DNA of 64,000 bases, from positions 1-64,000 of IMG/VR virus record IMGVR_UViG_3300029305_001452; one strand, given 5' to 3'. The DNA comes from a virus. Lineage: Duplodnaviria; Caudoviricetes. The notes below the pieces were generated by a model that saw only the letters and a list, made by a program, of their open reading frames with translations, had not been told where the DNA came from and did no database searches. This document shows, in pieces, positions 1 through 64,000 of the stretch. How positions within the stretch are numbered: position 1 is the first letter of the stretch; every line of letters starts with the position of its first letter. The translations under genes were made by a program, and so were the position numbers.

Positions 1-424
1 AACTAGCAGCGAATCCGTCTTCTGCGGTACCTAGTTTTTCAATAGTGTACTCAGGAATAGAGATTTTTTCTTGTGCTGATACAAACAAGCCGTCTTCAAC
101 AACGACAAGAGCATTACCATCCTGAGTAGAAACAGCAACTCCAATAGACTTTCCGCCGTCTGTATTATCAACTATAGCAATAGAACCGTCTACTGGTTTT
201 AAGTTACTCAGACCACCGCCGGCAACAAGTTCGTCTAGTTTAATCTTATCTTCTGCGGACATTAAACCAGACACCATAGATGTGGCAGTTGCGCCAGATG
301 CAATTAGAGTATTACCCTTGTATAGTCTGTTAGTGTCTTCAATAAAATACAAGGCCAGACTATTCTTCTCGGTTAAAGCATCATATTTTGCTTGTGTACC
401 AAAATAAAATTTTACATTAGCCAT
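1..424 (-). CDS. Putative virion/tail fibre-associated protein, N-terminal part (runs off window)
   Basis: ATG at 424 after an AAAGGAG RBS; reads MANVKFYFGTQAKYDALTEKNSLALYFIED..GLMSAEDKIKLD; absent from the ORF track because truncated. Confidence 0.7.
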   Translation of the reverse strand, partial: MANVKFYFGTQAKYDALTEKNSLALYFIEDTNRLYKGNTLIASGATATSMVSGLMSAEDKIKLDELVAGGGLSNLKPVDGSIAIVDNTDGGKSIGVAVSTQDGNALVVVEDGLFVSAQEKISIPEYTIEKLGTAEDGFAAS

Positions 425-488
425 TTTTTCTCTCCTTTCAATAAAATTATTAATATATGGAAAGCTATCTTAGCCTAACCAACAAAGA

Positions 489-1223
489 TTATAGTGACTC
501 CCAAATATAATCGGAGTTCGATTCAACCCCGTCAATTTCAGACCATTCATCAAAAGGATTTAGGTCAACAGGCTTAGGATTTTCAAGGCCACCATTATTT
601 GTCCAAGAAAGAATTAAGTCTTCAGAAATATTAGGAATAAATGTTACACCATCGACATTGCCAACATAACCAGCGTCAATAACCTTTCCGTTGGTAAGAG
701 TGACAATTAAATGGCCGTCTGCATTAACTTCACAATTATCAATGCAAGGTGCTCCGTCACTAGGCAATTCAACACGATTGCCAACCAACTCTCCGTTTGC
801 AACAAGTTGTATATATTTACCATCCTCATCATAATAAATATCATCTGCTTTATTTTCATTAAGATTTTCTAGCATAATATCAATCTGAGTAAACTTTTCC
901 TCAATTTCTTCATTTTGATCAGAAATATAGTCGCTTGGCATTGGGCGCTTAACAACCGCAAACTTTACAGATTTTACGGTGGCACCATTAGTGTAAGCAT
1001 ATACAACTAAATTTCTAGGTAGCTTTAATAAGTCACTTGGAACATTACAAATTCTAATTCCATCATTATCCACATATACATCTTTCTTAATTGAATGAGT
1101 CATATTTCTGTTTGAAAAATGGACTTCGTCAATAGACTCATCAAGAACAATTAACTTCTGCCTAGTGTCCCATTGCCAAAAGTTTGTACGTCCATCATAT
1201 ATTTTAAATATGTTTTGTGGCAC
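489..1223 (-). CDS. Putative tail/baseplate-associated structural protein
   Basis: AGGAGG RBS; FWQWD N-terminus and LSWTNNGGLENP segment typical of phage tail-fibre-region proteins. Confidence 0.55.
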   Translation of the reverse strand: MPQNIFKIYDGRTNFWQWDTRQKLIVLDESIDEVHFSNRNMTHSIKKDVYVDNDGIRICNVPSDLLKLPRNLVVYAYTNGATVKSVKFAVVKRPMPSDYISDQNEEIEEKFTQIDIMLENLNENKADDIYYDEDGKYIQLVANGELVGNRVELPSDGAPCIDNCEVNADGHLIVTLTNGKVIDAGYVGNVDGVTFIPNISEDLILSWTNNGGLENPKPVDLNPFDEWSEIDGVESNSDYIWESL

Positions 1224-1279
1224 TTTCGCACCTCCTTTTTAATATTGATATAAATCAATATCTTTAACTTTTTTGATAA

Positions 1280-3001
1280 TTAATCTCCATATAATTCCCA
1301 AGTTTCACCATTTCCAATATAGGGAACATACGCTTCATAACTAGAGCCATTACCGATATAAACGACATAAGTATCAAATGTACTATCGTTACCAATTGAA
1401 ACGCCACGAATTCTTGCAGTTGAACTTATAAGTGTATCTCCAGAAACAGTAAGCGTATTACCAGATATAAATTCCTCACCGTTTACATTATGAGCAATAA
1501 CCTTATAGCCATCAATTGCCCCAAATTCAATGGTTAAAACATCTCCATTTTTTACTTTTGCTCCGTTTGAAATAGCTGTTCCATTTTTTAAAACGCTAAT
1601 TATTGAACCAGCTCCAGCAGAAGTGGTAAGCAAAAATTCACTCAAATTCGCAGAAGAAACAATGGTCACATTTCCAGAGACAGTGTGCGTTCTTCCAGAT
1701 GTGAAATTAGAGCCATTAACCTTTAATGAAGACAATTGGTGTCCGTCTGTAGCATTTGCAGTTATGGTTAACACATCTCCATATGTAATAGTTGCTCCGT
1801 TAGATAAGGTTGTAGAGCCTCGTTTAACCGTAATATCTGTGTCTGAGCCAGCAGAAATGGTGAGTGTAAATGTATCAAGTTCAGCACTAACTGTGATAGT
1901 ACGGTTTGAGTTCATAGTCCAAGTGGTCGTATCGGTCTTTGACGAAGATTCATCTATAGCCCATGAACCTCCAGTAGAGCCATCTGCATAATTTCCTGCA
2001 TATCCCGTTAAACGATAACCGGTCGAAGCAGTCGCAGTGGTTGTTGCTTTTGTGCCGTATTCATAAGTTCCGCCGCCAGTAAACGAGGCAACACCAGTGC
2101 CTTTTTTAAGGGTTAATGTATACTTATTTTTCGTAGCAGTAGCTTTAAATGTAGTATTGGCAGTAATAGTAACATTTCCATTACTATGTGATTGCGAAGC
2201 CTTAGTATATCCAGTACTATAACTAAAGCTAACCGAAAGAACAGTTCCGTGGTTCACTTTTGTACCACTAGAAATCGTTGTACTGCCATTCTTAACGGTG
2301 ATACTTGTGCCAGTTCCAGCTGAAATAGTAATCGTATATTGTTTAATTGTTGTTGTTGCGGACACTGTTACATTTCCTTTTACTGTGTGCGTATTGCCAG
2401 ATGTAAATGTGCTACTATTAACCTTTAATGTAGGAGTGTTATAACCAGTTGATGCACTCGCTGAAATAGTTAGTACATCTCCGTAAGTAATAGACGCACC
2501 ATTTGAAAGCGTTGTGCTTCCTCTCTTAACCGATATTGTAGTGCCAGTTCCTTGAGAAATTGACAACTTAAAGGTTCGATTGATTTTTGTCAGTGTAACA
2601 GTCTTAGAATTAGAGGCGCTCCAATATGCGCCACTAACATTTCGTTTATATTCCTTAACCGACGCAGAAATTACAATAGACTTGCTACCGTCTGCATCGT
2701 GGGCAACATTGACTGAACCAAGCGCTCCGCTAACAGTAACCGGCGTATTTAATGCGCCAACATAAACACTATGTGTACCATCATGACTGCTCATGGATAC
2801 AGCCGCAGAACCATTTATAGTTATAGTTCCATCTAAATAGCGCTCACCAGTAATCCAAGCACTTTGAATAACTTCCATTTTCGTAATTGCTACATTGGAA
2901 GTATTCGTTGCGGCGTCATATGTTTCTGAATAGTAAATATTAAGAGTAGCACCATAGCTTGTGTCTTTTAATACTAGAGTGCCAGTTATACCTTGTGCCA
3001 T
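1280..3001 (-). CDS. Ser/Thr-rich virion protein with tandem beta-sandwich (InlB B-repeat/Ig-like) domains, putative adhesin
   Basis: About five ~75-aa repeats (xTLTISAGTGTxITVKxGSTTLSNGAxITYGDVLTI...V.GNVTV); lies in the tail region. Confidence 0.7.
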   Translation of the reverse strand: MAQGITGTLVLKDTSYGATLNIYYSETYDAATNTSNVAITKMEVIQSAWITGERYLDGTITINGSAAVSMSSHDGTHSVYVGALNTPVTVSGALGSVNVAHDADGSKSIVISASVKEYKRNVSGAYWSASNSKTVTLTKINRTFKLSISQGTGTTISVKRGSTTLSNGASITYGDVLTISASASTGYNTPTLKVNSSTFTSGNTHTVKGNVTVSATTTIKQYTITISAGTGTSITVKNGSTTISSGTKVNHGTVLSVSFSYSTGYTKASQSHSNGNVTITANTTFKATATKNKYTLTLKKGTGVASFTGGGTYEYGTKATTTATASTGYRLTGYAGNYADGSTGGSWAIDESSSKTDTTTWTMNSNRTITVSAELDTFTLTISAGSDTDITVKRGSTTLSNGATITYGDVLTITANATDGHQLSSLKVNGSNFTSGRTHTVSGNVTIVSSANLSEFLLTTSAGAGSIISVLKNGTAISNGAKVKNGDVLTIEFGAIDGYKVIAHNVNGEEFISGNTLTVSGDTLISSTARIRGVSIGNDSTFDTYVVYIGNGSSYEAYVPYIGNGETWELYGD

Positions 3002-3234
3002 TAGCCACTCACCTTCTTAAAGAATATCGCACCTCTAGGCGCAGCAGATGGGAGGGAAGAACCATATAAGCTGTCATCTAAAATATTGGACGCAATTTTA
3101 GATTCCATATCTGCAATAATAGCATCTAATCCTCTTCCACTTTCATCACTAACAGCGCTAACTTTAGTTCTTGGGAAAAGAGCTTCTGTCTTTTCCTTAT
3201 CGGAATATAAAGTTTTGACTTTGCCAGCAGACAT
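3001..3234 (-). CDS. Small tail-fibre-associated protein
   Basis: LFPRTKVSAV and YGSSLPSAAPRGAIFFK segments; translationally coupled to neighbours. Confidence 0.55.
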   Translation of the reverse strand: MSAGKVKTLYSDKEKTEALFPRTKVSAVSDESGRGLDAIIADMESKIASNILDDSLYGSSLPSAAPRGAIFFKKVSG

Positions 3235-3362
3235 TACTCTTCACCTCTTTTTAAAATTTCTTTCGCTTGTTCTTCTGTAATAATACATTTAGTTACTGCA
3301 TCATTTACCATTTTTTCAGTCCAAAGACCTTGTTTATGCCATTTCATAATTTTTTCAAACAT
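3234..3362 (-). CDS. XkdX family protein
   Basis: 42 aa MFEKIMKWHKQGLWTEKMVNDAVTKCIITEEQAKEIL, the XkdX pattern; below the ORF-track cutoff. Confidence 0.85.
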   Translation of the reverse strand: MFEKIMKWHKQGLWTEKMVNDAVTKCIITEEQAKEILKRGEE

Positions 3363-3366
3363 ATTA

Positions 3367-3618
3367 TTACACCTCCAATAGAGTATCAGTCATCATAGCA
3401 GTGTATGTTATCTGAGACTCAATTCTATCAAGTTGAGTAGGAGATTCTATTTCAAACTCTCCGTCAACATTAATTTCTCCAATTGCTTCCTTTTCTGCGA
3501 TGGGCAGGTTTGCATCATACTGTGCTTTCGTATCGCAGATAATTTCCTTTTCACTAAAAACCTGTTCGCCATCAGGCTTTTCATAAGCCAAAAATTGATA
3601 TTTGATGATTTTTGCCAT
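3367..3618 (-). CDS. XkdW-like tail fibre assembly protein
   Basis: Between fibre gene and XkdX; C-terminal PTQLDRIESQITYTAMMTDTLLE. Confidence 0.6.
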   Translation of the reverse strand: MAKIIKYQFLAYEKPDGEQVFSEKEIICDTKAQYDANLPIAEKEAIGEINVDGEFEIESPTQLDRIESQITYTAMMTDTLLEV

Positions 3619-3632
3619 AGATGCTCACCCCT

Positions 3633-4487
3633 TTAGTCCGTGGATTTTGTGTACTTTATGGTTACATAGGCAGCATAATTATTCCAAGTTTCGGTGGTCT
3701 TAACAAACACATTCGTAGATGTCGCATAAATGTTAATCGTGCCAATGGAATCGGCATTCCATTGTGTCGGGAAGTAATATCTGCCGGAATGACCCCACAC
3801 CGCCACAAAGTTTTTACTATTGGAAATACCATGAGGGGTTTCAGATTTAGCATTACTGGGCAACATTCCAACGCTGATGCACTTTGCATACACAGGTTTC
3901 CCTTGATAACGCTCCGTGGTTCTGTATTCCACGCCCACTTCCATAGGTGGGTTTTGCCACTCTAATGGCTTCCATGCGCCCGAAAACTTTACTTTGAAAA
4001 TCAACGAGCCTGTCAAGTTGGCAGACCATGCCTTGATGCTACCGTTGTTTTGGGAAGACTTTGATAGAATGCCAAACCAACCATGAGAAGTTGCTGACGG
4101 ATAGCCAGTCCAGTAGACTAGTTTAGTAGTTGCACCACTCATGGCACTATAAACATCCTCTAACAAGGTTGTTAATTCATCATCAGTCTCAACTCTGGCG
4201 CTTTTCAAAGAAATAGCTGCGCCACCATAACCATACCCAGCAGATGCTTTACTATCTTCTAAAGCTTGTAATCCAGATGTTAAATCACTAACCAATGCAT
4301 ACTCATCTGGAGTTCTGCCACCGAAAGTATCTATGTTGATAACTTCTGAATAAATATCTTCGCCGTCTTCTAGTGCATAAACAGGTTCGTCCGCAACTGC
4401 AACAAACTCGTCCGCGTGCATTCCATCTAGGGTATCTGCATCACTGGATCCAAAAGACCCTAAAATTTGCAATTTTTTAGTACTCAA
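3633..4487 (-). CDS. Tail fibre/receptor-binding-like protein
   Basis: DADTLDG motif; WQNPPMEVGVEYRTTERYQGKPVY and C-terminal YTK typical of clostridial phage fibre tips. Confidence 0.65.
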   Translation of the reverse strand: MSTKKLQILGSFGSSDADTLDGMHADEFVAVADEPVYALEDGEDIYSEVINIDTFGGRTPDEYALVSDLTSGLQALEDSKASAGYGYGGAAISLKSARVETDDELTTLLEDVYSAMSGATTKLVYWTGYPSATSHGWFGILSKSSQNNGSIKAWSANLTGSLIFKVKFSGAWKPLEWQNPPMEVGVEYRTTERYQGKPVYAKCISVGMLPSNAKSETPHGISNSKNFVAVWGHSGRYYFPTQWNADSIGTINIYATSTNVFVKTTETWNNYAAYVTIKYTKSTD

Positions 4488-4562
4488 TTAAATCACTTCC
4501 TTTATAAAAATGATCGTTTAATATTTTTAAGCGCTATAAATATAGCACTTTTATTTTTCGTT

Positions 4563-4787
4563 TTAATTTAATTCGTGTGCATCCCATAGTTCTTTTGCTT
4601 TACGTGTTTCTGGACACTTCTTAAATACAAAAACCATGGAATCTTCTCGTTTAGTGCCCGTATAAAGAATATCTAAAAAATATTCTGGACCAAGGTATGA
4701 CAAATAACGCTTTGCCTGTAGCATATTTGGAATATAAATACAATTCGCAGCGTCATATACCTTCTGAGTAATTGGAGACTTTACCAA
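4563..4787 (-). CDS. Small conserved phage protein (DUF5659-like)
   Basis: I.N..QA..Y and MVFVF pattern; GGAGG RBS. Confidence 0.5.
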   Translation of the reverse strand: MVKSPITQKVYDAANCIYIPNMLQAKRYLSYLGPEYFLDILYTGTKREDSMVFVFKKCPETRKAKELWDAHELN

Positions 4788-4810
4788 TTCCTTTTCCTCC
4801 TTTTTTGCAT

Positions 4811-4858
4811 AAAAAAATAAGGAGCTAGGCTTCGTTGTATGAAGTATAGCTCCTTATT
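4811..4858 (-). terminator. Intrinsic terminator
   Basis: AATAAGGAGCTA..TAGCTCCTTATT inverted repeat followed by a T run on the minus strand. Confidence 0.7.
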
Positions 4859-5264
4859 CATTTTCTTGTTTAACTACTTCATGTGTGTGTTTCTTCGCCT
4901 TGCGAGGAGTTACTTCTACAATAACTTCGTCTTCGGCAACTTCTTTAATCTCTGCATCTACAATCGCAACAATTGGTTCTTCTTCAATAATAACTTCCTC
5001 AACTTTAAATAAGTTGGATAAAGTATTTTGCACAGATGGTCTAAAGTTTAGTTTGTTAGATAGATCACACTTTTCAATTGCGGATTGAGCTTCTTCTTTA
5101 GTAAGCATTTCCATATTGAAACGGGTGCAAATATCAAAAATATCTTTGCAATTCTCTGAGTGGAATTCTGCCATCCAAACTGGCTTAGTGCGATCGTTGG
5201 TGCAGGTGGGGCAGTATTTATAAGACTCGCCACATAAATAGCATTCACGTGATTTACGTCCCAT
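4854..5264 (-). CDS. Hypothetical protein with N-terminal Zn finger
   Basis: CYLC..YKYCPTC..HSENC; start moved to MGRKS after an AAGGAG RBS. Confidence 0.7.
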   Translation of the reverse strand: MGRKSRECYLCGESYKYCPTCTNDRTKPVWMAEFHSENCKDIFDICTRFNMEMLTKEEAQSAIEKCDLSNKLNFRPSVQNTLSNLFKVEEVIIEEEPIVAIVDAEIKEVAEDEVIVEVTPRKAKKHTHEVVKQENE

Positions 5265-5289
5265 AGGGTTCACGCTCCTTTCGTAAATA

Positions 5290-5320
5290 AAAAATGAGCT
5301 ACCGTGAGGGTGGCTCATTT
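5290..5320 (-). terminator. Intrinsic terminator after endonuclease gene
   Basis: AAATGAGCTACC/GGTGGCTCATTT hairpin plus T run on the minus strand. Confidence 0.55.
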
Positions 5321-6490
5321 GTTGAGGATCGAGTTAATTTTATTAAGAATTAATTCTTCCATTTTATTGAATTCATAATACCAAATATCTAAACAATGTA
5401 TATTATTTCGTTTTAAATAATCTCTTTTTATTTTATCATGATAAATTTGTTTTTCAAATTTTTCTTTTCCACCAAACATATCAACAGGGTGTTCGTGCTG
5501 CTCACCCATAATTTCTACAATAAGATTGTAATCTGGAAGATAAAAATCAAATGGGAGAGTATATTTATCACGACAATCATCAAAGCGTTTTTGTGGTTCG
5601 TATTTATACTTATATTTTTGGAAAATTGATTCTGCGGATAGTTCACCTTTACTCATAGATTCTTCAATATAACACGATAAACACTGATAACCACTTAAAA
5701 TATTTGTCCAATATGACCAATATGGTTGATGGTTTTCATTAGGACATTTAATTAATGCCTTTAGATATTTACAATCATCGTTGTTTGGCGTTTGTATATC
5801 TAACAACTTATAACCATAATAATGTTCTTCCAAATATTGTTGCATTGTATTTTTATTCCAATATCCATAAGGAACTCTTTTATGTCCATATTTATTTTCA
5901 TAACATCCATTACAAGAAAATCCAAACCTAGATAAATTAGAAATACGAACACTACATTCATAACCACATTCAGGACAAACTACATCAACATATTTTTCAC
6001 TACCAAATGTGTATTTATATGAGTCTTCTTTATATTTTAAATATTTAATTAAATCTGGCCTAGTAGTAGCAATGTCATTAATACCAACCATTACGGTTCT
6101 ATTTGAACAAACAGAACATTGGCTTCCACGCATTAATTTTCTTGGATCCGCACTCCATACATATCCGTCAATAGAACATTTAACTAAAATTCTTGTATCC
6201 ATATTGACATATTCTCCAATGACTTCAATGTTTGGATTAATATTTTTTAAATCTTCTACAAACTTATTATGAGATTTTGTTTGTTTTCTAGATTGCTTTT
6301 CATTACCACATTTCCTGCAACCATGTCCTCTAAGCATATTCTGTGGGAAAGCATCAAATTCAAAATCATGAATCAAACATTTAAAACGAATTTTTGTATT
6401 CATATTAATATATCTGCCAATAACTTTAATATCTGGCAAAACTAAACTTAATTCTTTTTCAAATTCCTCTTGTGTTTTTCTCTTTTTCAT
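5315..6490 (-). CDS. Free-standing homing endonuclease-like protein (Zn-ribbon repeats plus C-terminal Vsr-like/PD-(D/E)xK nuclease)
   Basis: Repeated I.VIG.Y.NM.T.I..KC..G..C..C units; C-terminal SKGE..LPFDFYLPDYNLIVEIMGEQH..D.IK; more AT-rich than the tail tube gene. Confidence 0.8.
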   Translation of the reverse strand: MKKRKTQEEFEKELSLVLPDIKVIGRYINMNTKIRFKCLIHDFEFDAFPQNMLRGHGCRKCGNEKQSRKQTKSHNKFVEDLKNINPNIEVIGEYVNMDTRILVKCSIDGYVWSADPRKLMRGSQCSVCSNRTVMVGINDIATTRPDLIKYLKYKEDSYKYTFGSEKYVDVVCPECGYECSVRISNLSRFGFSCNGCYENKYGHKRVPYGYWNKNTMQQYLEEHYYGYKLLDIQTPNNDDCKYLKALIKCPNENHQPYWSYWTNILSGYQCLSCYIEESMSKGELSAESIFQKYKYKYEPQKRFDDCRDKYTLPFDFYLPDYNLIVEIMGEQHEHPVDMFGGKEKFEKQIYHDKIKRDYLKRNNIHCLDIWYYEFNKMEELILNKINSILNK

Positions 6491-6605
6491 GTGTCCTCAA
6501 CCTCACACTACTAAACTTTCCTCTTTTATAAAACATAAAGAGGGGAGGGAGAGGTTCCTCCCCTTATCAGTTCAAATAGCTAATTTAAACCTACTTTATG
6601 TATAT

Positions 6606-6634
6606 ATTATAACACATTAATTTCGTATTGTCAA
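6606..6634 (-). promoter_or_regulatory. Consensus sigma-A promoter for the endonuclease gene
   Basis: TTGACA-17 nt-TATAAT on the minus strand. Confidence 0.85.
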
Positions 6635-6644
6635 GTGTTATTAA

Positions 6645-7794
6645 TTATTCTGCATCACCAGGAATAATGATGGAGAATAATCTCTTCTCTTTATCACAGT
6701 CGCTAATCTTCAACTAAAGTCGTTAATTTTAGCCAGCACCATTACGTGCATCTTATACTTTCATATAAGGCGAGACTATATCATCACCCAGTTAAACTGG
6801 GGCATACCACTTCGAGCCACTTAGCTCTACGGCTTACGCCTAGTCGTTGAACCTTTTCCTATTCGGAACTTGGCTGCTGATTACCCATTGTTTAAATGTT
6901 TAGGATTTAACCTTGCATCATCCAATTAATTTTTTATACTTTCGTAGCATTCGCACTTAAGCATTTTTCATCTTTATGCTGTAGCTTAATTGGCTTTAGG
7001 GGTTTCCAGCAATTCAATATGTTTATCAAAACAGCTTATGCTGCTAGGGATCTATATTTCAAATCTTGCTGTGCTTTCATAGAGAAGGGATGGGTGCCAT
7101 CGGTAGCAATGCTCCAGTCGAAGTCGGGGCTTAGCTTAGCGTTGTTGAAGATAACATAAGCGTAAACTAGGTTGGTCTGATCACAAACGTCACAACCTAG
7201 TACTTCCATAACGAACTTGCAGCCAACAGGGAAGTTCTTAGCAGAGTTGACAACCTCAACAGCGTTTTCGGTTTCATACTCATACATAACGAACATCTCG
7301 GTACCAACCTTTACATCGGTGGGTAGAGAAATAGTTCTATCAGCGATAGAGAAAGCTTCTGCGGTAGCAGCATCTTCCTTACCATACTTAACACCAAAGG
7401 TGCTATCGTCATTTAGAGCATAGATCTCCTTAGGAGCAGCAACGGGAGTGTGCTTTAGGTCATACTTGCCGCCCTCAGCAACGGTGAAGCTCTCCATAGC
7501 AGGAGCAACAATCTTAGAACCAGCAGAAGCAACCTTCTTCTCAGTACCTAGCTGAGTAGCCATTAGGTTCATGTCGAATAGAGCGTTCTCAGCAGAGAAT
7601 TCTGCAGACTTAGCTCTGTAGAAAGTAGCAATAGGAGTACCCATTGCGTCAACAGCATCAGTAGACTCAGAAGCACAGTTTAGAGAAGCGTTCTGGATCT
7701 GGTTGATGGAGAATAGAACGGAATCATCCTTCTGGGATAGAGCAACACCACGGACAATTCTATCAATAACAAAGTTGTTTAAATCGAAAGCCAT
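6645..7794 (-). CDS. Major tail tube protein (SPbeta YomU position), spliced join(7794..7062,6700..6645), 262 aa
   Basis: Follows head-tail genes; highly expressed codon pattern; removing the intron restores ..MKAQQD-Y-CDKEKRLFSIIIPGDAE*. Confidence 0.8.
6701..7061 (-). ncRNA. Group I intron (361 nt, no ORF) in tail tube gene
   Basis: Exon ends in U and intron ends in G; core elements in order: AAUUGCUGGAAA (P), AAUCAGCAG (Q), UUCAACGACUA (R), GAUAUAGUC (S); excision restores the frame. Confidence 0.92.
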
Positions 7795-7839
7795 AATAAT
7801 TTACCTCCATAAAATAATTTTTAAAATATTAAAAGAACA

Positions 7840-8571
7840 TTAAAGCTCCTTCATCCAATTCAATTCTGCCTTATTAATCTTCTTCATATCTATAGTGCCA
7901 GCATAACAAGCAGACAATAAATGATCTGCGTTATGTATCACCTGTAATCTTGCAACATCATTCATAAATTCTACATAGCCCATATTGAGCACATATTCCT
8001 TAGTATAACATTGCTTTACCTTAACAGATGATATTAACGGCAACAAAAAAGATTTAAAAGGTTTATCTTTATTTAATTTTAGTCTCATCCTATCATCTTC
8101 AATTAAAATCTTTTTAGTCATTTTATTAGCAGCCTTTTCAATTTTCGGTGTAATATTAAATGCCTTGCGAAGATAGGAAACAATTTTAAGATATATCATT
8201 TTGTCAATAAGAATTCCAGTTTCCTTATCTGCCAAAATAATTTCACCCTCAATATGTGGGTGATTAAATGGTTTTAATTTTGAAAAATCTAAATCTCCAA
8301 ATAGAAGATTAGTTCTATCTGGTGTTAATGTCTGTGAAAGCATTACAAAAAGTTCAAAATCATCCACTTCCATCCAGTCCAGGCCCATATCCCAAAGTTG
8401 AGATTTCATATCGCTAGGAATCGCAGTTATTGTATGAACAACAGAGAAGAAGTCACGTTCTCCAAATTCCGCTATTTTTCTTATAGTTGGTTGCAAGACC
8501 TTTATATTGTCATTAATAACAAAGTCATCACCAATATAAAGCTTTAAATCATCAACGTCTAAGTTTGTCAT
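7840..8571 (-). CDS. Conserved phage morphogenesis protein (YomV position)
   Basis: Synteny; IKVLQPTIRKI and YAGTIDMKKI segments. Confidence 0.55.
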   Translation of the reverse strand: MTNLDVDDLKLYIGDDFVINDNIKVLQPTIRKIAEFGERDFFSVVHTITAIPSDMKSQLWDMGLDWMEVDDFELFVMLSQTLTPDRTNLLFGDLDFSKLKPFNHPHIEGEIILADKETGILIDKMIYLKIVSYLRKAFNITPKIEKAANKMTKKILIEDDRMRLKLNKDKPFKSFLLPLISSVKVKQCYTKEYVLNMGYVEFMNDVARLQVIHNADHLLSACYAGTIDMKKINKAELNWMKEL

Positions 8572-9070
8572 TTGGATTATACATCCTTGCATTATTTAGC
8601 GCATTTGTTTTTGTGGCTTCAAACTTTAAAGTTCTACAATAATAGTCACCATCGATAGTGCTTTCCTTGTTATAAATTAAATGAAACTGTAATCCAAACA
8701 TATTCGTCCAGTTAAAAGTATCTCTAATTAAATATCCAAGTAGATCATGCCTATCAATACCATATTCGGTTTTCATATCACCTAAATGACAAATAACAGT
8801 AAATGTGAGATTTTGAATTTTCATAACCTCATTAAAACGATGATCTTCTATATCATCAACAGTCACACAAATAAAATTTCTAACTGTATCTTGAGTTTGT
8901 GGAATTCTAATAAATCCAAAAATGTTTCTGTCCAGAAATTCATCCGGGCTATCAATATCAATATCAGAATGCAACGCCTCTAGAATATCAGTGTCCTCTA
9001 TCAACTTTTGTTTAATCTGTCTTTTCATACTACAAATATCATCGTTAATGTTTTGAATATCTCGTATCAT
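8552..9070 (-). CDS. Putative tail completion/terminator protein
   Basis: Size and position upstream of tail tube; ICH..RHDLL motif. Confidence 0.55.
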   Translation of the reverse strand: MIRDIQNINDDICSMKRQIKQKLIEDTDILEALHSDIDIDSPDEFLDRNIFGFIRIPQTQDTVRNFICVTVDDIEDHRFNEVMKIQNLTFTVICHLGDMKTEYGIDRHDLLGYLIRDTFNWTNMFGLQFHLIYNKESTIDGDYYCRTLKFEATKTNALNNARMYNPNDKLRR

Positions 9071-10179
9071 AGGCTAATCACCTCCACGATTAGAGATTTT
9101 GAACTATGCATGCTTTCAGCGGTAATGGTAAATGTCTTGCCAACTAAATCGTAGAATGGCAAACACTTAACCTTAAAAATATTATCTTTCACAGAACATT
9201 CAAGTTTATCTTTATAATCTACAAATATTTTATTTTTTTCATCATAAACCATAAATACTACATCCCAAGAAACATCATCTTCCACATTGACTAATTCACC
9301 ATCAACACGAGTCTTTAGGGTGAATTTTTTAAATCCACCACCAGCACGAACAGCAGGAGAACCAGAATACACAATCTCTAAATCACTCACCGTTGGAGTT
9401 TCTTCAAGCTCTGGTGTTTCAGGTTCTACATAAGATTCGTAATAGTTGGCTATCATTAATTCCTCATTATCTTTGGCTGGGTCAAACTGATCCTGTGCTA
9501 AAGTAAATTTAGAAATTCCATCGGTAGCAGTATCTTCAATCTTAGTGATTGTCCATCTAAGAGGGGGATATCTACCGGGTGATGATTTCAAGAACTTGGT
9601 GTCATATAAAATTGTCTTAGTGTCATCGTTTGTAGGAAGCCACAAAACTTCCTGGTTTTCCACCGTCTGAGTTGTATAATCGAGCCAGACGCCAGAGTTG
9701 TAAGAGTTCTGTTTTCTTGGAGCGCCAAGACATTGATGTATAATTCTTTTGCCATCAACTCTAGAAACCCACTTGTATGTCCATGTGCATTTCAAAATTG
9801 AAAATTGCCTAAACTGTGTTCTGTCATCAAGATGAACAATTAACCACCACTCAGGCTCATCCATTTCATTTAGAATTTGAACATAAGAACCAACCCTAAT
9901 ATTAGGATTATCTCTCATATCTTCTAATCTAAATTGTAATAAATACGCAACAGAGTCACCAGTAATATTATGATATGATTTTACGTTATATTTAGCGTAA
10001 ACTGGAATATCGTCATCATCAATTAATGGCAACCCTTTATCAACCCATTTAACATAAACGGGTTTAGTGGCTGGGTCTCTCATCCAAGACACATCCATAA
10101 TTTTTTGAGAGTTTCTCCGTCTGGCCTCACCCTCATATGAGCCAAGAGCGGCCATACGAAGTCTGTAGGAATCAAACAT
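9067..10179 (-). CDS. Putative head closure/head-tail joining protein
   Basis: Position in the head-tail cluster. Confidence 0.55.
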   Translation of the reverse strand: MFDSYRLRMAALGSYEGEARRRNSQKIMDVSWMRDPATKPVYVKWVDKGLPLIDDDDIPVYAKYNVKSYHNITGDSVAYLLQFRLEDMRDNPNIRVGSYVQILNEMDEPEWWLIVHLDDRTQFRQFSILKCTWTYKWVSRVDGKRIIHQCLGAPRKQNSYNSGVWLDYTTQTVENQEVLWLPTNDDTKTILYDTKFLKSSPGRYPPLRWTITKIEDTATDGISKFTLAQDQFDPAKDNEELMIANYYESYVEPETPELEETPTVSDLEIVYSGSPAVRAGGGFKKFTLKTRVDGELVNVEDDVSWDVVFMVYDEKNKIFVDYKDKLECSVKDNIFKVKCLPFYDLVGKTFTITAESMHSSKSLIVEVISL

Positions 10180-10477
10180 CGAAATCACTCTCCTTAATGC
10201 GTTCTACCATACCGCAAGCATCAAGAATAGCCTTACGGTAATCATCAAAGTTTTCAGCTTCTCGTGCATATGCAATCTTACTTATAATACTGACCATCTC
10301 CGGCTGATTGCCAGAAATTTTATTGAAACCTTTTAGTAGTTGTAGCACAGAGCCAAAATAATTATCTAAATATTCATAAGACTCTTCTTTATATGGCAAG
10401 AGCTTAAAAATCGCAGAGCGGATATATATCTTTTCTGCGGCAATTTGACTAGGCGGAATTTCTTTATAAATATTCAT
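10172..10477 (-). CDS. Hypothetical morphogenesis protein
   Basis: IFKLLPYKE motif; coupled overlap with the next gene. Confidence 0.55.
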   Translation of the reverse strand: MNIYKEIPPSQIAAEKIYIRSAIFKLLPYKEESYEYLDNYFGSVLQLLKGFNKISGNQPEMVSIISKIAYAREAENFDDYRKAILDACGMVERIKESDFDV

Positions 10478-10490
10478 CGGAAACGCCCCC

Positions 10491-10913
10491 TTAGTCATCA
10501 AAATATGAATTGTTATTATAAGTGCTATAACTATGCAAACGCTTCATCTCAAGTCTTGTTTCCTCACGTAATGCACGAAGTTCTGCAATATGGTTTGCCT
10601 GACTGTAATATTTTTCTTCTTTTCCACCAATAAACTGTCTAACTAATTCAGAAGAGTTTAAAGATTGGTCTAACCAAGCCATAGTCATTCCCATAGCAAG
10701 AAGCTCAATATCTAAATCGGTCAAAGTGTTTTCGAAAGATTCGTTTTCATCATCACGAGCATCAAGAGGTGTTGATGTGCGCACATTAACAATTGCACTA
10801 TTTAACCATTTTTTAAGCATTTCGCCCAATGTATAGTCGTCTAACTCGGCAAGATCAAAATCTGTTGTACGACTTAAAAAACGACCATAAATCTTTTCAT
10901 ATGGAGTAGCCAT
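10491..10913 (-). CDS. Putative head-tail adaptor
   Basis: MATPYEKIYGRFL..YSQANHI; downstream of capsid. Confidence 0.6.
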   Translation of the reverse strand: MATPYEKIYGRFLSRTTDFDLAELDDYTLGEMLKKWLNSAIVNVRTSTPLDARDDENESFENTLTDLDIELLAMGMTMAWLDQSLNSSELVRQFIGGKEEKYYSQANHIAELRALREETRLEMKRLHSYSTYNNNSYFDD

Positions 10914-10930
10914 ATATGGTCACCTCCAAA

Positions 10931-11458
10931 TTACTTAATATATAACTTTAAATCTGTTCCAAGAATTTCATCGATTGCCTTAATCTTAGCCAAGCTATCC
11001 AAGGATCCATTAAGAATCTTATCGCCGGCAATATTTTTAACGGCAAGCTGAACACCCTTTGAAGCCTTCTTTAGCTTAGATCTCAACTGAGAAACAGGAA
11101 GCTTTAGTAAATCTTCGGCATCAATATCTTCGATGTTCTTATAAACATCTCCAAAATCTTTGCCCCATTGTTCAACTAAGTCTTCATCCTCAATAATAAA
11201 TCTAGGCCTAAACAAATAACTAGATCTAGTAGACTTTAAAGCCTGTAAATCCTGATATTCAACTTCAGTAGTGTCACCGTAATTTGCCCAACTATATAAC
11301 AGCTTAGACTTTTTGCCAGTTAAAAGAAGTTCTCCAAAAGTAATACTGCGACAGACAATTAAATCATCTGGCGCAAACTTGTGTGGTGCCTTCTTTGTGA
11401 CCTTAGATTCAGTAGCAACTTCCATTTCTTCTGAAACAGTTTCTTTTTTTGTAGCCAT
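10931..11458 (-). CDS. Conserved phage protein (YonA position)
   Basis: W..YGD...V.Y.DL and LDSLAKIKAIDE motifs; immediately after capsid. Confidence 0.55.
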   Translation of the reverse strand: MATKKETVSEEMEVATESKVTKKAPHKFAPDDLIVCRSITFGELLLTGKKSKLLYSWANYGDTTEVEYQDLQALKSTRSSYLFRPRFIIEDEDLVEQWGKDFGDVYKNIEDIDAEDLLKLPVSQLRSKLKKASKGVQLAVKNIAGDKILNGSLDSLAKIKAIDEILGTDLKLYIK

Positions 11459-11494
11459 ATTAAATTCTCCTTTTTATCCTTTATTGTTCAAAAA

Positions 11495-12610
11495 TTAAGC
11501 AGCGATGTTATAAACACCAAATAGTAGGTTGATCTGAACACCAACGCCCATCTTCCACATATATCTGTAGTCATAGGTCATGTCCTGATTTACAGTGTTG
11601 TCATTAACCTGTCTCATCTCGGGATTGCCCTCGTTGATAACCTTGATGAACTTGTTGGAACCAACAGGCATAATTAGTAGCTGCTTGTCATCAATTAGTC
11701 TAGCACTAGTATCATTTAGCTTGAAGCCCTGCTTTAGCTCAACTAGTCTGATGCCTTCCCAAGTACCAATTCTACCAGTAGTGTTTCTAGCGACCTTCAT
11801 TTCCTCGGAAATCCAGTTGATGTCCTGAATACCCTCTAGCTTGCTTAGAGCAGTCTTGGTACCCATAATAACAACATCCATGCCAGTAGCCATCTGAACG
11901 TCCTCGATTAGCTGTACGAAAACTTCCTTAGTGGTTTCGTTTAGCTCGCCAGTCTTAACCCACTGACCTGCGCCAGTAGCACCGCCAGGTAGCTGCTCAG
12001 CTGCGGATAGCATAGCCTGATAAATGGACTCATTAACATAACGGTCAACGGCTTCAAATAGCTTGTTGACGAAGGTAGAGAAGTCTTCAGCACCAGTTAG
12101 TAGTCTCTCGTACTCGCTGTAAACAGCAATACCATACCAAGAGGTAGCAACGGTGAAGGAGCTGCCCTTGCCTAGTCTCTGACGGTCTAGATCCCAGTGG
12201 TTACCAGAAACCTTAGAAACGGTTAGTAGAGTCTCATCATCAGTATAGAACATAGCCTGATCGCCAATGTCTAGATTTCTAGTTTCAACAAACTCATTGA
12301 AGAAGGGGTTATCCTGCCAACCAGTCTGTAGTAGGTTGGGAACAACTTCTTCGATTAGGTCAAATAGAACTTGCTGATTTCTCTTAATAGCCTTACGAAT
12401 GTCTGCCTTAGTAGCACTCTCGCCAACACCAATAACCTTATAGAACATAGAGCGAATCTGCTCGTTAGCTTCCTTAATGGTGATGTCAGCCTCTAGAGTA
12501 CCATTATATGTATCTAGCATTAACTTATTAAATGCAAATAGCTTATCGCTATCATTTTCAAATACTTCACGCACTCTTGCGTCAAAGTTCATTAGATTTA
12601 ATTTAGCCAT
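11495..12610 (-). CDS. Major capsid protein
   Basis: 371 aa after protease and decoration genes; strong codon bias; VIMGTKTALSKL..GTWEGIRLVEL. Confidence 0.85.
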   Translation of the reverse strand: MAKLNLMNFDARVREVFENDSDKLFAFNKLMLDTYNGTLEADITIKEANEQIRSMFYKVIGVGESATKADIRKAIKRNQQVLFDLIEEVVPNLLQTGWQDNPFFNEFVETRNLDIGDQAMFYTDDETLLTVSKVSGNHWDLDRQRLGKGSSFTVATSWYGIAVYSEYERLLTGAEDFSTFVNKLFEAVDRYVNESIYQAMLSAAEQLPGGATGAGQWVKTGELNETTKEVFVQLIEDVQMATGMDVVIMGTKTALSKLEGIQDINWISEEMKVARNTTGRIGTWEGIRLVELKQGFKLNDTSARLIDDKQLLIMPVGSNKFIKVINEGNPEMRQVNDNTVNQDMTYDYRYMWKMGVGVQINLLFGVYNIAA

Positions 12611-12634
12611 AGTTGTTTTCCTCCTTTCCTAAAC

Positions 12635-13150
12635 TTATAGACTTACAACCTGGATTTTGTACATCATCTGGTTAGTTCTGGGGATCTTAGTTAGAACCTG
12701 TGCGCAGAACTGACCCTCGGTCTTTGCGTCACCAACAACATACTTCTTAGCTGCAGCATCATAGGTAACATACTGCTTAACAGCGGGAGCAGCATCAAAA
12801 GCATTCTCAGATAGAGTGATACGATCACCGACTCTTAGAGTGTAAGCACGAACTCTATCGCCAGCGGCGTTATAGAATCTGTCTTCAGTAGCATAACCTC
12901 TTAGTTCGGTCATAGGTAGTAGAGGAGGATTTAGTAGTAGTAGAGCTTCATCGCCAGCAGCATAAGCCTTAGCATTCCAAACCTCATCTTCGTATTCCTC
13001 GTTAGCATATTCAGCTCTAGCAACTAGTAAGCCGTTATCCATATCCTCAGCGATAGCGATAGAGTAGATGTGACCGCCGCCAAAGTTGGTAGATAGAATA
13101 TTAGTAGACTCACAAATAATGTGATCAGCATTAATCCAATCTTGTGCCAT
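12635..13150 (-). CDS. Capsid decoration/minor capsid protein
   Basis: DMDNG and RAYTLRVGD motifs; between scaffold and capsid. Confidence 0.7.
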   Translation of the reverse strand: MAQDWINADHIICESTNILSTNFGGGHIYSIAIAEDMDNGLLVARAEYANEEYEDEVWNAKAYAAGDEALLLLNPPLLPMTELRGYATEDRFYNAAGDRVRAYTLRVGDRITLSENAFDAAPAVKQYVTYDAAAKKYVVGDAKTEGQFCAQVLTKIPRTNQMMYKIQVVSL

Positions 13151-13254
13151 AATTCAATTCATCCTTTCATAAAATAAATATTTTTAATATAACAAAAACA
13201 ACCGCAATTGATTGCTTAAGTATTAGAACAACATTCGTTTTGTACTGTTAAAGA

Positions 13255-14865
13255 TTAATCTTTGTTAAACAAACCAGCGTAGGCTTGCTTCTTTTTATTA
13301 GGTTTAGCTTGATAATTGAAACCAACAGACTTTCTCTTTTCAGGCTTATTTGATTCAATAGCAAACTTCTTTTTCATGGAAGCGGCATATAGAAGGTCAA
13401 CCTTTGTCTTTAATTCATCAACAGAATAATTATCCATCTCAGACATTAGAGTTTTAAAGTCATCAGAGTCTCTGATTTCATCATAGTCTGCGCTCTCAAA
13501 AATAGCATCCTTTTCTGCCTTGATAGTAGCAGCATCGTAATTTTCCTTAAATGCCTTTAGCTCTGCATAATTAGACTTTAATTCGTCAAGGGCATCTCTC
13601 TCTGCCTTAGATAGCCATTCATTGAATACTTCAACACGTTCACCATCAAACGCAACATTATCGCCGTCCTTAGAATAAGTTTGTCTAAAGAACTTGTAAC
13701 CCTCGTCGGTCCAGTCTTCATAAATAAACTTGTTATCATAAACTTCAATAATCCATGCATAACTATATCCGTCTTCAGAATATGCATTTAGTAGCTGGTA
13801 TAGCGCCATTCTGATGTCATCATGACTAAGTTCAAACTTAATCTCAAACTTCTCGTCTTCAATAACCTCTTCCTGCTCTTCAACTTCTACTTCTTCTTCG
13901 ACAACAACTTCCTCTTCAGTTTCAACAACAACTTCATCACCATCTTCGAAAGAAGTTTCCTCAGAAACGATTTCTTCGTTAACGACAACTTCCTCACCTT
14001 CAGCCTGTTCTTCTACAACAACAGTTTCAGGATCATTAAGCTCCTCCTCGACGACGACGTCTTCAACATCAACCATCTCTTCCTCTCCTCCTTTCTCAGA
14101 ATTTTTATTGAAATTAGATAAAGTAGTATTTAACTTATCTAAAACTTCAATCATTTTTTCTTGATAATTCATACCCAACATACTATTATTTGAGCTAAAA
14201 CTATCAATAGTAATCTTGCTACCTTTCATGCCTTCCTGAATTTCTGTAACACCATCTTGTTCATATCCTAGAATGGTTACACCCATAAATGTGAAAGAAT
14301 CAATAGACAAATAATCTTCTTCGCAATTCCATGACATTTCATTAACTGCAATTTCAACAGAACACTTACAAGTTCTACGTCTCTCTAAAATTTCCGCAGC
14401 CCTAGAATATTCAGTAAAAATATGACCATTAACATATAAGTATGTTTTGTCTTCTTCTTCATCATATTCTAAATACGGCTCTTCTAGTTGACTAATAACA
14501 CCAACTGGATGTTCTAAATACTCAACCTCTCCATCATCATTAAACTCAATATCATGACTATGGAATTCATATTCGCCAGTATCCGTCTTAATAATATTGG
14601 CAAGAATAGGTCTACCTTTAAAAGAAGCCATATTTTTATTCATCACATCTTCAGAAATACAAGACTGATTTCTATTCACTCCAATATGGCAAGATTTTAG
14701 ACTAACTGGCATTAATCCATCCTTACTATTATCAGACACTTCAAAAGTTTCAACGGATTGCACAATTAGTGGCTTTCCGTCGTGCTCTTGTGAACTAAAG
14801 TGTGCAAAATTATTCTGCTTACAAAAAGTTGCAAGATCATCAATTGTATAAAAAGTTCTTGGCAT
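13255..14865 (-). CDS. Prohead protease with acidic scaffold domain
   Basis: CHIGVNRN, PILA, HSH, PVG, CSVEI, GVTILG motifs, then an E/V-rich linker and coiled C-terminus. Confidence 0.75.
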   Translation of the reverse strand: MPRTFYTIDDLATFCKQNNFAHFSSQEHDGKPLIVQSVETFEVSDNSKDGLMPVSLKSCHIGVNRNQSCISEDVMNKNMASFKGRPILANIIKTDTGEYEFHSHDIEFNDDGEVEYLEHPVGVISQLEEPYLEYDEEEDKTYLYVNGHIFTEYSRAAEILERRRTCKCSVEIAVNEMSWNCEEDYLSIDSFTFMGVTILGYEQDGVTEIQEGMKGSKITIDSFSSNNSMLGMNYQEKMIEVLDKLNTTLSNFNKNSEKGGEEEMVDVEDVVVEEELNDPETVVVEEQAEGEEVVVNEEIVSEETSFEDGDEVVVETEEEVVVEEEVEVEEQEEVIEDEKFEIKFELSHDDIRMALYQLLNAYSEDGYSYAWIIEVYDNKFIYEDWTDEGYKFFRQTYSKDGDNVAFDGERVEVFNEWLSKAERDALDELKSNYAELKAFKENYDAATIKAEKDAIFESADYDEIRDSDDFKTLMSEMDNYSVDELKTKVDLLYAASMKKKFAIESNKPEKRKSVGFNYQAKPNKKKQAYAGLFNKD

Positions 14866-14916
14866 GTTACCTCCTCCTTTCTTACAAATTTTATATATGC
14901 AACCCCAATATTGGAG

Positions 14917-15102
14917 TTACAAGCATAACTTATCTGTGAAGTGTAATTTCTTCACATCAAACACATCAAACATAAATTTCTCAGGTTTATCATTTACAAA
15001 AGTGTAAACCCCAGCTATTGTAGAAACCAATTTAAATTGATGTGCAATCATTTTATTGGCAGTAGCCTCGTCTTTTGTGACGACAAACTTTTTATCGTTC
15101 AT
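14917..15102 (-). CDS. Hypothetical protein
   Basis: GGAGG RBS; between portal and protease. Confidence 0.65.
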   Translation of the reverse strand: MNDKKFVVTKDEATANKMIAHQFKLVSTIAGVYTFVNDKPEKFMFDVFDVKKLHFTDKLCL

Positions 15103-15114
15103 TTTTCTGCCTCC

Positions 15115-16653
15115 TTACTTCTTGTCTCTTGTTGCCTGTCCTTCGTCAGTCAAATCTTCTGGATTATCAATTTCCGTTCTTCCATCAGATCCGTCTCCGT
15201 TTTCAGATAGACCTCCGCTCTGAACATTACTTGATACAAGTGGTTTAACCCATGATGTTGTTCCCATTCCAAGAACATCTTCCATAAAGGACATGCCACG
15301 CTCTTTTGTTGGGTTCGCATTTAATAACGATGCCAACTCAAGCTTAACAGGAACGCCATATTGTGCAACTTTAAGCAACTTATCAATTCTATCATCTACA
15401 AAATATGGAGAAACATCGCTATATTCAACAACCATGCCGGTTTCTCCAAGATGATTTAAAATCCATAAGTTAACCCAAGCATTAATTTGTTCAATTGGAG
15501 CCATAGCGTCCATTGAATCAAACTGCAACGCTAATTTAAAACTTGCACTATTAGTAATCTTATTCTGATTTAATACAATACCACCATTGGCATTAATAAT
15601 ATTCTCATATGCTTCAGAAATAATATTAACATCATTAGCATTATTACTATTAAAATCAATTGCCTCCAATTTCATCGGCGACATAGCGATGGCGACATTC
15701 TCTGGCATTGCAGATTGTAGTTTTTGAAAGAACTTATTCGCAAGCTCTAAATCAATCTCAAAATCATCAACATCTTTTGTACCAGAAATAGTATCAATTT
15801 TTGCATAAATTAATTTATACGCTTCAAGTTCATCCTTTAAATCTTGTACAGCCTGTAAATCAGAAAGACTAATTATGCTGTCAAATAATCCGCTTAATGG
15901 AGGAATTGGATAGTCAAGCATATCTATGTTTATCTTAAAACAAACTGTGTTTTCAATAGGAAGCTCAGCCCATCGTTGTGAATTATCACTTTTATATTTA
16001 TTATATAATTTCTTAAAAATAGGATCATAAATATCCAAATAGTAAGCATTCGTACCAGAATCAAAATAACTAAGGTCAAATGCAAAATTTAGAACACCTC
16101 TATAATATTGCTGACTAGAAATTTTACAATAATCTGGATCTAAGAGATGAATGAAAAATTCTCCATCATTCTCGGGATCACCATAACAAAAACCATATAC
16201 AACATCATTTTTCCATGCTTGCAACATACATTTTAAAATCTGGCTCTTCATATCCATATTACGAATATATTTTGTAACAGTATCATAATTTTTTAAAATA
16301 CTTTCTACATCTGGCTCCTCTGTTAGTGGGACATCAGGATAAACCGTCCAAGATTTTAATTGTATTTGATATGCTTTAAAATTAATTAATCTTCTATACA
16401 CATGAGAAACAGTATATAAATAATTACTTAATTTTCTCAAATTCTTTTGGTTGCTCTCTGACGCTGGATTTTTTAAATATGAACGTAGGCTTTCTCTTGA
16501 ATAAGTAGTATATGTAATACTTCTATTTTGAGTTAAGTCAATTAATGCCAGTGCATCTTTGACGGCGGCATATGCGGCTTTATTACGTTCATCTCTACGT
16601 AAAAACTCTATTTTTTCCTTTTCAGTTAATTGTTTTTCTGCCACAAAACTCAC
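15115..16653 (-). CDS. Portal protein
   Basis: 512 aa directly after terminase; LDPDYCKI, FAFDLSYF. Confidence 0.8.
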   Translation of the reverse strand: MSFVAEKQLTEKEKIEFLRRDERNKAAYAAVKDALALIDLTQNRSITYTTYSRESLRSYLKNPASESNQKNLRKLSNYLYTVSHVYRRLINFKAYQIQLKSWTVYPDVPLTEEPDVESILKNYDTVTKYIRNMDMKSQILKCMLQAWKNDVVYGFCYGDPENDGEFFIHLLDPDYCKISSQQYYRGVLNFAFDLSYFDSGTNAYYLDIYDPIFKKLYNKYKSDNSQRWAELPIENTVCFKINIDMLDYPIPPLSGLFDSIISLSDLQAVQDLKDELEAYKLIYAKIDTISGTKDVDDFEIDLELANKFFQKLQSAMPENVAIAMSPMKLEAIDFNSNNANDVNIISEAYENIINANGGIVLNQNKITNSASFKLALQFDSMDAMAPIEQINAWVNLWILNHLGETGMVVEYSDVSPYFVDDRIDKLLKVAQYGVPVKLELASLLNANPTKERGMSFMEDVLGMGTTSWVKPLVSSNVQSGGLSENGDGSDGRTEIDNPEDLTDEGQATRDKK

Positions 16654-16661
16654 CGCCTTTC

Positions 16662-18707
16662 TTATCCAAATAGTTTATTAAGTGGCTTGCCCCTATTAAC
16701 AGGGAGCATATTTATCAAATCTACGGCATTTGGCTTCTTACGAGCACGTACATTTTCAAGACGTTTCTCAGATAACCACCACGCACATAATGCCATTGTA
16801 TACGAACGGTCATCGTGTAACTTATTAGCCTTCTCTGGTGTAAGTTCAAAAGAGTCTTTACCAGAATCTCTTTTCTTACGCACCATATTCACCATTTCCT
16901 CTTTCATTGCATCGATATTAGCCAACGCAATTTCTTGAAATGGATCCAATTTAACAACTTTAGTTTTGACACAAGAAGTCTGAGCAAGTTCTTCTTCAAG
17001 TTTTTTTGCTAATTCCTCGCCATCAAAACCTCGTGTTTTTAATTCTTCGTTAATACGCTTTTTCTCTTTTTCTAATTTCTTTTCATCAGCTTCAAATACT
17101 GTTAAATAACCTTTATTATCATAATCTGTAGTAAAACTAATAGCGTCTATATCTAGCATTTCAATTAATGCTTCATATATGATTGATTTATATTGAGTAG
17201 GCGATACTAGTTTTAATTTATTAATTGCGTTAGGATAGCGTCCCGCATACTCCTCGCTATACTCCTTATCAATAAGCCCACGGTGCATTTTACCCTTTTT
17301 GTCAATCCAATCTTCCATTAAGAAGTCAGCAATGTTAACACCACCACCACCTGAACCAGCATCAATTAAAACACATTCAATATTTTCATAATCTGGTGCA
17401 TCACCATTATAATCTAATATTAATTGTTTTAAATACTCAATCTGATCCGGTGTTCTCATAGGGCTCTTAATTTTCTTACCAACATCAAGTAAGTTTACAC
17501 AGTTGACAATACGACCTTTATATTGTCCGTCATCTGTTTGATAAATTTCCATAACTAAAATAACAGAGTTATCTCTACTTCTAGCAGGGTCATATGCAAT
17601 AATAAACTTCTTTTTACCAGTATCATTATAGAGTAATGGCGCACGAGTTTCGCTATTTCTAGCGATAACACCGCGTCTAATAATGGCGTTCATACCGGCA
17701 TCAGAAGTAAATTCACAATAATATTCTCTACGTGCCTTTTCAGGATTTGTTCTTACAGCAGTTTCAATATCACTCTTTTTCAAAAGTGCGTTAACAACCT
17801 CGCCACGGATGGTTGGTCTTAAAACCACATCACAGCTAACCTGGACAACACAATAGTCTCTATCACCCATCAACTGACGTTTTGCAAATTCTCTATATAA
17901 CCTATAGTATTTAGTATCGGTGCTAGATGCAGAACTGATATAAAATTTTTGGTTTGGAATATTTGTTGCAAAAGTTCTAAGTCTAACCGTATCGATCATC
18001 TTACCATTACGGTCTTTACCAGAAACGAATCCTTTGTTGACGGCAGCAAATGCACCATAAACTTCAAGCATTTCTTCTGATAAGAAGCCACATTCGTCAA
18101 ACACAACACTACCACGCATACCACGCTTCTTGTCTATATTTGAGTTTAGTGTTTGAGTGAAAGATCCGTTGTATAGACTATATTTAAAACCGTTGCTACC
18201 ATGACTAAATCCATCACCAGCAGCGTTATTAATCTCTACCTCGTTTTTAAAAATATAACCAGTAGAGTTTCTCATTTCATCAATTCCATCATTTGCTAAA
18301 CGTTCCAATGTCATAAATGTTTGTTCTGCCTGTGAACCAGAACCACTAGCGATATATGTCCACACATTACAAAACAACATATCTTTAGCCATTAAAATTA
18401 AGTCAATAACAGTGGACTTACCAAATGCACGAGATGCCAAAACAAGAACGTTTGGACAATTCCAAGTTCTTTGAACAATATACGCTTGTGCATCCAATAA
18501 TGTAATATTAAAAAAATCTTCAATAAACCTAACAGGATTACATTGATAATACTTTTGAATCTTTGCAATATGTACTAAAGATTCTAATTTTCTATCAGAC
18601 ATTGCATAAACTGTAGGTTTTACATATACAACTGAATCATCATTAAAGATAGACATCAAATCTTCGTCTTCAATATTATCAATTATCTTAAACTTAAAAT
18701 TACTCAT
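16662..18707 (-). CDS. terL: Terminase large subunit
   Basis: Walker A ASRAFGKS, Walker B VVFDE, motif III ISSA, nuclease AYDPARSRDNS..IDAGSGGGG..HDDRSY. Confidence 0.92.
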   Translation of the reverse strand: MSNFKFKIIDNIEDEDLMSIFNDDSVVYVKPTVYAMSDRKLESLVHIAKIQKYYQCNPVRFIEDFFNITLLDAQAYIVQRTWNCPNVLVLASRAFGKSTVIDLILMAKDMLFCNVWTYIASGSGSQAEQTFMTLERLANDGIDEMRNSTGYIFKNEVEINNAAGDGFSHGSNGFKYSLYNGSFTQTLNSNIDKKRGMRGSVVFDECGFLSEEMLEVYGAFAAVNKGFVSGKDRNGKMIDTVRLRTFATNIPNQKFYISSASSTDTKYYRLYREFAKRQLMGDRDYCVVQVSCDVVLRPTIRGEVVNALLKKSDIETAVRTNPEKARREYYCEFTSDAGMNAIIRRGVIARNSETRAPLLYNDTGKKKFIIAYDPARSRDNSVILVMEIYQTDDGQYKGRIVNCVNLLDVGKKIKSPMRTPDQIEYLKQLILDYNGDAPDYENIECVLIDAGSGGGGVNIADFLMEDWIDKKGKMHRGLIDKEYSEEYAGRYPNAINKLKLVSPTQYKSIIYEALIEMLDIDAISFTTDYDNKGYLTVFEADEKKLEKEKKRINEELKTRGFDGEELAKKLEEELAQTSCVKTKVVKLDPFQEIALANIDAMKEEMVNMVRKKRDSGKDSFELTPEKANKLHDDRSYTMALCAWWLSEKRLENVRARKKPNAVDLINMLPVNRGKPLNKLFG

Positions 18708-19944
18708 CTTCGTCACTCTCCTCGTTATCCTGAGATGCGGTTTCTCCAAACGGTGAGAATAAGTCTTTTAAATTTTTCAAACTATCCTTGTTTAACAAAT
18801 TATTCTCTTCTAATGTATCTCTTAAATCAAGATTTTCTCTTAGAAGAATTCTATTGATTTCTTTATAAACATCTCTTTCTCTTTGTGTATCAACTAAAAG
18901 CTTTCTCTGATCTGCAACAACTTCAGACCACTCAGACTCATCTAGTGCCAAGGCCTTCATAATAGAAATATCACTAATTTCAAGAGCTTGCTGCATACCA
19001 CGGCATGTGCCTATGTCAAAGCCATTAACCTCGGCGTCTCTTAAGTCCATATCTTTAAGTTTTTTAATTTTACCAGTCCAAGTATTTTCACCCTTACTAG
19101 CGTTTCTATTATGCTTTAAACTTAAACAAGATTGTTCCGCTAGATCAGTAATTGTTGTATTTAAACTCTTTTTGGCATCAAGCAGCGTTTTCATTTCCGA
19201 TGGATTAGCACTTGTATTTGCCATAACTTTCGCCAATTTATCATCAAGCTTGGCCTGTTGTAAAAACCCACGCACGATAGTAATAGCAGAAGAGGTACGC
19301 ATCATATCCTCATTTCCATCTCCACCAGAATCAAGATATCCAATTAACTGAGAGTAGAGTAGTGGTTGATCTTCTAGTTTTTCACACTCAAAAGGATCAT
19401 ATCCAAGTAGTCTAAGAACGCTACTTCTATTCTTTTCAAACTCACTATTAACCTCTTGGCTCATTAATAATGTTTGCGCATCATCTTTATTACCATTTTC
19501 AAGCGCCACTACTTGCTTAGCATCTTCAATATATGTTTGAAAAATATCACCATCACGCCATCTTTTACCATTATATTGTTTCATACTTACATTTGTAATA
19601 TATGAATCCCAAATAGTCTGTTTGCGTGCGTCATTATTTGCAGCCCATGAATTATAACTTGTGTTCCATAAATTTTCTAAAAAGGGACGATCAATATATT
19701 CCAATGCGCTCATAACAGTTTTCTTTGTGCAACCTAAAAATTCTTGTCTGTTATCATCCCAGCCAAGTGCTATCCTTTTTACACAATCTTTACATATAGA
19801 TGTAACTCCAGTCATAACTCTAGGGTCTGTAGATACATAAAAATCTGACCTTTTCTTTTCTTTTAAACAATGGTGGCATAAATATTTTTGCTCAACTGTA
19901 GTCTTTTTTGTGGAAGTAGTTTTCTTTCCTGCACTTCTTGCCAT
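18700..19944 (-). CDS. Zn-finger protein, putative terminase small subunit (YonG position)
   Basis: CHHC..FY..ICKDC N-terminus; overlaps the terL start. Confidence 0.55.
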   Translation of the reverse strand: MARSAGKKTTSTKKTTVEQKYLCHHCLKEKKRSDFYVSTDPRVMTGVTSICKDCVKRIALGWDDNRQEFLGCTKKTVMSALEYIDRPFLENLWNTSYNSWAANNDARKQTIWDSYITNVSMKQYNGKRWRDGDIFQTYIEDAKQVVALENGNKDDAQTLLMSQEVNSEFEKNRSSVLRLLGYDPFECEKLEDQPLLYSQLIGYLDSGGDGNEDMMRTSSAITIVRGFLQQAKLDDKLAKVMANTSANPSEMKTLLDAKKSLNTTITDLAEQSCLSLKHNRNASKGENTWTGKIKKLKDMDLRDAEVNGFDIGTCRGMQQALEISDISIMKALALDESEWSEVVADQRKLLVDTQRERDVYKEINRILLRENLDLRDTLEENNLLNKDSLKNLKDLFSPFGETASQDNEESDEDE

Positions 19945-19987
19945 TTACTCTACCTCCTTCCTTATGTTTTAAATAAAAAGAAGTCCA

Positions 19988-20203
19988 TTACTGAACTTCT
20001 TCTGCAGACTTAGTTTCTGCAATTTCCTTGTTAATGCGAGCTAGTTCTTTTTGGAATAGTTCATCGTTCTTAAAAACCAGAACTGTCTTATCGGCATTGG
20101 CTCTATCTGGCTTTACATCAATAACCTGACATCCAGCCTTTAGTAGCGCACGACCAACACCCATATTAAAAATTAACTTTGCTTCCTTTTTCATATTTTC
20201 CAT
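19988..20203 (-). CDS. DUF5659-like small protein
   Basis: IF....RALLK.G...IDVKP....DKTVLVF. Confidence 0.6.
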   Translation of the reverse strand: MENMKKEAKLIFNMGVGRALLKAGCQVIDVKPDRANADKTVLVFKNDELFQKELARINKEIAETKSAEEVQ

Positions 20204-20279
20204 AATTCATTTGTCCTTTCGGTTTTAGTATTTTATAAATTAATTTTGTATTGTAAACTTGTTTCTCTCATATAAGAGA

Positions 20280-21494
20280 TTAAAGTTTAATATTATAAGT
20301 ACATAACTTACCATCTTCTGGAGCAAAAATACATAATGTTTGCATTGGGTTAGAATATAATCTCTTGTTATTTGCATATTCATCAGTTCCACATAATGAA
20401 CCTACTAGTGCGGATTCAATGCCAAACTGTTCAAACGCTTCTAAATGATGCTTGTCTCCAGAGAATGTATAGTCAATTGTCTTTCCATACTTCTTAGAGA
20501 ATAAGCTATTAATTGTAACACCAATATCTCTAAACTTATCTAAGTCTCCATGAGTGCAAACTATGTTATAACCACAAACATTAAAATAAATAAATTCATA
20601 GAATTCACTATCAATAATATTTACCTTATTATTCTTTGATAATCTTTGCTTTAACCACCAAGGTATTACACGCTCCATATTATCAGCGTGAATGCTATCA
20701 TCCTTATGTTGGATTGTTCTTGCATGATTACCATATGTGGAATACACATTAACGTAATCAGCATATATGGATAATGCATTAATAAAATTAGCAAGAATTT
20801 CAGACACATGCATTAATTGATCGCAAGTATTTTCTTCTGCGGCAACTCTAGATCCAGTATGTATAGCTCCATTAACAAAGTCACCTAATAATACAATATG
20901 TAAGGTTTTAATCTCGTGTTCTTGTAAAGCATTTGCAACTTTATCAAAAAGATTTGTGACTCTTTCTTTACAAATTTGTGTATTATATGAGTTCCAAATA
21001 TTATTAGTAACTTGTCCGTAATGCCAGTCGCTTAGACATAACACAGCTTCCTCGTCAGTTGCGGCGTCCTTAAATGTAAACATATTAGAATAATCCTGAA
21101 GAGGGACTAAATTAGCAGCTTCAATTAGTCTTTCTGTTAAATGGTCCGCTCTTGCATCACTAACAAGAATTTTATTATATTCACGCCTCTGATCAAACAG
21201 TTGTCTCTTAGCCTTGTAAAGCTCGTCTGTCTGTTCTTTAATTGTTGCGGCATGTTCGTCAGTAAACTTTTCCTGACTAAATACATCATCCCATGCCTGT
21301 TGCATAACTCTATAACGTTTTCTCCAAGCACTAGAACCACGAAAATCTTCTTCACTAATACCGCACTGTGTATTAAGTGTTGGTGTAAGTTCTTCCCATG
21401 TGCTATCAATTAAACCAGAGTCTTTTGCCTGACCCACACGCCAAATATACTGTGACTCATTTTCATTTGGTAATCTCTGTAGTATTTGTTCCAT
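20280..21494 (-). CDS. Calcineurin-like metallophosphoesterase
   Basis: LSDWHYG, LGDFVNG, GNHAR, HGD, GDKHH motifs. Confidence 0.88.
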   Translation of the reverse strand: MEQILQRLPNENESQYIWRVGQAKDSGLIDSTWEELTPTLNTQCGISEEDFRGSSAWRKRYRVMQQAWDDVFSQEKFTDEHAATIKEQTDELYKAKRQLFDQRREYNKILVSDARADHLTERLIEAANLVPLQDYSNMFTFKDAATDEEAVLCLSDWHYGQVTNNIWNSYNTQICKERVTNLFDKVANALQEHEIKTLHIVLLGDFVNGAIHTGSRVAAEENTCDQLMHVSEILANFINALSIYADYVNVYSTYGNHARTIQHKDDSIHADNMERVIPWWLKQRLSKNNKVNIIDSEFYEFIYFNVCGYNIVCTHGDLDKFRDIGVTINSLFSKKYGKTIDYTFSGDKHHLEAFEQFGIESALVGSLCGTDEYANNKRLYSNPMQTLCIFAPEDGKLCTYNIKL

Positions 21495-21495
21495 A

Positions 21496-21837
21496 TTATT
21501 TATCCTTTCTTGCTTTTCTTTTATAATAATTACTTTTCTTATATAACTTCTGTCTTATAGACTGCTTAAAAACTGCATAAGGAATTACCTTTTCAGGAGT
21601 AACGATTGTTGACCTATCTCTAGGATCAATAGATTCTCCTTTCGGTTTTCTCTTTCCACAAAGCACAACACCGGGTGCCAAGTGTAATTCACTATCTGCA
21701 TCAAACTCTGCTGTATTAAAATGTTCTTCTATAATATTAGCAAGAGCATCAACAACCTCACGCATATTTTTCTTAAAGAAACCTGTTCTTTCAGCAAGCT
21801 CATCTACAAGCTCAGGTTTTTTCATAATTCTTTTCAC
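21496..21837 (-). CDS. HU/IHF-family DNA-binding protein
   Basis: MKKPELVDELAERTG..VVDAL and arm region DPRDRSTIV.PEK..P..VF. Confidence 0.8.
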   Translation of the reverse strand: MKRIMKKPELVDELAERTGFFKKNMREVVDALANIIEEHFNTAEFDADSELHLAPGVVLCGKRKPKGESIDPRDRSTIVTPEKVIPYAVFKQSIRQKLYKKSNYYKRKARKDK

Positions 21838-21863
21838 TATTTTGCACCTCCCGTTTTGCAATT

Positions 21864-22574
21864 TTATTCAACAAGCTCATCTGCAAACTGGCTAACCCAT
21901 CCACGATGATTAACTGTCAATTCGCAAACCTCACAATGTTCATGTCCTCTAAAATGCTCAATATATTTTTTAAATCCACTAGACGTTTTGTCTTCTAAAT
22001 CACACTGTAAATCATGTCCTATACAAATAATTTTACAATCATCAGAACAACGTGTAAGTGTTTTCTTTAAATCTGAAACAGTATAATTTTGACATTCATC
22101 TAATATAATAACCTTTTTCTTTAAATTAGTTCCACGAAGAAAAGTATGTGTTAAAAGAGTCACATACGCTTCTCCGTATTTTTGATTAACCATTGAATCT
22201 GAGTTAATACAACTATTGGTGTTCATGTCACATTCAATCATAGCCTGATATGCTGGCTCAAAATAAACTTCACTTTTTTCCGTAATTGAACCAGGCAAAT
22301 ATCCCTGAGTTTTCTCTCCATATGCAGAACATATATATACAATTCCGTCATATTGATTATGTAAATAAAGAAGATTTGCAGCACCCATTGCTAACGTTGT
22401 TTTTCCGGTACCTGCTTTTGCATTCACAAAAATAATAGTATTATCTGGATTTAGCACGGCATTAACAAACTTCTTTTGATCGTCATCTAAATTTAATTTA
22501 TAAAAAGGACGATTATCAATTGTCTTCGGCGCTTCTCCGTTATCATACACTCTCTGTGTCTTCTTAGATGCCAT
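21864..22574 (-). CDS. phoH: PhoH family ATPase
   Basis: AKAGTGKT, GYLPG, FLRGTN, ILDECQN, LTR, GHDLQCD motifs. Confidence 0.92.
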   Translation of the reverse strand: MASKKTQRVYDNGEAPKTIDNRPFYKLNLDDDQKKFVNAVLNPDNTIIFVNAKAGTGKTTLAMGAANLLYLHNQYDGIVYICSAYGEKTQGYLPGSITEKSEVYFEPAYQAMIECDMNTNSCINSDSMVNQKYGEAYVTLLTHTFLRGTNLKKKVIILDECQNYTVSDLKKTLTRCSDDCKIICIGHDLQCDLEDKTSSGFKKYIEHFRGHEHCEVCELTVNHRGWVSQFADELVE

Positions 22575-22587
22575 TTAAATTTCCCCT

Positions 22588-23214
22588 TTAAAATAAAATA
22601 TCTAAATCATCAACAATTTCATCAACAATACCTAAACTTAACATTTCTTCAGTATAGATATACCAATCTTTCGTTGACATCTTTTTAAAGAGTTTCTGGT
22701 CAATCTTAGTTTTATTTAAAATAAAGTCTCTCATCTTATCAACAAGATACTTATAATTCTTCATTTGTTCAGTAGTTTGCTCAAAAGAACCACCAAGCTG
22801 ACCTGATCCAGAGTGAATTAGACACTCGGTATTAGGCAGTGCATATCTTTTATGTCCTGCCATTAGAATTAATCCGGCAGCAGAGTAGGCCCAACAAGCA
22901 TCAATAGTCCAAATAGGTGTCTTACTAATATTCATTAAGCCAATGAAAGCTAATGTAGAATCTAAATCTCCACCAGGAGAGTTAATAAAAATCTTAATTG
23001 GTTTACGTTCATCAACTGGAATATTTCTATCTTCCATATTGTAACGAAGAATCATCTTAGATAACTCAAACAATCCATCACCAATCTCGCCCTCAATCCA
23101 CAAAACTCTATCTTGCTCGTCTTTGTAATATGTTAGCAAGTCTGGATTAGGTAACTGTAAATTTTCAATTGGTTCTGGAATAGCCAACAACATTTTATTC
23201 ATATCAACATTCAT
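22588..23214 (-). CDS. clpP: ClpP-family protease
   Basis: INSPGG and catalytic S (AYSAA), H (LIH), D (KDWY); LGIVDEI. Confidence 0.9.
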   Translation of the reverse strand: MNVDMNKMLLAIPEPIENLQLPNPDLLTYYKDEQDRVLWIEGEIGDGLFELSKMILRYNMEDRNIPVDERKPIKIFINSPGGDLDSTLAFIGLMNISKTPIWTIDACWAYSAAGLILMAGHKRYALPNTECLIHSGSGQLGGSFEQTTEQMKNYKYLVDKMRDFILNKTKIDQKLFKKMSTKDWYIYTEEMLSLGIVDEIVDDLDILF

Positions 23215-23418
23215 ATTTTTTGTTCCTCACTTTCATGGGTATTTATATAAGTTTTATTTAATAAATAAGAAAAAGGACAGTGCAAAAGCACTATCCTTTA
23301 GTCTCTATCATTATATGAAAATTCAATGTCAAATTTTACAAATCCAAAAAGTCGTTGCGGCTCTAAGCGTTTTCGCATTAATTTTGTATTGTAACTTTTT
23401 AAGGCTGTGCTAACAAAA

Positions 23419-24300
23419 CTAAATATTTGCTCGTTTTTCCCTCATCAAATCTTTCATATAAGACTTTCTATGTTGTATTTGACACTCTTCGCATCTGCAA
23501 GTTTTTGTATTTAGCATACCAACAACAACATCTTCACCGCAATCAACACATTGAATAACCTTGAATTCACTTGTTTCTTCTTTCTGACTGCATTCCTTAC
23601 AATATAATTTCATTGAAGACTTTTTAGTAATCTTAAACAACCTTCCGCAACCTCTACAGCGTTTATATCCACCGTTCTTATAGTTTAGATATGCATATGC
23701 CAGTTCTTTATAATCATCTTCACCAAGTTCTAGAACAGCCTCACTATTATCATCTACGAATCCTACTACCTTTAGATTGGTTCCAACAAGCATATGCTCA
23801 ACAAGTAGTCCTTCCTGATATGCAAAGTGCAAATAACTAGCTCTTTCTTTACACGGTATTGCAACCCTAGACAGTTTAAAGAGATCACTCATAGAAATAT
23901 ACATTCTATTATTATTATCAGAAGACACATTATTATAGTATTTTGCAACTGCCAGAAGAACAAATGCAATTTTTTCTTTCCTAATATCATTCAATCCAAC
24001 TATTTTATCAATTTCAGTCCGAGTGATTTTTACAGGTGATACACTTCTAAATTTATACTTTTTTGCACTAGAGATGTTTCTATAAATGATTTTAAAATAC
24101 TTTTCTTCATAGAAATCAGCACAATTATTAGTCATATAAGTCAAAATTGCATCATAATTGTCTTCTTTTTTCATACCAAGTATATGGTGGTTATATCTTG
24201 CCAAATCTCTAATTGTCTCTTCTGGATTATTTTGGTTAACATATCCGCTCTGAATCTTTTCTTCAATATCTTTTCTGTCATCAAATTTAAAATTAATCAT
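23419..24300 (-). CDS. Hypothetical protein with C-terminal Zn ribbons, coupled to the RNAP gene
   Basis: CRGC..YCKEC..CVDC..RCEEC; overlaps the RNAP stop. Confidence 0.7.
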   Translation of the reverse strand: MINFKFDDRKDIEEKIQSGYVNQNNPEETIRDLARYNHHILGMKKEDNYDAILTYMTNNCADFYEEKYFKIIYRNISSAKKYKFRSVSPVKITRTEIDKIVGLNDIRKEKIAFVLLAVAKYYNNVSSDNNNRMYISMSDLFKLSRVAIPCKERASYLHFAYQEGLLVEHMLVGTNLKVVGFVDDNSEAVLELGEDDYKELAYAYLNYKNGGYKRCRGCGRLFKITKKSSMKLYCKECSQKEETSEFKVIQCVDCGEDVVVGMLNTKTCRCEECQIQHRKSYMKDLMREKRANI

Positions 24301-27300
24301 TCATTTCACCTCCAGCTCTAACACTTTTCATAGTAAATTTAAACCCGCCGTAACTAAATTCTCCATTTACATCTTGTTCGGGATAAGTATAACAACCAGA
24401 CTTTGCAATAAGTTTTTCCACAATCACATCTCCACATAAGTTCCATACAATACTAACATCGATACCATCTTTATAACAAATATCAAGCAGCATTTCACAT
24501 AAAATATATTTATTTTGACAAATTGAGAAACAAGTTTCCTCTAACTCTGCATTAAGTTTAACAATCTGATCAGCAGCGCTCTCTTCTTCATCTTCATGCT
24601 CTACGAATTTTTTCTTGTTAATCTCACGTTTCTTCTGTCTATACGCTTCACACTTAAGCTTTATAAGCTCATAATCCTCTTGTGCATACTCAAGACAACT
24701 TTTATAAATTTCATAGTCGAAATTAACATTTTCAAACATGTCAACACCGTCGAATACATCTTCAACGGCCCAACAAATACGATTCATAGTAGAGGGTGAG
24801 ACATCAAGAGGTAGGCGTTTTTTATAAAAATCCAAGATTTTTTGCTCATTTTCTGGCAAATTACCATCATTTTTAAGTAAATCTCGTATATTTTTACCAG
24901 TTATACTTTGAATATGATCATCTGTATCACGAACAAATGCATCGTATTCTTGCTTTAAAGTGGTGTAGTTATAGCCAAAAAAGTATGGTTTTTTGAATGC
25001 ACATAGCTGTTGATTTAGTGTTTTTTGTTCTATAATTTCAGCAGAATCGTCATTTCTTACTATATTTTCTTTAAAAATATACCAACTTTTAGGCATCGGG
25101 TTGGGTAAAATTCCCTTAGCTTTCCTTTATACCCTCGGTTTCCCGATATTTTAGTAGGGGAGTAGACTATATCTTCAACTCATAACGAGTTGTGTGGCAC
25201 TTCCAAATGAGGAGTTTCACCTCAAATGTACTTCCTTACGGAATAGTCGTTTGACGTTCTTGCTTACGCAAGCTTCGCACTGGATTAACATATGTGTGTT
25301 TATTTTATGGAACTTGTTTCCATCTTTTATAATTGCAAATATCATTAATGCATTGAGGAGTAACGTTATATTTTCTTGAAATTTCAGAATAGTTGAAACC
25401 ATCTCTATGTAATTTTCTAATTTCTACAACATCATCTACACAAAGCTTCTTAGGATTCTTCTCATAATATTTTTGTTGAGCCTGTTGTATGTTTTTACGA
25501 CCATCTTCACTCATTGGTGCATACTTCATTCCAGTATGAGTTTCGGACATCTTTGCTCTTGTCTCATCTGATGCTTTTCTTCCTATGCCGTTAATTCTAT
25601 TTTTCTCACCTATTTTTCTTTTTGTCTCATCGGATAAATGTTTTCCAAGGTTATATCCTTCATCTCCGCCGTCGTGAATATTATAAGCAAGTCCCATATC
25701 TTTATATAATTTAATATAATATTTTTCTCGATCACTTAATTCACCAACGCTGCAATCTTCAATAACTATAAACTCGAAATTTTCTTGTTTATATTTATCC
25801 CATGCACTTTGTAAATGCGGATTATCGTGTTTACCATTGTTTAATAAAGAACGATGCGAATCCCATCTATCTCCAAAATTCATTCCAGTTTTACCAACAT
25901 AAATTTTACCATTAACTAAATTTCTAATACCATAAATACCGATTCTAGAATAAATATTATCTTCACGTTTAACCATATTACTCCTCCTTTCTTAATTAAT
26001 TTTGTATTGTTAACACACACTTAGTTTTTCCCAGTTAGCTAACTCGTTAACACTCATTTCCTAATGCTACTTTACGTCGAGTTAACACCCTATATTTATA
26101 GGTTCACCACATTATTCGATGCATGTCACCATGCAAAGCGACTGTAATTCAATCGATTTCTTCCTGTTGAAGAGCTTGCCCGCACTGAGTTCTATATCTT
26201 AAAATCTCATATTCACGACTTCCTGGCTCATAATTTGACATTAAAGAAGTGATTGCTGTGATTCTGTTAGTTATACTACCAATCTTACTACCAAATCCAT
26301 TCTTATTTGCTTTAATTACATCTGCCTCAGTAACCACTTTCCTCGAAGCATTGTACTGAATGCAGTTTAGTGCAGGCAAATTCTTCTGGTTCTTAAGTAG
26401 TGGAGCGTTGTCAGTAGTGAAGAGTAGATCTCCGTCAAAATCAAAACCATTAAGAGCCATTGGCATTGTATCCCAAGCATTCACAACAGCCACTGTATCC
26501 ATATATTTAAACCAGTATTCTGCTTTATCATCATAGCAGATATCCTGAGAAACCAACGAATGTTCGTTAGACATTGGTGCTCTAGCACACATTACACGCT
26601 TCACACCACAATCTTTCCAGTATTTACTGTAAATTTCGCCAGCTTTTAGTAATCCATGCACCTCTAAACCAAACATACTCTCACATAGAGCATATATGTC
26701 TCCAGAAATAATTTGGAAGTTACCACTTACATCAAGCACACCAATCTTGGCCTCTCTAATACGTTTGTTAATCATTTTCTTAATTCTATTGCGAATATAT
26801 GGGTCATTTATAGTCTCTGAATTAGCCATAAGCGCTCTTGCAGCAGCATCCACATACTGAATATTCTCTGCTTTTAAGTTCTTACCACATAAATACACAA
26901 TACTTTTTCTAGGATCTAAGCCAATAGTATCCTTAATTTCATTCACAGTAGGAGAGATAAGCTCCTGAATATCTTCGTCAGACAAGTTTAAAGACTGTAT
27001 AAACTGGTAATTTAACTGTCTTACGGTATCAACTTCATGCGGTGCGGTCTTAGCAACTCTAATTGTATACTTATTTTCTAGACACTTATTATAATAATCT
27101 TCCCATGAATCATAACAAGCCCAAAGTTTCAACTGGCTCTCAGTAATAATTAGTTCGGAATCTCTAATATCTCTCTGTTGTCCCCAAATATCAGTAATTA
27201 AATACTTTTCAGGGCAATCATCGGAAGCACCAACAACTTCTTCTGCAAACTTTATGTAGTCAAAAGTAAATGTCATACCTTTAGTCCATGCACAACGAAG

Positions 27301-28122
27301 ATTACAACCGCTCATTGTATGCTCATAGTCATCATTGAGCTCACCATTCCATCTTCTGGATAAAGACGGTAACATCATAGAACAACCATCAGAACAATTA
27401 TTTTTAACTAATTGATTTTCTGCAAACTGAACAATTGGCTCTTTAGTTCTATCACTATCATCAATATTAATTAAATCAGCACTAAATTCTGTAAAGGCGT
27501 CTCTAATAACTATAACGCCACCAGGAATTGGTGCATATTTATCCTTCGGCCAACTAACCTCAAGTGAACCACTTGCGGCCAGCGCCTCATATGCACCTAG
27601 CTTCGCAGGCACTAACTTAACCTCGTTATTTTTACCATTCTCAATACGCTTCTTTAATTCAGGATGCAATCTCTCACTAACATACACAACAGTAGATGTC
27701 TTAACGCCGCCAGTTGTACATAATAATCTTAAATACCTAATTCCATTTACATAGAATCCTTGATTCGCACGGTCATAATCAGACTTCTTATCCATTATGA
27801 CACATAGATAATCCTCTTTAAACTGTAGTCTATATAACTGTTTGTACAAATTTGAGATTTTAGTTTTATTACTACGACTCACCGGCTGATTTTTAATCTC
27901 TTTAATCTGACGCTTAATTTCTTTTGCCTGAATATCATAGTCTTCAGTTCCGTTTAGCTCATTAATCCAAGATAGGATCTGAGAATCCGCTAGGGCAACG
28001 ACAAGCCCAGTTGTATTTCTAGCTCTGTTTAGCGGCAAAGTTAAATCCCAATTATTTTTACGCAATAGAGTAGAGTTAATCTTAAATACATATTGTTGTA
28101 ATTTCTTTTGCTTCGCCAACAA
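24293..28122 (-). CDS. yonO: YonO-type single-subunit double-psi-barrel RNA polymerase, spliced join(28122..26152,25123..24293), 933 aa
   Basis: SDGCS, K-x-M (TKGMT), RAP and catalytic NGFDFDGD; intron removal restores QQEEID-KAKG. Confidence 0.9.
25124..26151 (-). mobile_element. Group I intron (1028 nt) with embedded GIY-YIG endonuclease
   Basis: Exon ends in U and intron ends in G; P1 CGAU/GUCG with U-G pair; P AACUGGGAAA, Q AAUCCAGUG, R CAAACGACUA, S GAAGAUAUAGUC. Confidence 0.92.
25305..25976 (-). CDS. GIY-YIG homing endonuclease with NUMOD3 repeats and C-terminal HTH
   Basis: GIYGIRNLVNGKIYVG, R..H, RE.YYI, YN; HLSDETKRKI and ASDETRAKMS repeats. Confidence 0.93.
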   Translation of the reverse strand: MVKREDNIYSRIGIYGIRNLVNGKIYVGKTGMNFGDRWDSHRSLLNNGKHDNPHLQSAWDKYKQENFEFIVIEDCSVGELSDREKYYIKLYKDMGLAYNIHDGGDEGYNLGKHLSDETKRKIGEKNRINGIGRKASDETRAKMSETHTGMKYAPMSEDGRKNIQQAQQKYYEKNPKKLCVDDVVEIRKLHRDGFNYSEISRKYNVTPQCINDICNYKRWKQVP

Positions 28123-28142
28123 ACATCACCGCCTTTTATTAT

Positions 28143-28307
28143 TTATTCTTCTTGTTTCTTCTTTTCTGGTTTATAAATCTTACCGTCTTGATAAAATTTA
28201 TAACCATTTGTCTTCATATCCTTCATAATCTCAGAAGGGTAGAGACAGGACTCGTCTGCACATATACAAATTACTTCGCCGTCTCTACGAATTTCAATTG
28301 GAATCAT
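28143..28307 (-). CDS. Hypothetical protein
   Basis: Coupled small ORF upstream of RNAP. Confidence 0.55.
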   Translation of the reverse strand: MIPIEIRRDGEVICICADESCLYPSEIMKDMKTNGYKFYQDGKIYKPEKKKQEE

Positions 28308-28564
28308 AGCCTTACACCTGCATTCCACGCTTCTGCAACAGTTTTATAATCATTACTTGCATAACTCCATGTTATATTCGGTGAAAAAGTAATACTTGAA
28401 CCATGTAATGGATATACAACATCTGCATCATACTTTAATGTCAGTCCGCATTTCATGCACTGAATTTCCACATATTCACCATCTCGTGCGAAACGACATT
28501 CTCTCATTGTTGGAACACCACCACATATAGGACACGGATTAAATTCCTTACTCTTATCAATCAT
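28304..28564 (-). CDS. Lar-like restriction alleviation Zn-ribbon protein
   Basis: PCPICGG..IQCMKCG..AEAWN. Confidence 0.65.
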   Translation of the reverse strand: MIDKSKEFNPCPICGGVPTMRECRFARDGEYVEIQCMKCGLTLKYDADVVYPLHGSSITFSPNITWSYASNDYKTVAEAWNAGVRL

Positions 28565-28730
28565 CTTTTTCTACATCCTTAATCCACTTATTATATGCTT
28601 CAATAAACATTTCTTTTGTTATAATGCAATTATATAGCTCCGGGCTACCCTTAGGAATATATTCCTTAACAGGGACATAAATTCCATCATCATCAATATA
28701 TGGATTTACTCTAGTATAATAACCACTCAT
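28557..28730 (-). CDS. Hypothetical protein
   Basis: RBS and coupling in the small-ORF array. Confidence 0.55.
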   Translation of the reverse strand: MSGYYTRVNPYIDDDGIYVPVKEYIPKGSPELYNCIITKEMFIEAYNKWIKDVEKDD

Positions 28731-28734
28731 AATA

Positions 28735-28956
28735 TCACTCCTTATATGAAAATTCTCTACCACAATTTAAACAATAACAATGAGTTGTTGTAGTATTATG
28801 GTCTGGATTAATATTTACACCGTCCTTATAAATAGGAGGACAATATAAACATGTAGTAGTAGTGTACTTTTCATAATAATAACTATCACCACAATGTGGA
28901 CATTTTCTTGCGTTAAGTTCTTCTACTGGATGATATGCACAATTAATAGAATCCAT
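28735..28956 (-). CDS. Zn-ribbon protein
   Basis: CPHCG..CLNCG. Confidence 0.6.
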   Translation of the reverse strand: MDSINCAYHPVEELNARKCPHCGDSYYYEKYTTTTCLYCPPIYKDGVNINPDHNTTTTHCYCLNCGREFSYKE

Positions 28957-28957
28957 A

Positions 28958-29242
28958 TCACTCACCATCCTCACTCATAAGACTCAAACAATCTTCTAAA
29001 AACTTTCTCATACGTTTGCCATCCTGACAGTAAACACCAGAATAGTAAACAGGCTTAGCCCAAAATGCTCTCCAGGCTCTTTTAAATCTACCCTTGATAC
29101 CCATATAGTCGCCACCACAATAAGCATCTTCGATAGTAAGCTCATAATCAGTGTCGTTATGTTTCCAATCATGTCTTATAAACGTAGCCATTTCTGCACA
29201 GCAGTCACAGCGCATATTTACTTCCTTGCTATTTTCAATCAT
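28958..29242 (-). CDS. Hypothetical protein
   Basis: RBS; coupled ORF. Confidence 0.6.
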   Translation of the reverse strand: MIENSKEVNMRCDCCAEMATFIRHDWKHNDTDYELTIEDAYCGGDYMGIKGRFKRAWRAFWAKPVYYSGVYCQDGKRMRKFLEDCLSLMSEDGE

Positions 29243-29423
29243 CTTCGTCCTCCATAGAACCATCGATAAATACAACATTGTCAAACTCATTTACACCGAT
29301 TGCAACATTAATAGCAACCTCATAATCCAACAAACCATACTTGTCCCAGTCGATCTTTGGAACAACGACAATGCAATTATCGTCAAACTGATTTAGTTTT
29401 TCTTTAAGTTCTTTTACTGTCAT
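29235..29423 (-). CDS. Hypothetical protein (MTVKELKEKL type)
   Basis: Common phage N-terminus; similar to 54113..54343. Confidence 0.6.
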   Translation of the reverse strand: MTVKELKEKLNQFDDNCIVVVPKIDWDKYGLLDYEVAINVAIGVNEFDNVVFIDGSMEDEDD

Positions 29424-29431
29424 AATACACC

Positions 29432-29791
29432 TCAAGTATATTCAACAAATGCAATCATCTTATATTCAGGAATGTGCTTAGGATCCTTGCTAACAACGCC
29501 GATATCCTGTAGGTAACATAGCATAGCAGACACATCACCAAACACATTATTTACATCGGTAATATCAAATTTTGTTGTTCTAAAATCAAACTCATCACCT
29601 GCCGCCAGGATAAAGCCTAGATATAGATAGTCTCCACACATAGGATCGTCGAACAACTGAATACGTCCCTTAACCTGATAACACAACCACTTCTCACCAT
29701 CATCTGTCCAACGCCATTCTTCAAACTTGTCTGTCTTTAAATTGCTCAGGTCATAACCTGCAATAACATAATAATTCTTACTAATGCTCAT
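29432..29791 (-). CDS. Hypothetical protein
   Basis: ORF in a co-oriented array. Confidence 0.6.
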   Translation of the reverse strand: MSISKNYYVIAGYDLSNLKTDKFEEWRWTDDGEKWLCYQVKGRIQLFDDPMCGDYLYLGFILAAGDEFDFRTTKFDITDVNNVFGDVSAMLCYLQDIGVVSKDPKHIPEYKMIAFVEYT

Positions 29792-29796
29792 TTAAA

Positions 29797-30057
29797 TTAC
29801 CCCTTAATCTTAATAACACTATGATGAAAATCTACAATATCAATTTCAATAGATTTTACAATAGAGTCCTTAAAGTCACTAATTCTGTCTGGCGCAACCA
29901 TAGACATTGGATATAATTCTCCATAAATTCCCTTGGCAACCTCAGTCGTACTATCATAATCGTTATAAATTACACGGTTATTAAAAGTTACCTTAACAGG
30001 ATTAAACTCTTCTAACTTATCAATAATCTCATATAGCTTAATATCACTTACTTTCAT
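29797..30057 (-). CDS. Hypothetical protein
   Basis: GGAGG RBS. Confidence 0.6.
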   Translation of the reverse strand: MKVSDIKLYEIIDKLEEFNPVKVTFNNRVIYNDYDSTTEVAKGIYGELYPMSMVAPDRISDFKDSIVKSIEIDIVDFHHSVIKIKG

Positions 30058-30241
30058 TTTGTACCTCCATTAATTCTGTATTGTTATAAAAAGTATATAG
30101 TTTTTGCAACCAATTATTATACGGGCTTGCCGTAGATATATAAACCTTTGTAGTTGGGTAGTCCTTGTTAAGTTTTACTTTGAGTGATTGCAAAAATTCC
30201 TCTACAACTTGGTTTGGACGATAGATGTCAAGATCAATCAT
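30044..30241 (-). CDS. Hypothetical protein
   Basis: GGAGG RBS before MIDLD. Confidence 0.5.
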   Translation of the reverse strand: MIDLDIYRPNQVVEEFLQSLKVKLNKDYPTTKVYISTASPYNNWLQKLYTFYNNTELMEVQNESK

Positions 30242-30428
30242 CTTTTTCCTCCCATGGTTCACTTTTTTCTGTCCAGTTGCAGCATTCAGGGCATTCAGTT
30301 CTATACCACAATACAATACCTTGAGCTGTTGTCATATTATATTCAGTGGTGTCAGCAACAAATTCACATCCACAATTTAAACATGTAAATTTTCTTGGTT
30401 TCATATTACCATGCTTAAGAATCTTCAT
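30234..30428 (-). CDS. Zn-ribbon protein
   Basis: MKILKHG..FTCLNCGCEF..CPEC. Confidence 0.65.
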   Translation of the reverse strand: MKILKHGNMKPRKFTCLNCGCEFVADTTEYNMTTAQGIVLWYRTECPECCNWTEKSEPWEEKDD

Positions 30429-30627
30429 TGCACACCTCCAATGTTGGTAGTATATTATGTGTTCCAATTTCTATAACCTTATCTATAATTTCTTGTATTT
30501 CCCCTTGTGACATTCTGGACCAATCATCAAGAATATTTAAATTTAAACGGTGTCCGTGTGGTACTATAAACTCATGCGAGTCATCACCTTCGATCCAAGT
30601 ATCACCATTTTCTTTTTTCAGTATCAT
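30415..30627 (-). CDS. Hypothetical protein
   Basis: GGAGG RBS. Confidence 0.55.
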   Translation of the reverse strand: MILKKENGDTWIEGDDSHEFIVPHGHRLNLNILDDWSRMSQGEIQEIIDKVIEIGTHNILPTLEVCNEDS

Positions 30628-30629
30628 TG

Positions 30630-30854
30630 TTATACCTCCAAAGCTTCATTGTGCTTTTCAATACCAAGATTCTTTAAAACATGCATATCAGCCGTAAGAG
30701 ACTCAATAAGCCTATTACAGTTTGGACACAAACTAGGAGTGAACGGCACTAAATATTCCCAACCACATAAAGTCTCGGTATGATTAAGCTCTAAATCTCT
30801 AAACACATAGCCGCATTCACATACCGGAAGTAATTTTAATGTCGTTCCCATCAT
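30630..30854 (-). CDS. Zn-ribbon protein
   Basis: CECG..CPNC. Confidence 0.55.
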   Translation of the reverse strand: MMGTTLKLLPVCECGYVFRDLELNHTETLCGWEYLVPFTPSLCPNCNRLIESLTADMHVLKNLGIEKHNEALEV

Positions 30855-31207
30855 ACTTCCTCCATCTTCTTAGCAAACTTACCAAAGTATCCATCAACGT
30901 ACCACTTCTCAAGAGAGTCCTTATCTCTAATAACCTTCTCATAAATCTTATATGGTAGCGGATTTTCTACTTCAACAAGGTCATACATGCTCGAATCTGT
31001 ATCGCCAATTCTTCCACAAATTGTACAAACCTTTTTTGGCAACTCATACATAGTTGTTTTATCTGGAAAATAACGGCTTGCATATTCGTTCAAAAGAAGC
31101 ACCGTTTTATATTCATGTTTATGATCTGCACGAGGTTGGCCCTTCTTATTACTTTTCTTTTTATGCTTTGGTACTTCGGTTTCAAAAGGCTTACGTTTTT
31201 CGTTCAT
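30851..31207 (-). CDS. Hypothetical protein
   Basis: Basic N-terminus; HKHEY..CTICG. Confidence 0.6.
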   Translation of the reverse strand: MNEKRKPFETEVPKHKKKSNKKGQPRADHKHEYKTVLLLNEYASRYFPDKTTMYELPKKVCTICGRIGDTDSSMYDLVEVENPLPYKIYEKVIRDKDSLEKWYVDGYFGKFAKKMEEV

Positions 31208-31331
31208 CTTATATCACTTCCTTAACGCATATACTGTACAATATTTAAGCTGACCGTGTGACCATCTAGGATGGCGTTTACGGATTAGACTATATACATA
31301 TCCAAATCTATTAAACTTTTTCATAGACACC

Positions 31332-31556
31332 TCAGCCAATAAATTTTTCAATCTCACTCTTACACTTCTCACAATAAATCTTTTGTGAGTTCAAAACCTG
31401 TAAAGCACTATCTCTGGTGTAAGAAGAATAGCAGGATGCAGATGCATAATCACATGTCAAATCACATTTTGGTTCTGTATCATATGAATAAAAGTTAATC
31501 GTATAATATTTTTCTTTAATTTCTTGTTCACATCTATCACAATGTAGTTTAACCAT
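31332..31556 (-). CDS. Zn-binding small protein
   Basis: CDRC..YCEKC. Confidence 0.6.
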   Translation of the reverse strand: MVKLHCDRCEQEIKEKYYTINFYSYDTEPKCDLTCDYASASCYSSYTRDSALQVLNSQKIYCEKCKSEIEKFIG

Positions 31557-31566
31557 AACTTACACC

Positions 31567-31785
31567 TCAATATCTACTAACTTCTTGTCCACATTCAGGA
31601 CAAGCATAATATTTCATGCCCCTTGACACTCCTCTGAGTTCATATCTTACTTCACAATTTTGGCAAATGCCGTCATTCCAAGTAGGAGCAGAGCAAGCAT
31701 TAACACCAATAACAATCGCAATAATCAATATAAAACAAATAATAATTGTAAACCAACTTTCTTCGCTACTGTATCTTTTGTGCAT
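31567..31785 (-). CDS. Membrane-anchored Zn-ribbon protein
   Basis: N-terminal hydrophobic helix; CQNC..CPEC. Confidence 0.55.
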   Translation of the reverse strand: MHKRYSSEESWFTIIICFILIIAIVIGVNACSAPTWNDGICQNCEVRYELRGVSRGMKYYACPECGQEVSRY

Positions 31786-32009
31786 CTCATCTCATAAACA
31801 CATTTGCGGCAACGAGGTTTTACTGCGTTTACTGCTTTTAGACTTTTATTTAATTCGTCTATCCCTTCGGCAGTAATATACATAGCATTGGGGTAGCCAA
31901 TAAGGTCGCCATATACCAAATAGTTGAGTTCGCCATTAGGAGTTATAACCCAATAATATTGGTCTGTAATATCCTGTTTAGTTGTCTTATCAAATACTCT
32001 GTATTTCAT
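31725..32009 (-). CDS. Hypothetical protein
   Basis: AAGAGG RBS; MKYRVFDK start. Confidence 0.55.
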   Translation of the reverse strand: MKYRVFDKTTKQDITDQYYWVITPNGELNYLVYGDLIGYPNAMYITAEGIDELNKSLKAVNAVKPRCRKCVYEMRCTKDTVAKKVGLQLLFVLY

Positions 32010-32032
32010 ACTTACCTCTTAAAACTCTATTT

Positions 32033-32239
32033 TTATTGCTTATTATATTCGTATCCATACACAACTTTTAATGTGTTAATCATATAATCTGTGTATGAGG
32101 GATATTCTCCTTTATCTAATCGTGCAATAATTCGTTCTTTAGATGCCAAAGAATAATCATCATCACCGTGACCAGCAAGACAAAAATCACCACACGCACA
32201 AACACAACATTCACCACTGCAATCACTAAACATCTTCAT
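32033..32239 (-). CDS. Cys-rich hypothetical protein
   Basis: CSGECCVCACGDFCLAGHGDDD; AAGAGG RBS. Confidence 0.6.
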   Translation of the reverse strand: MKMFSDCSGECCVCACGDFCLAGHGDDDYSLASKERIIARLDKGEYPSYTDYMINTLKVVYGYEYNKQ

Positions 32240-32264
32240 ATTGTTACCTCTTAAAATTTTATTT

Positions 32265-32483
32265 TTATTCGCAATTAGCGGCAGCAGTTATTTCATCAAC
32301 ATTTAGTTTACACTGCTCGTCAATCCACTTGCTAACTCTTGTAGCACAGGCAACACAAAGTTGCTTTTCGTCATCATAATACTTCTTGAAGTTAACAACA
32401 CCATAATGATTAAAATTAACATTCACTCCGTCAACATTAAAATCAATAGGCTTTTTACACATATCACAAGTAACTTTAATCAT
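32265..32483 (-). CDS. Zn-binding small protein
   Basis: CDMC..LCVAC. Confidence 0.6.
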   Translation of the reverse strand: MIKVTCDMCKKPIDFNVDGVNVNFNHYGVVNFKKYYDDEKQLCVACATRVSKWIDEQCKLNVDEITAAANCE

Positions 32484-32512
32484 ATATTCTCACCTCTTAA
32501 AAGTTTGTTTTA

Positions 32513-32821
32513 CTATTCAGACATCTTTTCATTCCACACATATACGGCATCATCAAGCTCTCTTGTATATACGGATTCACCGCACTCTTCACATTCTACA
32601 GAATACTCAAATGTTTCCACAAAAAACATCTCTTTAGTTTCTACATTCTTCTTTGCAATACCTTCTTGATAAATTTGAGGCAATGCACCACATTTACAAG
32701 GCAAAACCCAAGAACGCAAACTGATATGATGATTACAATTTGGACAATGAATCATTGAAGCCTTAGTTGTAATAAACATCTCTTTGCCACACATGGGACA
32801 ATAACCAATCTTCTTCTCCAT
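32513..32821 (-). CDS. Zn-ribbon protein with Lar-like C-terminal part
   Basis: CPMC..CPNC..PCKCG..CEECG..VWN. Confidence 0.55.
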   Translation of the reverse strand: MEKKIGYCPMCGKEMFITTKASMIHCPNCNHHISLRSWVLPCKCGALPQIYQEGIAKKNVETKEMFFVETFEYSVECEECGESVYTRELDDAVYVWNEKMSE

Positions 32822-32829
32822 AACTACCT

Positions 32830-33153
32830 CTAACAAATAATTAAATAACCAACTTGCTTGTTCTCCATTAGTTCTAATAATTCAGATAATCTATCGCACA
32901 ATTTATCATATGCAATATTTGAAAGATAACCTACACATTGCCTATAATCTCTATTGTTACTTTCGTCTATCTTGAATTTATCCAAACCAGTTTTAAACTC
33001 TTCAATCTTTTTCTTTGTTACTCTACCACTAAATTCGGTTATTTCTTTCCCGAAACACCGTCTGAATACGGGTTGGTATGCATACATACATTCTTCATAG
33101 AAAATACTTTCTTCGTCTGTCTTTCTATGCTTGCCGATAAAACCATATCCCAT
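32830..33153 (-). CDS. Hypothetical protein
   Basis: AAGAGG RBS before MGYGF. Confidence 0.55.
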   Translation of the reverse strand: MGYGFIGKHRKTDEESIFYEECMYAYQPVFRRCFGKEITEFSGRVTKKKIEEFKTGLDKFKIDESNNRDYRQCVGYLSNIAYDKLCDRLSELLELMENKQVGYLIIC

Positions 33154-33178
33154 AAAACCACCTCTTAAAAGTTTGTTT

Positions 33179-33523
33179 TTATGTGTACTTTCCAGACCTT
33201 GCAACAGATGCCATGTTACCCTTTGAAACATCTTCCATAAACTTATCACTATAGTCTACAGAATAAGCAAATCTACCAGCAAAATATACGAAGCACTTTT
33301 TGCTGCCATCAATCGGAATAAAGACATAGGTTCTTGCAGTTGTCATTGCTTGACCGCCTATGCCTCCAAATCCCAAAGCAGTGCTTCCCCAAACTTGTTC
33401 AAAAGTATACATATCAAAGTCATTTATTGTTTGTCTTGGATTTTCTTTATAGTTAAATCTAAACGGCAAGTCTGCTTCAATGGAAAGAGCCTCTAGCGCC
33501 ATTTGTGTAAGTTTATTACTCAT
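33179..33523 (-). CDS. Hypothetical protein
   Basis: F.Q.WGSTALGFGGIGGQAMT motif. Confidence 0.65.
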   Translation of the reverse strand: MSNKLTQMALEALSIEADLPFRFNYKENPRQTINDFDMYTFEQVWGSTALGFGGIGGQAMTTARTYVFIPIDGSKKCFVYFAGRFAYSVDYSDKFMEDVSKGNMASVARSGKYT

Positions 33524-33540
33524 ATATAATACCTCTCATA

Positions 33541-33843
33541 TTAATTTCCCCATCTAATTTCCAACCAAGATGTTAAGGCACCATGATTATTACCTTCCTC
33601 TTTTACTGTAAATCCTTGCTTCTCGAAATATTCTTTTAACTCCATCATATACTCATATGTCATGAAGCTTTCTCGTAGTGTCTTTGTATAAATAACCTTG
33701 CTGCCACGCTTAGCTTCTCGCTTTATGTCTTTACATAGTTGCTTAATATATTTGCGTCTCATTTTTTCTAGTTTTCTTTCATGCTCTTGTAGATACTTTC
33801 TGGCAGCATCTACGTTGATAACAATACTATTAACTTCAAACAT
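33541..33843 (-). CDS. Hypothetical protein
   Basis: C-terminal GF.V..LEIRW pattern. Confidence 0.6.
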   Translation of the reverse strand: MFEVNSIVINVDAARKYLQEHERKLEKMRRKYIKQLCKDIKREAKRGSKVIYTKTLRESFMTYEYMMELKEYFEKQGFTVKEEGNNHGALTSWLEIRWGN

Positions 33844-33847
33844 TATA

Positions 33848-34351
33848 TTACCACCTCTCAAAATACTCGCTCAAATATTCAGTTGGGCCAAGTGCAATTT
33901 CCTTGTGGCTGATGCCGGTTTCAAAACATTCACCAATCCACTGATCCCAATTATTATACATAGCATCTGGACCACAACCACTTTCGCCACGCTTGTCTCT
34001 GATGAAGCAACGACCAACCCATTCGGCCTTACAACTAGACATAGGATATACAATTGTAAAATCAATACCTTCCTTATCAAGCGCCTCTCTAACAGATGCG
34101 TGGCTACTTACAAAGATACAATCATACTTACCAATGTTTTCTTTAATATGTTTAATATAGTTATCTGGGAAGTCTGGGTTGCGAACTCTACGAAATCCTC
34201 TAAACACATCCCCATTTTCATCTATGTTAGTAAGTACCCAACTAAATTGACTACTATCGGAGTCAAGAATCTTTAAGCCATACTTTTCTTGATTTTCATA
34301 TAAATATGTCTTGCCACAGGCAGGGAAGACGCTATAAATTTTTGTATTCAT
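33848..34351 (-). CDS. P-loop kinase-like protein
   Basis: SVFPACGKT Walker A; DSDSS.FSW, FP.NYI, FVSSH. Confidence 0.7.
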   Translation of the reverse strand: MNTKIYSVFPACGKTYLYENQEKYGLKILDSDSSQFSWVLTNIDENGDVFRGFRRVRNPDFPDNYIKHIKENIGKYDCIFVSSHASVREALDKEGIDFTIVYPMSSCKAEWVGRCFIRDKRGESGCGPDAMYNNWDQWIGECFETGISHKEIALGPTEYLSEYFERW

Positions 34352-34362
34352 ATAACTACCTC

Positions 34363-34647
34363 TTAATATGTTTTTTCTGCTTCAAAATACATTGTATTAT
34401 AATCGCTGTCTCCGCTTTCTTTTACATATTCATCAAACTTTTTTCTCAAACAAGCCTTAGAACATATATCAAAGTGCTCAATGCTTTCACAACTGTCGTT
34501 GCCCCAGTCATGATGTCCTGTAGTAAGCTCCCAGTATCCATTATTTTCAATTATGCCGTCGCAAACATCACAATGCAGCGTTTCTTTTACACAAACTCTT
34601 TCTGTGACAGTATGTGTTTTAACTTCATATTCTCTTTTAATGCTCAT
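34363..34647 (-). CDS. Hypothetical protein
   Basis: CDVC..HHDWGNDS..ICS..C. Confidence 0.6.
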   Translation of the reverse strand: MSIKREYEVKTHTVTERVCVKETLHCDVCDGIIENNGYWELTTGHHDWGNDSCESIEHFDICSKACLRKKFDEYVKESGDSDYNTMYFEAEKTY

Positions 34648-34658
34648 ATTTACACCTC

Positions 34659-34949
34659 TTAAAATTTATCCTTACACTCAGGACAGTAGTCCTTATCACC
34701 ATCTACATGGTGAACCCAGCCTGCAGCCTTAGCCTTGTCAAGCGCCTCGTTGTGACTATCTGCATGCGGACTATGCTTTCCGCAGCCGTCACACTTTCTA
34801 TAATGTTGTCTAACAGTTTTAGGAAAACTCAAAAATAAAATTGAAAATAGCGCAATCCACCATCTATTAAATCCCATAGCTAGGAGTGTAAAACAAACAA
34901 CGCTAATCATATTGTAAATGGCGCAAGCCCAAATAGTATTTTTATTCAT
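34659..34949 (-). CDS. Membrane protein with Zn ribbon
   Basis: Two hydrophobic segments; CDGC..GW..YCPEC. Confidence 0.6.
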   Translation of the reverse strand: MNKNTIWACAIYNMISVVCFTLLAMGFNRWWIALFSILFLSFPKTVRQHYRKCDGCGKHSPHADSHNEALDKAKAAGWVHHVDGDKDYCPECKDKF

Positions 34950-35220
34950 TTATATCACCATCCATTCTAGACCCACAATCAGGACAGTATCTCATCCAGC
35001 TATCATAGTCCCATACATTTCTAGTTGTGCGATGGCAATGCTGGCAAGTGCCGCTACCGTCTTTATTAAACTTCCATGAGCTATGATTTATCTCAGCCCA
35101 TTTTGTGCGGTCTTTAAAATCTTCGCAACCAAACTCATTCAAATAATCTTCGTCACCGGATACACTGTTTTCAATAATCACACATACTTCATAATGTAAA
35201 CAATCTTTACAAGTAGTCAT
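34942..35220 (-). CDS. Zn-ribbon protein
   Basis: CKDCLHYEVC..CQHC..YCPDCGSRMD. Confidence 0.6.
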   Translation of the reverse strand: MTTCKDCLHYEVCVIIENSVSGDEDYLNEFGCEDFKDRTKWAEINHSSWKFNKDGSGTCQHCHRTTRNVWDYDSWMRYCPDCGSRMDGDINE

Positions 35221-35224
35221 TATA

Positions 35225-35551
35225 TTAAATTTCACCATCCATCTTTGCACCACAGAACGGACACACCTTGAATCGTGCTTTCCAGTATTCCCGGTCATGA
35301 GATTCGATCTTGAACACTTCCTCACAATGAGAACAATCAATGCTCTTGTAAATAATTCTTCCAGTTTTGGGATCTACCGCACATCCATCTTCCCAATGTG
35401 CGTGTACCACTTCCACGGCATCCACGGTGGGAAGAGAGTTAAACCATTCTTCCACACACCATAAGTCTGTCGAGCAACCAAATCCACATTCTATGTCTTG
35501 TATATTTGCTTTATTGGCGTCAATAAATCTAATTCCATTTGTCATCTTCAC
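35225..35551 (-). CDS. Zn-ribbon protein
   Basis: RFIDA..PTVDAVEVVHAHW..CSHC..CPFCGAKMD, a common clostridial phage family. Confidence 0.65.
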   Translation of the reverse strand: MKMTNGIRFIDANKANIQDIECGFGCSTDLWCVEEWFNSLPTVDAVEVVHAHWEDGCAVDPKTGRIIYKSIDCSHCEEVFKIESHDREYWKARFKVCPFCGAKMDGEI

Positions 35552-35707
35552 TCACCACTCAACTACAAAGTCATCCACTTCTTCTACAGTTTCAATTCCA
35601 TACTCACAGAAAGCATAGTCTTCATCGTCAAACTTTTCACGCGCCTCTTCCTCGTCGTCTGCATCAACATAGGCAAACCCTCCAAATATAATCTTAAATC
35701 TTGCCAT
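35552..35707 (-). CDS. Small acidic protein
   Basis: MARFKIIFGGFAYVDADDEEEAREKF..; below the ORF-track cutoff. Confidence 0.55.
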   Translation of the reverse strand: MARFKIIFGGFAYVDADDEEEAREKFDDEDYAFCEYGIETVEEVDDFVVEW

Positions 35708-35718
35708 ATTCTGTCCTC

Positions 35719-35892
35719 TCAATCCAAATCAAAACGTTCATTAGCCATAACTACGGACACAATTTCATCTGCAAACTCTTCATCTGTCATTTCAACTAGG
35801 TCAAGCATAATGTTGCAAAGAGTCATAACGGTGTCCTCTACTGTGTGACCAGATGTGAATTGCTTAATTGCATCAATCATTTCATAATACAT
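35719..35892 (-). CDS. Small acidic protein
   Basis: AAGGAG RBS; MYYEMIDAIKQF..; below the ORF-track cutoff. Confidence 0.55.
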   Translation of the reverse strand: MYYEMIDAIKQFTSGHTVEDTVMTLCNIMLDLVEMTDEEFADEIVSVVMANERFDLD

Positions 35893-35928
35893 AATTAATT
35901 CTCCTTACCTCTTAAAATATGTTTTTTA

Positions 35929-36201
35929 TTAGTACTTATCTTTAACAAATACTTGACCGCACTTCGTACAATAATAAAATGTTTTGTCTTTTATTGATTC
36001 TCCGTATTTGCGACTTCCCCAAGCATTAGAATTATGCGAAATTCCGTTGTCATAATATAACTCTTCTAATTCGTGCTTGCAATTACCATGCTTTTCCAAT
36101 GCCTCAACTGCCATCTTCGCATAGCTCGTTACTGGCTCACTAAAAATATCATGTGTAATTCCATATTTAAAATGATTAATTGCGTCATTTATGTCTGTCA
36201 T
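35929..36201 (-). CDS. Hypothetical protein
   Basis: MAVEALEK..CKH..CTKCG. Confidence 0.6.
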   Translation of the reverse strand: MTDINDAINHFKYGITHDIFSEPVTSYAKMAVEALEKHGNCKHELEELYYDNGISHNSNAWGSRKYGESIKDKTFYYCTKCGQVFVKDKY

Positions 36202-36671
36202 TCTTCTACCTCAATAGGCTCTTTCTTCTTTAGTGCAATAGGTCTTACAGTATCTCTAATAACATCTTCAACCGTATCAGAAATAGTATTAGAAACCTTA
36301 GCGACTTCTTCCTTAACTTCAAGGAGTAACCTGGTATTATCCTCTAACACGGAACCAAAGCATTCACTCAGATTCAGCTCAGAAAAAACACTCTGTAGCT
36401 GCTTAAGTTCTAGAATCCGGCGCTTGATGTCAGTCTGTAGCTCGGTAATAAAAATCTCTTTTGCAATCTGATGGTTCTCATTATTGAAGTCAAATTCATA
36501 GCGCTCCATATAGTCGTTAGCAAATGCAACCTTGCCATTATCCATATAGATATAAGTACCCCTATTAGAGCTACCTTTATTGTTTACCTTATCTTTAATT
36601 GAAACTGCATAAATTAGTTTGCCGTAGCGAATAATCATAGTTTCGTTGTATTTCTTTTCACACTTGCTCAT
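36198..36671 (-). CDS. Hypothetical protein
   Basis: AAAGGA RBS; 157 aa. Confidence 0.6.
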   Translation of the reverse strand: MSKCEKKYNETMIIRYGKLIYAVSIKDKVNNKGSSNRGTYIYMDNGKVAFANDYMERYEFDFNNENHQIAKEIFITELQTDIKRRILELKQLQSVFSELNLSECFGSVLEDNTRLLLEVKEEVAKVSNTISDTVEDVIRDTVRPIALKKKEPIEVEE

Positions 36672-36757
36672 TCAACATTATCCTTTCTTGTCTCGTCTAA
36701 AAATACCCTAAAAATCAATAGTAATTTAAATTTTAATAGAGTAGGGTATATAAGTTA

Positions 36758-36961
36758 TCATTCCAAATCTTCGTCCTCAAAATCGTCCATATTCTCACTA
36801 TTTTTTCTAACAGGCTTCAATTCGTCGTTTTCTTCCTTGCCCATACGATATCGCCACAGAGGACAATTTTCTGCGGGGCATCTACGCACCTCAGCCATAT
36901 TACCGCCACAACAGTCGATGCACTTTAGACGGATTGCCTTAGATCTACTAATTCGCTCCAT
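36758..36961 (-). CDS. Small Cys-rich conserved phage protein
   Basis: KAIRLKCIDCCGG..EVRRC....CPLWRYRMG. Confidence 0.65.
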   Translation of the reverse strand: MERISRSKAIRLKCIDCCGGNMAEVRRCPAENCPLWRYRMGKEENDELKPVRKNSENMDDFEDEDLE

Positions 36962-36963
36962 AA

Positions 36964-37266
36964 TTAACCCCCATAAACCTTTACTTTAGTATGAGCGTTC
37001 TGCTTAATACAAAACTCAATTGCCTCTTCCTTATCTGTGAACAGCTGATCAAAATCACAAAATGGAATTTGCTCACCGTTATCTAAGGTAACGCCATAAA
37101 CACCAGTTACCCATATACCAGTCACGACACACACGGTAACAACCCACTTTGAGTTCTTTTTCCACCACTTCTTTTTATGTGCATAATAAACTACTTGGTT
37201 ACACCTAAAAGGAACGGTATATTTAAGATTACCATCAAGCTCGTGCATTATAATTGTCCATCCCAT
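36964..37266 (-). CDS. Hypothetical protein
   Basis: GAGGAG RBS; LF..KEEA motif. Confidence 0.6.
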   Translation of the reverse strand: MGWTIIMHELDGNLKYTVPFRCNQVVYYAHKKKWWKKNSKWVVTVCVVTGIWVTGVYGVTLDNGEQIPFCDFDQLFTDKEEAIEFCIKQNAHTKVKVYGG

Positions 37267-37309
37267 ATTATAAACTCCTCGTCGTTTTAATACAATTCAT
37301 TTTGTATTG

Positions 37310-37507
37310 TTAACGGCTTTCACGCCAGTAACAAATAAGCAAATATACAATTGCAATCAAGATTAGTGCAATGTTAATCCACAGAGGGATTAGTACTACC
37401 CACCAAGACCAGGCAATTAGGTTGAGCAGCTTCAGCACTATAAAGATAATTTGTAGTACGCCAAGTATGCCCATGCCGCCACTTGCTCTGCTATTAGATT
37501 TCTTCAT
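37310..37507 (-). CDS. Small two-helix membrane protein
   Basis: GGMGILGVLQIIFIVLKL..I.WSWWVVLIPLWI. Confidence 0.7.
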   Translation of the reverse strand: MKKSNSRASGGMGILGVLQIIFIVLKLLNLIAWSWWVVLIPLWINIALILIAIVYLLICYWRESR

Positions 37508-37522
37508 ATCTTATTCCCCTCA

Positions 37523-37789
37523 TTAATATGCACTAAATGTTACTTCAATCTTGCAATTGAAGATGTCCTTAAGCATCTGCTTCATCTCGGCCATCATACC
37601 CTTACAATATGCAGATGTTCTACCTTCAGTCTGATAAGTTGCCATTAGGCTACCATCTGCGGCATATCCTAAATTAAAATAAACACCATGCTCATCAGCA
37701 AAGTCACAGATTGGATTTGCCATCTGTGCGATTGTTGTCTCGTCTGTAAGCTTGGTATGGATTCTTACATCTTGTCTTCCGTACGTCAT
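37523..37789 (-). CDS. Hypothetical protein, first gene after the leftward promoter
   Basis: AAAGGAG RBS. Confidence 0.65.
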   Translation of the reverse strand: MTYGRQDVRIHTKLTDETTIAQMANPICDFADEHGVYFNLGYAADGSLMATYQTEGRTSAYCKGMMAEMKQMLKDIFNCKIEVTFSAY

Positions 37790-37828
37790 ATTTTTGTTGC
37801 TCCTTTGTATTAATTTTGTACCGTTGGA

Positions 37829-37857
37829 ATTATATCATAAAATCCACAATTTGTCAA
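37829..37857 (-). promoter_or_regulatory. Consensus sigma-A promoter (extended -10)
   Basis: TTGACA-17 nt-TATAAT with TGn. Confidence 0.85.
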
Positions 37858-37862
37858 GAGGG

Positions 37863-37988
37863 TGGTATTAAGTTTATACTAGTATAAAAATGATACTAGG
37901 GGTAGTATAAAAATGATACTAAAAATAGTATAAAAATGATACTACATAATATATAATAATATATAAATTAAAATATAAATATATATAA
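37863..37988. repeat. Palindromic iteron/operator array plus AT-rich tract
   Basis: TAGTATAAAAATGATACTA at 37880, 37903, 37926 (23-bp period), variant at 37863, then about 40 nt of almost pure A/T. Confidence 0.85.
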
Positions 37989-38026
37989 GGCTCGCTAAAA
38001 GCTCGCAACGGGGGATTAGGCTTCGC

Positions 38027-38374
38027 CTACGGATCGCTTGCTTCGCTACTTGGGTCTTTGTCTTGCTTCGCATCTTTGGACAATATCTTTTGGACATCAA
38101 CATAGATGTTGCCTTTTTCGTCTAGCTGGATATAACCCTTGTCCTCTAGTTGCTTGCGCACTTTATAATAATTATTTGGCTGGGATATCCCGGTCATTTT
38201 TTGCATATACGCTGTACTTGGGGAGAATGACCCATCGCCTTTACAACCTAGTAGAGTTAGGAGGACTTTTGCCTCGTTACCGCCTAATTGATTATTTATA
38301 GCCGAGAATAGATTGCTTGGGTATACCATAAAGCTTTTTGGTTTATCTTCTTTGTCATGGAAAACCTGGGGCAT
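38027..38374 (-). CDS. Winged-helix DNA-binding protein (replication-initiator-like N-terminal domain)
   Basis: L...EAKVLLTL..FSPS...M.KMTGIS..N.YKVRKQLEDKGYI. Confidence 0.65.
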   Translation of the reverse strand: MPQVFHDKEDKPKSFMVYPSNLFSAINNQLGGNEAKVLLTLLGCKGDGSFSPSTAYMQKMTGISQPNNYYKVRKQLEDKGYIQLDEKGNIYVDVQKILSKDAKQDKDPSSEASDP

Positions 38375-38409
38375 TTGAATCCTCCTTTCATTAATTTTGT
38401 GTCGCTTGG

Positions 38410-38438
38410 ATTATACTACATTTTTTTAGATTTGTCAA
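38410..38438 (-). promoter_or_regulatory. Consensus sigma-A promoter
   Basis: TTGACA-17 nt-TATAAT; same CCCTCTTGACAAAT context as the 37857 promoter. Confidence 0.85.
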
Positions 38439-39037
38439 GAGGGGTGATTTATTGTGTCACTTTTGACTTTTTTTGGTTGAAAGCACCCCCTGGGCGGTAC
38501 ATTTAATAAGGGTTTGCTTTTGGGTTTTATGGTTTGGTTATTTAGGATGGGTTTATTTACCTACTAACCTAGTAGGTTAATAGGATGATATTAGATTTGC
38601 CTATTGGTTTGGTAGGCAATTGTTGGTGGTTTTATGGTTTGATTGTAAATGTTTACGGTTTTTGGAGGGTTTTTATATGGATTTTTAGGGCTTTATATTT
38701 TAATAAGGTATTGTTTGGAATTAACCGATGGTTTTGGAGTTTTATGAAGATAGGTTGTTTTATTAAGGTATTGTTTGGAAATTGGGGAGTTTGGGGATTT
38801 GGTGGTGGTTTTGATGGGTATTTAGTTGGATTTTTATTTATGTTTTAATTGTGGGGAAGTGCCGGTGTTTTGGGTGAAACTTTGTTTTTGCAGTCAGTGT
38901 GGAAATATACCACATGTGGGGAAATTCACGAAAAACACAAGATATTGTGGTTTTAAGTACCCCCATGGCACAAAATATTGGGATCAAATCAAAACTTTGC
39001 AAAATATGTATTTTCAAAAGTTTTTAGAAATTTGGTG

Positions 39038-39065
39038 TTGACTTTGAGGATTTTTTTGTTATTGT
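39038..39065 (+). promoter_or_regulatory. Candidate rightward early promoter
   Basis: TTGACT-16 nt-TATTGT with TGn, upstream of the first plus-strand gene. Confidence 0.4.
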
Positions 39066-39145
39066 CAAATCACACCAAAGGCAAAAAGGTCTTTGGTGAA
39101 TAAATATCACGCCGTGTACACACACGAGCATATGGAGGTAATCGT

Positions 39146-39574
39146 ATGAAAACTAACACTATGGACGCACGCATCAAGGAACTGATGGCTATGGGAGCTA
39201 CTTTCGCAGAGGCACACAAAGCCGCATTGGACGAGGCTGTTGCCTTCGGCAACGGCAAGGGCAAGAAGCCGACTGGCAAGGCTGCACCGGAACTCGTAGA
39301 GTTCCGCAAGAAGAACGGCGAAGTCAAGATGGTCAGCCCTAAGCAAGCAGCCGTGTGGGAAGCTGCACGCAACCGTAGCAACGGCAAGACTCTTGACGAA
39401 GTCAAGGCTGAATGGGAGGCTAAGCACAAGGCTTTCAAGCCTAGCAAGGAGCTGATTGCAGCCCTTAAGGCGAACCCGATCATGACTCGCAAAGAGGCTA
39501 AAGCCTACGGCTTTATCGGCACTAAGGACGAGTTCAAGGCTCTGAAAATCAAGCACAACGTGTACGCTAAGTAA
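39146..39574 (+). CDS. Lys/Ala-rich basic protein, first rightward gene
   Basis: GGAGG RBS; strongly biased GC-rich codons; followed by a terminator. Confidence 0.8.
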   Translation: MKTNTMDARIKELMAMGATFAEAHKAALDEAVAFGNGKGKKPTGKAAPELVEFRKKNGEVKMVSPKQAAVWEAARNRSNGKTLDEVKAEWEAKHKAFKPSKELIAALKANPIMTRKEAKAYGFIGTKDEFKALKIKHNVYAK

Positions 39575-39587
39575 CACCTAACCACCT

Positions 39588-39625
39588 ATACCCCTCACCC
39601 CTCGTGGGTGGGGGGTATTTTTTTT
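39588..39625 (+). terminator. Intrinsic terminator
   Basis: ATACCCCTCACCC/GGGTGGGGGGTAT hairpin plus T8. Confidence 0.8.
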
Positions 39626-39714
39626 GCGAACGGGTAATCCCCACAAACCACACTCACCCACACACATACACACATAGACCGTCACCTATAGGATCCACGA
39701 AAGGAGTAACCACA

Positions 39715-39801
39715 ATGCTAGACACCGTAATCATCATAACCTGCACACTCATAACTCTCGGTACTTACATCTACCTGAAAGCCACCAAGGTTATTTGGTG
39801 A
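39715..39801 (+). CDS. 28-aa single-helix membrane peptide
   Basis: AAGGAG RBS; MLDTVIIITCTLITLGTYIYLKATKVIW. Confidence 0.55.
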   Translation: MLDTVIIITCTLITLGTYIYLKATKVIW

Positions 39802-39902
39802 GCATACAGACCAAGCCCTTGAGCCACCACGGTTCGAGGGTTTTACTGTGTGCTTACACACATATCTTACGGCTGACGAGCCTTAAACGTAGGAGGGATC
39901 CA

Positions 39903-40205
39903 ATGAACGAAAACACCAACTTCAAGACCATGCTCGCTATGATGTGGGATATGCAAAATCCCATCATCACAGTAGAGTTCTTGAGTGAGAAACTGCACTA
40001 TGACGAATACTTTACAACCCATCACATCATCGTCCCCGACGGCAAGGACAAGGTGATAGACTTCTGTTTTGTAGAGGGTAGGCACACCACCAACAACTAT
40101 CTGTACTATACAAAATCCGTAGACATCACACTCGATGAGGCTTTGGTTCGTTATAGCAAAGAGGTGATGAGAGGACAAGCAAAACTTACCCTTTACGGTT
40201 GCTAA
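39903..40205 (+). CDS. Hypothetical early protein
   Basis: AGGAGG RBS before MNENT. Confidence 0.65.
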   Translation: MNENTNFKTMLAMMWDMQNPIITVEFLSEKLHYDEYFTTHHIIVPDGKDKVIDFCFVEGRHTTNNYLYYTKSVDITLDEALVRYSKEVMRGQAKLTLYGC

Positions 40206-40295
40206 GCATAGAGCCAGCGGACATCACTTCGGTGGTGTCCGTCACTGTGTGCTTAACAAAAACTATACTCGCACACGAACAAGGAGGAATTAACC

Positions 40296-40607
40296 ATGAG
40301 TAAACAATCAAGAGCAAAATCAAGAGCAAGACGCAAGGCTAGAGGTACTGGCTCAGCAGCAGCAGCCATGTACATCAGCAATCTGAACCGTATGTCTGAT
40401 GCCAACCACTACTTAGCCAAGGAAGCACTCCTTGACGAACTACACACAGTCCTTTGTGACCGTAGAGTATTCAAGGACAACAAGTTCATGAATATGTTCC
40501 GTGATAACTTCTGGGGTTCTCTTGAGCGTGAGATTGCTATGCACCACAGCAGCAGCCCTAAGCGCATCAAAGCCCTTGAGTTGATTGCACGAATCAGAAT
40601 GTTCTGA
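40296..40607 (+). CDS. Basic hypothetical early protein
   Basis: AAGGAGG RBS; Arg-rich N-terminus. Confidence 0.7.
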   Translation: MSKQSRAKSRARRKARGTGSAAAAMYISNLNRMSDANHYLAKEALLDELHTVLCDRRVFKDNKFMNMFRDNFWGSLEREIAMHHSSSPKRIKALELIARIRMF

Positions 40608-40615
40608 CCACAATA

Positions 40616-40648
40616 AGCCACTATCTACCACGGGTAGTGGCTATTTTT
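40616..40648 (+). terminator. Intrinsic terminator-like hairpin
   Basis: AGCCACTATCT-ACCAC-GGGTAGTGGCT plus T5. Confidence 0.65.
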
Positions 40649-40670
40649 ATGTCTGTTAGGAGGAGTAACT

Positions 40671-40982
40671 ATGTACACTTATCTCGTTGTTTTCGATTGC
40701 TTGGTGATGGCTGAGCCTTTCTTTCAGCACATCAAAGCCGACAGTCTTTCCGAATGTTGGGACAAAGCCTACAAGATGTCCCTTGAAATGCGTGAGTTGT
40801 CTGATGGCAACTTTGAGATTTATCGCCTTATGACCGATGAGGACTATTGTGCTGAGATGCCAGTTAGCAACGATGCACAATGTGATTGTCCCCTTGGCGG
40901 TGACATCACAAACGACTGTGATGGTTGTGCTTATGCTTGTGACTATCACTTTGTTGATGGCGAATGTGTCCGTAGACATTGA
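40671..40982 (+). CDS. Cys-rich hypothetical protein
   Basis: AGGAGG RBS; C.CPLGGD..NDCDGCAY..DYHF.DGEC. Confidence 0.65.
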   Translation: MYTYLVVFDCLVMAEPFFQHIKADSLSECWDKAYKMSLEMRELSDGNFEIYRLMTDEDYCAEMPVSNDAQCDCPLGGDITNDCDGCAYACDYHFVDGECVRRH

Positions 40983-41084
40983 TAGGAGGTGATACAGTAT
41001 GATGCACCATATTCACCACAACTCTTACCGTGTGTCTATATGGCACTTTATCAAATATGTCGTCAACACGAGGAGGCAACAACA

Positions 41085-41279
41085 ATGACAGCTATCCTAT
41101 ATGTGAAAAGACCATTTTGTGAGGTCTTTGACGAAGTCACGAGGGGTCGTGGCTTCAATAATATCCAAGATGCTATCAACCATGCTTGTGACAGTAAACT
41201 CACCAATACTCGATGCGTTTACAAGATCACTATGGCTGAGAGTGGAGCGTCAAAAGTCTTTACGAAGAGTAGGAGGTAA
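41085..41279 (+). CDS. Hypothetical protein
   Basis: GAGGAGG RBS before MTAIL. Confidence 0.55.
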   Translation: MTAILYVKRPFCEVFDEVTRGRGFNNIQDAINHACDSKLTNTRCVYKITMAESGASKVFTKSRR

Positions 41280-41284
41280 CAACA

Positions 41285-41665
41285 ATGACAGTATTTGACC
41301 GTATCAAGATCATGCCCAAGGACGAACTCCAGAAGTTCATCTACTACATCTACCTTTGTGGACACCTCAATGAACAATGTGATGTGGACGATGAGGTGTA
41401 CTACAAGCATGTACTCGATTGTCCTAGTGATGACATCGACAGCCTTATCACTTGGTTTGAAACCCTTGAGCCTGTGAAACTCCACCTCATTCCTCGTGAT
41501 GGTGGTGATCCGTACTACATCGACACCAAGTTCTACTCATTCGATGATGCCGCATCCTACATCAACAAGTATTATCGCTTTGTGACGAGGCTTGCTAATG
41601 GCAAATACACTACAAGTGCAGGAATATTCACCATTGTTCCTTGTAGTTGTAAATTAGCACCATGA
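41285..41665 (+). CDS. Hypothetical protein
   Basis: AGGAGG RBS. Confidence 0.65.
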   Translation: MTVFDRIKIMPKDELQKFIYYIYLCGHLNEQCDVDDEVYYKHVLDCPSDDIDSLITWFETLEPVKLHLIPRDGGDPYYIDTKFYSFDDAASYINKYYRFVTRLANGKYTTSAGIFTIVPCSCKLAP

Positions 41666-41840
41666 GAGGAGGTGATACCAATGTTCAGACATGAAGGCAC
41701 GATGTGTTGTTCCACTTGCTTTGAGGAGATGCACACACTCCTTACAGACAACCAAGGAAACCCCATAGCGTACATCTGCACCAACTGTGGTAAGCTAACC
41801 GATTTAACTGACGAACTGTAACAGAAAGGAAACACAAACT

Positions 41841-42170
41841 ATGAAAATCGTAAAACTGTATGACACCGTCTATGACATTCGTACCTTATACCGTAAGGCA
41901 AATACACCTGCACAGAGAGCTTTGGTAGGCTATATCATCAAGGCAGGTATGACACAAGACACCATTTTCGGTGGAGCATTTCAGCTACTGTGTGATGTGG
42001 AGCGTTGCATGAGTAATGAAACCATCTACACCATTCACAGTTATGTGGATCGTGAAACGGAAAACAAGATTTCCTATGTGGCACAGCTGGCACTCGATGG
42101 TAAGTTTGATGCCTTTACACTTCGTAAGGCAGATATGGATGCCATCGTAAGAAACTTGGCTGATTTCTAA
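41841..42170 (+). CDS. Hypothetical protein
   Basis: AAAGGA RBS. Confidence 0.65.
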   Translation: MKIVKLYDTVYDIRTLYRKANTPAQRALVGYIIKAGMTQDTIFGGAFQLLCDVERCMSNETIYTIHSYVDRETENKISYVAQLALDGKFDAFTLRKADMDAIVRNLADF

Positions 42171-42189
42171 GCGAAAGGAGGGAAATGAA

Positions 42190-42390
42190 ATGTTTGAAGA
42201 ACCTAGCTATAACCCCAGGTGGAACGGAAATGCAAAGAAGTACCTCGAAGCGAAATTGAGAATCCTTACAGACAAGCGAGGTTTCGATATTACTCCAACC
42301 AGAACGGAAATGGAGCATCTGAAAACTCTTAAAACACAAACGCAAATCGATAATGCAATCCTCAGCATCATCGATAGAAGATGGGGGTAA
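42190..42390 (+). CDS. Hypothetical protein
   Basis: AAGGAGG RBS. Confidence 0.6.
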   Translation: MFEEPSYNPRWNGNAKKYLEAKLRILTDKRGFDITPTRTEMEHLKTLKTQTQIDNAILSIIDRRWG

Positions 42391-42395
42391 GGGAA

Positions 42396-42596
42396 ATGCA
42401 AACTGTCGTCTTAATAATTGCCGTGCAAATTATCCTATTCGTCCTGTATGTCCTCATCTGTGGAGCAATTTACCTTTGGCAAGAGATTTGTGCCGACATC
42501 AAAAAGGCAAAGCGTCGTTTACGGCAAGGCATATGGGATCTCGAATGGGAATGGAAACTTTGGAAGAAAGGAGCGATTGAATGGATTACAAAATAG
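42396..42596 (+). CDS. Small membrane protein
   Basis: N-terminal hydrophobic helix. Confidence 0.55.
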   Translation: MQTVVLIIAVQIILFVLYVLICGAIYLWQEICADIKKAKRRLRQGIWDLEWEWKLWKKGAIEWITK

Positions 42597-42715
42597 TCAA
42601 TGTCCGTGGTCATTATGAGGCATATGTCAACGGAAACTTCATATGCTCTGGTGACACTTGGAGCGAAGCCGTAAGGGAGGTTGAAGCATATCTATACGAA
42701 GGGAGATGAACGAAT

Positions 42716-43078
42716 ATGCTTTACAAAGTACGATTCGAGCTAATGGAAATGGTGCAACTTGTATGTGCTGTCAAGTATGCACTTGGTAAGGAACATGACC
42801 ACTTTCTCCAAATCTATGAGTGGAATGTCAAGGGAATTGAGGCACTCAGAAATGTAAGGGAAAAGATCCTTGCAGGTATGCATAACAACTGTGAGGTTGA
42901 ACTTGACCTAATGGAAATCGTGCAACTGTACTCAGCTTGTAGTATGGCTTGGCATCACGAAAAGGACGAAATGGAAAGACAACATACTGAGTGCAGACTT
43001 GAACAATATGCTCGTGCCATAAGCGAACTTGAAATGGCAAGAGAAAAGATACTTGCAGCTATGAAAGGAGCAAGGTAA
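42716..43078 (+). CDS. Two-repeat helical hypothetical protein
   Basis: Internal duplication LMEMVQL..REKILAGM / LMEIVQL..REKILAAM. Confidence 0.65.
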   Translation: MLYKVRFELMEMVQLVCAVKYALGKEHDHFLQIYEWNVKGIEALRNVREKILAGMHNNCEVELDLMEIVQLYSACSMAWHHEKDEMERQHTECRLEQYARAISELEMAREKILAAMKGAR

Positions 43079-43267
43079 ATGATTAGACTTAAGATTGTGT
43101 GTCAAGGCAAAACACTTCTCACAACCTCTTGGCGTCACACACCGAGAATTGGTGAACTAATCCGTATGAACGGAGAACTGTACCTCATAACGGAAATTAT
43201 CCACGATGTTGACATGATGCAGTCCAACCGTGTATATGACATCATTGTTGAGGTGGAAAGGAGATAA
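43079..43267 (+). CDS. Hypothetical protein
   Basis: PRIGE.I....Y.I..I.H pattern. Confidence 0.6.
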   Translation: MIRLKIVCQGKTLLTTSWRHTPRIGELIRMNGELYLITEIIHDVDMMQSNRVYDIIVEVERR

Positions 43268-43272
43268 GGCAA

Positions 43273-43509
43273 ATGAGTAAGTTGTACCCCATCGTTAAGG
43301 AAGCAAAAACAATGTGTGGTTACAAACTACCAGATGACTACAATGGACCAAGGCAAACACTATACTACTGTCCTGTATGCAACCGAAGATTGTCTTGTCA
43401 CAAGGTAGATTATAACGATACCTTGGTGATTCTTCACAACCGTCAACTGAAACCTATTTACTGTCAAGGTTGTGGAAGCTTAATACATCCATTACCTAGA
43501 AAGGAGTAA
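43273..43509 (+). CDS. Zn-ribbon protein
   Basis: CPVC..YCQGCG. Confidence 0.6.
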   Translation: MSKLYPIVKEAKTMCGYKLPDDYNGPRQTLYYCPVCNRRLSCHKVDYNDTLVILHNRQLKPIYCQGCGSLIHPLPRKE

Positions 43510-43718
43510 TGGAAATGGCACTACTGAAAGAGGGAAGTTGCCTCCATCTAGTCAACGACTTTATCTGCACCGAAGGCAAACATCAAAACTACCCTTGTCC
43601 ATACAGAAACGATATCCACAACTGTATATGCTCAATCAAGGTCACAAAGGAAATGGTTGAGCAACTCAAAGAAACCGGATGCGTAAGCATTACTTACGAA
43701 AGGTGGCAAGGCAAATGA
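43509..43718 (+). CDS. Hypothetical protein
   Basis: AAGGAG RBS; coupled. Confidence 0.55.
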   Translation: MEMALLKEGSCLHLVNDFICTEGKHQNYPCPYRNDIHNCICSIKVTKEMVEQLKETGCVSITYERWQGK

Positions 43719-44047
43719 CAAAAAATGAAGCCGAAAAAATTCTCACATATGTTGCAAAAAACATTATTTCTCCACTCGCATTTGACGAAACACCTGCAAG
43801 AGAAGTTTGGTTAAGGTTAAGCGGAGATGACTTTAGTAAGCTATGCAAATTCGTACATGGCATGGTGGAAACAAAAACACGAAAGTTCTTCGACATCGAA
43901 ATAAGGGAAATCATCACCGAGGATGTGCTGAGTGATACACTCGAAGAACTTAAGGAGTGTGATCCTGACACATACGGAGATATCACCCTTGGACAGTATA
44001 TCAACAACTGTCTGACTATCAACAACGGAACTTTAGAGGAGGTATAA
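43715..44047 (+). CDS. Hypothetical protein
   Basis: ATGA overlap with the previous gene. Confidence 0.6.
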   Translation: MTKNEAEKILTYVAKNIISPLAFDETPAREVWLRLSGDDFSKLCKFVHGMVETKTRKFFDIEIREIITEDVLSDTLEELKECDPDTYGDITLGQYINNCLTINNGTLEEV

Positions 44048-44052
44048 GGCAA

Positions 44053-44331
44053 ATGGCAAGATATATCAAATGTGACAACTGTGGTAAAAAAATAAAATTC
44101 GGAGATGTTGCGCTTACGAAAGATTACGATGGTGTATATTGCTCTGATGAGTGTTTTGCAGATGTTTTTTCAAGTGCATTTACTGTAAGCAAAGACTCTG
44201 TGTATGATTTGGATTGCAAAGTCTACGATGACGATGCAAGAAAGGAGGAGATTAAAAGGGAAATGGAAGAACACAAGCAAGCCATAGGAAAATTGCTGAA
44301 AGAGTTTGAACTCTTAACAGCACAAAATTAA
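44053..44331 (+). CDS. Zn-finger protein
   Basis: CDNC..YCSDEC. Confidence 0.6.
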   Translation: MARYIKCDNCGKKIKFGDVALTKDYDGVYCSDECFADVFSSAFTVSKDSVYDLDCKVYDDDARKEEIKREMEEHKQAIGKLLKEFELLTAQN

Positions 44332-44345
44332 CGGAGGTAGTACAA

Positions 44346-45239
44346 ATGGCAACTGTAAAATGCAATCCAAATAACTCGTGTGTTGACTGTAAAAACAACG
44401 GTGTAAACATCAAGATCACAAACAAGTGCAATTGCAACTGTGATTTTTGTGTCGAAAAGGGAGGCTTGGTAACGGAAGAGAAATCCGTTGAAACTCTAAT
44501 TGCAGCAACAAATATGCTCGATTATGACAATGTTCTTATCCTTGGTGGTGAGCCGTTGATGTATGAGCATCTCGAAGAGTACCTAAGTGGTATCACAAAT
44601 AAGAAAATTTATCTCACCACAAACGGAACTATGCTGACAGACGAGATGGCAGAAATGCTTTCCAAGCACCTAACGGCAATCAATATCTCAATGCACCATT
44701 TCACCGAAGAAGCGAACCGACAAGTGTATAAGAATGACAAGTATACATTCCAGAATATTATGTCTGCAATAAGGGTTTTCAATCAACATAATATTCCAGT
44801 TCGTATAAATGCAAACTTGGTCAAGGGAATTTTAGACACCAAGAAAGCAGTTAAGCGAATGATTTATTTTGCACAATTTATGGGTGCAAACTCCATCCGA
44901 TTTGCAGAGTTGCAAAATTGTGAGGAGTTATGGGTTGACTCTTCCAATCTCTTTAAGGATCTTCCCGAGAACCCATATGTTGACGGATGTGAAAAGGTTG
45001 TTTATGAAGAAGATGGCTTCAAGGCAACTGTAAAAATGACCTGTGGATTTGTTAATGCACTCAAAGAAAAACCCAACGACCCTACTCGTAAGCAAACAGA
45101 ACGGAAAGTTATTTATCCAGACGGTGAGGTGCTGAATGGATGGTATAACATTCGTGATGGAGTTGCAATATACCACGGCAAAACACAGCCTACAAGAACT
45201 GTGTATGAGTATGTTAATAGTGTTCAAAGTTGTTATTAA
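44346..45239 (+). CDS. Radical SAM enzyme
   Basis: CNCNCDFC (CxxxCxxC), GGEP, TTNG, INIS motifs. Confidence 0.9.
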   Translation: MATVKCNPNNSCVDCKNNGVNIKITNKCNCNCDFCVEKGGLVTEEKSVETLIAATNMLDYDNVLILGGEPLMYEHLEEYLSGITNKKIYLTTNGTMLTDEMAEMLSKHLTAINISMHHFTEEANRQVYKNDKYTFQNIMSAIRVFNQHNIPVRINANLVKGILDTKKAVKRMIYFAQFMGANSIRFAELQNCEELWVDSSNLFKDLPENPYVDGCEKVVYEEDGFKATVKMTCGFVNALKEKPNDPTRKQTERKVIYPDGEVLNGWYNIRDGVAIYHGKTQPTRTVYEYVNSVQSCY

Positions 45240-45315
45240 GGAGGTGTGACCAATGTATCATACACAAGGCAAATCAACAGTACAAAATTAATAAGCGAAA
45301 GGAAGATGATTTATT

Positions 45316-46890
45316 ATGCTAACAACAAGCGAAAGGAACTATTTACTAAACTCCATGCAAGAGCTACTTGTAGAGTATGATTATGAATACTCTGTAAGTG
45401 CCCTTGAGGATATCATTAACGAGTGGGCTTGTGAAAAGGCAAGTCTTATCCAAGCCTTTAAGAAACACCCCAACTACCTTGAAGGCAAATTTATGATTGC
45501 CTTTGATGCGGACTATGAAAGAACTATCGACAGAACTGCATCTGTAGCGTTCAGCCAATGGCTTAGATATAATGTCATGGGCAAAATGAGAGAAAGTTTA
45601 CCAAGGGAAATCTCTGAGGGTCTTTGTGATTGGGATGTGTTGCCTATGGGCATCTACAACTTCTTCTACTACCTTGAAAACTATGCCGAAAGAACTGTTT
45701 CTGATGGCACAGCCGAATACTTAAATCACTGTGTGCCTAGTCTTCATGTCCATGTAGGTCAAAAGACAAGTCGTGTTGTAAACAAACTTTGCCAATATCT
45801 TGGCTATGACAAGGCAGATGATTACAACAGAGAATTTGCAAAGTATGCAGACTCTCTTAGCCCTATGGTCATCAAGAGGCATACAATTCTGAGCATCAAC
45901 CCTCTTGACTACTTAACTATGTCCTTTGGTAACTCTTGGGCATCTTGCCACACTATTGACAAGGAAAATAAGCGTCGTATGCCTAACAACTACAGCGGTT
46001 GCTATAGCTCTGGAACTATCAGCTATATGCTTGACGGAACTTCTATGGTGCTTTACACAGTAGATGCTTCCTATGACGGAAACGAGTATTGGACTCAACC
46101 GAAAATTAACCGTCAAATGTTCCACTATGGCGAGGATAAACTTGTACAAGCGAGATTATATCCTCAAGATAACGACCGTGATGATAAGGCATATCTTCCT
46201 TACAGAAACATCGTGCAACAAATCATGTCTATAATCTTTGAGTTCCCTAACTTATGGGTGCTTAAGAAAGAGAACTATCCTGCAACTAAGTGTGTATACT
46301 CTCGTGGAACTCACTACCGTGACTACGAGTGCTACAGAAACTGTAATGTATCCTACATCAAGGGAAGTGAAAACACAAATTATATGTATGTTGGTGCCGA
46401 TCCGATTTGCATCGAGTGTGGCGACAGACATAGCGAAAGCGAAAACATCAACTGTTGCAGAACTGGTCATAGATGTGCAGCATGTGGTGAGTGGGTTAAC
46501 GGAGAAGACGAGATTTGGGTTGGTGATGATTGCTACTGTAGAAATTGTGTAGAATACTGTGACCGTTGCCACGAATATCACCGTGGAGAAAGCACATATA
46601 TCGAAAGCGAAGACAGATATGTATGTGAAGACTGTTTAAGAATGTGGTATTCATACTGTGATAGTTGTGGTGAATATGAACACGAAAACAATATGGTATG
46701 GATTGAGTGCGAAGACAGATATGTGTGTGAAGATTGTGCCGATCAATACTATGTATGTTGTGACGACTGTGGTGAGTATTTCCCAAAAGAAAGCGTAAGC
46801 GAATATGATGGTTACTTAATGCTTTGCAACGATTGTTACGATGAAAGAATCGAGCAAGACAAAGAAGACCATAACGAGGACGAAGAATAA
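45316..46890 (+). CDS. Uncharacterised SWASCH-motif protein with C-terminal tandem Zn ribbons
   Basis: SINPLDYLTMSFGNSWASCH core; about 10 CxxC pairs in the C-terminal third. Confidence 0.75.
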   Translation: MLTTSERNYLLNSMQELLVEYDYEYSVSALEDIINEWACEKASLIQAFKKHPNYLEGKFMIAFDADYERTIDRTASVAFSQWLRYNVMGKMRESLPREISEGLCDWDVLPMGIYNFFYYLENYAERTVSDGTAEYLNHCVPSLHVHVGQKTSRVVNKLCQYLGYDKADDYNREFAKYADSLSPMVIKRHTILSINPLDYLTMSFGNSWASCHTIDKENKRRMPNNYSGCYSSGTISYMLDGTSMVLYTVDASYDGNEYWTQPKINRQMFHYGEDKLVQARLYPQDNDRDDKAYLPYRNIVQQIMSIIFEFPNLWVLKKENYPATKCVYSRGTHYRDYECYRNCNVSYIKGSENTNYMYVGADPICIECGDRHSESENINCCRTGHRCAACGEWVNGEDEIWVGDDCYCRNCVEYCDRCHEYHRGESTYIESEDRYVCEDCLRMWYSYCDSCGEYEHENNMVWIECEDRYVCEDCADQYYVCCDDCGEYFPKESVSEYDGYLMLCNDCYDERIEQDKEDHNEDEE

Positions 46891-46913
46891 GTTTTCTAAA
46901 ACAGAAAGGAGAA

Positions 46914-47870
46914 ATGATTATGAACAAAACATTTGAATCCATTTGCAAAATGTCCCAAAAGCAACTTAAGAGCCATGTGGCAAAGGAGTTGGTTAAGACT
47001 CACGAAAAGGTATATGTGGGTGATGGATATGTGTATGCACAAGGCAGTTTCCCTGTGCTTTTGGTTGCCCACTTGGACACAGTACATGATAAACTTCCGT
47101 CTGTAATCCTATACGATGCACACAAGGACAGATATTCAAGCCCTAACGGAATTGGTGGTGATGACCGTTGTGGTGTATATATGATCTTCGAGGTCATCAA
47201 AAAGTTCAACTGCTCTGTGCTATTCTGTGAAGATGAGGAAACAGGTGGAATTGGTGCGAAAAAGTTCATCAAAACAGATTTGGCAAAGGAATTAGAGTTT
47301 AACTATGCCATTGAGTTTGATCGTAAGGGAAATAAAGACGCCGTATTCTACGACTGCGACAACGAAGAATTTGAGGAGTTTATCACAAAGGAGTTCTACG
47401 ACACAGCATTTGGTAGTTTCTCCGACATTTCTACCCTTGCACCGTTTCTGAAGTGTGCAGCCGTAAATCTTTCTTGTGGGTACTACAACGCACACACAAA
47501 GGGAGAATATGTCGTTTTAAAGGAAATGAACGCAAGCATTGAGGCAGCTTGTAAAATCCTTGAGCGTACAACCGAAAAGGATAAGTTTGAATACATTGAA
47601 GCCAAATATACAAGATGGTACAACAACGGTTATTACAGCGGCTTTAACTCCTATGGTGGCTACGGTTATAACGGATATGGGTATTGGAATGGATATGAAG
47701 AAGATTATGACGATTACTTTTATTTCGTAATCGAGTTTGAGAATGCAGGCAAAGTCGACTGGTTTGACACATATGCCTCTTCTGAAGCCGAAGCAATCGG
47801 TCGTTGCCTTATGAGATATCCGAATGTGCCTTACTGTAAAATCCTTGACATTTGTAAGGAAAAGATATAA
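46914..47870 (+). CDS. M28/M20-like Zn-dependent peptidase or hydrolase
   Basis: VAHLDTVH, GGDDRCG, EDEETG, EFDRKG, YNAHT metal ligands. Confidence 0.85.
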   Translation: MIMNKTFESICKMSQKQLKSHVAKELVKTHEKVYVGDGYVYAQGSFPVLLVAHLDTVHDKLPSVILYDAHKDRYSSPNGIGGDDRCGVYMIFEVIKKFNCSVLFCEDEETGGIGAKKFIKTDLAKELEFNYAIEFDRKGNKDAVFYDCDNEEFEEFITKEFYDTAFGSFSDISTLAPFLKCAAVNLSCGYYNAHTKGEYVVLKEMNASIEAACKILERTTEKDKFEYIEAKYTRWYNNGYYSGFNSYGGYGYNGYGYWNGYEEDYDDYFYFVIEFENAGKVDWFDTYASSEAEAIGRCLMRYPNVPYCKILDICKEKI

Positions 47871-47915
47871 GGGGCGTTTATGCCCCTAAAACGAATTAAG
47901 TGAGGTGAAAAACAA

Positions 47916-48248
47916 ATGCCTTATAAAAGCGAAAAGATAAAGCTTGACCCAAGCCAAGATCGTCGTAGAAAGCTGACGGAAGAACAGAAAAAAGAAATCC
48001 GTAGGATTTACAAAACGGGTGTATGTGGCACAAGACCGTTAGCAAAGCAGTTTGGTGTGAGTCGTTCAACTATTCAAGTAATTGTCAACCCAAGTATAGC
48101 CGAAAGGCATAAGAAAAGAATGAAAGAGCATTGGAGGGATTATAAGCCGTCAAAAGAAGAGTGGGCAGCCACAATGAGAGAGCATCGTCACTATAAGCAA
48201 GAACTATATCTCAAGGGAGAACTTAACACTAATAATACGGAGGATTAA
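47916..48248 (+). CDS. HTH DNA-binding protein
   Basis: KLTEEQKKEIR..LAKQFGVSRSTIQ. Confidence 0.75.
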   Translation: MPYKSEKIKLDPSQDRRRKLTEEQKKEIRRIYKTGVCGTRPLAKQFGVSRSTIQVIVNPSIAERHKKRMKEHWRDYKPSKEEWAATMREHRHYKQELYLKGELNTNNTED

Positions 48249-48250
48249 AA

Positions 48251-49039
48251 ATGCAAGTTTTATTGAGAGCGTATAACGGTGAATGTTATGTTTGGAAGCA
48301 GGCAAAATTCAACGGACTTAGATTTGTTGTGGAAAATAATCCAGTACCATATGAGCGGATTGTTTCTGTGCAAAACGATAATAGAAAAAATTATCTTTTG
48401 TGTCCGAGTTGCTTTGAGGTTGTTAAGAGAGATCCGAAAAAGATTGCTCAACATAAAAAGGGACACAACAATTGGAAGAAGTGTCTTACATGTGAATACT
48501 TTTACCCCAATTGTGTGGAAACAATTTCTCGGAAAACCGTAATGAATAAAGATGGCTCGTATACACACAAAGAAATTCACAAGGTTGTACCTCAATGTAC
48601 ATCTAACTCCTATTGGAGTTATGCCAATATTGGTACAGAAGATGCAGAAGGCAAATGTAAATATTGCAACTGTGCAACCACAGAATTACAGGATATTCAC
48701 GACATCTTTACGGATCAGCCAGGTGTGTTCGACGACATTATTACTGTCGATAAGGTTATTGACGCTGGATATACTACAAAATCGAAGTTTAGTGCCTCGT
48801 GTTATGGATACAGGCTAAATGGTCAGAACGACATTGAGGCAATAGTTAACGGCATTAACATTGTTGACCACTTTATTGTAAGGGTATGTGGTAAAAAGTA
48901 TAGGGTGTTTTATTCTAAAAAATACGACAAGCTGTATTGGGCAAACGATGAAGGCAAATATGTAGTATTCAATGGTCGTAACGCCGGTGCAATTGCGTAT
49001 GTCGAAATCAAAGAGCAAATTTCCAAACTGTATAACTAA
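48251..49039 (+). CDS. Cys-rich hypothetical protein
   Basis: GGAGG RBS; several CxxC. Confidence 0.65.
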   Translation: MQVLLRAYNGECYVWKQAKFNGLRFVVENNPVPYERIVSVQNDNRKNYLLCPSCFEVVKRDPKKIAQHKKGHNNWKKCLTCEYFYPNCVETISRKTVMNKDGSYTHKEIHKVVPQCTSNSYWSYANIGTEDAEGKCKYCNCATTELQDIHDIFTDQPGVFDDIITVDKVIDAGYTTKSKFSASCYGYRLNGQNDIEAIVNGINIVDHFIVRVCGKKYRVFYSKKYDKLYWANDEGKYVVFNGRNAGAIAYVEIKEQISKLYN

Positions 49040-49055
49040 ACGGAGGTAAACAAAT

Positions 49056-50363
49056 ATGCAGAAGACAGATTTAAGGGAAAAATGGGGTTGTTATTGTGAC
49101 ACCGATAAACTGGTGGACGATGTTATGGCATTGTTGTCTAGATATCATCATACAAACACAGAACACGGAGTTTGTGTAATGCTAAATGAGTATTTTGAGC
49201 ACAAGCAACCCCTCATTGATATGTTCGAGAAATCTAAAACATATATTGGCGATATGAGAATTGTCATAGATGTAGAGCTTGAAAGAACGATTGATGGGCG
49301 CGAGTTAAGAAATTTCTGTAATAATTTTCCCGCAGATGTAAACGCTGAACATGTATTTTTAAAGTTTACTGACGAAAACGGAAAGACACTTCAAGACTAT
49401 TTGAAAGTGGGAGTTGGAGGATTTAAAGCAAAAGATCTCAGAAATATCGATCTTGTTACAAAACTCAAAGCGTGTGCGGAAAATCAAGGGAAGTTTCATG
49501 CAGACGGATGTACAAAAGAATCCTATGGTAAATTTATAGACTTCGGTGATATGATTTGTTCTTTCGGATATAACCCCGCGTCTACACTGAACGACGAACT
49601 TGCTAATTGTTTGACACAAGCCAAAATTAATGCTACATTTGTACGGGGAATGAAAACAAGTCGTGCGTTTAATCGTTTCTGTGCCGCATATGGTGTAGAT
49701 AAACTGCCGAACTATAATAAGCTATTTGCCCAGTATGCAGACATGGTGTCTGGTCTGAAACGGAAAATGAAGTTTTATATCAGCCTAAATCCCTTGGATT
49801 ATCTGACAATGAGTTTCGGTAACTCTTGGGCGAGCTGTCATACAATCGATAAGAGAAACGAGCGGCGTATGCCTAATGATTATGAGGGCATGTACTGCGG
49901 TGGCACCATGTCCTATATGTTGGATAGCACCTCTATCATCACATATGTGCACAACAATGCAACAACAGATGTTGAGGTTGGTAAGATTTACAGAAATATG
50001 TTCCACTATAACGAGGGAACTTTAATTCAGGGCAGAATCTATCCTCAGGGAAATGATGGCGCAACGGATTTGTATCAAACCTTTAGAGAGGTTGTACAGG
50101 AAGAGTTCTCTAAATTGCTGAATTTGCAGAACAACTCTTGGATTAAGAGAACCTGTGGTTGTCATGACAATGCACTAACTTGTGGTGTGCATTACGAAGA
50201 CTACTTCCATTATTCTGGATGTAATGTGTCTTATCCTAGAGAAATGCCTCTTGCTGGTAGCCATGTTGTAAACATTGGCAGTCAGAGAGTTTGCCCCAAG
50301 TGTGGAGAATATATCTCTGACGGTTATAACAGAGGCAGATTAGTACACGATTATTGTGAATAA
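49056..50363 (+). CDS. Paralogue of 45316..46890 (SWASCH-motif protein)
   Basis: SLNPLDYLTMSFGNSWASCHTIDK, GTMSYMLD, R.MFHY, GRIYPQ shared. Confidence 0.75.
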   Translation: MQKTDLREKWGCYCDTDKLVDDVMALLSRYHHTNTEHGVCVMLNEYFEHKQPLIDMFEKSKTYIGDMRIVIDVELERTIDGRELRNFCNNFPADVNAEHVFLKFTDENGKTLQDYLKVGVGGFKAKDLRNIDLVTKLKACAENQGKFHADGCTKESYGKFIDFGDMICSFGYNPASTLNDELANCLTQAKINATFVRGMKTSRAFNRFCAAYGVDKLPNYNKLFAQYADMVSGLKRKMKFYISLNPLDYLTMSFGNSWASCHTIDKRNERRMPNDYEGMYCGGTMSYMLDSTSIITYVHNNATTDVEVGKIYRNMFHYNEGTLIQGRIYPQGNDGATDLYQTFREVVQEEFSKLLNLQNNSWIKRTCGCHDNALTCGVHYEDYFHYSGCNVSYPREMPLAGSHVVNIGSQRVCPKCGEYISDGYNRGRLVHDYCE

Positions 50364-50382
50364 TTATTAAGGAGGAATAAAT

Positions 50383-50793
50383 ATGAGCGTATCAAGAGTC
50401 GACAAAAAGAAAGAAGCCATAAAAAGAATGGAGGTGTTAGACATCTATTCAGAAACTATAAGGCAATTCGAGTATGAGGGTCTTATAAGTTATAGTGAGC
50501 CACCGCTTGGTACAAACTACTGGCTGACAGAAGAGCGAAGAGAGATCGTGAAGAAGTTTGAAGAAGAACATAACGCACTTGTATACTTCGCAGCTACTTC
50601 TTATACGGAGTTTGGTAGATTGGATGCGTTCTTATATGTGTCCGACTACGAGGATGAATGGAAGGAAGACATGGAATATCTGAAAGATGGATATGTATAC
50701 GCATATGTATACAACTATGACTGTCCTGAGTTTTCTGAAATTGGTCTTGTAAGAGTTCAGCCGAGATTTGGCGGACTTGTAAGAATTGGTTAA
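50383..50793 (+). CDS. Conserved hypothetical phage protein
   Basis: FEEEHNALVY..LYVS....EW..YAYVYN..SEIG. Confidence 0.7.
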   Translation: MSVSRVDKKKEAIKRMEVLDIYSETIRQFEYEGLISYSEPPLGTNYWLTEERREIVKKFEEEHNALVYFAATSYTEFGRLDAFLYVSDYEDEWKEDMEYLKDGYVYAYVYNYDCPEFSEIGLVRVQPRFGGLVRIG

Positions 50794-50826
50794 ACAATAC
50801 AAAATTAATAATTGGAGGTATGTGTT

Positions 50827-51363
50827 ATGTCAATCGAAAAAATCAGAGAGTTAAACAAAATCGCAACACAAATGGAGGAGATGAAATCTAAAGCAATCAG
50901 AGAAGTTACTGATGGAAAAGAGTTAAGAATCCAGGCGTTAAAGAAAATCCAAGCATATCTTAAAGAACTTAGCAAGGCAACTGAGGGGTGTTGTTGGACA
51001 GCAGAAACTCCTATCACAATCTATTGGTTGGTCAAGCAATATGAAATTGGAACTAGATATCATAAAACAGGTGTATGTTTTAGATTCCGTTCAGATGGAA
51101 CTGTAAATATTGAACAGCCAGCAGCAGCATCTAGTTTGAGAATTACAAACTTCACAAATTTAACGGAGTTTGGAAGAGTATATCAAGACAGCACTTTCCG
51201 CTGGGAAGATGGCATGGTTGAACTCATCGACAAATGGAAAGAAATCAAGCCGTATATTGAGGAAGCTGCTGAAAAAGCTATGCTTGAACGCATGACAAAG
51301 GCACAAGAAGAGCTTGCAAATTTCAAGGCAAGTTATGAAAACATAGCAAATTTTGAAGTGTAA
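50827..51363 (+). CDS. Hypothetical coiled-coil protein
   Basis: GGAGG RBS before MSIEK. Confidence 0.65.
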   Translation: MSIEKIRELNKIATQMEEMKSKAIREVTDGKELRIQALKKIQAYLKELSKATEGCCWTAETPITIYWLVKQYEIGTRYHKTGVCFRFRSDGTVNIEQPAAASSLRITNFTNLTEFGRVYQDSTFRWEDGMVELIDKWKEIKPYIEEAAEKAMLERMTKAQEELANFKASYENIANFEV

Positions 51364-51379
51364 TAAGGAGGTAAGCATT

Positions 51380-52027
51380 ATGAAAAAGAAAATTTATGTA
51401 TGTCCTAATTGTGGTAGAGCATTAAATTTCTCCGAAGATGCAAATTACACTTTCTACTGTGGTGATTGTGGAGATTATTTCCACGAATATGAGGCAGCAA
51501 CGGAAGAACAGGCTAGAATGGAGGGGATTGTAGACTATACTGATCTTGCCAAGGCGTCTATGGAAATCAAAGCAATCACAGACAAGGCAATTAAAGAAAA
51601 TGAAAGGCAGGTTGAAATCAAGAGCAAAGATATTCTTGGGCAGGTTCTTGAATATATCAGTGAAACTATTCAGCCTATCTTAGATTCTGGAATGTATAAA
51701 GAACCGAAATTTATAGATTGTGCTAGAATTTACACTAGCAATTTTGAGCTTAGTTTTGGTAGATATATTCCAAACAACAAGGAACATCAAGCACAATTAT
51801 TCGGACGAAATGGAAATTTGCGTGTTTATTTCCATATTACCGATAGGTATTTGATTGATAATGTGGTTACCGGAGTTACTCCTTATCTTGTTCAAGATTG
51901 GCAAAAGTTAAAGGATTCTATGCACAGAATGATTCCTTATGCAATCGATGAGTGCAACAAGGCAAACCAAAAGAAACTCGAACAGCAAAGAGAAAAAGAA
52001 CAAATCATCAACAGTTTCAGACTGTAA
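51380..52027 (+). CDS. Zn-ribbon plus coiled-coil hypothetical protein
   Basis: AAGGAGG RBS; CPNC..CGDC. Confidence 0.65.
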   Translation: MKKKIYVCPNCGRALNFSEDANYTFYCGDCGDYFHEYEAATEEQARMEGIVDYTDLAKASMEIKAITDKAIKENERQVEIKSKDILGQVLEYISETIQPILDSGMYKEPKFIDCARIYTSNFELSFGRYIPNNKEHQAQLFGRNGNLRVYFHITDRYLIDNVVTGVTPYLVQDWQKLKDSMHRMIPYAIDECNKANQKKLEQQREKEQIINSFRL

Positions 52028-52045
52028 TACAAGGAGGTAAATATT

Positions 52046-52633
52046 ATGGCAAGTATTAACGGAATTACAGTAAAGGCAATCAAGCAGTTTAGGGGTCACG
52101 AGGGTGAACCCCTATACCAAGGAAATGTGTATCTTGGCAACAAGAAAATTGGATGGTGGTCACAGGATTCTCACGGTGGTTGCGATAACATCTGCCTTGA
52201 CAAGCCGTATAGAGTCAGAAAGCTCGAAGAAAAAGTAAAAATGCTCAACCGAGATAAAGAAAAAACATATTCTAGAGGTGACGGTAGCAAATATACCATC
52301 GACTATTCTCTAGATATTATGTTTGGAGAGCTGATGGTGATGTACACAGACGAAAAAATGTTTAAGAGTGCCATCAAAAACGGATACGCTGGATTACTTC
52401 TTGTAACCGATGGATATCATGCATTTGGTCTGTACTTAAATAGAGAAATCGTTGGATTGCCTAATGAAGTTGTTTGCATGAAGCTTTCCAAGCTGATTGA
52501 AGACGGCAAAAAGAAATATGGGTTCTACAAGGAAAGCGACTTTACCAAGCATGAAATTAAAGTCTATCGTAGTCTTGATGATTTTAACATCGGCACACAA
52601 ATTAAACTTGAAGATGTAATGGAGGATAAATAA
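52046..52633 (+). CDS. Hypothetical protein
   Basis: MASINGITVK..F.GHEG..GNVY..QDSHGG. Confidence 0.7.
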   Translation: MASINGITVKAIKQFRGHEGEPLYQGNVYLGNKKIGWWSQDSHGGCDNICLDKPYRVRKLEEKVKMLNRDKEKTYSRGDGSKYTIDYSLDIMFGELMVMYTDEKMFKSAIKNGYAGLLLVTDGYHAFGLYLNREIVGLPNEVVCMKLSKLIEDGKKKYGFYKESDFTKHEIKVYRSLDDFNIGTQIKLEDVMEDK

Positions 52634-52634
52634 T

Positions 52635-53003
52635 ATGGGTTACGAAAGCAAGTTGTATGTAGTAGAAAAGGCAAATAGATATATGAATGAGGATATGAGA
52701 TATTGCCAAGTGATTGCGATGTTTGATCTTTGCAAATTCTATCCGTTATCTTGCAATATCAGCCATTACCCCAAAACAGAATGCTACTTCTATGCTGATG
52801 ATGGAAATACAAAGGTTTTAGAAGACAAATATGGCGAACCGTTGAAGGAAATTCCTATCGAGGATGTGATTGATATTCTCGAAGAAAATCTTTATAACGG
52901 AAGTGATTATAGAAGAATCTATCCCATACTTTCTATGTTGAAAGAATTCGAGCGTAAAAAGAACCAATGGGGTGAACTTGCCGTATTACATTACGGATAT
53001 TAA
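52635..53003 (+). CDS. Hypothetical protein
   Basis: MGYESKLY..LHYGY; GGAGG RBS. Confidence 0.7.
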   Translation: MGYESKLYVVEKANRYMNEDMRYCQVIAMFDLCKFYPLSCNISHYPKTECYFYADDGNTKVLEDKYGEPLKEIPIEDVIDILEENLYNGSDYRRIYPILSMLKEFERKKNQWGELAVLHYGY

Positions 53004-53056
53004 ATAATATAAAATTAAGCTGACCTATCGGCTATACGGGGAGAAAGGAAAACATT

Positions 53057-53347
53057 ATGACCAACAAAGAATTCCAAACCAAACTCCAGGCTCTGTACGA
53101 TAAACATCCGATGATTGCAAAAAGTGAAAAGAAAACCGTAAACGAACTTTTCTATGTGCTTCGTATGGACAAGGAAAACGACTACAACATCAATGTAATT
53201 GACAGAGGTTTTGTTTCTAGTATTGTATCTGTAAAGGAATGTTTTATTCCTGTGAGGCTTCTTATGAAGCATGTGAAAAAGGTAGAATGTGACGAAGAAG
53301 ATTATGGTTGCAAGGAAATTTGTCTTACACTTGTAACAGAAAAGTAA
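53057..53347 (+). CDS. Hypothetical protein
   Basis: AAAGGA RBS. Confidence 0.6.
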   Translation: MTNKEFQTKLQALYDKHPMIAKSEKKTVNELFYVLRMDKENDYNINVIDRGFVSSIVSVKECFIPVRLLMKHVKKVECDEEDYGCKEICLTLVTEK

Positions 53348-53360
53348 GGGAGGAAGATTT

Positions 53361-53729
53361 ATGATTCAAAACATTAAATTCATCAACAGAATTACAGACG
53401 AAATCAACAGAGAAAAGGTTATACTTGGTGACTGTGTTTACTATGTACTAGGTAATGGAAACAGAGTTAAAGCATACTGTGAGGAGCAGGGTGTGAGAAT
53501 GGAAGTTATTAACAGAAAGGAGGGTAAGGTAGACGGTGTGTGGTTGCCGTTTAGGAATTATTTCCAACCTACACAATGTAGCTCCGGCGCTCCTATGTGG
53601 TATCAGCACATTGATCATGGTAAATGGTATTTCTCTCAAACATATACACATGTGCTGCCTAAGGCAAGTGACTACAAGAATTTGGCAAATGCTATGGAAA
53701 CATATATAAGGATGTTTGATTCTCGTTAA
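53361..53729 (+). CDS. Hypothetical protein
   Basis: GGAGG RBS. Confidence 0.65.
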   Translation: MIQNIKFINRITDEINREKVILGDCVYYVLGNGNRVKAYCEEQGVRMEVINRKEGKVDGVWLPFRNYFQPTQCSSGAPMWYQHIDHGKWYFSQTYTHVLPKASDYKNLANAMETYIRMFDSR

Positions 53730-53743
53730 ATGGAGGGGTATAT

Positions 53744-54082
53744 ATGATGCACGAACAAGTAAGAAAACAACTTGAACATTTAAAGTATTGGGTGAATGCA
53801 GAGTCAAAATACGAAGAAGATTGTGAAAGGTGGGGAATTCCGTATACCCCATCAAGAAGAAAATGGGAAGATATTGAACTTTATGAAGAGTACAAGAGAG
53901 AAGTCGAAAAGAACGGCGATAAAAATCTTCTCGTTATGGTAAAGATGAACGGAGATGGTATGTATGGTGTATATCCGTTTGCAAGAAGATATGTGCATGA
54001 GCCTTATCTTGTGCATAGAACTGAACATGGTGCTGAGGTGTTGGTTAGAGAAGACGAAGTAAAAGTAGTAAAGGTGCATTAA
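53744..54082 (+). CDS. Hypothetical protein
   Basis: GGAGG RBS. Confidence 0.6.
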   Translation: MMHEQVRKQLEHLKYWVNAESKYEEDCERWGIPYTPSRRKWEDIELYEEYKREVEKNGDKNLLVMVKMNGDGMYGVYPFARRYVHEPYLVHRTEHGAEVLVREDEVKVVKVH

Positions 54083-54112
54083 AAGGATAATTTTATTATG
54101 GAGGATTTGATT

Positions 54113-54343
54113 ATGACAGTTAGAGAACTGATTGATATGTTGGAAAACTTTGATGATGATATGGAAGTTAGAATTGGTATGCAACAGACTTATGGTACTG
54201 ATTTTGCAATGAGTATCAGAGATGTTGAAGAATACAATGTAATGGCTTTCTATGGAGAAGATTACAAAGCCGTTGTAATCACAGAGGGTAGACAATGTGG
54301 TGCAGTTGATTATGACGGAGAGCATGACGATTGGGAAGATTAA
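54113..54343 (+). CDS. Hypothetical protein (MTVRELIDML type)
   Basis: GGAGG RBS. Confidence 0.65.
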   Translation: MTVRELIDMLENFDDDMEVRIGMQQTYGTDFAMSIRDVEEYNVMAFYGEDYKAVVITEGRQCGAVDYDGEHDDWED

Positions 54344-54368
54344 AAAGATAATTTTGTGAGGTGTGATT

Positions 54369-54533
54369 ATGTCTATAGAAGAATTTAAAACATATCTTGA
54401 TATGATTGTAGAGAAGGCTTTTAAGGAAGGTGTTCTTTATGAGCGGAACAGAAGAAAGTTTGGCTATGACGAAAATTGGATTGCAATGGAAATGGCTATT
54501 GACAATGCGAAGGTAAATATTCTTGGTGAATAA
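54369..54533 (+). CDS. Small hypothetical protein
   Basis: GAGGTG RBS; below the ORF-track cutoff. Confidence 0.5.
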   Translation: MSIEEFKTYLDMIVEKAFKEGVLYERNRRKFGYDENWIAMEMAIDNAKVNILGE

Positions 54534-54547
54534 GTGGGGGGTTTTAT

Positions 54548-54772
54548 ATGAGAGTTATTTCTACTACTGATTTGAGTGATTATGGAAACGATTGTTATAT
54601 CCATAAATCTGTAAGCCTTGTTGAAGATTTTGGAATGTACAATATCCTAACCGTAGAGAAGGTTGTTGGTTGGTGCGAAAGAGAACAGATGTACCTTATG
54701 GCTGATACTACTTGCAATTTTGATAAGGCAAAGTGGATATACAAGCAAAAGGGTGGCATTTTGGAAGAATAA
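54548..54772 (+). CDS. Hypothetical protein
   Basis: ORF in array. Confidence 0.6.
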   Translation: MRVISTTDLSDYGNDCYIHKSVSLVEDFGMYNILTVEKVVGWCEREQMYLMADTTCNFDKAKWIYKQKGGILEE

Positions 54773-54799
54773 AATGACGATTTTAATGGGGAAATATAT

Positions 54800-55000
54800 A
54801 TGATTAGATTAAATAGTGTTGGTATGGAAAGAATTGAGCAAATTCAAGATAAATACAGATTTAAAAACAATTTTGAACTTGAAGCACACGAAGTATATGA
54901 TTTTTGTAATGATATTATGAAAGCATATTATCTTGGGTTGTGTATGGACGAAGAAGATTTAGAGTTTGTAGAAATGGTGTTGGAAAAGATGTGTGAGTAA
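54800..55000 (+). CDS. Hypothetical protein
   Basis: ORF bounded by repeat sites. Confidence 0.6.
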   Translation: MIRLNSVGMERIEQIQDKYRFKNNFELEAHEVYDFCNDIMKAYYLGLCMDEEDLEFVEMVLEKMCE

Positions 55001-55036
55001 CCACATAAAAGAGTGATTTTAACGGAGGTTTTATAG

Positions 55037-55243
55037 ATGAAAAGAACTGTTACAATTACATTCAAAGACGGAAATAAAGTTACAGTCGAACCGAAAGTAG
55101 ACTGTTTTGGACTTTTCTATTTGGATAACGGAATGGCATTTAGTGTTAATGGTGGAATCTTATATAAAGAAAAGGGTAATGTTATTTGTGGTGAGGATAT
55201 CACAGATACGGTAGATGCAATTGAAATATCTATGAAGTATTAA
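55037..55243 (+). CDS. Hypothetical protein
   Basis: GGAGG RBS. Confidence 0.6.
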   Translation: MKRTVTITFKDGNKVTVEPKVDCFGLFYLDNGMAFSVNGGILYKEKGNVICGEDITDTVDAIEISMKY

Positions 55244-55263
55244 ACACATAAAGGAGGATTACA

Positions 55264-55497
55264 ATGAAATACAAATTAACAGTATATGATAATGAAAGCA
55301 GTATTACTTATGAATTTAATAATGCAGATGAAATTATTAGACAAATTGAAAGCATTAAAGGAGATGAAGAAGAACAGAAGGTCGAAGTTAAACAAGGCCA
55401 TACAAGACCTCTTACACCTTATGAGCGTTGTAGAAACGCTGTATATGCAACCGGCAACAGATGGGCAATTGAAAATTTTAATGCAACACATTCTTAA
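55264..55497 (+). CDS. Hypothetical protein
   Basis: AGGAGG RBS; VYATGNRWAIENFNATH. Confidence 0.65.
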   Translation: MKYKLTVYDNESSITYEFNNADEIIRQIESIKGDEEEQKVEVKQGHTRPLTPYERCRNAVYATGNRWAIENFNATHS

Positions 55498-55512
55498 ACG
55501 GAGGTAATGTAA

Positions 55513-55812
55513 ATGAAGTACGAAAAGAAAATTTTAATCTCTCAAAAAGAAGCAGACCATATTAACTGGTTGTTTAATATGGCAAACGAGATGGGTGAAG
55601 ATGATACTATTTCTCACACAGCGAAGTTTGACAACGGTATTGAGGTTGATGTTAAGTTGTGCGGTGTAGATGATGGTTATCCATGGACAGAAGCCGTAAT
55701 GTTTAAAAATGGAAGTGAGGTGTGTTGTACAGAGGTTTGTGAAGAATACTTGGGTGAATGGGAGTTTGAATATAACGGAGATCAATACATTGTATATGTG
55801 GAGGTAATGTAA
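55513..55812 (+). CDS. Hypothetical acidic protein
   Basis: GGAGG RBS; WTEAV.F..G.EV. Confidence 0.65.
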   Translation: MKYEKKILISQKEADHINWLFNMANEMGEDDTISHTAKFDNGIEVDVKLCGVDDGYPWTEAVMFKNGSEVCCTEVCEEYLGEWEFEYNGDQYIVYVEVM

Positions 55813-56028
55813 ATGAAAACTTTGGCAGAACAACTCTTTGAAGATATGGGTAAGCCTCGTGGACTTGCCATTATGATTCTCGACATCTTTGAGGATATGC
55901 TAGATGAAAAGGGAATTATGATTCCAGATGATGACCGTATGGGTGATGAAGGTGAAGCATGTCTTTACGGATGCACCTATGGTGATTTAGAAGAAGAAAT
56001 CACATATCTGTTAGAAAAATATATGTAA
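55813..56028 (+). CDS. Hypothetical acidic protein
   Basis: DIFED.L..KGI.IP.DDR..LYG..YG. Confidence 0.65.
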   Translation: MKTLAEQLFEDMGKPRGLAIMILDIFEDMLDEKGIMIPDDDRMGDEGEACLYGCTYGDLEEEITYLLEKYM

Positions 56029-56046
56029 TATAAGGAGGAAACGAAA

Positions 56047-56451
56047 ATGAGAAAAACAAGATTTGTCATAGACACAAATGAACAAACCTATGAAGGATAC
56101 ACAGACGGAAGGCGTTGGAACGGATGGGAATGCCCTTGGTTCACAAAGGAAGTTGCAGATGAAATGATGCGAGATTTAAACAAGGAAGGAGTTGAAGCTA
56201 AATATGATTCAGAAACAGATTCTTATATCATCGAAGTAGAGTGCTATGACGAGCCAGATGTATTCGATGGTGCCGATGTAGAAACAGAAGATGGTCCAAT
56301 GCATTTGTATCCTATTGGTGCTTGGTGCTGGATTTGGGATGAAGTAGTAAATGATAAAGACGAAGAGTATATTCCATCTGCAGAAAATGGAGATTACAGT
56401 CCAAGCAATCCGTGGGATGCACCCGGAATGAATATATGGGATTTTATTTAA
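56047..56451 (+). CDS. Hypothetical acidic protein
   Basis: WNGWECPWF..YPIG..W.W; C-terminal PSA..GDYSPSNPWDAPGM. Confidence 0.7.
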   Translation: MRKTRFVIDTNEQTYEGYTDGRRWNGWECPWFTKEVADEMMRDLNKEGVEAKYDSETDSYIIEVECYDEPDVFDGADVETEDGPMHLYPIGAWCWIWDEVVNDKDEEYIPSAENGDYSPSNPWDAPGMNIWDFI

Positions 56452-56464
56452 GGAGGTATACACA

Positions 56465-56767
56465 ATGAGCATTAAACACAAAACAAACGGAATTGACCTA
56501 ATCAGAGCCAACGGTGAGGTAATCAGCCTCACCCTTGATGAAGCATATGAAATCTATCATGAGATGTTTTTACAAAACATTAAAGAGTCTGTAATTTACT
56601 TTATCGAACACATCGATGAGGAAGATTGGCCTTTTGAAACCACAAAGGAAGAGGTGATTGCAGATAAAGAATTGATAGAAGACATTATGTATGATATCAA
56701 TTACGAAGATATTAACTTAAATGATGAAGATCAGCTTTGGTATATGCTTGAAAGATATGTGAATTAA
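56465..56767 (+). CDS. Hypothetical acidic protein
   Basis: AAGGAGG RBS. Confidence 0.65.
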   Translation: MSIKHKTNGIDLIRANGEVISLTLDEAYEIYHEMFLQNIKESVIYFIEHIDEEDWPFETTKEEVIADKELIEDIMYDINYEDINLNDEDQLWYMLERYVN

Positions 56768-56773
56768 GGGAGG

Positions 56774-57142
56774 ATGAATAACATGAAGGTTAAATGTAAT
56801 TGGTGTGAAAGTATATTTAATGAAGACTACATTATAGAAAAGGACCATGAAGAGATGTGCCCTTGTTGTAAGAAAGTTGGCTATCTAGCCGATGTGAAAG
56901 AAACAGAAAACTATATTAAGTTTTCACAAGAAATCTTCAAAAAGATGTCTGTAAACGAATTGGTTTGGTTTGACAAAGTGGTTCAAGGTTTAAATCCTAG
57001 CATTCACTCAATTATAAAGTCAATTACAACAGAAAAGAAATGTCCTAGATGTGGAAAAACATTATACTGTAGTGATTTACCTGAATATGATTATGTTTGT
57101 GTAGAGTGTAATGAGAACTTTTATGAATGTGAGGTGGAATAA
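56774..57142 (+). CDS. Double Zn-ribbon protein
   Basis: CNWC..CPCC and CPRC..CVEC. Confidence 0.65.
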   Translation: MNNMKVKCNWCESIFNEDYIIEKDHEEMCPCCKKVGYLADVKETENYIKFSQEIFKKMSVNELVWFDKVVQGLNPSIHSIIKSITTEKKCPRCGKTLYCSDLPEYDYVCVECNENFYECEVE

Positions 57143-57143
57143 G

Positions 57144-57374
57144 ATGAACGAGTTTTTCAAAAAGATTGTAATGGAGACATACGCAAGCAAAACATATGGA
57201 AGAAAATTCACAGATAATATTGATGATGCCATTTGGGTGTATATCCCAGACGCAGAAACGGCAGAGCAGCTATCTGAATGGGCAAAGGAAAACTATTATC
57301 CTGCATTTGTTAATTGTGAGCCTGGACATTATTACTGGGATGAAGAAGACGAAACATTTTATAAGGAGGTATAA
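57144..57374 (+). CDS. Hypothetical protein
   Basis: GAGGTGG RBS before MNEFF. Confidence 0.6.
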   Translation: MNEFFKKIVMETYASKTYGRKFTDNIDDAIWVYIPDAETAEQLSEWAKENYYPAFVNCEPGHYYWDEEDETFYKEV

Positions 57375-57377
57375 ATT

Positions 57378-58049
57378 ATGAAAGGTACAGTTGAAAACAA
57401 GGGAGTTATTACTTTAGGTGCAAAGGTTATGGTGTCTGATCCGTGTTATGGATTGGGGACTTGGTGTCAGGGAGTTTTGGAAAATGTATTGCCTGGGCAA
57501 TATGATTGTAATGTCGAGTACAGCGATGAGGGAACTTGGGGAACAAGAGTATCTGCAATCGAAGTAACCCATGTAAATTATAAGACAGGCTCCCTGTTAT
57601 TACAGATGGAAGATTTTGAAGTCGGTGTTGATAGTGGACAGGCTGGTATTTTTGACTATGAGTATTATGCTAAGTATCATATGGATGCAACGGAAAGACC
57701 TCATGTAAATGATGATTGGTATGATATGGTGTGTGATTTAACACATACACATGTAAAAAATCCAGACTATGAAGAATTTTATTGGGAGAATGCATCTGAC
57801 ACCGTAGAAAATCTGTTAGCAAGATTTAAAGCATTTGAAGAATATAGACAAAGCATCAAGTCTGAGAAGTATTTGTATAAACTTGATGGTAATACAATTG
57901 ATAACCTTGGCTTTGTATCCTCTTCTGGATACGGAGATGGTGGATATTATTGTTGGACTACAAAGAACGAAGATGGAAAGATTGTTTCTATCAGAGTTGA
58001 ATTTATTGGTGAATATGACGAGGAGGAAGACGAGTATGAAGAAATTTAA
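57378..58049 (+). CDS. DUF4241-like protein
   Basis: VSDPCY, VGVDSGQAGIFD, SSGYGDGGY motifs. Confidence 0.7.
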   Translation: MKGTVENKGVITLGAKVMVSDPCYGLGTWCQGVLENVLPGQYDCNVEYSDEGTWGTRVSAIEVTHVNYKTGSLLLQMEDFEVGVDSGQAGIFDYEYYAKYHMDATERPHVNDDWYDMVCDLTHTHVKNPDYEEFYWENASDTVENLLARFKAFEEYRQSIKSEKYLYKLDGNTIDNLGFVSSSGYGDGGYYCWTTKNEDGKIVSIRVEFIGEYDEEEDEYEEI

Positions 58050-58206
58050 AGTAACTTATAAGGAAATCGTAAAATACGAGTTTGAGATCGAGGCAAAATC
58101 TAAAGAGGATTTGGAAGAAAACATTTGGGAATATCTGAATAATCTATTCGATGGTCAAGATGGAGATTTAATTGATAGTTATGTAGAAGATATTGAGGAG
58201 GTGTAA
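58036..58206 (+). CDS. Small DpnD/PcfM-like protein
   Basis: MKKFKV...E......EIEA.S.ED; GGAGG RBS. Confidence 0.5.
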   Translation: MKKFKVTYKEIVKYEFEIEAKSKEDLEENIWEYLNNLFDGQDGDLIDSYVEDIEEV

Positions 58207-58208
58207 GT

Positions 58209-58400
58209 ATGAACGAAAAAGAAGTTGTTAAACAACTTAAGGATTTAATCGCAGAAAAGGAAGATTTATTAGAGGGAGATGAGTTGGACGAATTTTATAA
58301 AGACGATATAGAAATTCTAAAAAATGCACTCAAGCTTATTGAGGAGCTTTCTGTAGGTAGAGTGCAGTACAACAACACAAAATTAATGAAAGGAAAGTGA
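58209..58400 (+). CDS. Hypothetical protein
   Basis: GGAGG RBS. Confidence 0.55.
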   Translation: MNEKEVVKQLKDLIAEKEDLLEGDELDEFYKDDIEILKNALKLIEELSVGRVQYNNTKLMKGK

Positions 58401-58405
58401 TTTAT

Positions 58406-59089
58406 ATGTCAAAAAAGAACAACAAAGAGTTTAAAATGGATCGTCAAGAGTATATTGACTTCTTAGCTAATAAGACAAACGAAATTAGTATGTCAAACAA
58501 TAATAGTAAAACAGGAAAAGCGTGTTTGAATCTTGCATTTCCTCTATGTACATGTAGAGCAGATGCACCTTGTAAAAAAGATTGCTATGCCGGAAAGGGA
58601 TGTCAGCAAATGGCAAGGGTGCAAGGAGCATATTACAGAAATTTAAGACTGTATTATGAAGACCCAGATAATTTCTTTGAACAGATCTATTGCAAGATAA
58701 AGTTCTCTGGGCTTCCTAAGGTAAGATGGTTTGATAGTGGTGATATAGCCGATGCAGAGTTTTTTGATAGAATGATTGATTTGTGTAATAAAACTCCAAA
58801 TGTAAAGCATATGGCATTCACTAAAAAATATGATATTGTAAACGAATACATTGACAAAAATGGAGATTTGCCAGATAATCTTAATGTATTGTTCTCTGCA
58901 TGGGATAGACTTTGGGAAGTTCCTAATCCTCATGGGTTAGGTGTTGCATATATAGACTTCGATGATAAGAGATTAAATCCTGATTTTCCTAAAAATGCAT
59001 TTAGATGTCCTGGAAGAGAAAGTACTTGCTCAGCATGTAGTGTGTGTTGGTCTAAGAAGCTTAAGGCCGTTGTGTTTAATCAACATTAA
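58406..59089 (+). CDS. GP88-like Cys-rich (Fe-S) protein
   Basis: NSKTG, TC....PC...CYA, RWFDSGD, FTK, CP......CSAC..CW. Confidence 0.7.
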   Translation: MSKKNNKEFKMDRQEYIDFLANKTNEISMSNNNSKTGKACLNLAFPLCTCRADAPCKKDCYAGKGCQQMARVQGAYYRNLRLYYEDPDNFFEQIYCKIKFSGLPKVRWFDSGDIADAEFFDRMIDLCNKTPNVKHMAFTKKYDIVNEYIDKNGDLPDNLNVLFSAWDRLWEVPNPHGLGVAYIDFDDKRLNPDFPKNAFRCPGRESTCSACSVCWSKKLKAVVFNQH

Positions 59090-59121
59090 CAATACAAAAT
59101 TAATTTAAGGAGGTAAATAAT

Positions 59122-59352
59122 ATGGAAATTAGATTTGACTGTGAATGTTATGAAAGAACTTTGGTGATTACTGTCCCCACAAAATATATACATTTAGAAT
59201 CAGAAATCATGGAAGATTTGGACAGATATTATAACGAGTGGGTTTGTTTTGAAACGGAAGCAGCAGAAGAAATGTGCTTGGAAGAATACATGTTGAAGTG
59301 CTTTAGTGAAGAATACGACCTGTGGATTAAATGGGATGTGGAGGAGTGGTAA
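59122..59352 (+). CDS. Hypothetical acidic protein
   Basis: AAGGAGG RBS. Confidence 0.6.
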   Translation: MEIRFDCECYERTLVITVPTKYIHLESEIMEDLDRYYNEWVCFETEAAEEMCLEEYMLKCFSEEYDLWIKWDVEEW

Positions 59353-59353
59353 T

Positions 59354-59560
59354 ATGGAAAGAAAAGTTGTTAATTCAGAATTAAAAGAAATAATCGGAGA
59401 ATATGGTATTGTGCGAGTTAAAGAACAAACAGTTTGGGATAACGGAAAAGTGTTTGGTAGCACAGTTATGTATGATGTTTGTTTGGAACAAGGTGATGGA
59501 GATATCGTAGCAAGTTTTGATAAGCTGAGGGACGCTAAAAAGTGGGCAAAGGAGAATTAA
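59354..59560 (+). CDS. Hypothetical protein
   Basis: GGAGGAG RBS before MERKV. Confidence 0.6.
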   Translation: MERKVVNSELKEIIGEYGIVRVKEQTVWDNGKVFGSTVMYDVCLEQGDGDIVASFDKLRDAKKWAKEN

Positions 59561-59561
59561 G

Positions 59562-59939
59562 ATGAATTGGAAAGTATTTAAAAGAGACGATCCTAGCACA
59601 CATCCAGAAATTAATTGTCCTATGCTTTTATGTAAACACTACACAAGCACAATGACATTAGCGGTCCATTATTTCGACAAGGAACATAATAAATTTTACG
59701 AAAATGACGGTGGAAGTTCCAGATGGTATAAGGCTTATGATGAATGTTACTATTCTTATATCGGTTATATTCCTAATGGATATAAGGTTCATAAACTTAT
59801 TCGTTGTTTAAATGATGATAATTGTAAAATTGGATGTGCGGATGATGGTTATTGTATGTATAATTTCTGTGAGTGTGAACAACAAGTTGTGGTCAATGAG
59901 TATGAAATAGAAACTAAGCGTATTTGGGAAGAGTTTTGA
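59562..59939 (+). CDS. Hypothetical protein
   Basis: AAGGAG RBS. Confidence 0.6.
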   Translation: MNWKVFKRDDPSTHPEINCPMLLCKHYTSTMTLAVHYFDKEHNKFYENDGGSSRWYKAYDECYYSYIGYIPNGYKVHKLIRCLNDDNCKIGCADDGYCMYNFCECEQQVVVNEYEIETKRIWEEF

Positions 59940-59954
59940 AAGGAGTTAATAATT

Positions 59955-60479
59955 ATGAAAACAAAAATTGGTTATAAACTTTTTGAACAAGACACACAGG
60001 GGAATCTTTATCCCCTGTTCTTGGATAATAATACGATTTATCCTATTGGAGAATGGATTAAGGCAGAAATTCATTATTCTAATAAGTTTGCACCACGTCC
60101 AGGTCTTCATATTGGAGTAATTCCGGCAGCTCCATGGCTCATGTCTTATGGAGAAGACGGAAATGGATATTATAAAGGTAGACGAAAAGGATGGCGTCGT
60201 GTTTGGGCTGAAGTAGAATACAATTATACCGTTGATTATAATGAAGAGGTATCTAAGTTGCCCAAAAAGTGTTTTACAGACAGGGTTCCAGAAAACGGCT
60301 GGTATTTCTTTAAAGAGTTCGGAAAGGCAACCTGGATCATTACCGATAAAATTAAAATTAGAAGAGTAATTAGTGAAGAAGAAAGACAGGAGGTATTAAG
60401 ATGGGTACAATACGATGAAAAGAAAGAGTGGATTCCTTATAAGCATGCGCTCGAAAAACGCAAAGGAATTGCTGTGTAA
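59955..60479 (+). CDS. Conserved hypothetical phage protein
   Basis: GYKLF..LYPLF..GEW..AE..RPGLH...P.AP..RVWAEVE. Confidence 0.7.
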   Translation: MKTKIGYKLFEQDTQGNLYPLFLDNNTIYPIGEWIKAEIHYSNKFAPRPGLHIGVIPAAPWLMSYGEDGNGYYKGRRKGWRRVWAEVEYNYTVDYNEEVSKLPKKCFTDRVPENGWYFFKEFGKATWIITDKIKIRRVISEEERQEVLRWVQYDEKKEWIPYKHALEKRKGIAV

Positions 60480-60486
60480 AACATGG

Positions 60487-60515
60487 TTGACAACACAAAA
60501 TTAATATGATATAAT
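60487..60515 (+). promoter_or_regulatory. Consensus sigma-A promoter with the 16-bp phage motif in its spacer
   Basis: TTGACA-17 nt-TATAAT with TGn. Confidence 0.85.
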
Positions 60516-60540
60516 TCATCATGAAAAGGAGTAATGCAAT

Positions 60541-60780
60541 ATGAAGTTGTGTTTATATAACACTTATTCAGATAATGTAGTTGGATATTGTAGATATCAC
60601 AAGTGTTATTTGACAGTAAAGCAAATGAAAACAAAAAATTGTCTTGGAAAACAATGTTTGCATTTGCAGAAAAATGAGGCACATCAATATTGGCATCAAA
60701 GAGAGGTTTTAAAACAGAAGAAAAAGAAAAAGAAAATGGATCTCGAAAATTATGTAAACAATATCAAAGCACAATATTAA
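60541..60780 (+). CDS. Small basic Cys/His protein
   Basis: YC.YH...LT..Q.....CL.KQC.HL. Confidence 0.65.
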   Translation: MKLCLYNTYSDNVVGYCRYHKCYLTVKQMKTKNCLGKQCLHLQKNEAHQYWHQREVLKQKKKKKKMDLENYVNNIKAQY

Positions 60781-60799
60781 TATTAAGGAGGAATGCATT

Positions 60800-61216
60800 A
60801 TGCAAGAAATTTTAAAGAACATTCATAAAAATCCTGGTGTATTTCAGTATTTTAATGCAAACCCTGAGGGAAAAAATACTAACGATTGTGTGATTCGATC
60901 TATTTGTGGTGTTACTGGTAGAGAGTGGGATGATGTTGTACTAGATTTAACAATGTTTGGAATTAAGCATAAGCGTATGATTGACGATCCTGATTTATAT
61001 ACAAAATATTTGAAAGAAAATGGCTGGGTAAAGCACAAGCAACCTAAAAAGCCAGATGGAACAAAATACAAGGCTTATGAATGGGCACCATCGTTTAAGG
61101 GTAAGGCAATAGCACATGTTGGTACGCATCATATGGTGATGGTTAGTCACGGAAAAGTATGGGATACATGGTATTCACTTGATGGAGTTGTTGGTAATTA
61201 TTGGACAAAGAAGTGA
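60800..61216 (+). CDS. Putative papain/C39-like fold protein
   Basis: N.NP....DCVIR..H......G...DTW pattern (Cys-His-Asp). Confidence 0.5.
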   Translation: MQEILKNIHKNPGVFQYFNANPEGKNTNDCVIRSICGVTGREWDDVVLDLTMFGIKHKRMIDDPDLYTKYLKENGWVKHKQPKKPDGTKYKAYEWAPSFKGKAIAHVGTHHMVMVSHGKVWDTWYSLDGVVGNYWTKK

Positions 61217-61225
61217 GGTGTCGTT

Positions 61226-61654
61226 ATGTATAATATGTACATGAGTCAAAATACTAAGCTAAAGAGTTTTGTATATAATAAAAAGGTTTATCAATCTGGT
61301 ACAAACTTTATATATAATGGGAAATGTATTTTAGATAAAAAAGAAATATATTTGTCGAATGCAGTTGTTACTTATATGTATCATTGTGGTCAATATCAAT
61401 ATTTTAAGGACGATAATAATGTTTATGTATGTATATGGCAAGATTTCGAAAATAATATTGTACAAATTGTTACAGAAGAAAATAAAGCGCCTCCGGTAAA
61501 AGCAAAAGAAGAGTTTTATTGGACGGACAGTATGGTAGCTAAAACAATTTGGTATGTAATAATCATGTTGGTGGCAACGGTTTTTCACGCTAGAATTGGA
61601 ATTTGGATTCTTGCGACAGTTATTTGGTATTTCTCTACATTTAAGAATAAATAA
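61226..61654 (+). CDS. Membrane protein
   Basis: Two C-terminal hydrophobic helices. Confidence 0.65.
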   Translation: MYNMYMSQNTKLKSFVYNKKVYQSGTNFIYNGKCILDKKEIYLSNAVVTYMYHCGQYQYFKDDNNVYVCIWQDFENNIVQIVTEENKAPPVKAKEEFYWTDSMVAKTIWYVIIMLVATVFHARIGIWILATVIWYFSTFKNK

Positions 61655-61666
61655 GGAGGCAATATT

Positions 61667-62641
61667 ATGAACGGAAGACTTGAAAGAGAACTAAGAGCAG
61701 AAGAAAAAATGATGGCTAAATTAAACAGTCTGCCATCAATTTTTACAGAATTCTATAATACACTAGCCATAAATAAAACATATACCACATTAAATAATTA
61801 CATTAATCATAATATAGATTTTATGAACTATGTGACAAACAATAAGCCGAATAATAAGTTTTATAAAAATGTAAAAGCAGCAAAAATAAATGAGTATATG
61901 AGATCTATTCGTCGTAAAAATATAAACGGAACAACAGTAAGAATTGGTGATGATATCTGTGCTGCCAGATGGACATCTTTAAGGGCGTTTTTCCAGTTCT
62001 TAAAAGAGTTCGATTATGTTGAAGAAAATCCAATGGAAAAAACTAATAGACCTAAGATTAATACGGAGCATAAGGTAACATATTTAAAAAGAGAAGAAAT
62101 TAATATGGTTATCAATGAAATTAAAACAAATTCTACAGAATCTAAAAGAAGTAGAGATTTATGCTTGGTTTCTTTAGCTTTATCAACTGGATTGCGTGTG
62201 AGTGCGATAACTCAAATTAATATTGACGATATTGATTTCGTAAATCATACTATTAGTGTTGTAGAAAAAGGAAATAAGGTTAGAGCGATTAGTTTTGGTG
62301 ATAATTTGGCAGAACTAATCAAACAATGCATTGAGGATCGTGAAACGTATTTCCCTAATGCCGAAAGTAATGCCTTATTCTTATCACAATGGAAAAGACG
62401 TATGACTACACAGGCCGTTAGAGACTTAGTAGCTAAGTACACAAAGAATATCCATGGCAAACATATTACCCCACATAAGCTTCGTGCGTCTGCTGCAACT
62501 AATTTGGCTGCGTCTGGTGTGAGTATACAGGCGATCGCAAAAGTGTTGGGGCATGAAAACATCCAAACAACAAGAAGATATGTTGAAGTGCTTGACGAAG
62601 AGGCAGAAAAGGCAACTAATGTTCTTGATAATTTAATTTGA
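61667..62641 (+). CDS. Tyrosine recombinase/integrase (XerC-like)
   Basis: Full catalytic set: TGLRVS, EKG, HKLR, LGH, TRRY. Confidence 0.93.
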   Translation: MNGRLERELRAEEKMMAKLNSLPSIFTEFYNTLAINKTYTTLNNYINHNIDFMNYVTNNKPNNKFYKNVKAAKINEYMRSIRRKNINGTTVRIGDDICAARWTSLRAFFQFLKEFDYVEENPMEKTNRPKINTEHKVTYLKREEINMVINEIKTNSTESKRSRDLCLVSLALSTGLRVSAITQINIDDIDFVNHTISVVEKGNKVRAISFGDNLAELIKQCIEDRETYFPNAESNALFLSQWKRRMTTQAVRDLVAKYTKNIHGKHITPHKLRASAATNLAASGVSIQAIAKVLGHENIQTTRRYVEVLDEEAEKATNVLDNLI

Positions 62642-62658
62642 TTGTCAAAATTTGCACA

Positions 62659-62688
62659 TTGACAAACACATGTTTGTCATAATAAAAT
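62659..62688 (+). promoter_or_regulatory. Promoter with overlapping palindromic operator (SOS/Cheo-box-like)
   Basis: TTGACA at 62659 and TAAAAT at 62683; TGACAAACA-CA-TGTTTGTCA at 62660-62679. Confidence 0.65.
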
Positions 62689-62716
62689 AAAATTAACCCC
62701 ACAAGGAGTGGATATT

Positions 62717-63634
62717 ATGTATCAAAAAGAAAGAAAAGAGGAATTTATAAAAGACATAATGAGAAGTCGTGTAATCCAAAAAACTACACTATATGCTATA
62801 TTCAAAAAGACAGAACCATTTGAAGAAAAGTTTAAAAAAGATTGTTGTCAGTTTAACAAAGAAGAAGCTATGGAAATGTTTTACGGATTTAAATGTAAGA
62901 GCATCTATACACTTTTAAATAATAATACAATTATGAAAGCGTATAGTGCTTTTGCAGAATACTATCATGGAATTAAAGTGAAAAAAGTATATGAAAGTTT
63001 TACGATCTCCGATTTAAAACCATGTATAGCAGAAAGTAAAAACAAGTTAATCACAAGAGAGGATTTAGATGATATTAAAGCACAACTGCTAAATGTAGTA
63101 GATAGATGTATTGTCGAGTCTCTATGGGAAGGGATTTCAGGAACATCAATGAGAGATATTACTGGGCTTCAAGAGGGGCAGCTAGACAAAACGAGAAAAC
63201 AATTACATTTTGAAGATGGTCGTGTGCTAAACTTAACGGATGAGTTATATGAAGACTTGTTGGGTGCATTTAAACAAACTAAATATATTTGTTATGGAGA
63301 GACTCTAAGGGAAAAAACATTACTTGGGTATGGTCGCCTATATAAAGAAAGAGACAATGCGCTTGGTGAGCTTGATTCAGAAGATAGAAGATTTAGATGG
63401 ATATATAGAAAAATCCAAATATTTAGAGATCATGTCGGAATGCCGTGGTTAACAATGAAAATAATTCAAAATAGTGGATTTACGCACTATTTAAAAATTG
63501 GTATGGATAAAACAGGATTAGGGATAAAGGATTTCCTTAAGACAAAGGAAGGCAAAGAGTTAATGATCCGTTATGGATATACATCTCAATTCGCCGTAGA
63601 TAATGTAGTACACAAATATAAAGATTATGTATAG
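62717..63634 (+). CDS. MrpR/YopR-like repressor with degenerate tyrosine-recombinase fold
   Basis: MYQKERKEEF start, FE....KD...F, LWEGISG lacking the catalytic Arg, I..SG in place of HxxR; follows the recombinase as in SPbeta yopP..yopR. Confidence 0.65.
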   Translation: MYQKERKEEFIKDIMRSRVIQKTTLYAIFKKTEPFEEKFKKDCCQFNKEEAMEMFYGFKCKSIYTLLNNNTIMKAYSAFAEYYHGIKVKKVYESFTISDLKPCIAESKNKLITREDLDDIKAQLLNVVDRCIVESLWEGISGTSMRDITGLQEGQLDKTRKQLHFEDGRVLNLTDELYEDLLGAFKQTKYICYGETLREKTLLGYGRLYKERDNALGELDSEDRRFRWIYRKIQIFRDHVGMPWLTMKIIQNSGFTHYLKIGMDKTGLGIKDFLKTKEGKELMIRYGYTSQFAVDNVVHKYKDYV

Positions 63635-63695
63635 AATTGGAAGTTGTAGTTTTCTAATTAATTATGAGACATATTGGCATTTCGGAGGGTAACAA

Positions 63696-63962
63696 ATGAT
63701 AATTTCTGGTATTGAAAATTTTATAGAAGAGTTAAAAAAAATAAATGGTAAGCAAGTAAAAATAGATATTGCACATAAATTATATGGAAGTCAAAAAATT
63801 GAATATGGCCTTTGTATTCTTGAAGATGAAGGCCGTCTTGGCTTCACTATTAATGAACAGGAAATTTATTTGAATAAAAGGGACATCATAGACTATGGTA
63901 TGATAAAGGGTATGTATTTTTGGGCCGATAAATTGATGATGGTGGAAATACAAACAACTTAA
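63696..63962 (+). CDS. Hypothetical protein
   Basis: GGAGG RBS. Confidence 0.6.
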   Translation: MIISGIENFIEELKKINGKQVKIDIAHKLYGSQKIEYGLCILEDEGRLGFTINEQEIYLNKRDIIDYGMIKGMYFWADKLMMVEIQTT

Positions 63963-64000
63963 TGGTAGTGATCAGCTACGGGAAACGGGGTGCTAAATTA

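Follow-up and report, generated by a model that had tools for sequence, protein, structure and literature searches.

A very probable mobile group I intron with a homing endonuclease gene in a YonO-family RNA polymerase gene of an SPbeta-like gut phage

On the minus strand of the window (the whole stretch of viral DNA that was analysed, 64,000 nucleotides), a polymerase appears to be encoded in two pieces. A 657-aa open reading frame (26149..28122) contains NGFDFDGD and ends in CGQALQQEEID, while a 267-aa frame (24293..25096) lies downstream and is open upstream to 25123, where it reads KAKGILPNPMP. This raises the question of whether the two frames are separate genes or the exons of one gene. 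The answer proposed here, which is very probably correct, is that a mobile group I intron, which carries a homing endonuclease gene, interrupts a gene for a YonO-family polymerase.

The host polymerase

The host gene is that of a YonO-family single-chain two-barrel RNA polymerase, in an uncultivated SPbeta-like gut phage of ~140 kb. Exon 1 matches the Pfam RdRP family PF05183 with 28.5 bits, above the cut-off of 23.8, and SPBc2 yonO by tblastn (E 4e-25). In blastp the joined protein matches SPBc2 YonO at 26% identity across 525 aa (E 2e-34), and this alignment places DFDGD (561-565) on the DNDGD of YonO. These results bear out the YonO-type assignment of the first-pass annotation. Thirteen columns are invariant across 77 homologues: K174, D245, K281, K332, R514, P516, D561, D563, D565, R644, I656, D657 and K660. 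Besides the DxDGD triad, an Arg, a Pro, two Lys and an Asp are invariant in the barrels of two-barrel polymerases (PMC2919709), and D245, K281, K332, R514, P516, D561, D563 and D565 would match Rpb1/Rpb2 positions one to one. The fold was modelled with AF2 on an intron-less homologue, P0008, which is 94% identical over exon 1 (pLDDT 93.2, pTM 0.90). The top Foldseek matches of this model are RDR2 (7w82, E 3.5e-17) and QDE-1 (2j7n, E 4.7e-14), with RDR2 and QDE-1 structures ranging from 3.5e-17 to 1e-12, followed by the RNA polymerases of phage P74 gp62, P32 gp64 and the crAss-like phi14:2. The model thus points to a two double-psi beta-barrel fold in this polymerase family.

YonO is the DNA-dependent late-gene RNA polymerase of SPbeta (Forrest et al. 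2017, PMC5467207). It is conceivable, though quite unlikely, that the interrupting element is as described here and the host enzyme is not a late-gene DNA-dependent RNA polymerase, in which case splicing would not gate late transcription. The identity to YonO is only 26%, RDR2 and QDE-1, the nearest solved folds, are RNA-dependent enzymes, and relatives in the databases carry the annotation RNA-dependent RNA polymerase; yet YonO is the only characterised member of this branch from bacterial viruses (PMC5467207), and the gene is kept in SPbeta-like phages of similar size and with similar neighbours, a histone-like protein gene lying downstream of it in both the Enterocloster phage PMBT24 and SPBc2. 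A gene-oriented 17-nt motif with 12 copies in the phage, described below, is also a candidate promoter, although its link to the polymerase is conjectural.

The splice junction and the ribozyme

Exon 1 (26152..28122, minus strand) has 657 codons, a TTG start and the Asp triad D561/D563/D565, and it ends in ...GAAATCGAT. Exon 2 (24293..25123, minus strand) begins with AAAGCTAAGGGA and has 276 codons plus a stop, the first of which encode KAKGILPNPMP. Between them lies a group I intron of 1028 nt (25124..26151, minus strand), whose first triplet is a TGA stop, so that translation of unspliced RNA halts there, and whose 3′ end is ...TATAAAGG with the terminal G (omega G) at 25124. Joining 28122..26152 to 25123..24293 gives 933 aa and a stop. 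The first-pass annotation had described these frames, the omega G and the length of the joined product, and all were recovered when the sequence was read again. At the junction the joined protein aligns without a gap to the uninterrupted PMBT24 homologue (QQEEID|KAKGILPNPMPKSWY versus QQNELD|KLKGIIAKDMPKNWY), with the exon 2 alignment extending through residue 895, and it is identical there to the continuous frames of six relatives (L008, L009, L010, L013, L014 and L024). The junction is therefore not a chance reading. Moreover, phrog_35857 is colinear across it, with exon 1 residues 586-657 matching positions 4-75 and exon 2 residues 3-263 matching positions 78-338. The insertion point falls between the codons of the invariant Asp657 and of Lys658, in the motif QQxxID|xxKG, ~92 residues downstream of the catalytic DFDGD.

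By its predicted structure, this mobile group I intron belongs to the phage IA type, and it has P7.1 and P7.2 (all elements that follow are on the minus strand). In P1 (26139..26155), exon CGAU (26155..26152) and intron UG (26151..26150) pair with the guide CAGUCG (26144..26139), and the last U of the exon pairs with a G. The intron pairs of P1 covary (UG/CA here, CA/UG in L026, UA/UA in Bacillus phage Goe11 and UG/CG in L011), and in phage CB473P3 exon and guide are altered together (UGGAU/GUCCA). The P2 hairpin (26120..26135), UGCAUG-GUGA-CAUGCA, is replaced by UAUACA-GUAA-UGUAUA in L007 and by ACAUA-GUAA-UAUGU in L026. In P3, UGUGG (26107..26111) pairs with CCACA (25197..25193); all five pairs form in 16 of the 20 distinct family members, with 12 different 5-mers.

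An extra peripheral domain of three parts (26038..26102) lies between P3 and J3/4, and it is an insertion in the Rfam model. It consists of a hairpin CCUAU-AAAU-AUAGG (26102..26089), stem B, formed by GUUAACUC (26086..26079) and GAGUUAGC (26045..26038), and a hairpin inside stem B with the conserved loop AGGAAAUG (26067..26050). Both hairpins come from comparison of the members by eye, while stem B, which varies in sequence, forms 8/8 pairs in 18 of 20 members. P4 joins ACUGGG (26030..26035, the P element) to UCCAGU (25284..25279, the Q element). When its strand is counted as CNGGG, the second position (the third base of the 6-nt strand) takes all four bases, each of them compensated (CUGGG/UCCAG, CAGGG/UCCUG, CGGGG/UCCCG and CCGGG/UCCGG). 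Between the P4 strands sits the P5a stem, in which GUGUGUGUU (26012..26020) pairs with AACACACAU (25300..25292) and closes the loop that bears the endonuclease frame. The equivalent stems of relatives differ in sequence and still pair (UAUAUGUGUA/UACACAUAUA in L026 and AAUACAUU..UACAUU/AAUGUA..AAUGUAUU in Goe11). The GIY-YIG frame is thereby looped out of P5, between the P and Q elements as the first-pass annotation had read it.

The 3′ half contains P6/P6a (25253..25278), in which GCG..CGU surrounds CUUGC-GUAA-GCAAG, with compensatory changes seen by RNAalifold on 17 members. P7 pairs GACUA (25248..25244) with UAGUC (25169..25165), and this domain (25165..25248) encloses P7.1 (25243..25232), P7.2 (25224..25208), the 3′ strand of P3 (25197..25193), P8 (25191..25177) and J8/7, which reads GAAGAUA. 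The P9 region (25124..25164) includes the 3′ terminus GGGUAUAAAGG as well as a hairpin, UCGG-GAAA-CCGA (25146..25135). P10 pairs with the 3′ exon weakly or not at all. RNAalifold predicts 36 pairs in the 3′ half, 23 of which show compensatory changes. P7.1, P7.2 and P8 (as drawn by RNAalifold) have 4-10 double changes per pair, and P7 switches from U-A to C-G across members (columns 69:201 CG/GC and 70:200 UA/CG). P3, stem B, P4 and P7 all covary among the 20 distinct family members. The U.G at the 5′ splice site, the terminal G, the P3-P8 and P4-P6 helices and the P3/P7 pseudoknot topology expected of a group I intron are all found. With the ends fixed by intron-less alleles and covariation in P3, P4 and P6-P8, the intron occupies exactly 26151..25124, as had been claimed.

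The comparison with Rfam RF00028 that the first-pass annotation had suggested gave a mixed result. The 3′ core (25143..25348) is matched with E 0.0046, but its 22.3 bits lie under the curated gathering threshold of 50 bits, which ORF-less relatives at the same site do not reach either (40.4 bits, E 4.8e-9, and 38.3 bits, E 2.4e-8). The alignments attribute the low score to the 670-nt ORF loop and the extra P3-P4 domain, which the model cannot place. CAAACGACUA and GAAGAUAUAGUC correspond to the RF00028 consensus, and the consensus letters of J6/7 and J8/7 agree.

The endonuclease frame and the proposed mechanism

The frame in the P5 loop (25305..25976, minus strand, 223 aa) is predicted to encode an intact I-TevI-like GIY-YIG/NUMOD3/HTH homing endonuclease with its own ribosome-binding site. 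Its GIY-YIG domain spans residues 13-95 (PF01541, E 2.3e-11), NUMOD3 starts at residue 132 (E 8e-9), and a C-terminal helix-turn-helix spans 175-210 (HTH_38, E 4.5e-4, under the Pfam cut-off). It also matches PHROG homing endonuclease families and the I-TevI catalytic domain (1MK0/1LN0, E 2e-7). In the alignment with 1MK0, GIY and YVG fall in matching columns, as do the conserved Arg (in GDRW), His (in GKH), Glu (in REKYY) and Asn (in YNI). The ribosome-binding site AAAGGAGGAG (25990..25981, minus strand) is preceded, just on its 5′ side, by a perfect copy of a 17-nt intergenic motif, AACAATACAAAATTAAT (25995..26011, minus strand). At two or fewer mismatches this motif occurs 12 times in the phage (0.13 expected), always co-oriented with genes, and a copy is kept in the introns of L011, L012 and L026.

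In the mechanism proposed, the intron would self-splice with guanosine via the CGAU|UG / CAGUCG P1 helix, and splicing would restore the 933-aa polymerase. The endonuclease would cut intron-less alleles near ATCGAT|AAAGC, and repair of the cut allele would copy the intron in (homing). Should the enzyme transcribe late genes, which is the role of YonO in SPbeta, their expression would depend on splicing. The first-pass annotation had suggested both that the nuclease aims at the IDKAKG-coding DNA and that late transcription needs splicing, and both can reasonably be inferred.

A more far-reaching proposal is that the 17-nt motif is a YonO-type polymerase promoter that drives the endonuclease as a weapon, and that YonO genes are a major, unreported intron hot spot hosting a group I subclass. 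This is unlikely. If AACAATACAAAATTAAT were the polymerase promoter, the nuclease would be made only after the host gene had been spliced and translated, and it could act against intron-less co-infecting relatives like gp210 of phage PhiPA3. The hot spot would comprise at least four insertion positions within two invariant motifs, with ~15% of family clusters interrupted, and the subclass would be marked by the extra three-stem domain between P3 and P4.

Relatives and known systems

Uninterrupted 933-aa frames occur in the six relatives named above (88-91% aa identity), and L025 and ten loci of ~60% identity also lack the interruption. At the same site, L011 and L012 carry introns of 1027-1028 nt with the same ORF, L026 carries an intron of 1039 nt with a related, more divergent GIY-YIG ORF, and L007 carries an ORF-less intron of 230 nt. 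Such ORF-less inserts of 230 nt sit at precisely the phosphodiester bond where the intron studied here is inserted. The presence of the intron is patchy among alleles that are at least 91% identical, an indirect hint of cleavage and homing.

Compared to L011 and L012, nucleotide identity is 88-95% in the ribozyme parts, 81-83% in the ORF and 76-82% in the exons. The divergence of the intron tracks that of the exons, and no clear co-conversion tract was seen around the insertion site between intron-plus and intron-minus alleles. This tracking suggests that the intron may have stayed in these lineages for a long time instead of having moved recently. Long residence would also suit an intron that is real and has decayed, splicing poorly or encoding a dead endonuclease and leaving the polymerase effectively a pseudogene or poorly expressed, and ORF-less or remnant-ORF versions do exist elsewhere (L007 and CB473P3). 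Decay is nevertheless very unlikely here: every core helix is intact, the differences from L011 and L012 are compensatory (for example P7.1 UUCC/GGAA versus UCCC/GGGA and P8 AACUC/GAGUU versus GACUC/GAGUC), no part of the locus is better conserved than the two ribozyme halves, three phages keep the 223-codon ORF open (83-90% aa identity) with its catalytic positions aligned to I-TevI, and both exons are still open and conserved.

That the polymerase is naturally made of two subunits that assemble without splicing, with a free-standing endonuclease gene between them, is hardly credible: gene callers give 656-675-aa and 267-aa products in many metagenomes, the record of phage c-st annotates separate N-terminal and C-terminal YonO-like proteins, and split polymerase subunits exist in other phages (PMC2919709), but exon 2 does not open with a start codon, its first ATG (25096) is nine codons in and has no Shine-Dalgarno sequence upstream, the invariant K660-G661 would stay untranslated, the spacer folds into a conserved group I core whose helices show compensatory changes, the gene is a single unbroken ORF in near-identical relatives, and ORF-less inserts occupy the very same bond.

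The mobile group I intron is a correct call, yet the event is an ordinary one: public genomes of Bacillus phages, and many relatives from metagenomes, already have an insert at this site. In the Spbetavirus phages Goe11 (MT601272) and Goe14 (OL580764), a related intron with a GIY-YIG ORF lies at the homologous ATCGAT| site of yonO (after Ile-Asp, SPBc2 YonO 625|626), although the records label the parts yonO_1, hypothetical protein and yonO_2 and annotate no intron. It belongs to the same intron family as the one here, with a P1 guide xxGUCG, the extra P3-P4 domain, a P5-loop ORF with GIY-YIG, NUMOD3 and HTH, and the 3′ end AAAUAUCGGGAAACCGAGGGUAU. However, identity between the host proteins is only ~26%, and the Goe intron, at 1290 nt, has an ORF of 268-300 aa, P7 GACCA/UGGUC and no 17-nt motif upstream of the ORF. 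In phages c-st and CB473P3 the polymerase gene is interrupted inside DxDGD, and about 15% of family clusters are interrupted at QQxxID or inside DxDGD, judged from cluster representatives truncated at these motifs. The first-pass annotation was aware of no published intron in any gene of the YonO family; within the searchable literature no paper describing one was found, but in sequence space such an intron is not new.

Among better known systems, the T4 td intron is also a phage group IA intron with P7.1/P7.2 and a GIY-YIG endonuclease with a C-terminal helix-turn-helix. It interrupts another host gene, and its ORF lies in the P6 loop rather than the P5 loop, while the three-stem P3-P4 domain is a feature of the present intron. 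The T4 intron ORF is expressed from its own internal signals. In PhiPA3, too, an RNA polymerase gene is interrupted directly behind its conserved Asp residues by a group I intron, which encodes the homing endonuclease gp210; this enzyme cleaves the homologous gene of a co-infecting phage that lacks the intron, which gives a competitive advantage (Birkholz et al. 2024, PMC11620839). That host gene encodes the virion RNA polymerase beta-subunit of a multi-subunit enzyme in a jumbo phage, and gp210 is an HNH nickase with demonstrated competition, whereas the enzyme here is predicted to be of the GIY-YIG type.

SPbeta, like the present phage, is a temperate-type Firmicutes phage of roughly 130-140 kb, and its YonO is likewise a two-barrel polymerase made of one chain and bearing the Asp triad. 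SPBc2 yonO differs in being uninterrupted and in encoding 839 aa instead of 933 aa, and the C-terminal zinc ribbon of YonO seems, weakly, to be placed in the next gene here. Finally, the 3′ 54 nt of the intron share 94% identity with an intron that interrupts terL in Enterococcus phages, and more than 111 IMG/VR contigs contain the 21-mer ATATCGGGAAACCGAGGGTAT, adjoining many different 3′ exons.

The divided polymerase gene

The window covers the initial 64 kb of a 139,972-bp IMG/VR virus record, and on its minus strand the first-pass annotation had placed a YonO-type RNA polymerase gene split by a mobile group I intron. Exon 1 is an ORF of 657 codons (28122..26152, TGA stop at 26151..26149) that contains NGFDFDGD and ends in CGQALQQEEID, and the frame of exon 2 (25123..24293) opens as KAKGILPNPMPKSWY 1028 nt further on. 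Between them, on the same strand, lies an ORF of 223 codons (25976..25305). Joining exons 1 and 2 gives a product of 933 aa, and all coordinates and strings originally reported are correct. RNA with ligated exons would read GAAATCGAT-AAAGCTAAGGG across the junction.

Comparison with related proteins indicates that this junction is real. Exon 1 residues 586–657 match profile positions 4–75 of PHROG family 35857 and exon 2 residues 3–263 match positions 78–338, so the exons are colinear. The joined protein also aligns without a gap at the junction to its homologue from PMBT24, an Enterocloster phage in which the 831-aa gene is uninterrupted (QQEEID/KAKGILPNPMPKSWY versus QQNELD/KLKGIIAKDMPKNWY; slashes in motifs mark insertion points), and the junction proposed at first pass agrees with the continuous ORFs of relatives.

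The YonO-type assignment likewise stands. Exon 1 scores above the cut-off against Pfam RdRP and matches SPBc2 yonO at E 4e-25, and the joined protein matches YonO at E 2e-34, with DFDGD facing DNDGD. The family has 1719 representatives at E ≤ 0.001, and in 77 diverse full-length members the residues D245, K281, K332, R514, P516, D561, D563, D565, R644, I656, D657 and K660 are invariant. This places the intron inside the invariant motif QQxxID/xxKG. Since querying the PDB with the exon 1 sequence gave no match at E ≤ 1, a predicted fold was used. The confident AlphaFold2 model of P0008, an intron-less homologue (pLDDT 93.2), finds its best PDB matches in RDR2 and QDE-1; phage two-barrel RNAPs come next. 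The insertion site falls where a 25-residue helix of this model (636–660) reaches its C-terminus; this helix may be the counterpart of the bridge helix.

In SPbeta, YonO serves as the DNA-dependent RNAP for late genes (PMC5467207), and by analogy the homologue in the window would have the same role. Against the YonO C-terminus, exon 2 gives weak colinear patches only (blastp, E 1.4). A 293-aa ORF (23419–24300, minus strand) has an 8-nt overlap with the stop of exon 2 and carries a CxxC...CxxC zinc ribbon, which weakly matches YonO residues 796–820 (blastp, E 0.02); its equivalent in phage c-st is annotated 'YonO C-ter only'. These features hint that in the window's clade the C-terminal module of YonO may exist as a protein of its own, coupled to the polymerase in translation.

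Group I structure of the insert

The expected RF00028 match to the insert (26151..25124, minus strand) was obtained for its 3′ core only, but at 22.3 bits (E 0.0046) it lies under the 50-bit threshold. Two ORF-less introns, one at the related locus L007 (40.4 bits, E 4.8e-9) and one from an SPbeta-like contig (38.3 bits, E 2.4e-8), are also below it. At E ≤ 0.01, Rfam scans of the loci from PMBT24, c-st and CB473P3 gave no RF00028 match, nor did scans of four ORF-less family loci at E ≤ 0.001. Matches showed only when short regions were scanned, so for this subfamily a weak Rfam score does not count against membership in group I. The low score is explained by a 743-nt P5 insert, which contains the 672-nt ORF, and by a conserved three-stem domain (about 65 nt) that separates P3 from J3/4 and has no positions in the RF00028 model.

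Because all of these scores are below 50 bits, the structure was tested directly. In P1, CGAU/UG is paired with CAGUCG, and the last exon U faces a G. The intron pairs of P1 covary (UG with CA in the window, CA with UG in L026, UA with UA in Goe11, UG with CG in L011), and in CB473P3 exon and guide are altered together. Among 20 distinct family members, collected through a conserved 3′ 21-mer, P3 keeps all five pairs in 16, which use 12 different sequences; in P4 all four bases occur, each with its compensating partner; a U-A pair in P7 changes to C-G; and the 8-bp stem B retains 8/8 pairs in 18. With 17 members as input, RNAalifold folds their 3′ halves into P6, P6a, P7, P7.1, P7.2, P8 and P9, with double compensatory changes in 23 of 36 pairs. 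This covariation argues strongly that the insert is a group I intron. The ribozyme halves are 88–95% identical to those of the related loci L011 and L012, compared to 81–83% for the ORF and 76–82% for the exons. The 21-mer, which lies in the P9 region, is common to introns in more than 111 viral contigs and many different host genes. An intein is ruled out, as the insert opens with a stop codon and is out of frame, and a group II intron is ruled out by the group I core.

The stem formed by GUGUGUGUU and AACACACAU, reported at first pass to loop out the ORF, proves to be the outer part of P5 and encloses the ORF between the two P4 strands. The extra domain (26038–26102, minus strand) consists of an AAAU-loop hairpin and an 8-bp stem around a hairpin with loop AGGAAAUG; it is supported by covariation and recurs in CB473P3, L028, L070 and other family loci. 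It matched no named subgroup feature, and a literature search turned up no named domain of the P3.1 type in phage introns. Three copies of the octamer GTGTTAAC are present in the intron's 5′ portion (26088, 26053 and 26016, minus strand; intron positions 64, 99 and 136), and all of them overlap a stem strand.

Distribution among relatives and other polymerase genes

The first-pass annotation had named, as one finding that would refute it, homologues naturally split here without an intron. Among 21 related IMG/VR loci, 17 have a single continuous ORF, six of them at 88–91% identity (L008, L009, L010, L013, L014 and L024), and 4 have an insert at exactly the same bond (L011, 1028 nt; L012, 1027 nt; L026, 1039 nt; L007, 230 nt). 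Such a pattern of presence and absence is what a mobile intron would be expected to give. The ORF-less L007 intron (7972–8201) interrupts a polymerase gene with an exon 1 product sharing 95% identity with that of the window; the two introns have the first 14 and last ~50 nt in common, and the P3–P8 core of L007 is different and shorter. All intron-plus alleles keep ATCGAT at the site, several intron-minus alleles have ATTGAT or ATCGAC, and others keep ATCGAT. A co-conversion tract or common flanking haplotype among the intron-plus alleles was looked for and gave no clear signal.

The statement that no intron had been described in a YonO-family gene holds for the literature searched, in which no paper on such an intron or split was found, but not for deposited sequences. 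Judging from database entries, introns in these genes are plentiful. Goe11 and Goe14 (Spbetavirus) have a 1290-nt insert after NNFTID (YonO 625/626), the homologous ATCGAT/ site, with an intron of the same family and the same GIY-YIG/NUMOD3/HTH ORF; their records are annotated only as yonO_1, hypothetical protein and yonO_2. Enterocloster phage CB473P3 has an ORF-less intron at the window's site and a second one, also ORF-less, inside D-F-D/G-D (locus L003, about 2345–2778, 434 nt). In Clostridium phage c-st, an ORF-less intron of 318 nt (locus L002, 4672–4989) lies in the catalytic motif at D-M-D/G-D, likewise between DxD and GD, and its 3′ end is related to that of the CB473P3 catalytic-motif intron. 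Many metagenomic homologues stop after the first Asp (D/xDGD), which points to at least two insertion positions within the Asp triad. Proteins end at the ID site in 16 of the 120 nearest 90%-identity clusters; a 50%-identity set of 150 representatives includes 9 that stop at QQxxI(D)/ and 13 that stop at D/xDGD or DxD/GD.

The observation is confirmed and its interpretation supported, and the intron is no new kind of element. Introns with homing endonucleases are established in phage RNA polymerase genes, as in 201phi2-1 gp273/274 (PMC2919709) and PhiPA3 gp210, whose endonuclease mediates interference competition (PMC11620839). The YonO branch joins the phage polymerase genes in which homing introns have settled at invariant catalytic motifs, and the occurrence at one site of alleles with the intron, without it and with an ORF-less version offers a natural system for the question of intron-mediated competition among related gut phages. 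The practical value lies in annotation: gene callers divide what appears to be one 933-aa enzyme into a polymerase of 657 aa and a hypothetical protein of 267 aa, an error also present in the isolates Goe11, Goe14, c-st and CB473P3 and in about one-seventh of the metagenomic family clusters.

The endonuclease ORF and other elements

As first proposed, the intron ORF encodes a GIY-YIG domain (E 2.3e-11); its product also contains NUMOD3 (8e-9) and, at the C-terminus, a helix-turn-helix. PHROG families of homing endonucleases match it as well, and among solved structures the nearest is the catalytic domain of I-TevI (E 2e-7), to which its catalytic positions align. The ORF's ribosome-binding site is strong, and a perfect copy of a 17-nt motif, AACAATACAAAATTAAT, lies within the intron just upstream. 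At two or fewer mismatches, the 64-kb window contains 12 copies compared to 0.13 expected, all co-oriented with genes: 25995–26011, 6616, 20239, 23377, 30069, 37295 and 37809 on the minus strand and 45276, 50793, 58371, 59088 and 60489 on the plus strand. Those at 6616 and 60489 are full TTGACA-N17-TATAAT promoters, and the others have no -10 box. The intronic copy is also present in the introns of L011, L012 and L026 but not in that of Goe11; it is probably the endonuclease ORF's own expression signal.

At the gathering threshold, the whole-window Rfam search gave not the polymerase intron but a single other one, an ORF-less group I intron at 6752–7071 (minus strand; RF00028, 74.9 bits, E 3.4e-17). 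It splits a 252-aa ORF (7036..7794) near the 3′ end, leaving an exon 2 of only ~14 codons. The gene that follows (5315..6490, 391 aa) encodes repeated zinc-finger modules of the CapR/treble-clef type, and its product could be a free-standing endonuclease. Among the survey loci, L064 carries a HEARO RNA (3692–3906, minus strand; RF02033, 111 bits), and L070 (3480–3545) and L093 (8947–9012) carry DUF3800-VIII RNAs (RF03075, 44.7 bits).

Follow-up and report, generated by a model that had tools for sequence, protein, structure and literature searches.

A palindromic DNA element at the boundaries of exchangeable gene units in SPbeta-like phages

Introduction

The stretch of DNA analysed here, referred to as the window, comprises 64,000 nucleotides of a phage of the Caudoviricetes (IMGVR_UViG_3300029305_001452, positions 1-64,000; all site coordinates are window positions). 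The phage is SPbeta-like. It contains arrays of small, co-oriented, promoterless genes, and at the junctions of these genes a strict 16-base palindrome, TAAAA-N6-TTTTA, is found again and again. What is this palindrome, and what does it do between the genes? An initial annotation of the window had read the sites either as cassette boundaries of an integron-like system or as operators of an MrpR-type repressor. No paper describing the junction palindrome was found in the literature.

Results

Sites in the window

All of the seven exact sites, two variants and two decayed copies listed in the initial annotation were found at their positions. In the left cluster, which lies on the minus strand, the site at 32020-32035 has the centre ATAGAG (read on the gene strand); its arm TAA is the stop codon of gene 32033-32239 and its right arm abuts the AGAGGT ribosome binding site (RBS) of gene 31725-32009. 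The arm TAA likewise ends gene 32265-32483 at site 32252-32267 (centre ATAAAA) and gene 33179-33523 at site 33166-33181 (centre ACAAAC). The variant at 32498-32512, which has about 21 nt in common with site 33166, has a 5-base centre, CAAAC, and lies 3 nt past the TAG stop of gene 32513-32821. At 35913-35928 (centre AACATA) the stop of gene 35929-36201 is directly upstream, reading TAA-TAAAA. Direct reading of the sequence at 34359-34377 reveals a degenerate copy of the AACATA site with the left arm GAAAA and a shortened right arm, in which the TAA of the RBS word now serves as the stop of gene 34363-34647; this copy may have decayed from an intact site. At 34653-34670 the right arm and the AGAGGT RBS are present, the left arm is absent at six bases, and the stop of gene 34659-34949 falls inside TTT-TAA-GAGG.

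The right cluster lies on the plus strand. The site at 54080-54095 (centre GGATAA) supplies the stop of gene 53744-54082, and since the next ATG comes 3 nt past the right arm, the Shine-Dalgarno (SD)-like AAGGA is inside the centre. The variant at 54341-54356, with the right arm TTTTG and the centre AGATAA, ends gene 54098-54343, and the site at 54770-54785 (centre TGACGA) ends gene 54548-54772. The last site, at 55006-55021 (centre GAGTGA), is 5 nt past the stop of gene 54800-55000. Thus the upstream stop is the arm TAA at 32020, 32252, 33166, 54080, 54770 and 54341, and lies 3-8 nt upstream at 35913, 32498 and 55006. TTTTA-AGAGG occurs at every site of the left cluster. The registration with stop codon and RBS described earlier was borne out. 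The sites are in mid-operon positions, far from two perfect promoters at 37.8 and 38.4 kb.

Enrichment and coupling of the arms

The whole window contains 7 exact sites against 0.54 expected from window shuffles, and 7 was reached by no shuffle. The AT-matched intergenic background, raised earlier as a check, was represented by the junction segments (15.2 kb, 64% AT). They hold 11 sites, where dinucleotide shuffles predict 0.25 (at most 3 in any of 1000); the reversed control gave 0 and spacings other than 6 gave 0-3. The enrichment is restricted to the 6-base spacing, and the 124 kb of coding sequence in the genome contain 0 sites. The presence of one arm is tied to that of the other. If an SD-like word has TTTTA directly before it, TAAAA stands exactly 6 bases upstream in 78/91 cases in related loci and 6/9 in the window's genome; where TTTTA is absent, TAAAA is at the same place in 2/154. 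In the lineage of the window phage the right arm always abuts the SD and 5-6 bp per arm are conserved. The arm forms the stop codon in 90/155 sites, with the start codon 26-30 nt later, and the other 42% have no stop in the arm. The genome has 12 sites over about 200 junctions; the element is therefore dispensable at most junctions.

Spread across the phage family and action as DNA

The element is present in all SPbeta-like phages. In Bacillus phage SPbeta 34 sites were counted (2 in the control), phi3T has 30, and the related metagenomic phages G001-G003 have 44-57 against 2-3. Contig L113, which was picked up by way of a protein and not by the motif, carries 11 sites within 20 kb. In the host-bin MAG G005 (101 vs 76) the surplus lies within the phage contig and the rest of the genome has no excess. 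In SPbeta each arm reaches about 11 bp, its outer positions being degenerate, which results in a 28-bp site, the size of dif, and the sites are 10-15 nt or more from the SD. Two of them, those ahead of aimR and yorE, are close to MrpR peaks and just before promoters. Three SPbeta sites lie between convergent genes and three between divergent genes, and some are behind terminators. RNA folding of the sites gave 0 to -1.8 kcal/mol with z about 0 and no stable hairpin, and no compensatory changes were found in the variant arms or the extended SPbeta flanks. From these results and from the convergent and divergent placement it follows that the element works as double-stranded DNA and not as RNA.

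Centres as positional addresses

Identical centres were shared by 161 cross-contig pairs of sites, compared with 9 (reverse-complement control), 8 (reversed control) and 10.6 (column shuffles). In 149 of the 161 pairs protein homology was present on neither side, and identity around such sites dropped to background at -2 and at +22, giving sharply edged islands. Among the window sites, ATAGAG (32020) recurs between unrelated genes in L037, L093 and L107, ATAAAA (32252) is shared with six contigs, ACAAAC (33166) with L080, L093, L095, L108 and L118, and TGACGA (54770) with L014 and L062, where its order relative to the next site is kept. Site 32252 lies in a 26-nt island of 100% identity with L001, between unrelated genes on either side.

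The order of centres between loci was concordant 56:6 and fully collinear in 32/35 locus pairs, many of which, coming from related contigs, are not independent. SPbeta and phi3T have 22 centres in common, perfectly collinear; the flanks are unrelated on both sides of six of these and on one side of another six. Among the loci examined a centre is repeated inside one locus only in L104, a tandem-repeat locus. None of 168 distinct centres is palindromic, with about 2.7 expected, which is not significant. Where protein homology is one-sided the centre usually differs (9/12 with upstream homology, 5/8 with downstream homology). The centre thus shows linkage to the gene on neither side. Being unique per locus and in the same order in relatives, each centre acts as an address, and as the order is kept while the intervening genes are swapped, the copies look like built-in joints for gene exchange.

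Crossovers at the sites

A natural three-way recombinant was found: L028 equals L073 upstream (100%) and L088 downstream (99%), and the switch falls within a 24-nt island with the centre AACATA, as at window site 35913. L113 has two copies of a gene for 379 aa. Their homology is confined to the segment between the right arm of the site before the gene and the left arm of the site after it, these arms included, and their centres are not the same. In the comparison of SPbeta with phi3T, homology blocks end at 11/30 site-bearing junctions against 21/173 others (odds ratio 4.2, P=0.002), the site-bearing SPbeta junctions being longer (median 104 vs 61 nt). Mosaic boundaries must be intergenic anyway and the site nearly fills the gap, so this coincidence is partly forced. 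In laboratory phi3Ts x SPbeta hybrids the parent switch lies within long identical tracts or site-free 21-87-bp tracts; ordinary homologous recombination therefore yields hybrids without using the sites. Near-identical copies of the window phage in four metagenome samples had the same gene order, with no change. The data support the sites as real boundaries of exchangeable gene units. Thus the interpretation in the initial annotation is partly supported: homology between related phages does start and stop at the sites, but the integron analogy did not hold.

Discussion

The starting point is what was observed, namely the position of the element, its strict spacing, its family-wide spread, the conservation and order of the addresses, the sharp island edges and one natural recombinant. 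On balance we favour the explanation that the sites are a double-stranded-DNA junction element and that gene modules are exchanged by crossovers inside centre-addressed islands. Two invariant 5-bp inverted arms flank a free 6-bp centre in an intergenic element, which in the window lineage is fused to the upstream stop codon and the downstream RBS. The arms would be kept constant most likely by docking of a paired (dimeric) phage protein, and each centre acts as an address, kept in the same order among related phages. Related phages could then swap gene modules via a crossover inside a 16-24-bp island, the only sequence common to both partners, and such an exchange would presumably require matching centres. 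The outcome would be that genes are replaced and the scaffold of addressed joints is retained. The favoured candidate for the catalyst, put forward tentatively, is a centre-checking tyrosine recombinase, the orphan Xer-like enzyme of the phage; short-homology annealing recombination is about as likely a route.

It could be possible that the phage performs a natural recombinase-mediated cassette exchange, in which its Xer-like enzyme binds the arms and swaps strands across matching 6-bp centres. Private ends for each slot would then mean slot-for-slot swaps between phages and no deletions within a genome. The same logic is used in engineered heterospecific lox/FRT sites, in which the arms are constant, matching spacers react and differing spacers do not, so that a cassette between two different sites is swapped slot for slot without deletions. 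Such engineered sites have arms of 13 bp and spacers of 8 bp, and their likeness to the palindrome is one of sequence patterns only. The layout of inverted arms around a 6-bp central region is that of a tyrosine recombinase core site and of the Xer sites dif, difH and difSL, and the extended SPbeta site is dif-sized. The single-recombinase sites difH and difSL have inner arm ends of A4 and T4 runs (GAAAA and TTTTC beside the central region; PMC5357621). On Acinetobacter plasmids pdif sites flank exchangeable modules of accessory genes, the dif modules (PMC6449649). Unlike Xer sites, the palindrome, known here from sequence, has fully symmetric arms, with 5-6 bp conserved in the window lineage, and whereas in pdif modules the XerC/XerD orientation alternates and host enzymes do the work, the palindromes number in the tens, and their differing centres follow a fixed order.

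The sole tyrosine recombinase of the genome is encoded at 61667-62641 (+). It has a full catalytic set of R, K, HxxR, H and Y, and its closest solved relatives are of the Xer type. As integration has its own large serine recombinase, the tyrosine enzyme is left without an assigned role, and it is a candidate enzyme for the sites. Cassette exchange would also account for heterospecific centres conserved by address, for their lack of palindromes (not significant, as above) and for the sharp island edges. However, site counts do not go along with the enzyme: there are 9 sites in G004, whose homologue is the closest (43% identity), and 57 in G003, which encodes no more than a distant relative of 344 aa. 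SPbeta YopP has Lys aligned at the second catalytic Arg, yet the address pattern is present in SPbeta and phi3T. The 5-6 bp conserved per arm in the window lineage are short for a recombinase monomer, and the nearest site is 6.6 kb from the recombinase gene. Moreover, the two-slot gene of L113 keeps the local centres, which centre-matched exchange alone does not explain, and the laboratory hybrids formed without need of sites.

An equally tentative alternative is that the palindrome is a docking site of a regulatory or architectural protein, for example a helix-turn-helix dimer of the 434 type. Contacts in 434 operators are made in two successive major grooves, which fits a 5-6-5 layout with a free centre. 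In addition, the SPbeta flanks fit a degenerate consensus on each side independently, like half-sites, and some SPbeta sites are just upstream of promoters (aimR, yorE). In such a model swap boundaries would pile up at the palindrome only because nothing else in the hypervariable arrays is conserved, so that rare short-homology recombination succeeds only there. Promoter-early stem-loop (PeSL) cassettes of T4-type phages are a precedent for regulatory elements as shuffling joints (Arbiol et al. 2010, PMC2839356). Like the palindrome, PeSL is a short conserved element between small non-essential genes of hyperplastic regions, and it bounds insertions, deletions and replacements between related phages. 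A PeSL consists of a sigma-70 promoter and a terminator hairpin, tens of bases long, and as PeSLs are mutually similar they recombine by homology and yield mini-circles. Unlike it, the palindrome is 16 bp long, has no promoter or stable hairpin, and has in each copy a private centre conserved by position. A Sak4-type annealing protein is annotated in SPbeta-like phages, and real-time hybrids are made by homologous recombination. Against docking, 16-24 bp is very short for homologous recombination, and about 45 direct copies of another, oriented 16-mer are tolerated in the window phage with no visible rearrangement. The mid-operon sites are distant from the promoters. A neutral centre is predicted, but centres are identical across phages in which all flanking genes have been replaced. 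The search for a binder found no ParB, and the proteins neighbouring the sites match no family.

That there is no element, the pattern being a by-product of tight packing (a TAA stop with an adjoining run of A, and U-rich sequence ahead of the RBS) or a signal for translational coupling at the RNA level, is very improbable. It would suit the frequent use of the arm as stop codon, with the start 26-30 nt later, and the abutting SD in the window lineage. This reading was rejected, being already contradicted by the coupling of the arms at exactly 6 bases, by the 42% of sites without a stop in the arm, by the SPbeta sites at least 10-15 nt from the SD or between convergent and divergent genes, by the absence of RNA structure and by the conservation of centres by address.

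An integron-like system, in which every small gene moves together with a site of its own and single-gene circles are inserted or excised by the intact recombinase, hardly fits the data. Integron attC sites are 57-141 nt long, fold as single-stranded DNA and travel with the gene, and the integrase is at the array. The likeness lies in arrays in which a recombination-type site recurs between small, co-oriented, promoterless genes, and one gene does occupy two slots of one genome in L113. However, the palindrome is short and non-folding, the centre stays in position while genes change, the recombinase is Xer-like with a weak match to IntI4 and lies away from the array, and gene order is identical in four samples. 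The reading was rejected because the gene-linkage test contradicts it: the six-base centre travels with neither neighbouring gene.

It is just as improbable that the palindromes are operators of the MrpR/SroF-like repressor at 62717-63634 (+), which has the recombinase fold and no catalytic motifs. Recombinases bind inverted arms, and two SPbeta sites are near MrpR peaks. However, MrpR has about 10 peaks in SPbeta (PMC10516654) against 34 palindromes, SroF is described as binding a long non-palindromic motif (bioRxiv 10.1101/2025.11.27.690993), and the palindrome is unchanged in phi3T, whose repressor differs in specificity. The evidence on the site roles proposed earlier for the 61667 and 62717 genes is neutral to negative. 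SPBRE, the operator of MrpR/YopR/SroF in SPbeta, was recovered from seven genes with MrpR peaks as an oriented, non-palindromic 15-mer 28-96 nt before the start codon. Like the palindrome it is a repeated AT-rich intergenic element of the same phages, and it is bound by a recombinase-fold protein (PMC10516654). It is however promoter-associated, with about 10 copies, and separate from the palindrome, for which reason the operator reading was rejected. The window phage has its own oriented 16-mer at promoters, and this 16-mer is likely the counterpart of SPBRE and the operator of repressor 62717.

A palindrome of fixed spacing at gene junctions

The initial annotation had placed seven copies of the palindrome TAAAA-N6-TTTTA (16 bp, two arms of 5 bp around a centre of six free bases) at 32020, 32252, 33166 and 35913 (left cluster) and at 54080, 54770 and 55006 (right cluster). 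All seven were found there as exact sites, against 0.54 expected in the window, and the whole genome contains 12. The six-base spacing is distinct; other spacings in the range 0-14 give only 0-6 sites in the whole genome. It had also been claimed that the sites are in register with the stop codon of the upstream gene and with the ribosome-binding site of the next gene, which proved correct, the layout on the gene strand being stop/TAAAA, six bases, TTTTA, AGAGGT, 5-9 bases and ATG. A comparison with an AT-matched background, proposed in the same annotation, was run on the gene junctions alone (15.2 kb, 64% AT) and upheld the enrichment, with 11 sites against 0.25 expected from dinucleotide-preserving shuffles (n=1000, maximum 3 sites). 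The reversed-control motif gave 0 sites in the junctions, and the 124 kb of coding sequence of the genome contained 0 copies of the palindrome.

The element could be a mere composite of stop context and RBS context, but this was ruled out by the coupling of the two arms at exactly six bases. In a test anchored on SD-like words in 26 related loci and in the window's genome, of the words with TTTTA, 78 of 91 in the related loci and 6 of 9 in the window's genome had TAAAA at exactly six bases upstream, as compared to just 2 of 154 words without TTTTA. The stop codon is supplied by only 58% of 155 sites. The invariant arm is five bp, and 5-6 bp per arm are conserved in the window's lineage, where the SD forms the right flank of the site and the left flank is free. 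At 54080-54100 palindrome and translation signals overlap completely; an SD-like AAGGA is contained in the six-base centre, and the ATG comes 3 nt past the right arm.

The palindrome is widespread among SPbeta-like phages, of which the phage of the window is a distant member. A pattern scan of IMG/VR revealed dense clusters in large contigs, and in whole records of relatives 44, 54 and 57 sites were counted, where the reversed control gives 2-3. Only 9 sites are present in one complete relative (G004). A related locus retrieved via protein rather than motif (L113) has 11 sites in 20 kb. Bacillus phage SPbeta contains 34 sites (control 2) and phi3T 30, enriched at spacing 6 alone, so that the 6-bp spacing is strict in the window's genome, SPbeta and phi3T. 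In a bacterial MAG, no palindrome excess was found outside its phage contig. In SPbeta one palindrome (82017-82032) lies inside the coding sequence of yopR (mrpR), and three or four more (69795, 103854, 111029 and, by our own gene calls, 95563) are within coding sequence.

A DNA element and not an RNA signal

The folding energy of the seven window sites is 0 to -1.8 kcal/mol (z about 0), no better than that of shuffles. In imperfect copies the mismatches are one-sided, and compensatory pairs are absent in the arms. SPbeta sites match a degenerate extended consensus on each side, giving about 11 bp per arm, with about six further degenerate positions per side beyond the invariant five; the mutual complementarity of the two extended flanks is not above chance. 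Such independent matching of the SPbeta flanks is the behaviour expected of protein half-sites and not of stems. A hairpin or covariation reading is out, there being neither folding nor compensatory changes in the arms or in the SPbeta flanks. Translational coupling cannot be the function either, because SPbeta sites lie 10-15 nt or more ahead of the SD, occur between convergent genes (3 copies) and between divergent genes (3 copies), and are found also between terminators and the promoters of aimR and yorE.

The centres as positional addresses

The small-gene arrays are extremely mosaic. The gene at 33848-34351, the sole conserved one of the left cluster, has neighbours that differ among eight loci. 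When the arrays were compared by a sensitive DNA search, only collinear islands of 17-27 nt were found, and identity drops to background at position -2 and past +21. Identical centres were found in 161 cross-contig pairs, as against 9 for the reverse-complement control, 8 for the reversed control and 10.6 for the column-shuffled control. In 149 same-centre pairs protein homology is absent both upstream and downstream. Where homology exists only upstream the centre differs in 9 of 12 pairs, and where it exists only downstream in 5 of 8. The order of shared centres is concordant in 56 pairs and discordant in 6, and 32 of 35 locus pairs are fully collinear. The left-cluster centres AACATA, ACAAAC, ATAAAA and ATAGAG and the right-cluster centres TGACGA and GAGTGA recur in other contigs with their order kept. 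SPbeta and phi3T have 22 centres in common, perfectly collinear, six of them with both flanks unrelated and six with one; about 0.5 identical centres would be expected by chance, by our estimate (1020 pairs x ~5e-4). In these comparisons the centres behave as positional addresses, tied to neither neighbouring gene.

Within-locus repetition of a centre was observed only in one related locus (L104), where three palindromes share the centre TTGCTT with a 114-nt period and constitute a tandem repeat. Palindromic centres are 0 of 168 against about 2.7 expected, an avoidance that is not significant. One collinear pair, SPbeta 99498 and phi3T 89340, has reverse-complement centres (TGATAA and TTATCA), and about 13 nt of flank similarity appears only after one partner is inverted. 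This pair could reflect a small inversion or chance (about 0.5 expected).

Crossovers at the sites

One clean natural recombinant was found among the related loci. Upstream, L028 matches L073 at 100% identity; downstream, it matches L088 at 99%. All three have in common just a 24-nt island, consisting of the site plus seven bases, inside which the crossover lies. In L113 two slots (3739-4921 and 7168-8355) hold copies of a 379-aa gene that are ~90% identical. Their homology begins with the right arm of the site ahead of the gene and ends with the left arm of the site behind it; all four centres differ. In the comparison of SPbeta with phi3T, a homology block ends in 11 of the 30 junctions that have a site and in 21 of the 173 others (odds ratio 4.2, P=0.002); the junctions with a site are, however, also longer. 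Several breakpoints lie exactly at a site edge or within the right arm. SPBRE, the MrpR operator of SPbeta, is unsuited as a comparison for homology-driven joints because the operator type of phi3T differs.

Three phi3Ts x SPbeta laboratory hybrids (bioRxiv 10.1101/2020.05.06.055103) were also mapped. Their parent switches lie in long identical tracts or in site-free tracts of 21-87 bp, and therefore ordinary homologous recombination suffices to explain them. The hybrids neither use nor exclude the palindromes. Four ends of the long identical switch tracts are within 7 nt of a site, which again marks the sites as historical boundaries.

The MrpR operator and an oriented 16-mer

The initial annotation had offered MrpR-type operators as one reading of the palindrome, and the ORF at 62717-63634 indeed has the MrpR N-terminal domain, with 24% identity to the phi3T/SPbeta repressor. 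The regions upstream of seven SPbeta genes for which MrpR peaks have been published (PMC10516654) yielded SPBRE, an oriented 15-mer that lies 28-96 nt ahead of the start codon and is unrelated to the palindrome; the operator reading fails on this point. For the repressor, under the name SroF, a recent preprint reports a recognition motif that is long and non-palindromic (bioRxiv 10.1101/2025.11.27.690993).

A different sequence of the genome resembles SPBRE in this respect. The oriented 16-mer ACAATACAAAATTAAT has about 45 copies with at most 3 mismatches, almost always intergenic and all along transcription, from 6616 to 60505 in the window (e.g. 20239, 23377, 25995, 37295, 50794 and 59089) and in the rest of the genome. 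Copies lie directly behind -10 boxes or between stop codon and RBS, and one copy follows each of the two perfect sigma-A-type promoters (38438-38410 and 37857-37829). The 16-mer is likely the counterpart of SPBRE, either as operator of the MrpR-like protein or as a common 5' leader.

Possible mechanisms of exchange at the palindromes, and known systems

It is an old idea that phage genomes are modules assembled via short linker sequences. To our knowledge few such linkers have been found. The palindrome is a defined 16-bp element that marks joints across a whole phage family, including the genetically tractable B. subtilis phages SPbeta and phi3T, and its address-like centres make the mechanism of modular exchange directly testable.

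The ORF at 61667-62641 encodes the sole tyrosine recombinase of the genome, with intact catalytic motifs. Its distance from the arrays is 6.6-30 kb. Among solved structures it is closest to Xer proteins, and IntI4 is a weak match (1.5e-7). In an alignment of the recombinases, it and the G004 homologue show the full catalytic set, and SPbeta yopP (78691-79767) has HxxK, its Lys aligned, in an alignment-dependent manner, with the second catalytic Arg. Among the genes flanking the recombinase pair and those at the operon switch, Pfam searches gave a single match, HTH_36 on 38027-38374.

A tyrosine recombinase that checks the centre could tentatively be proposed to perform the exchange. Xer/dif core sites have a central region of 6-8 bp between inverted arms of ~11 bp, each bound by a recombinase monomer, and the strict 6-bp centre between inverted arms matches this layout. 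In Xer/dif sites strand exchange also depends on the identity of the central region. The single-recombinase sites difH and difSL likewise end their inner arms in A4/T4 (PMC5357621). Moreover, the Xer-like ORF with all its catalytic residues has no assigned role. However, the number of sites does not track the recombinase among relatives, no site adjoins the recombinase gene, and the arms conserved in the window's lineage are short. YopP has, in that alignment, Lys for the second catalytic Arg, the laboratory hybrids are explicable without such an enzyme, and gene order is unchanged among four near-identical phage copies. Recombination over short homology at a site where a protein docks is an about equally doubtful candidate, and other mechanisms would account for the remaining probability. 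The SPbeta flanks match like half-sites; a ParB/KorB-type binder was sought and found to be absent.

If the centre-checking recombinase were responsible, natural cassette exchange would take place in SPbeta-like phages, which we consider possible but rather unlikely. The phage recombinase would recombine only palindromes of the same centre, and the genome would form a fixed scaffold made up of slots with private addresses. Co-infecting phages would swap the gene contents of these slots, and no genome would undergo internal deletion. Engineered heterospecific lox/FRT exchange would then have a counterpart in nature. The enzyme would be a new natural tool for exchanging cassettes in an ordered, multiplexed manner, and would explain the turnover of accessory genes (defence, counter-defence, host-takeover) in large temperate phages while the architecture is kept.

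The nearest described systems are PeSL (PMC2839356), pdif/dif modules (PMC6449649) and engineered heterospecific lox/FRT exchange. None of the three combines a strict palindrome of 16 bp with a centre private to each junction and with conservation of order. PeSL cassettes of T4-type phages carry a strong sigma-70 promoter and a terminator stem-loop (PMC2839356), neither of which the palindrome contains. Two perfect promoters lie upstream of the left array, and the gene strand has no terminator-like sites from 31.5 to 38.6 kb. The likeness is that the palindrome, too, delimits small-gene insertions and replacements among related phages. In the literature no paper on the motif in a phage context was found, the sole text match being the archaeal RbkR operator.

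The palindrome could alternatively be read as a repressor operator. Operators of the 434 type have short inverted arms around a non-contacted centre of ~6 bp, and are located at a promoter with a cognate repressor. The layout fits; the window sites are mid-operon, and no cognate protein was found among the neighbouring genes examined by Pfam. The initial annotation had also proposed integron-like cassettes. An attC site is an imperfect palindrome of 57-141 nt which folds when single-stranded and accompanies its gene cassette, and the array head has an IntI-type integrase with attI and Pc. The palindrome here is 16 bp and does not fold, and the recombinase, nearest to Xer, is distant from the arrays. 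Since attC travels with its gene, a centre that is linked to neither gene excludes the integron model.

Other features of the genome

The window covers the initial 64 kb of a single-contig genome of 139,972 bp with 36% G+C. Genes are directed leftward up to ~38.4 kb and then rightward, and gene order is identical in the four near-identical copies of the phage. The stretch is contained in animal faecal metagenomes. In the genome collection the closest relative is a contig of 160 kb that was binned into a Lachnospiraceae MAG; DNA searches of the phage collection for near and for distant matches found no close relative. The genome also contains a large serine recombinase at 117.6 kb. A group I intron was detected at 6752-7071 on the minus strand (Rfam RF00028, 74.9 bits, full model length covered). 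In a near-identical contig, in a region corresponding to about 24-28 kb of the window, a GIY-YIG/NUMOD3 endonuclease ORF of 223 aa lies between ORFs of 656 and 267 aa, which fits an intron-borne or free-standing homing endonuclease.
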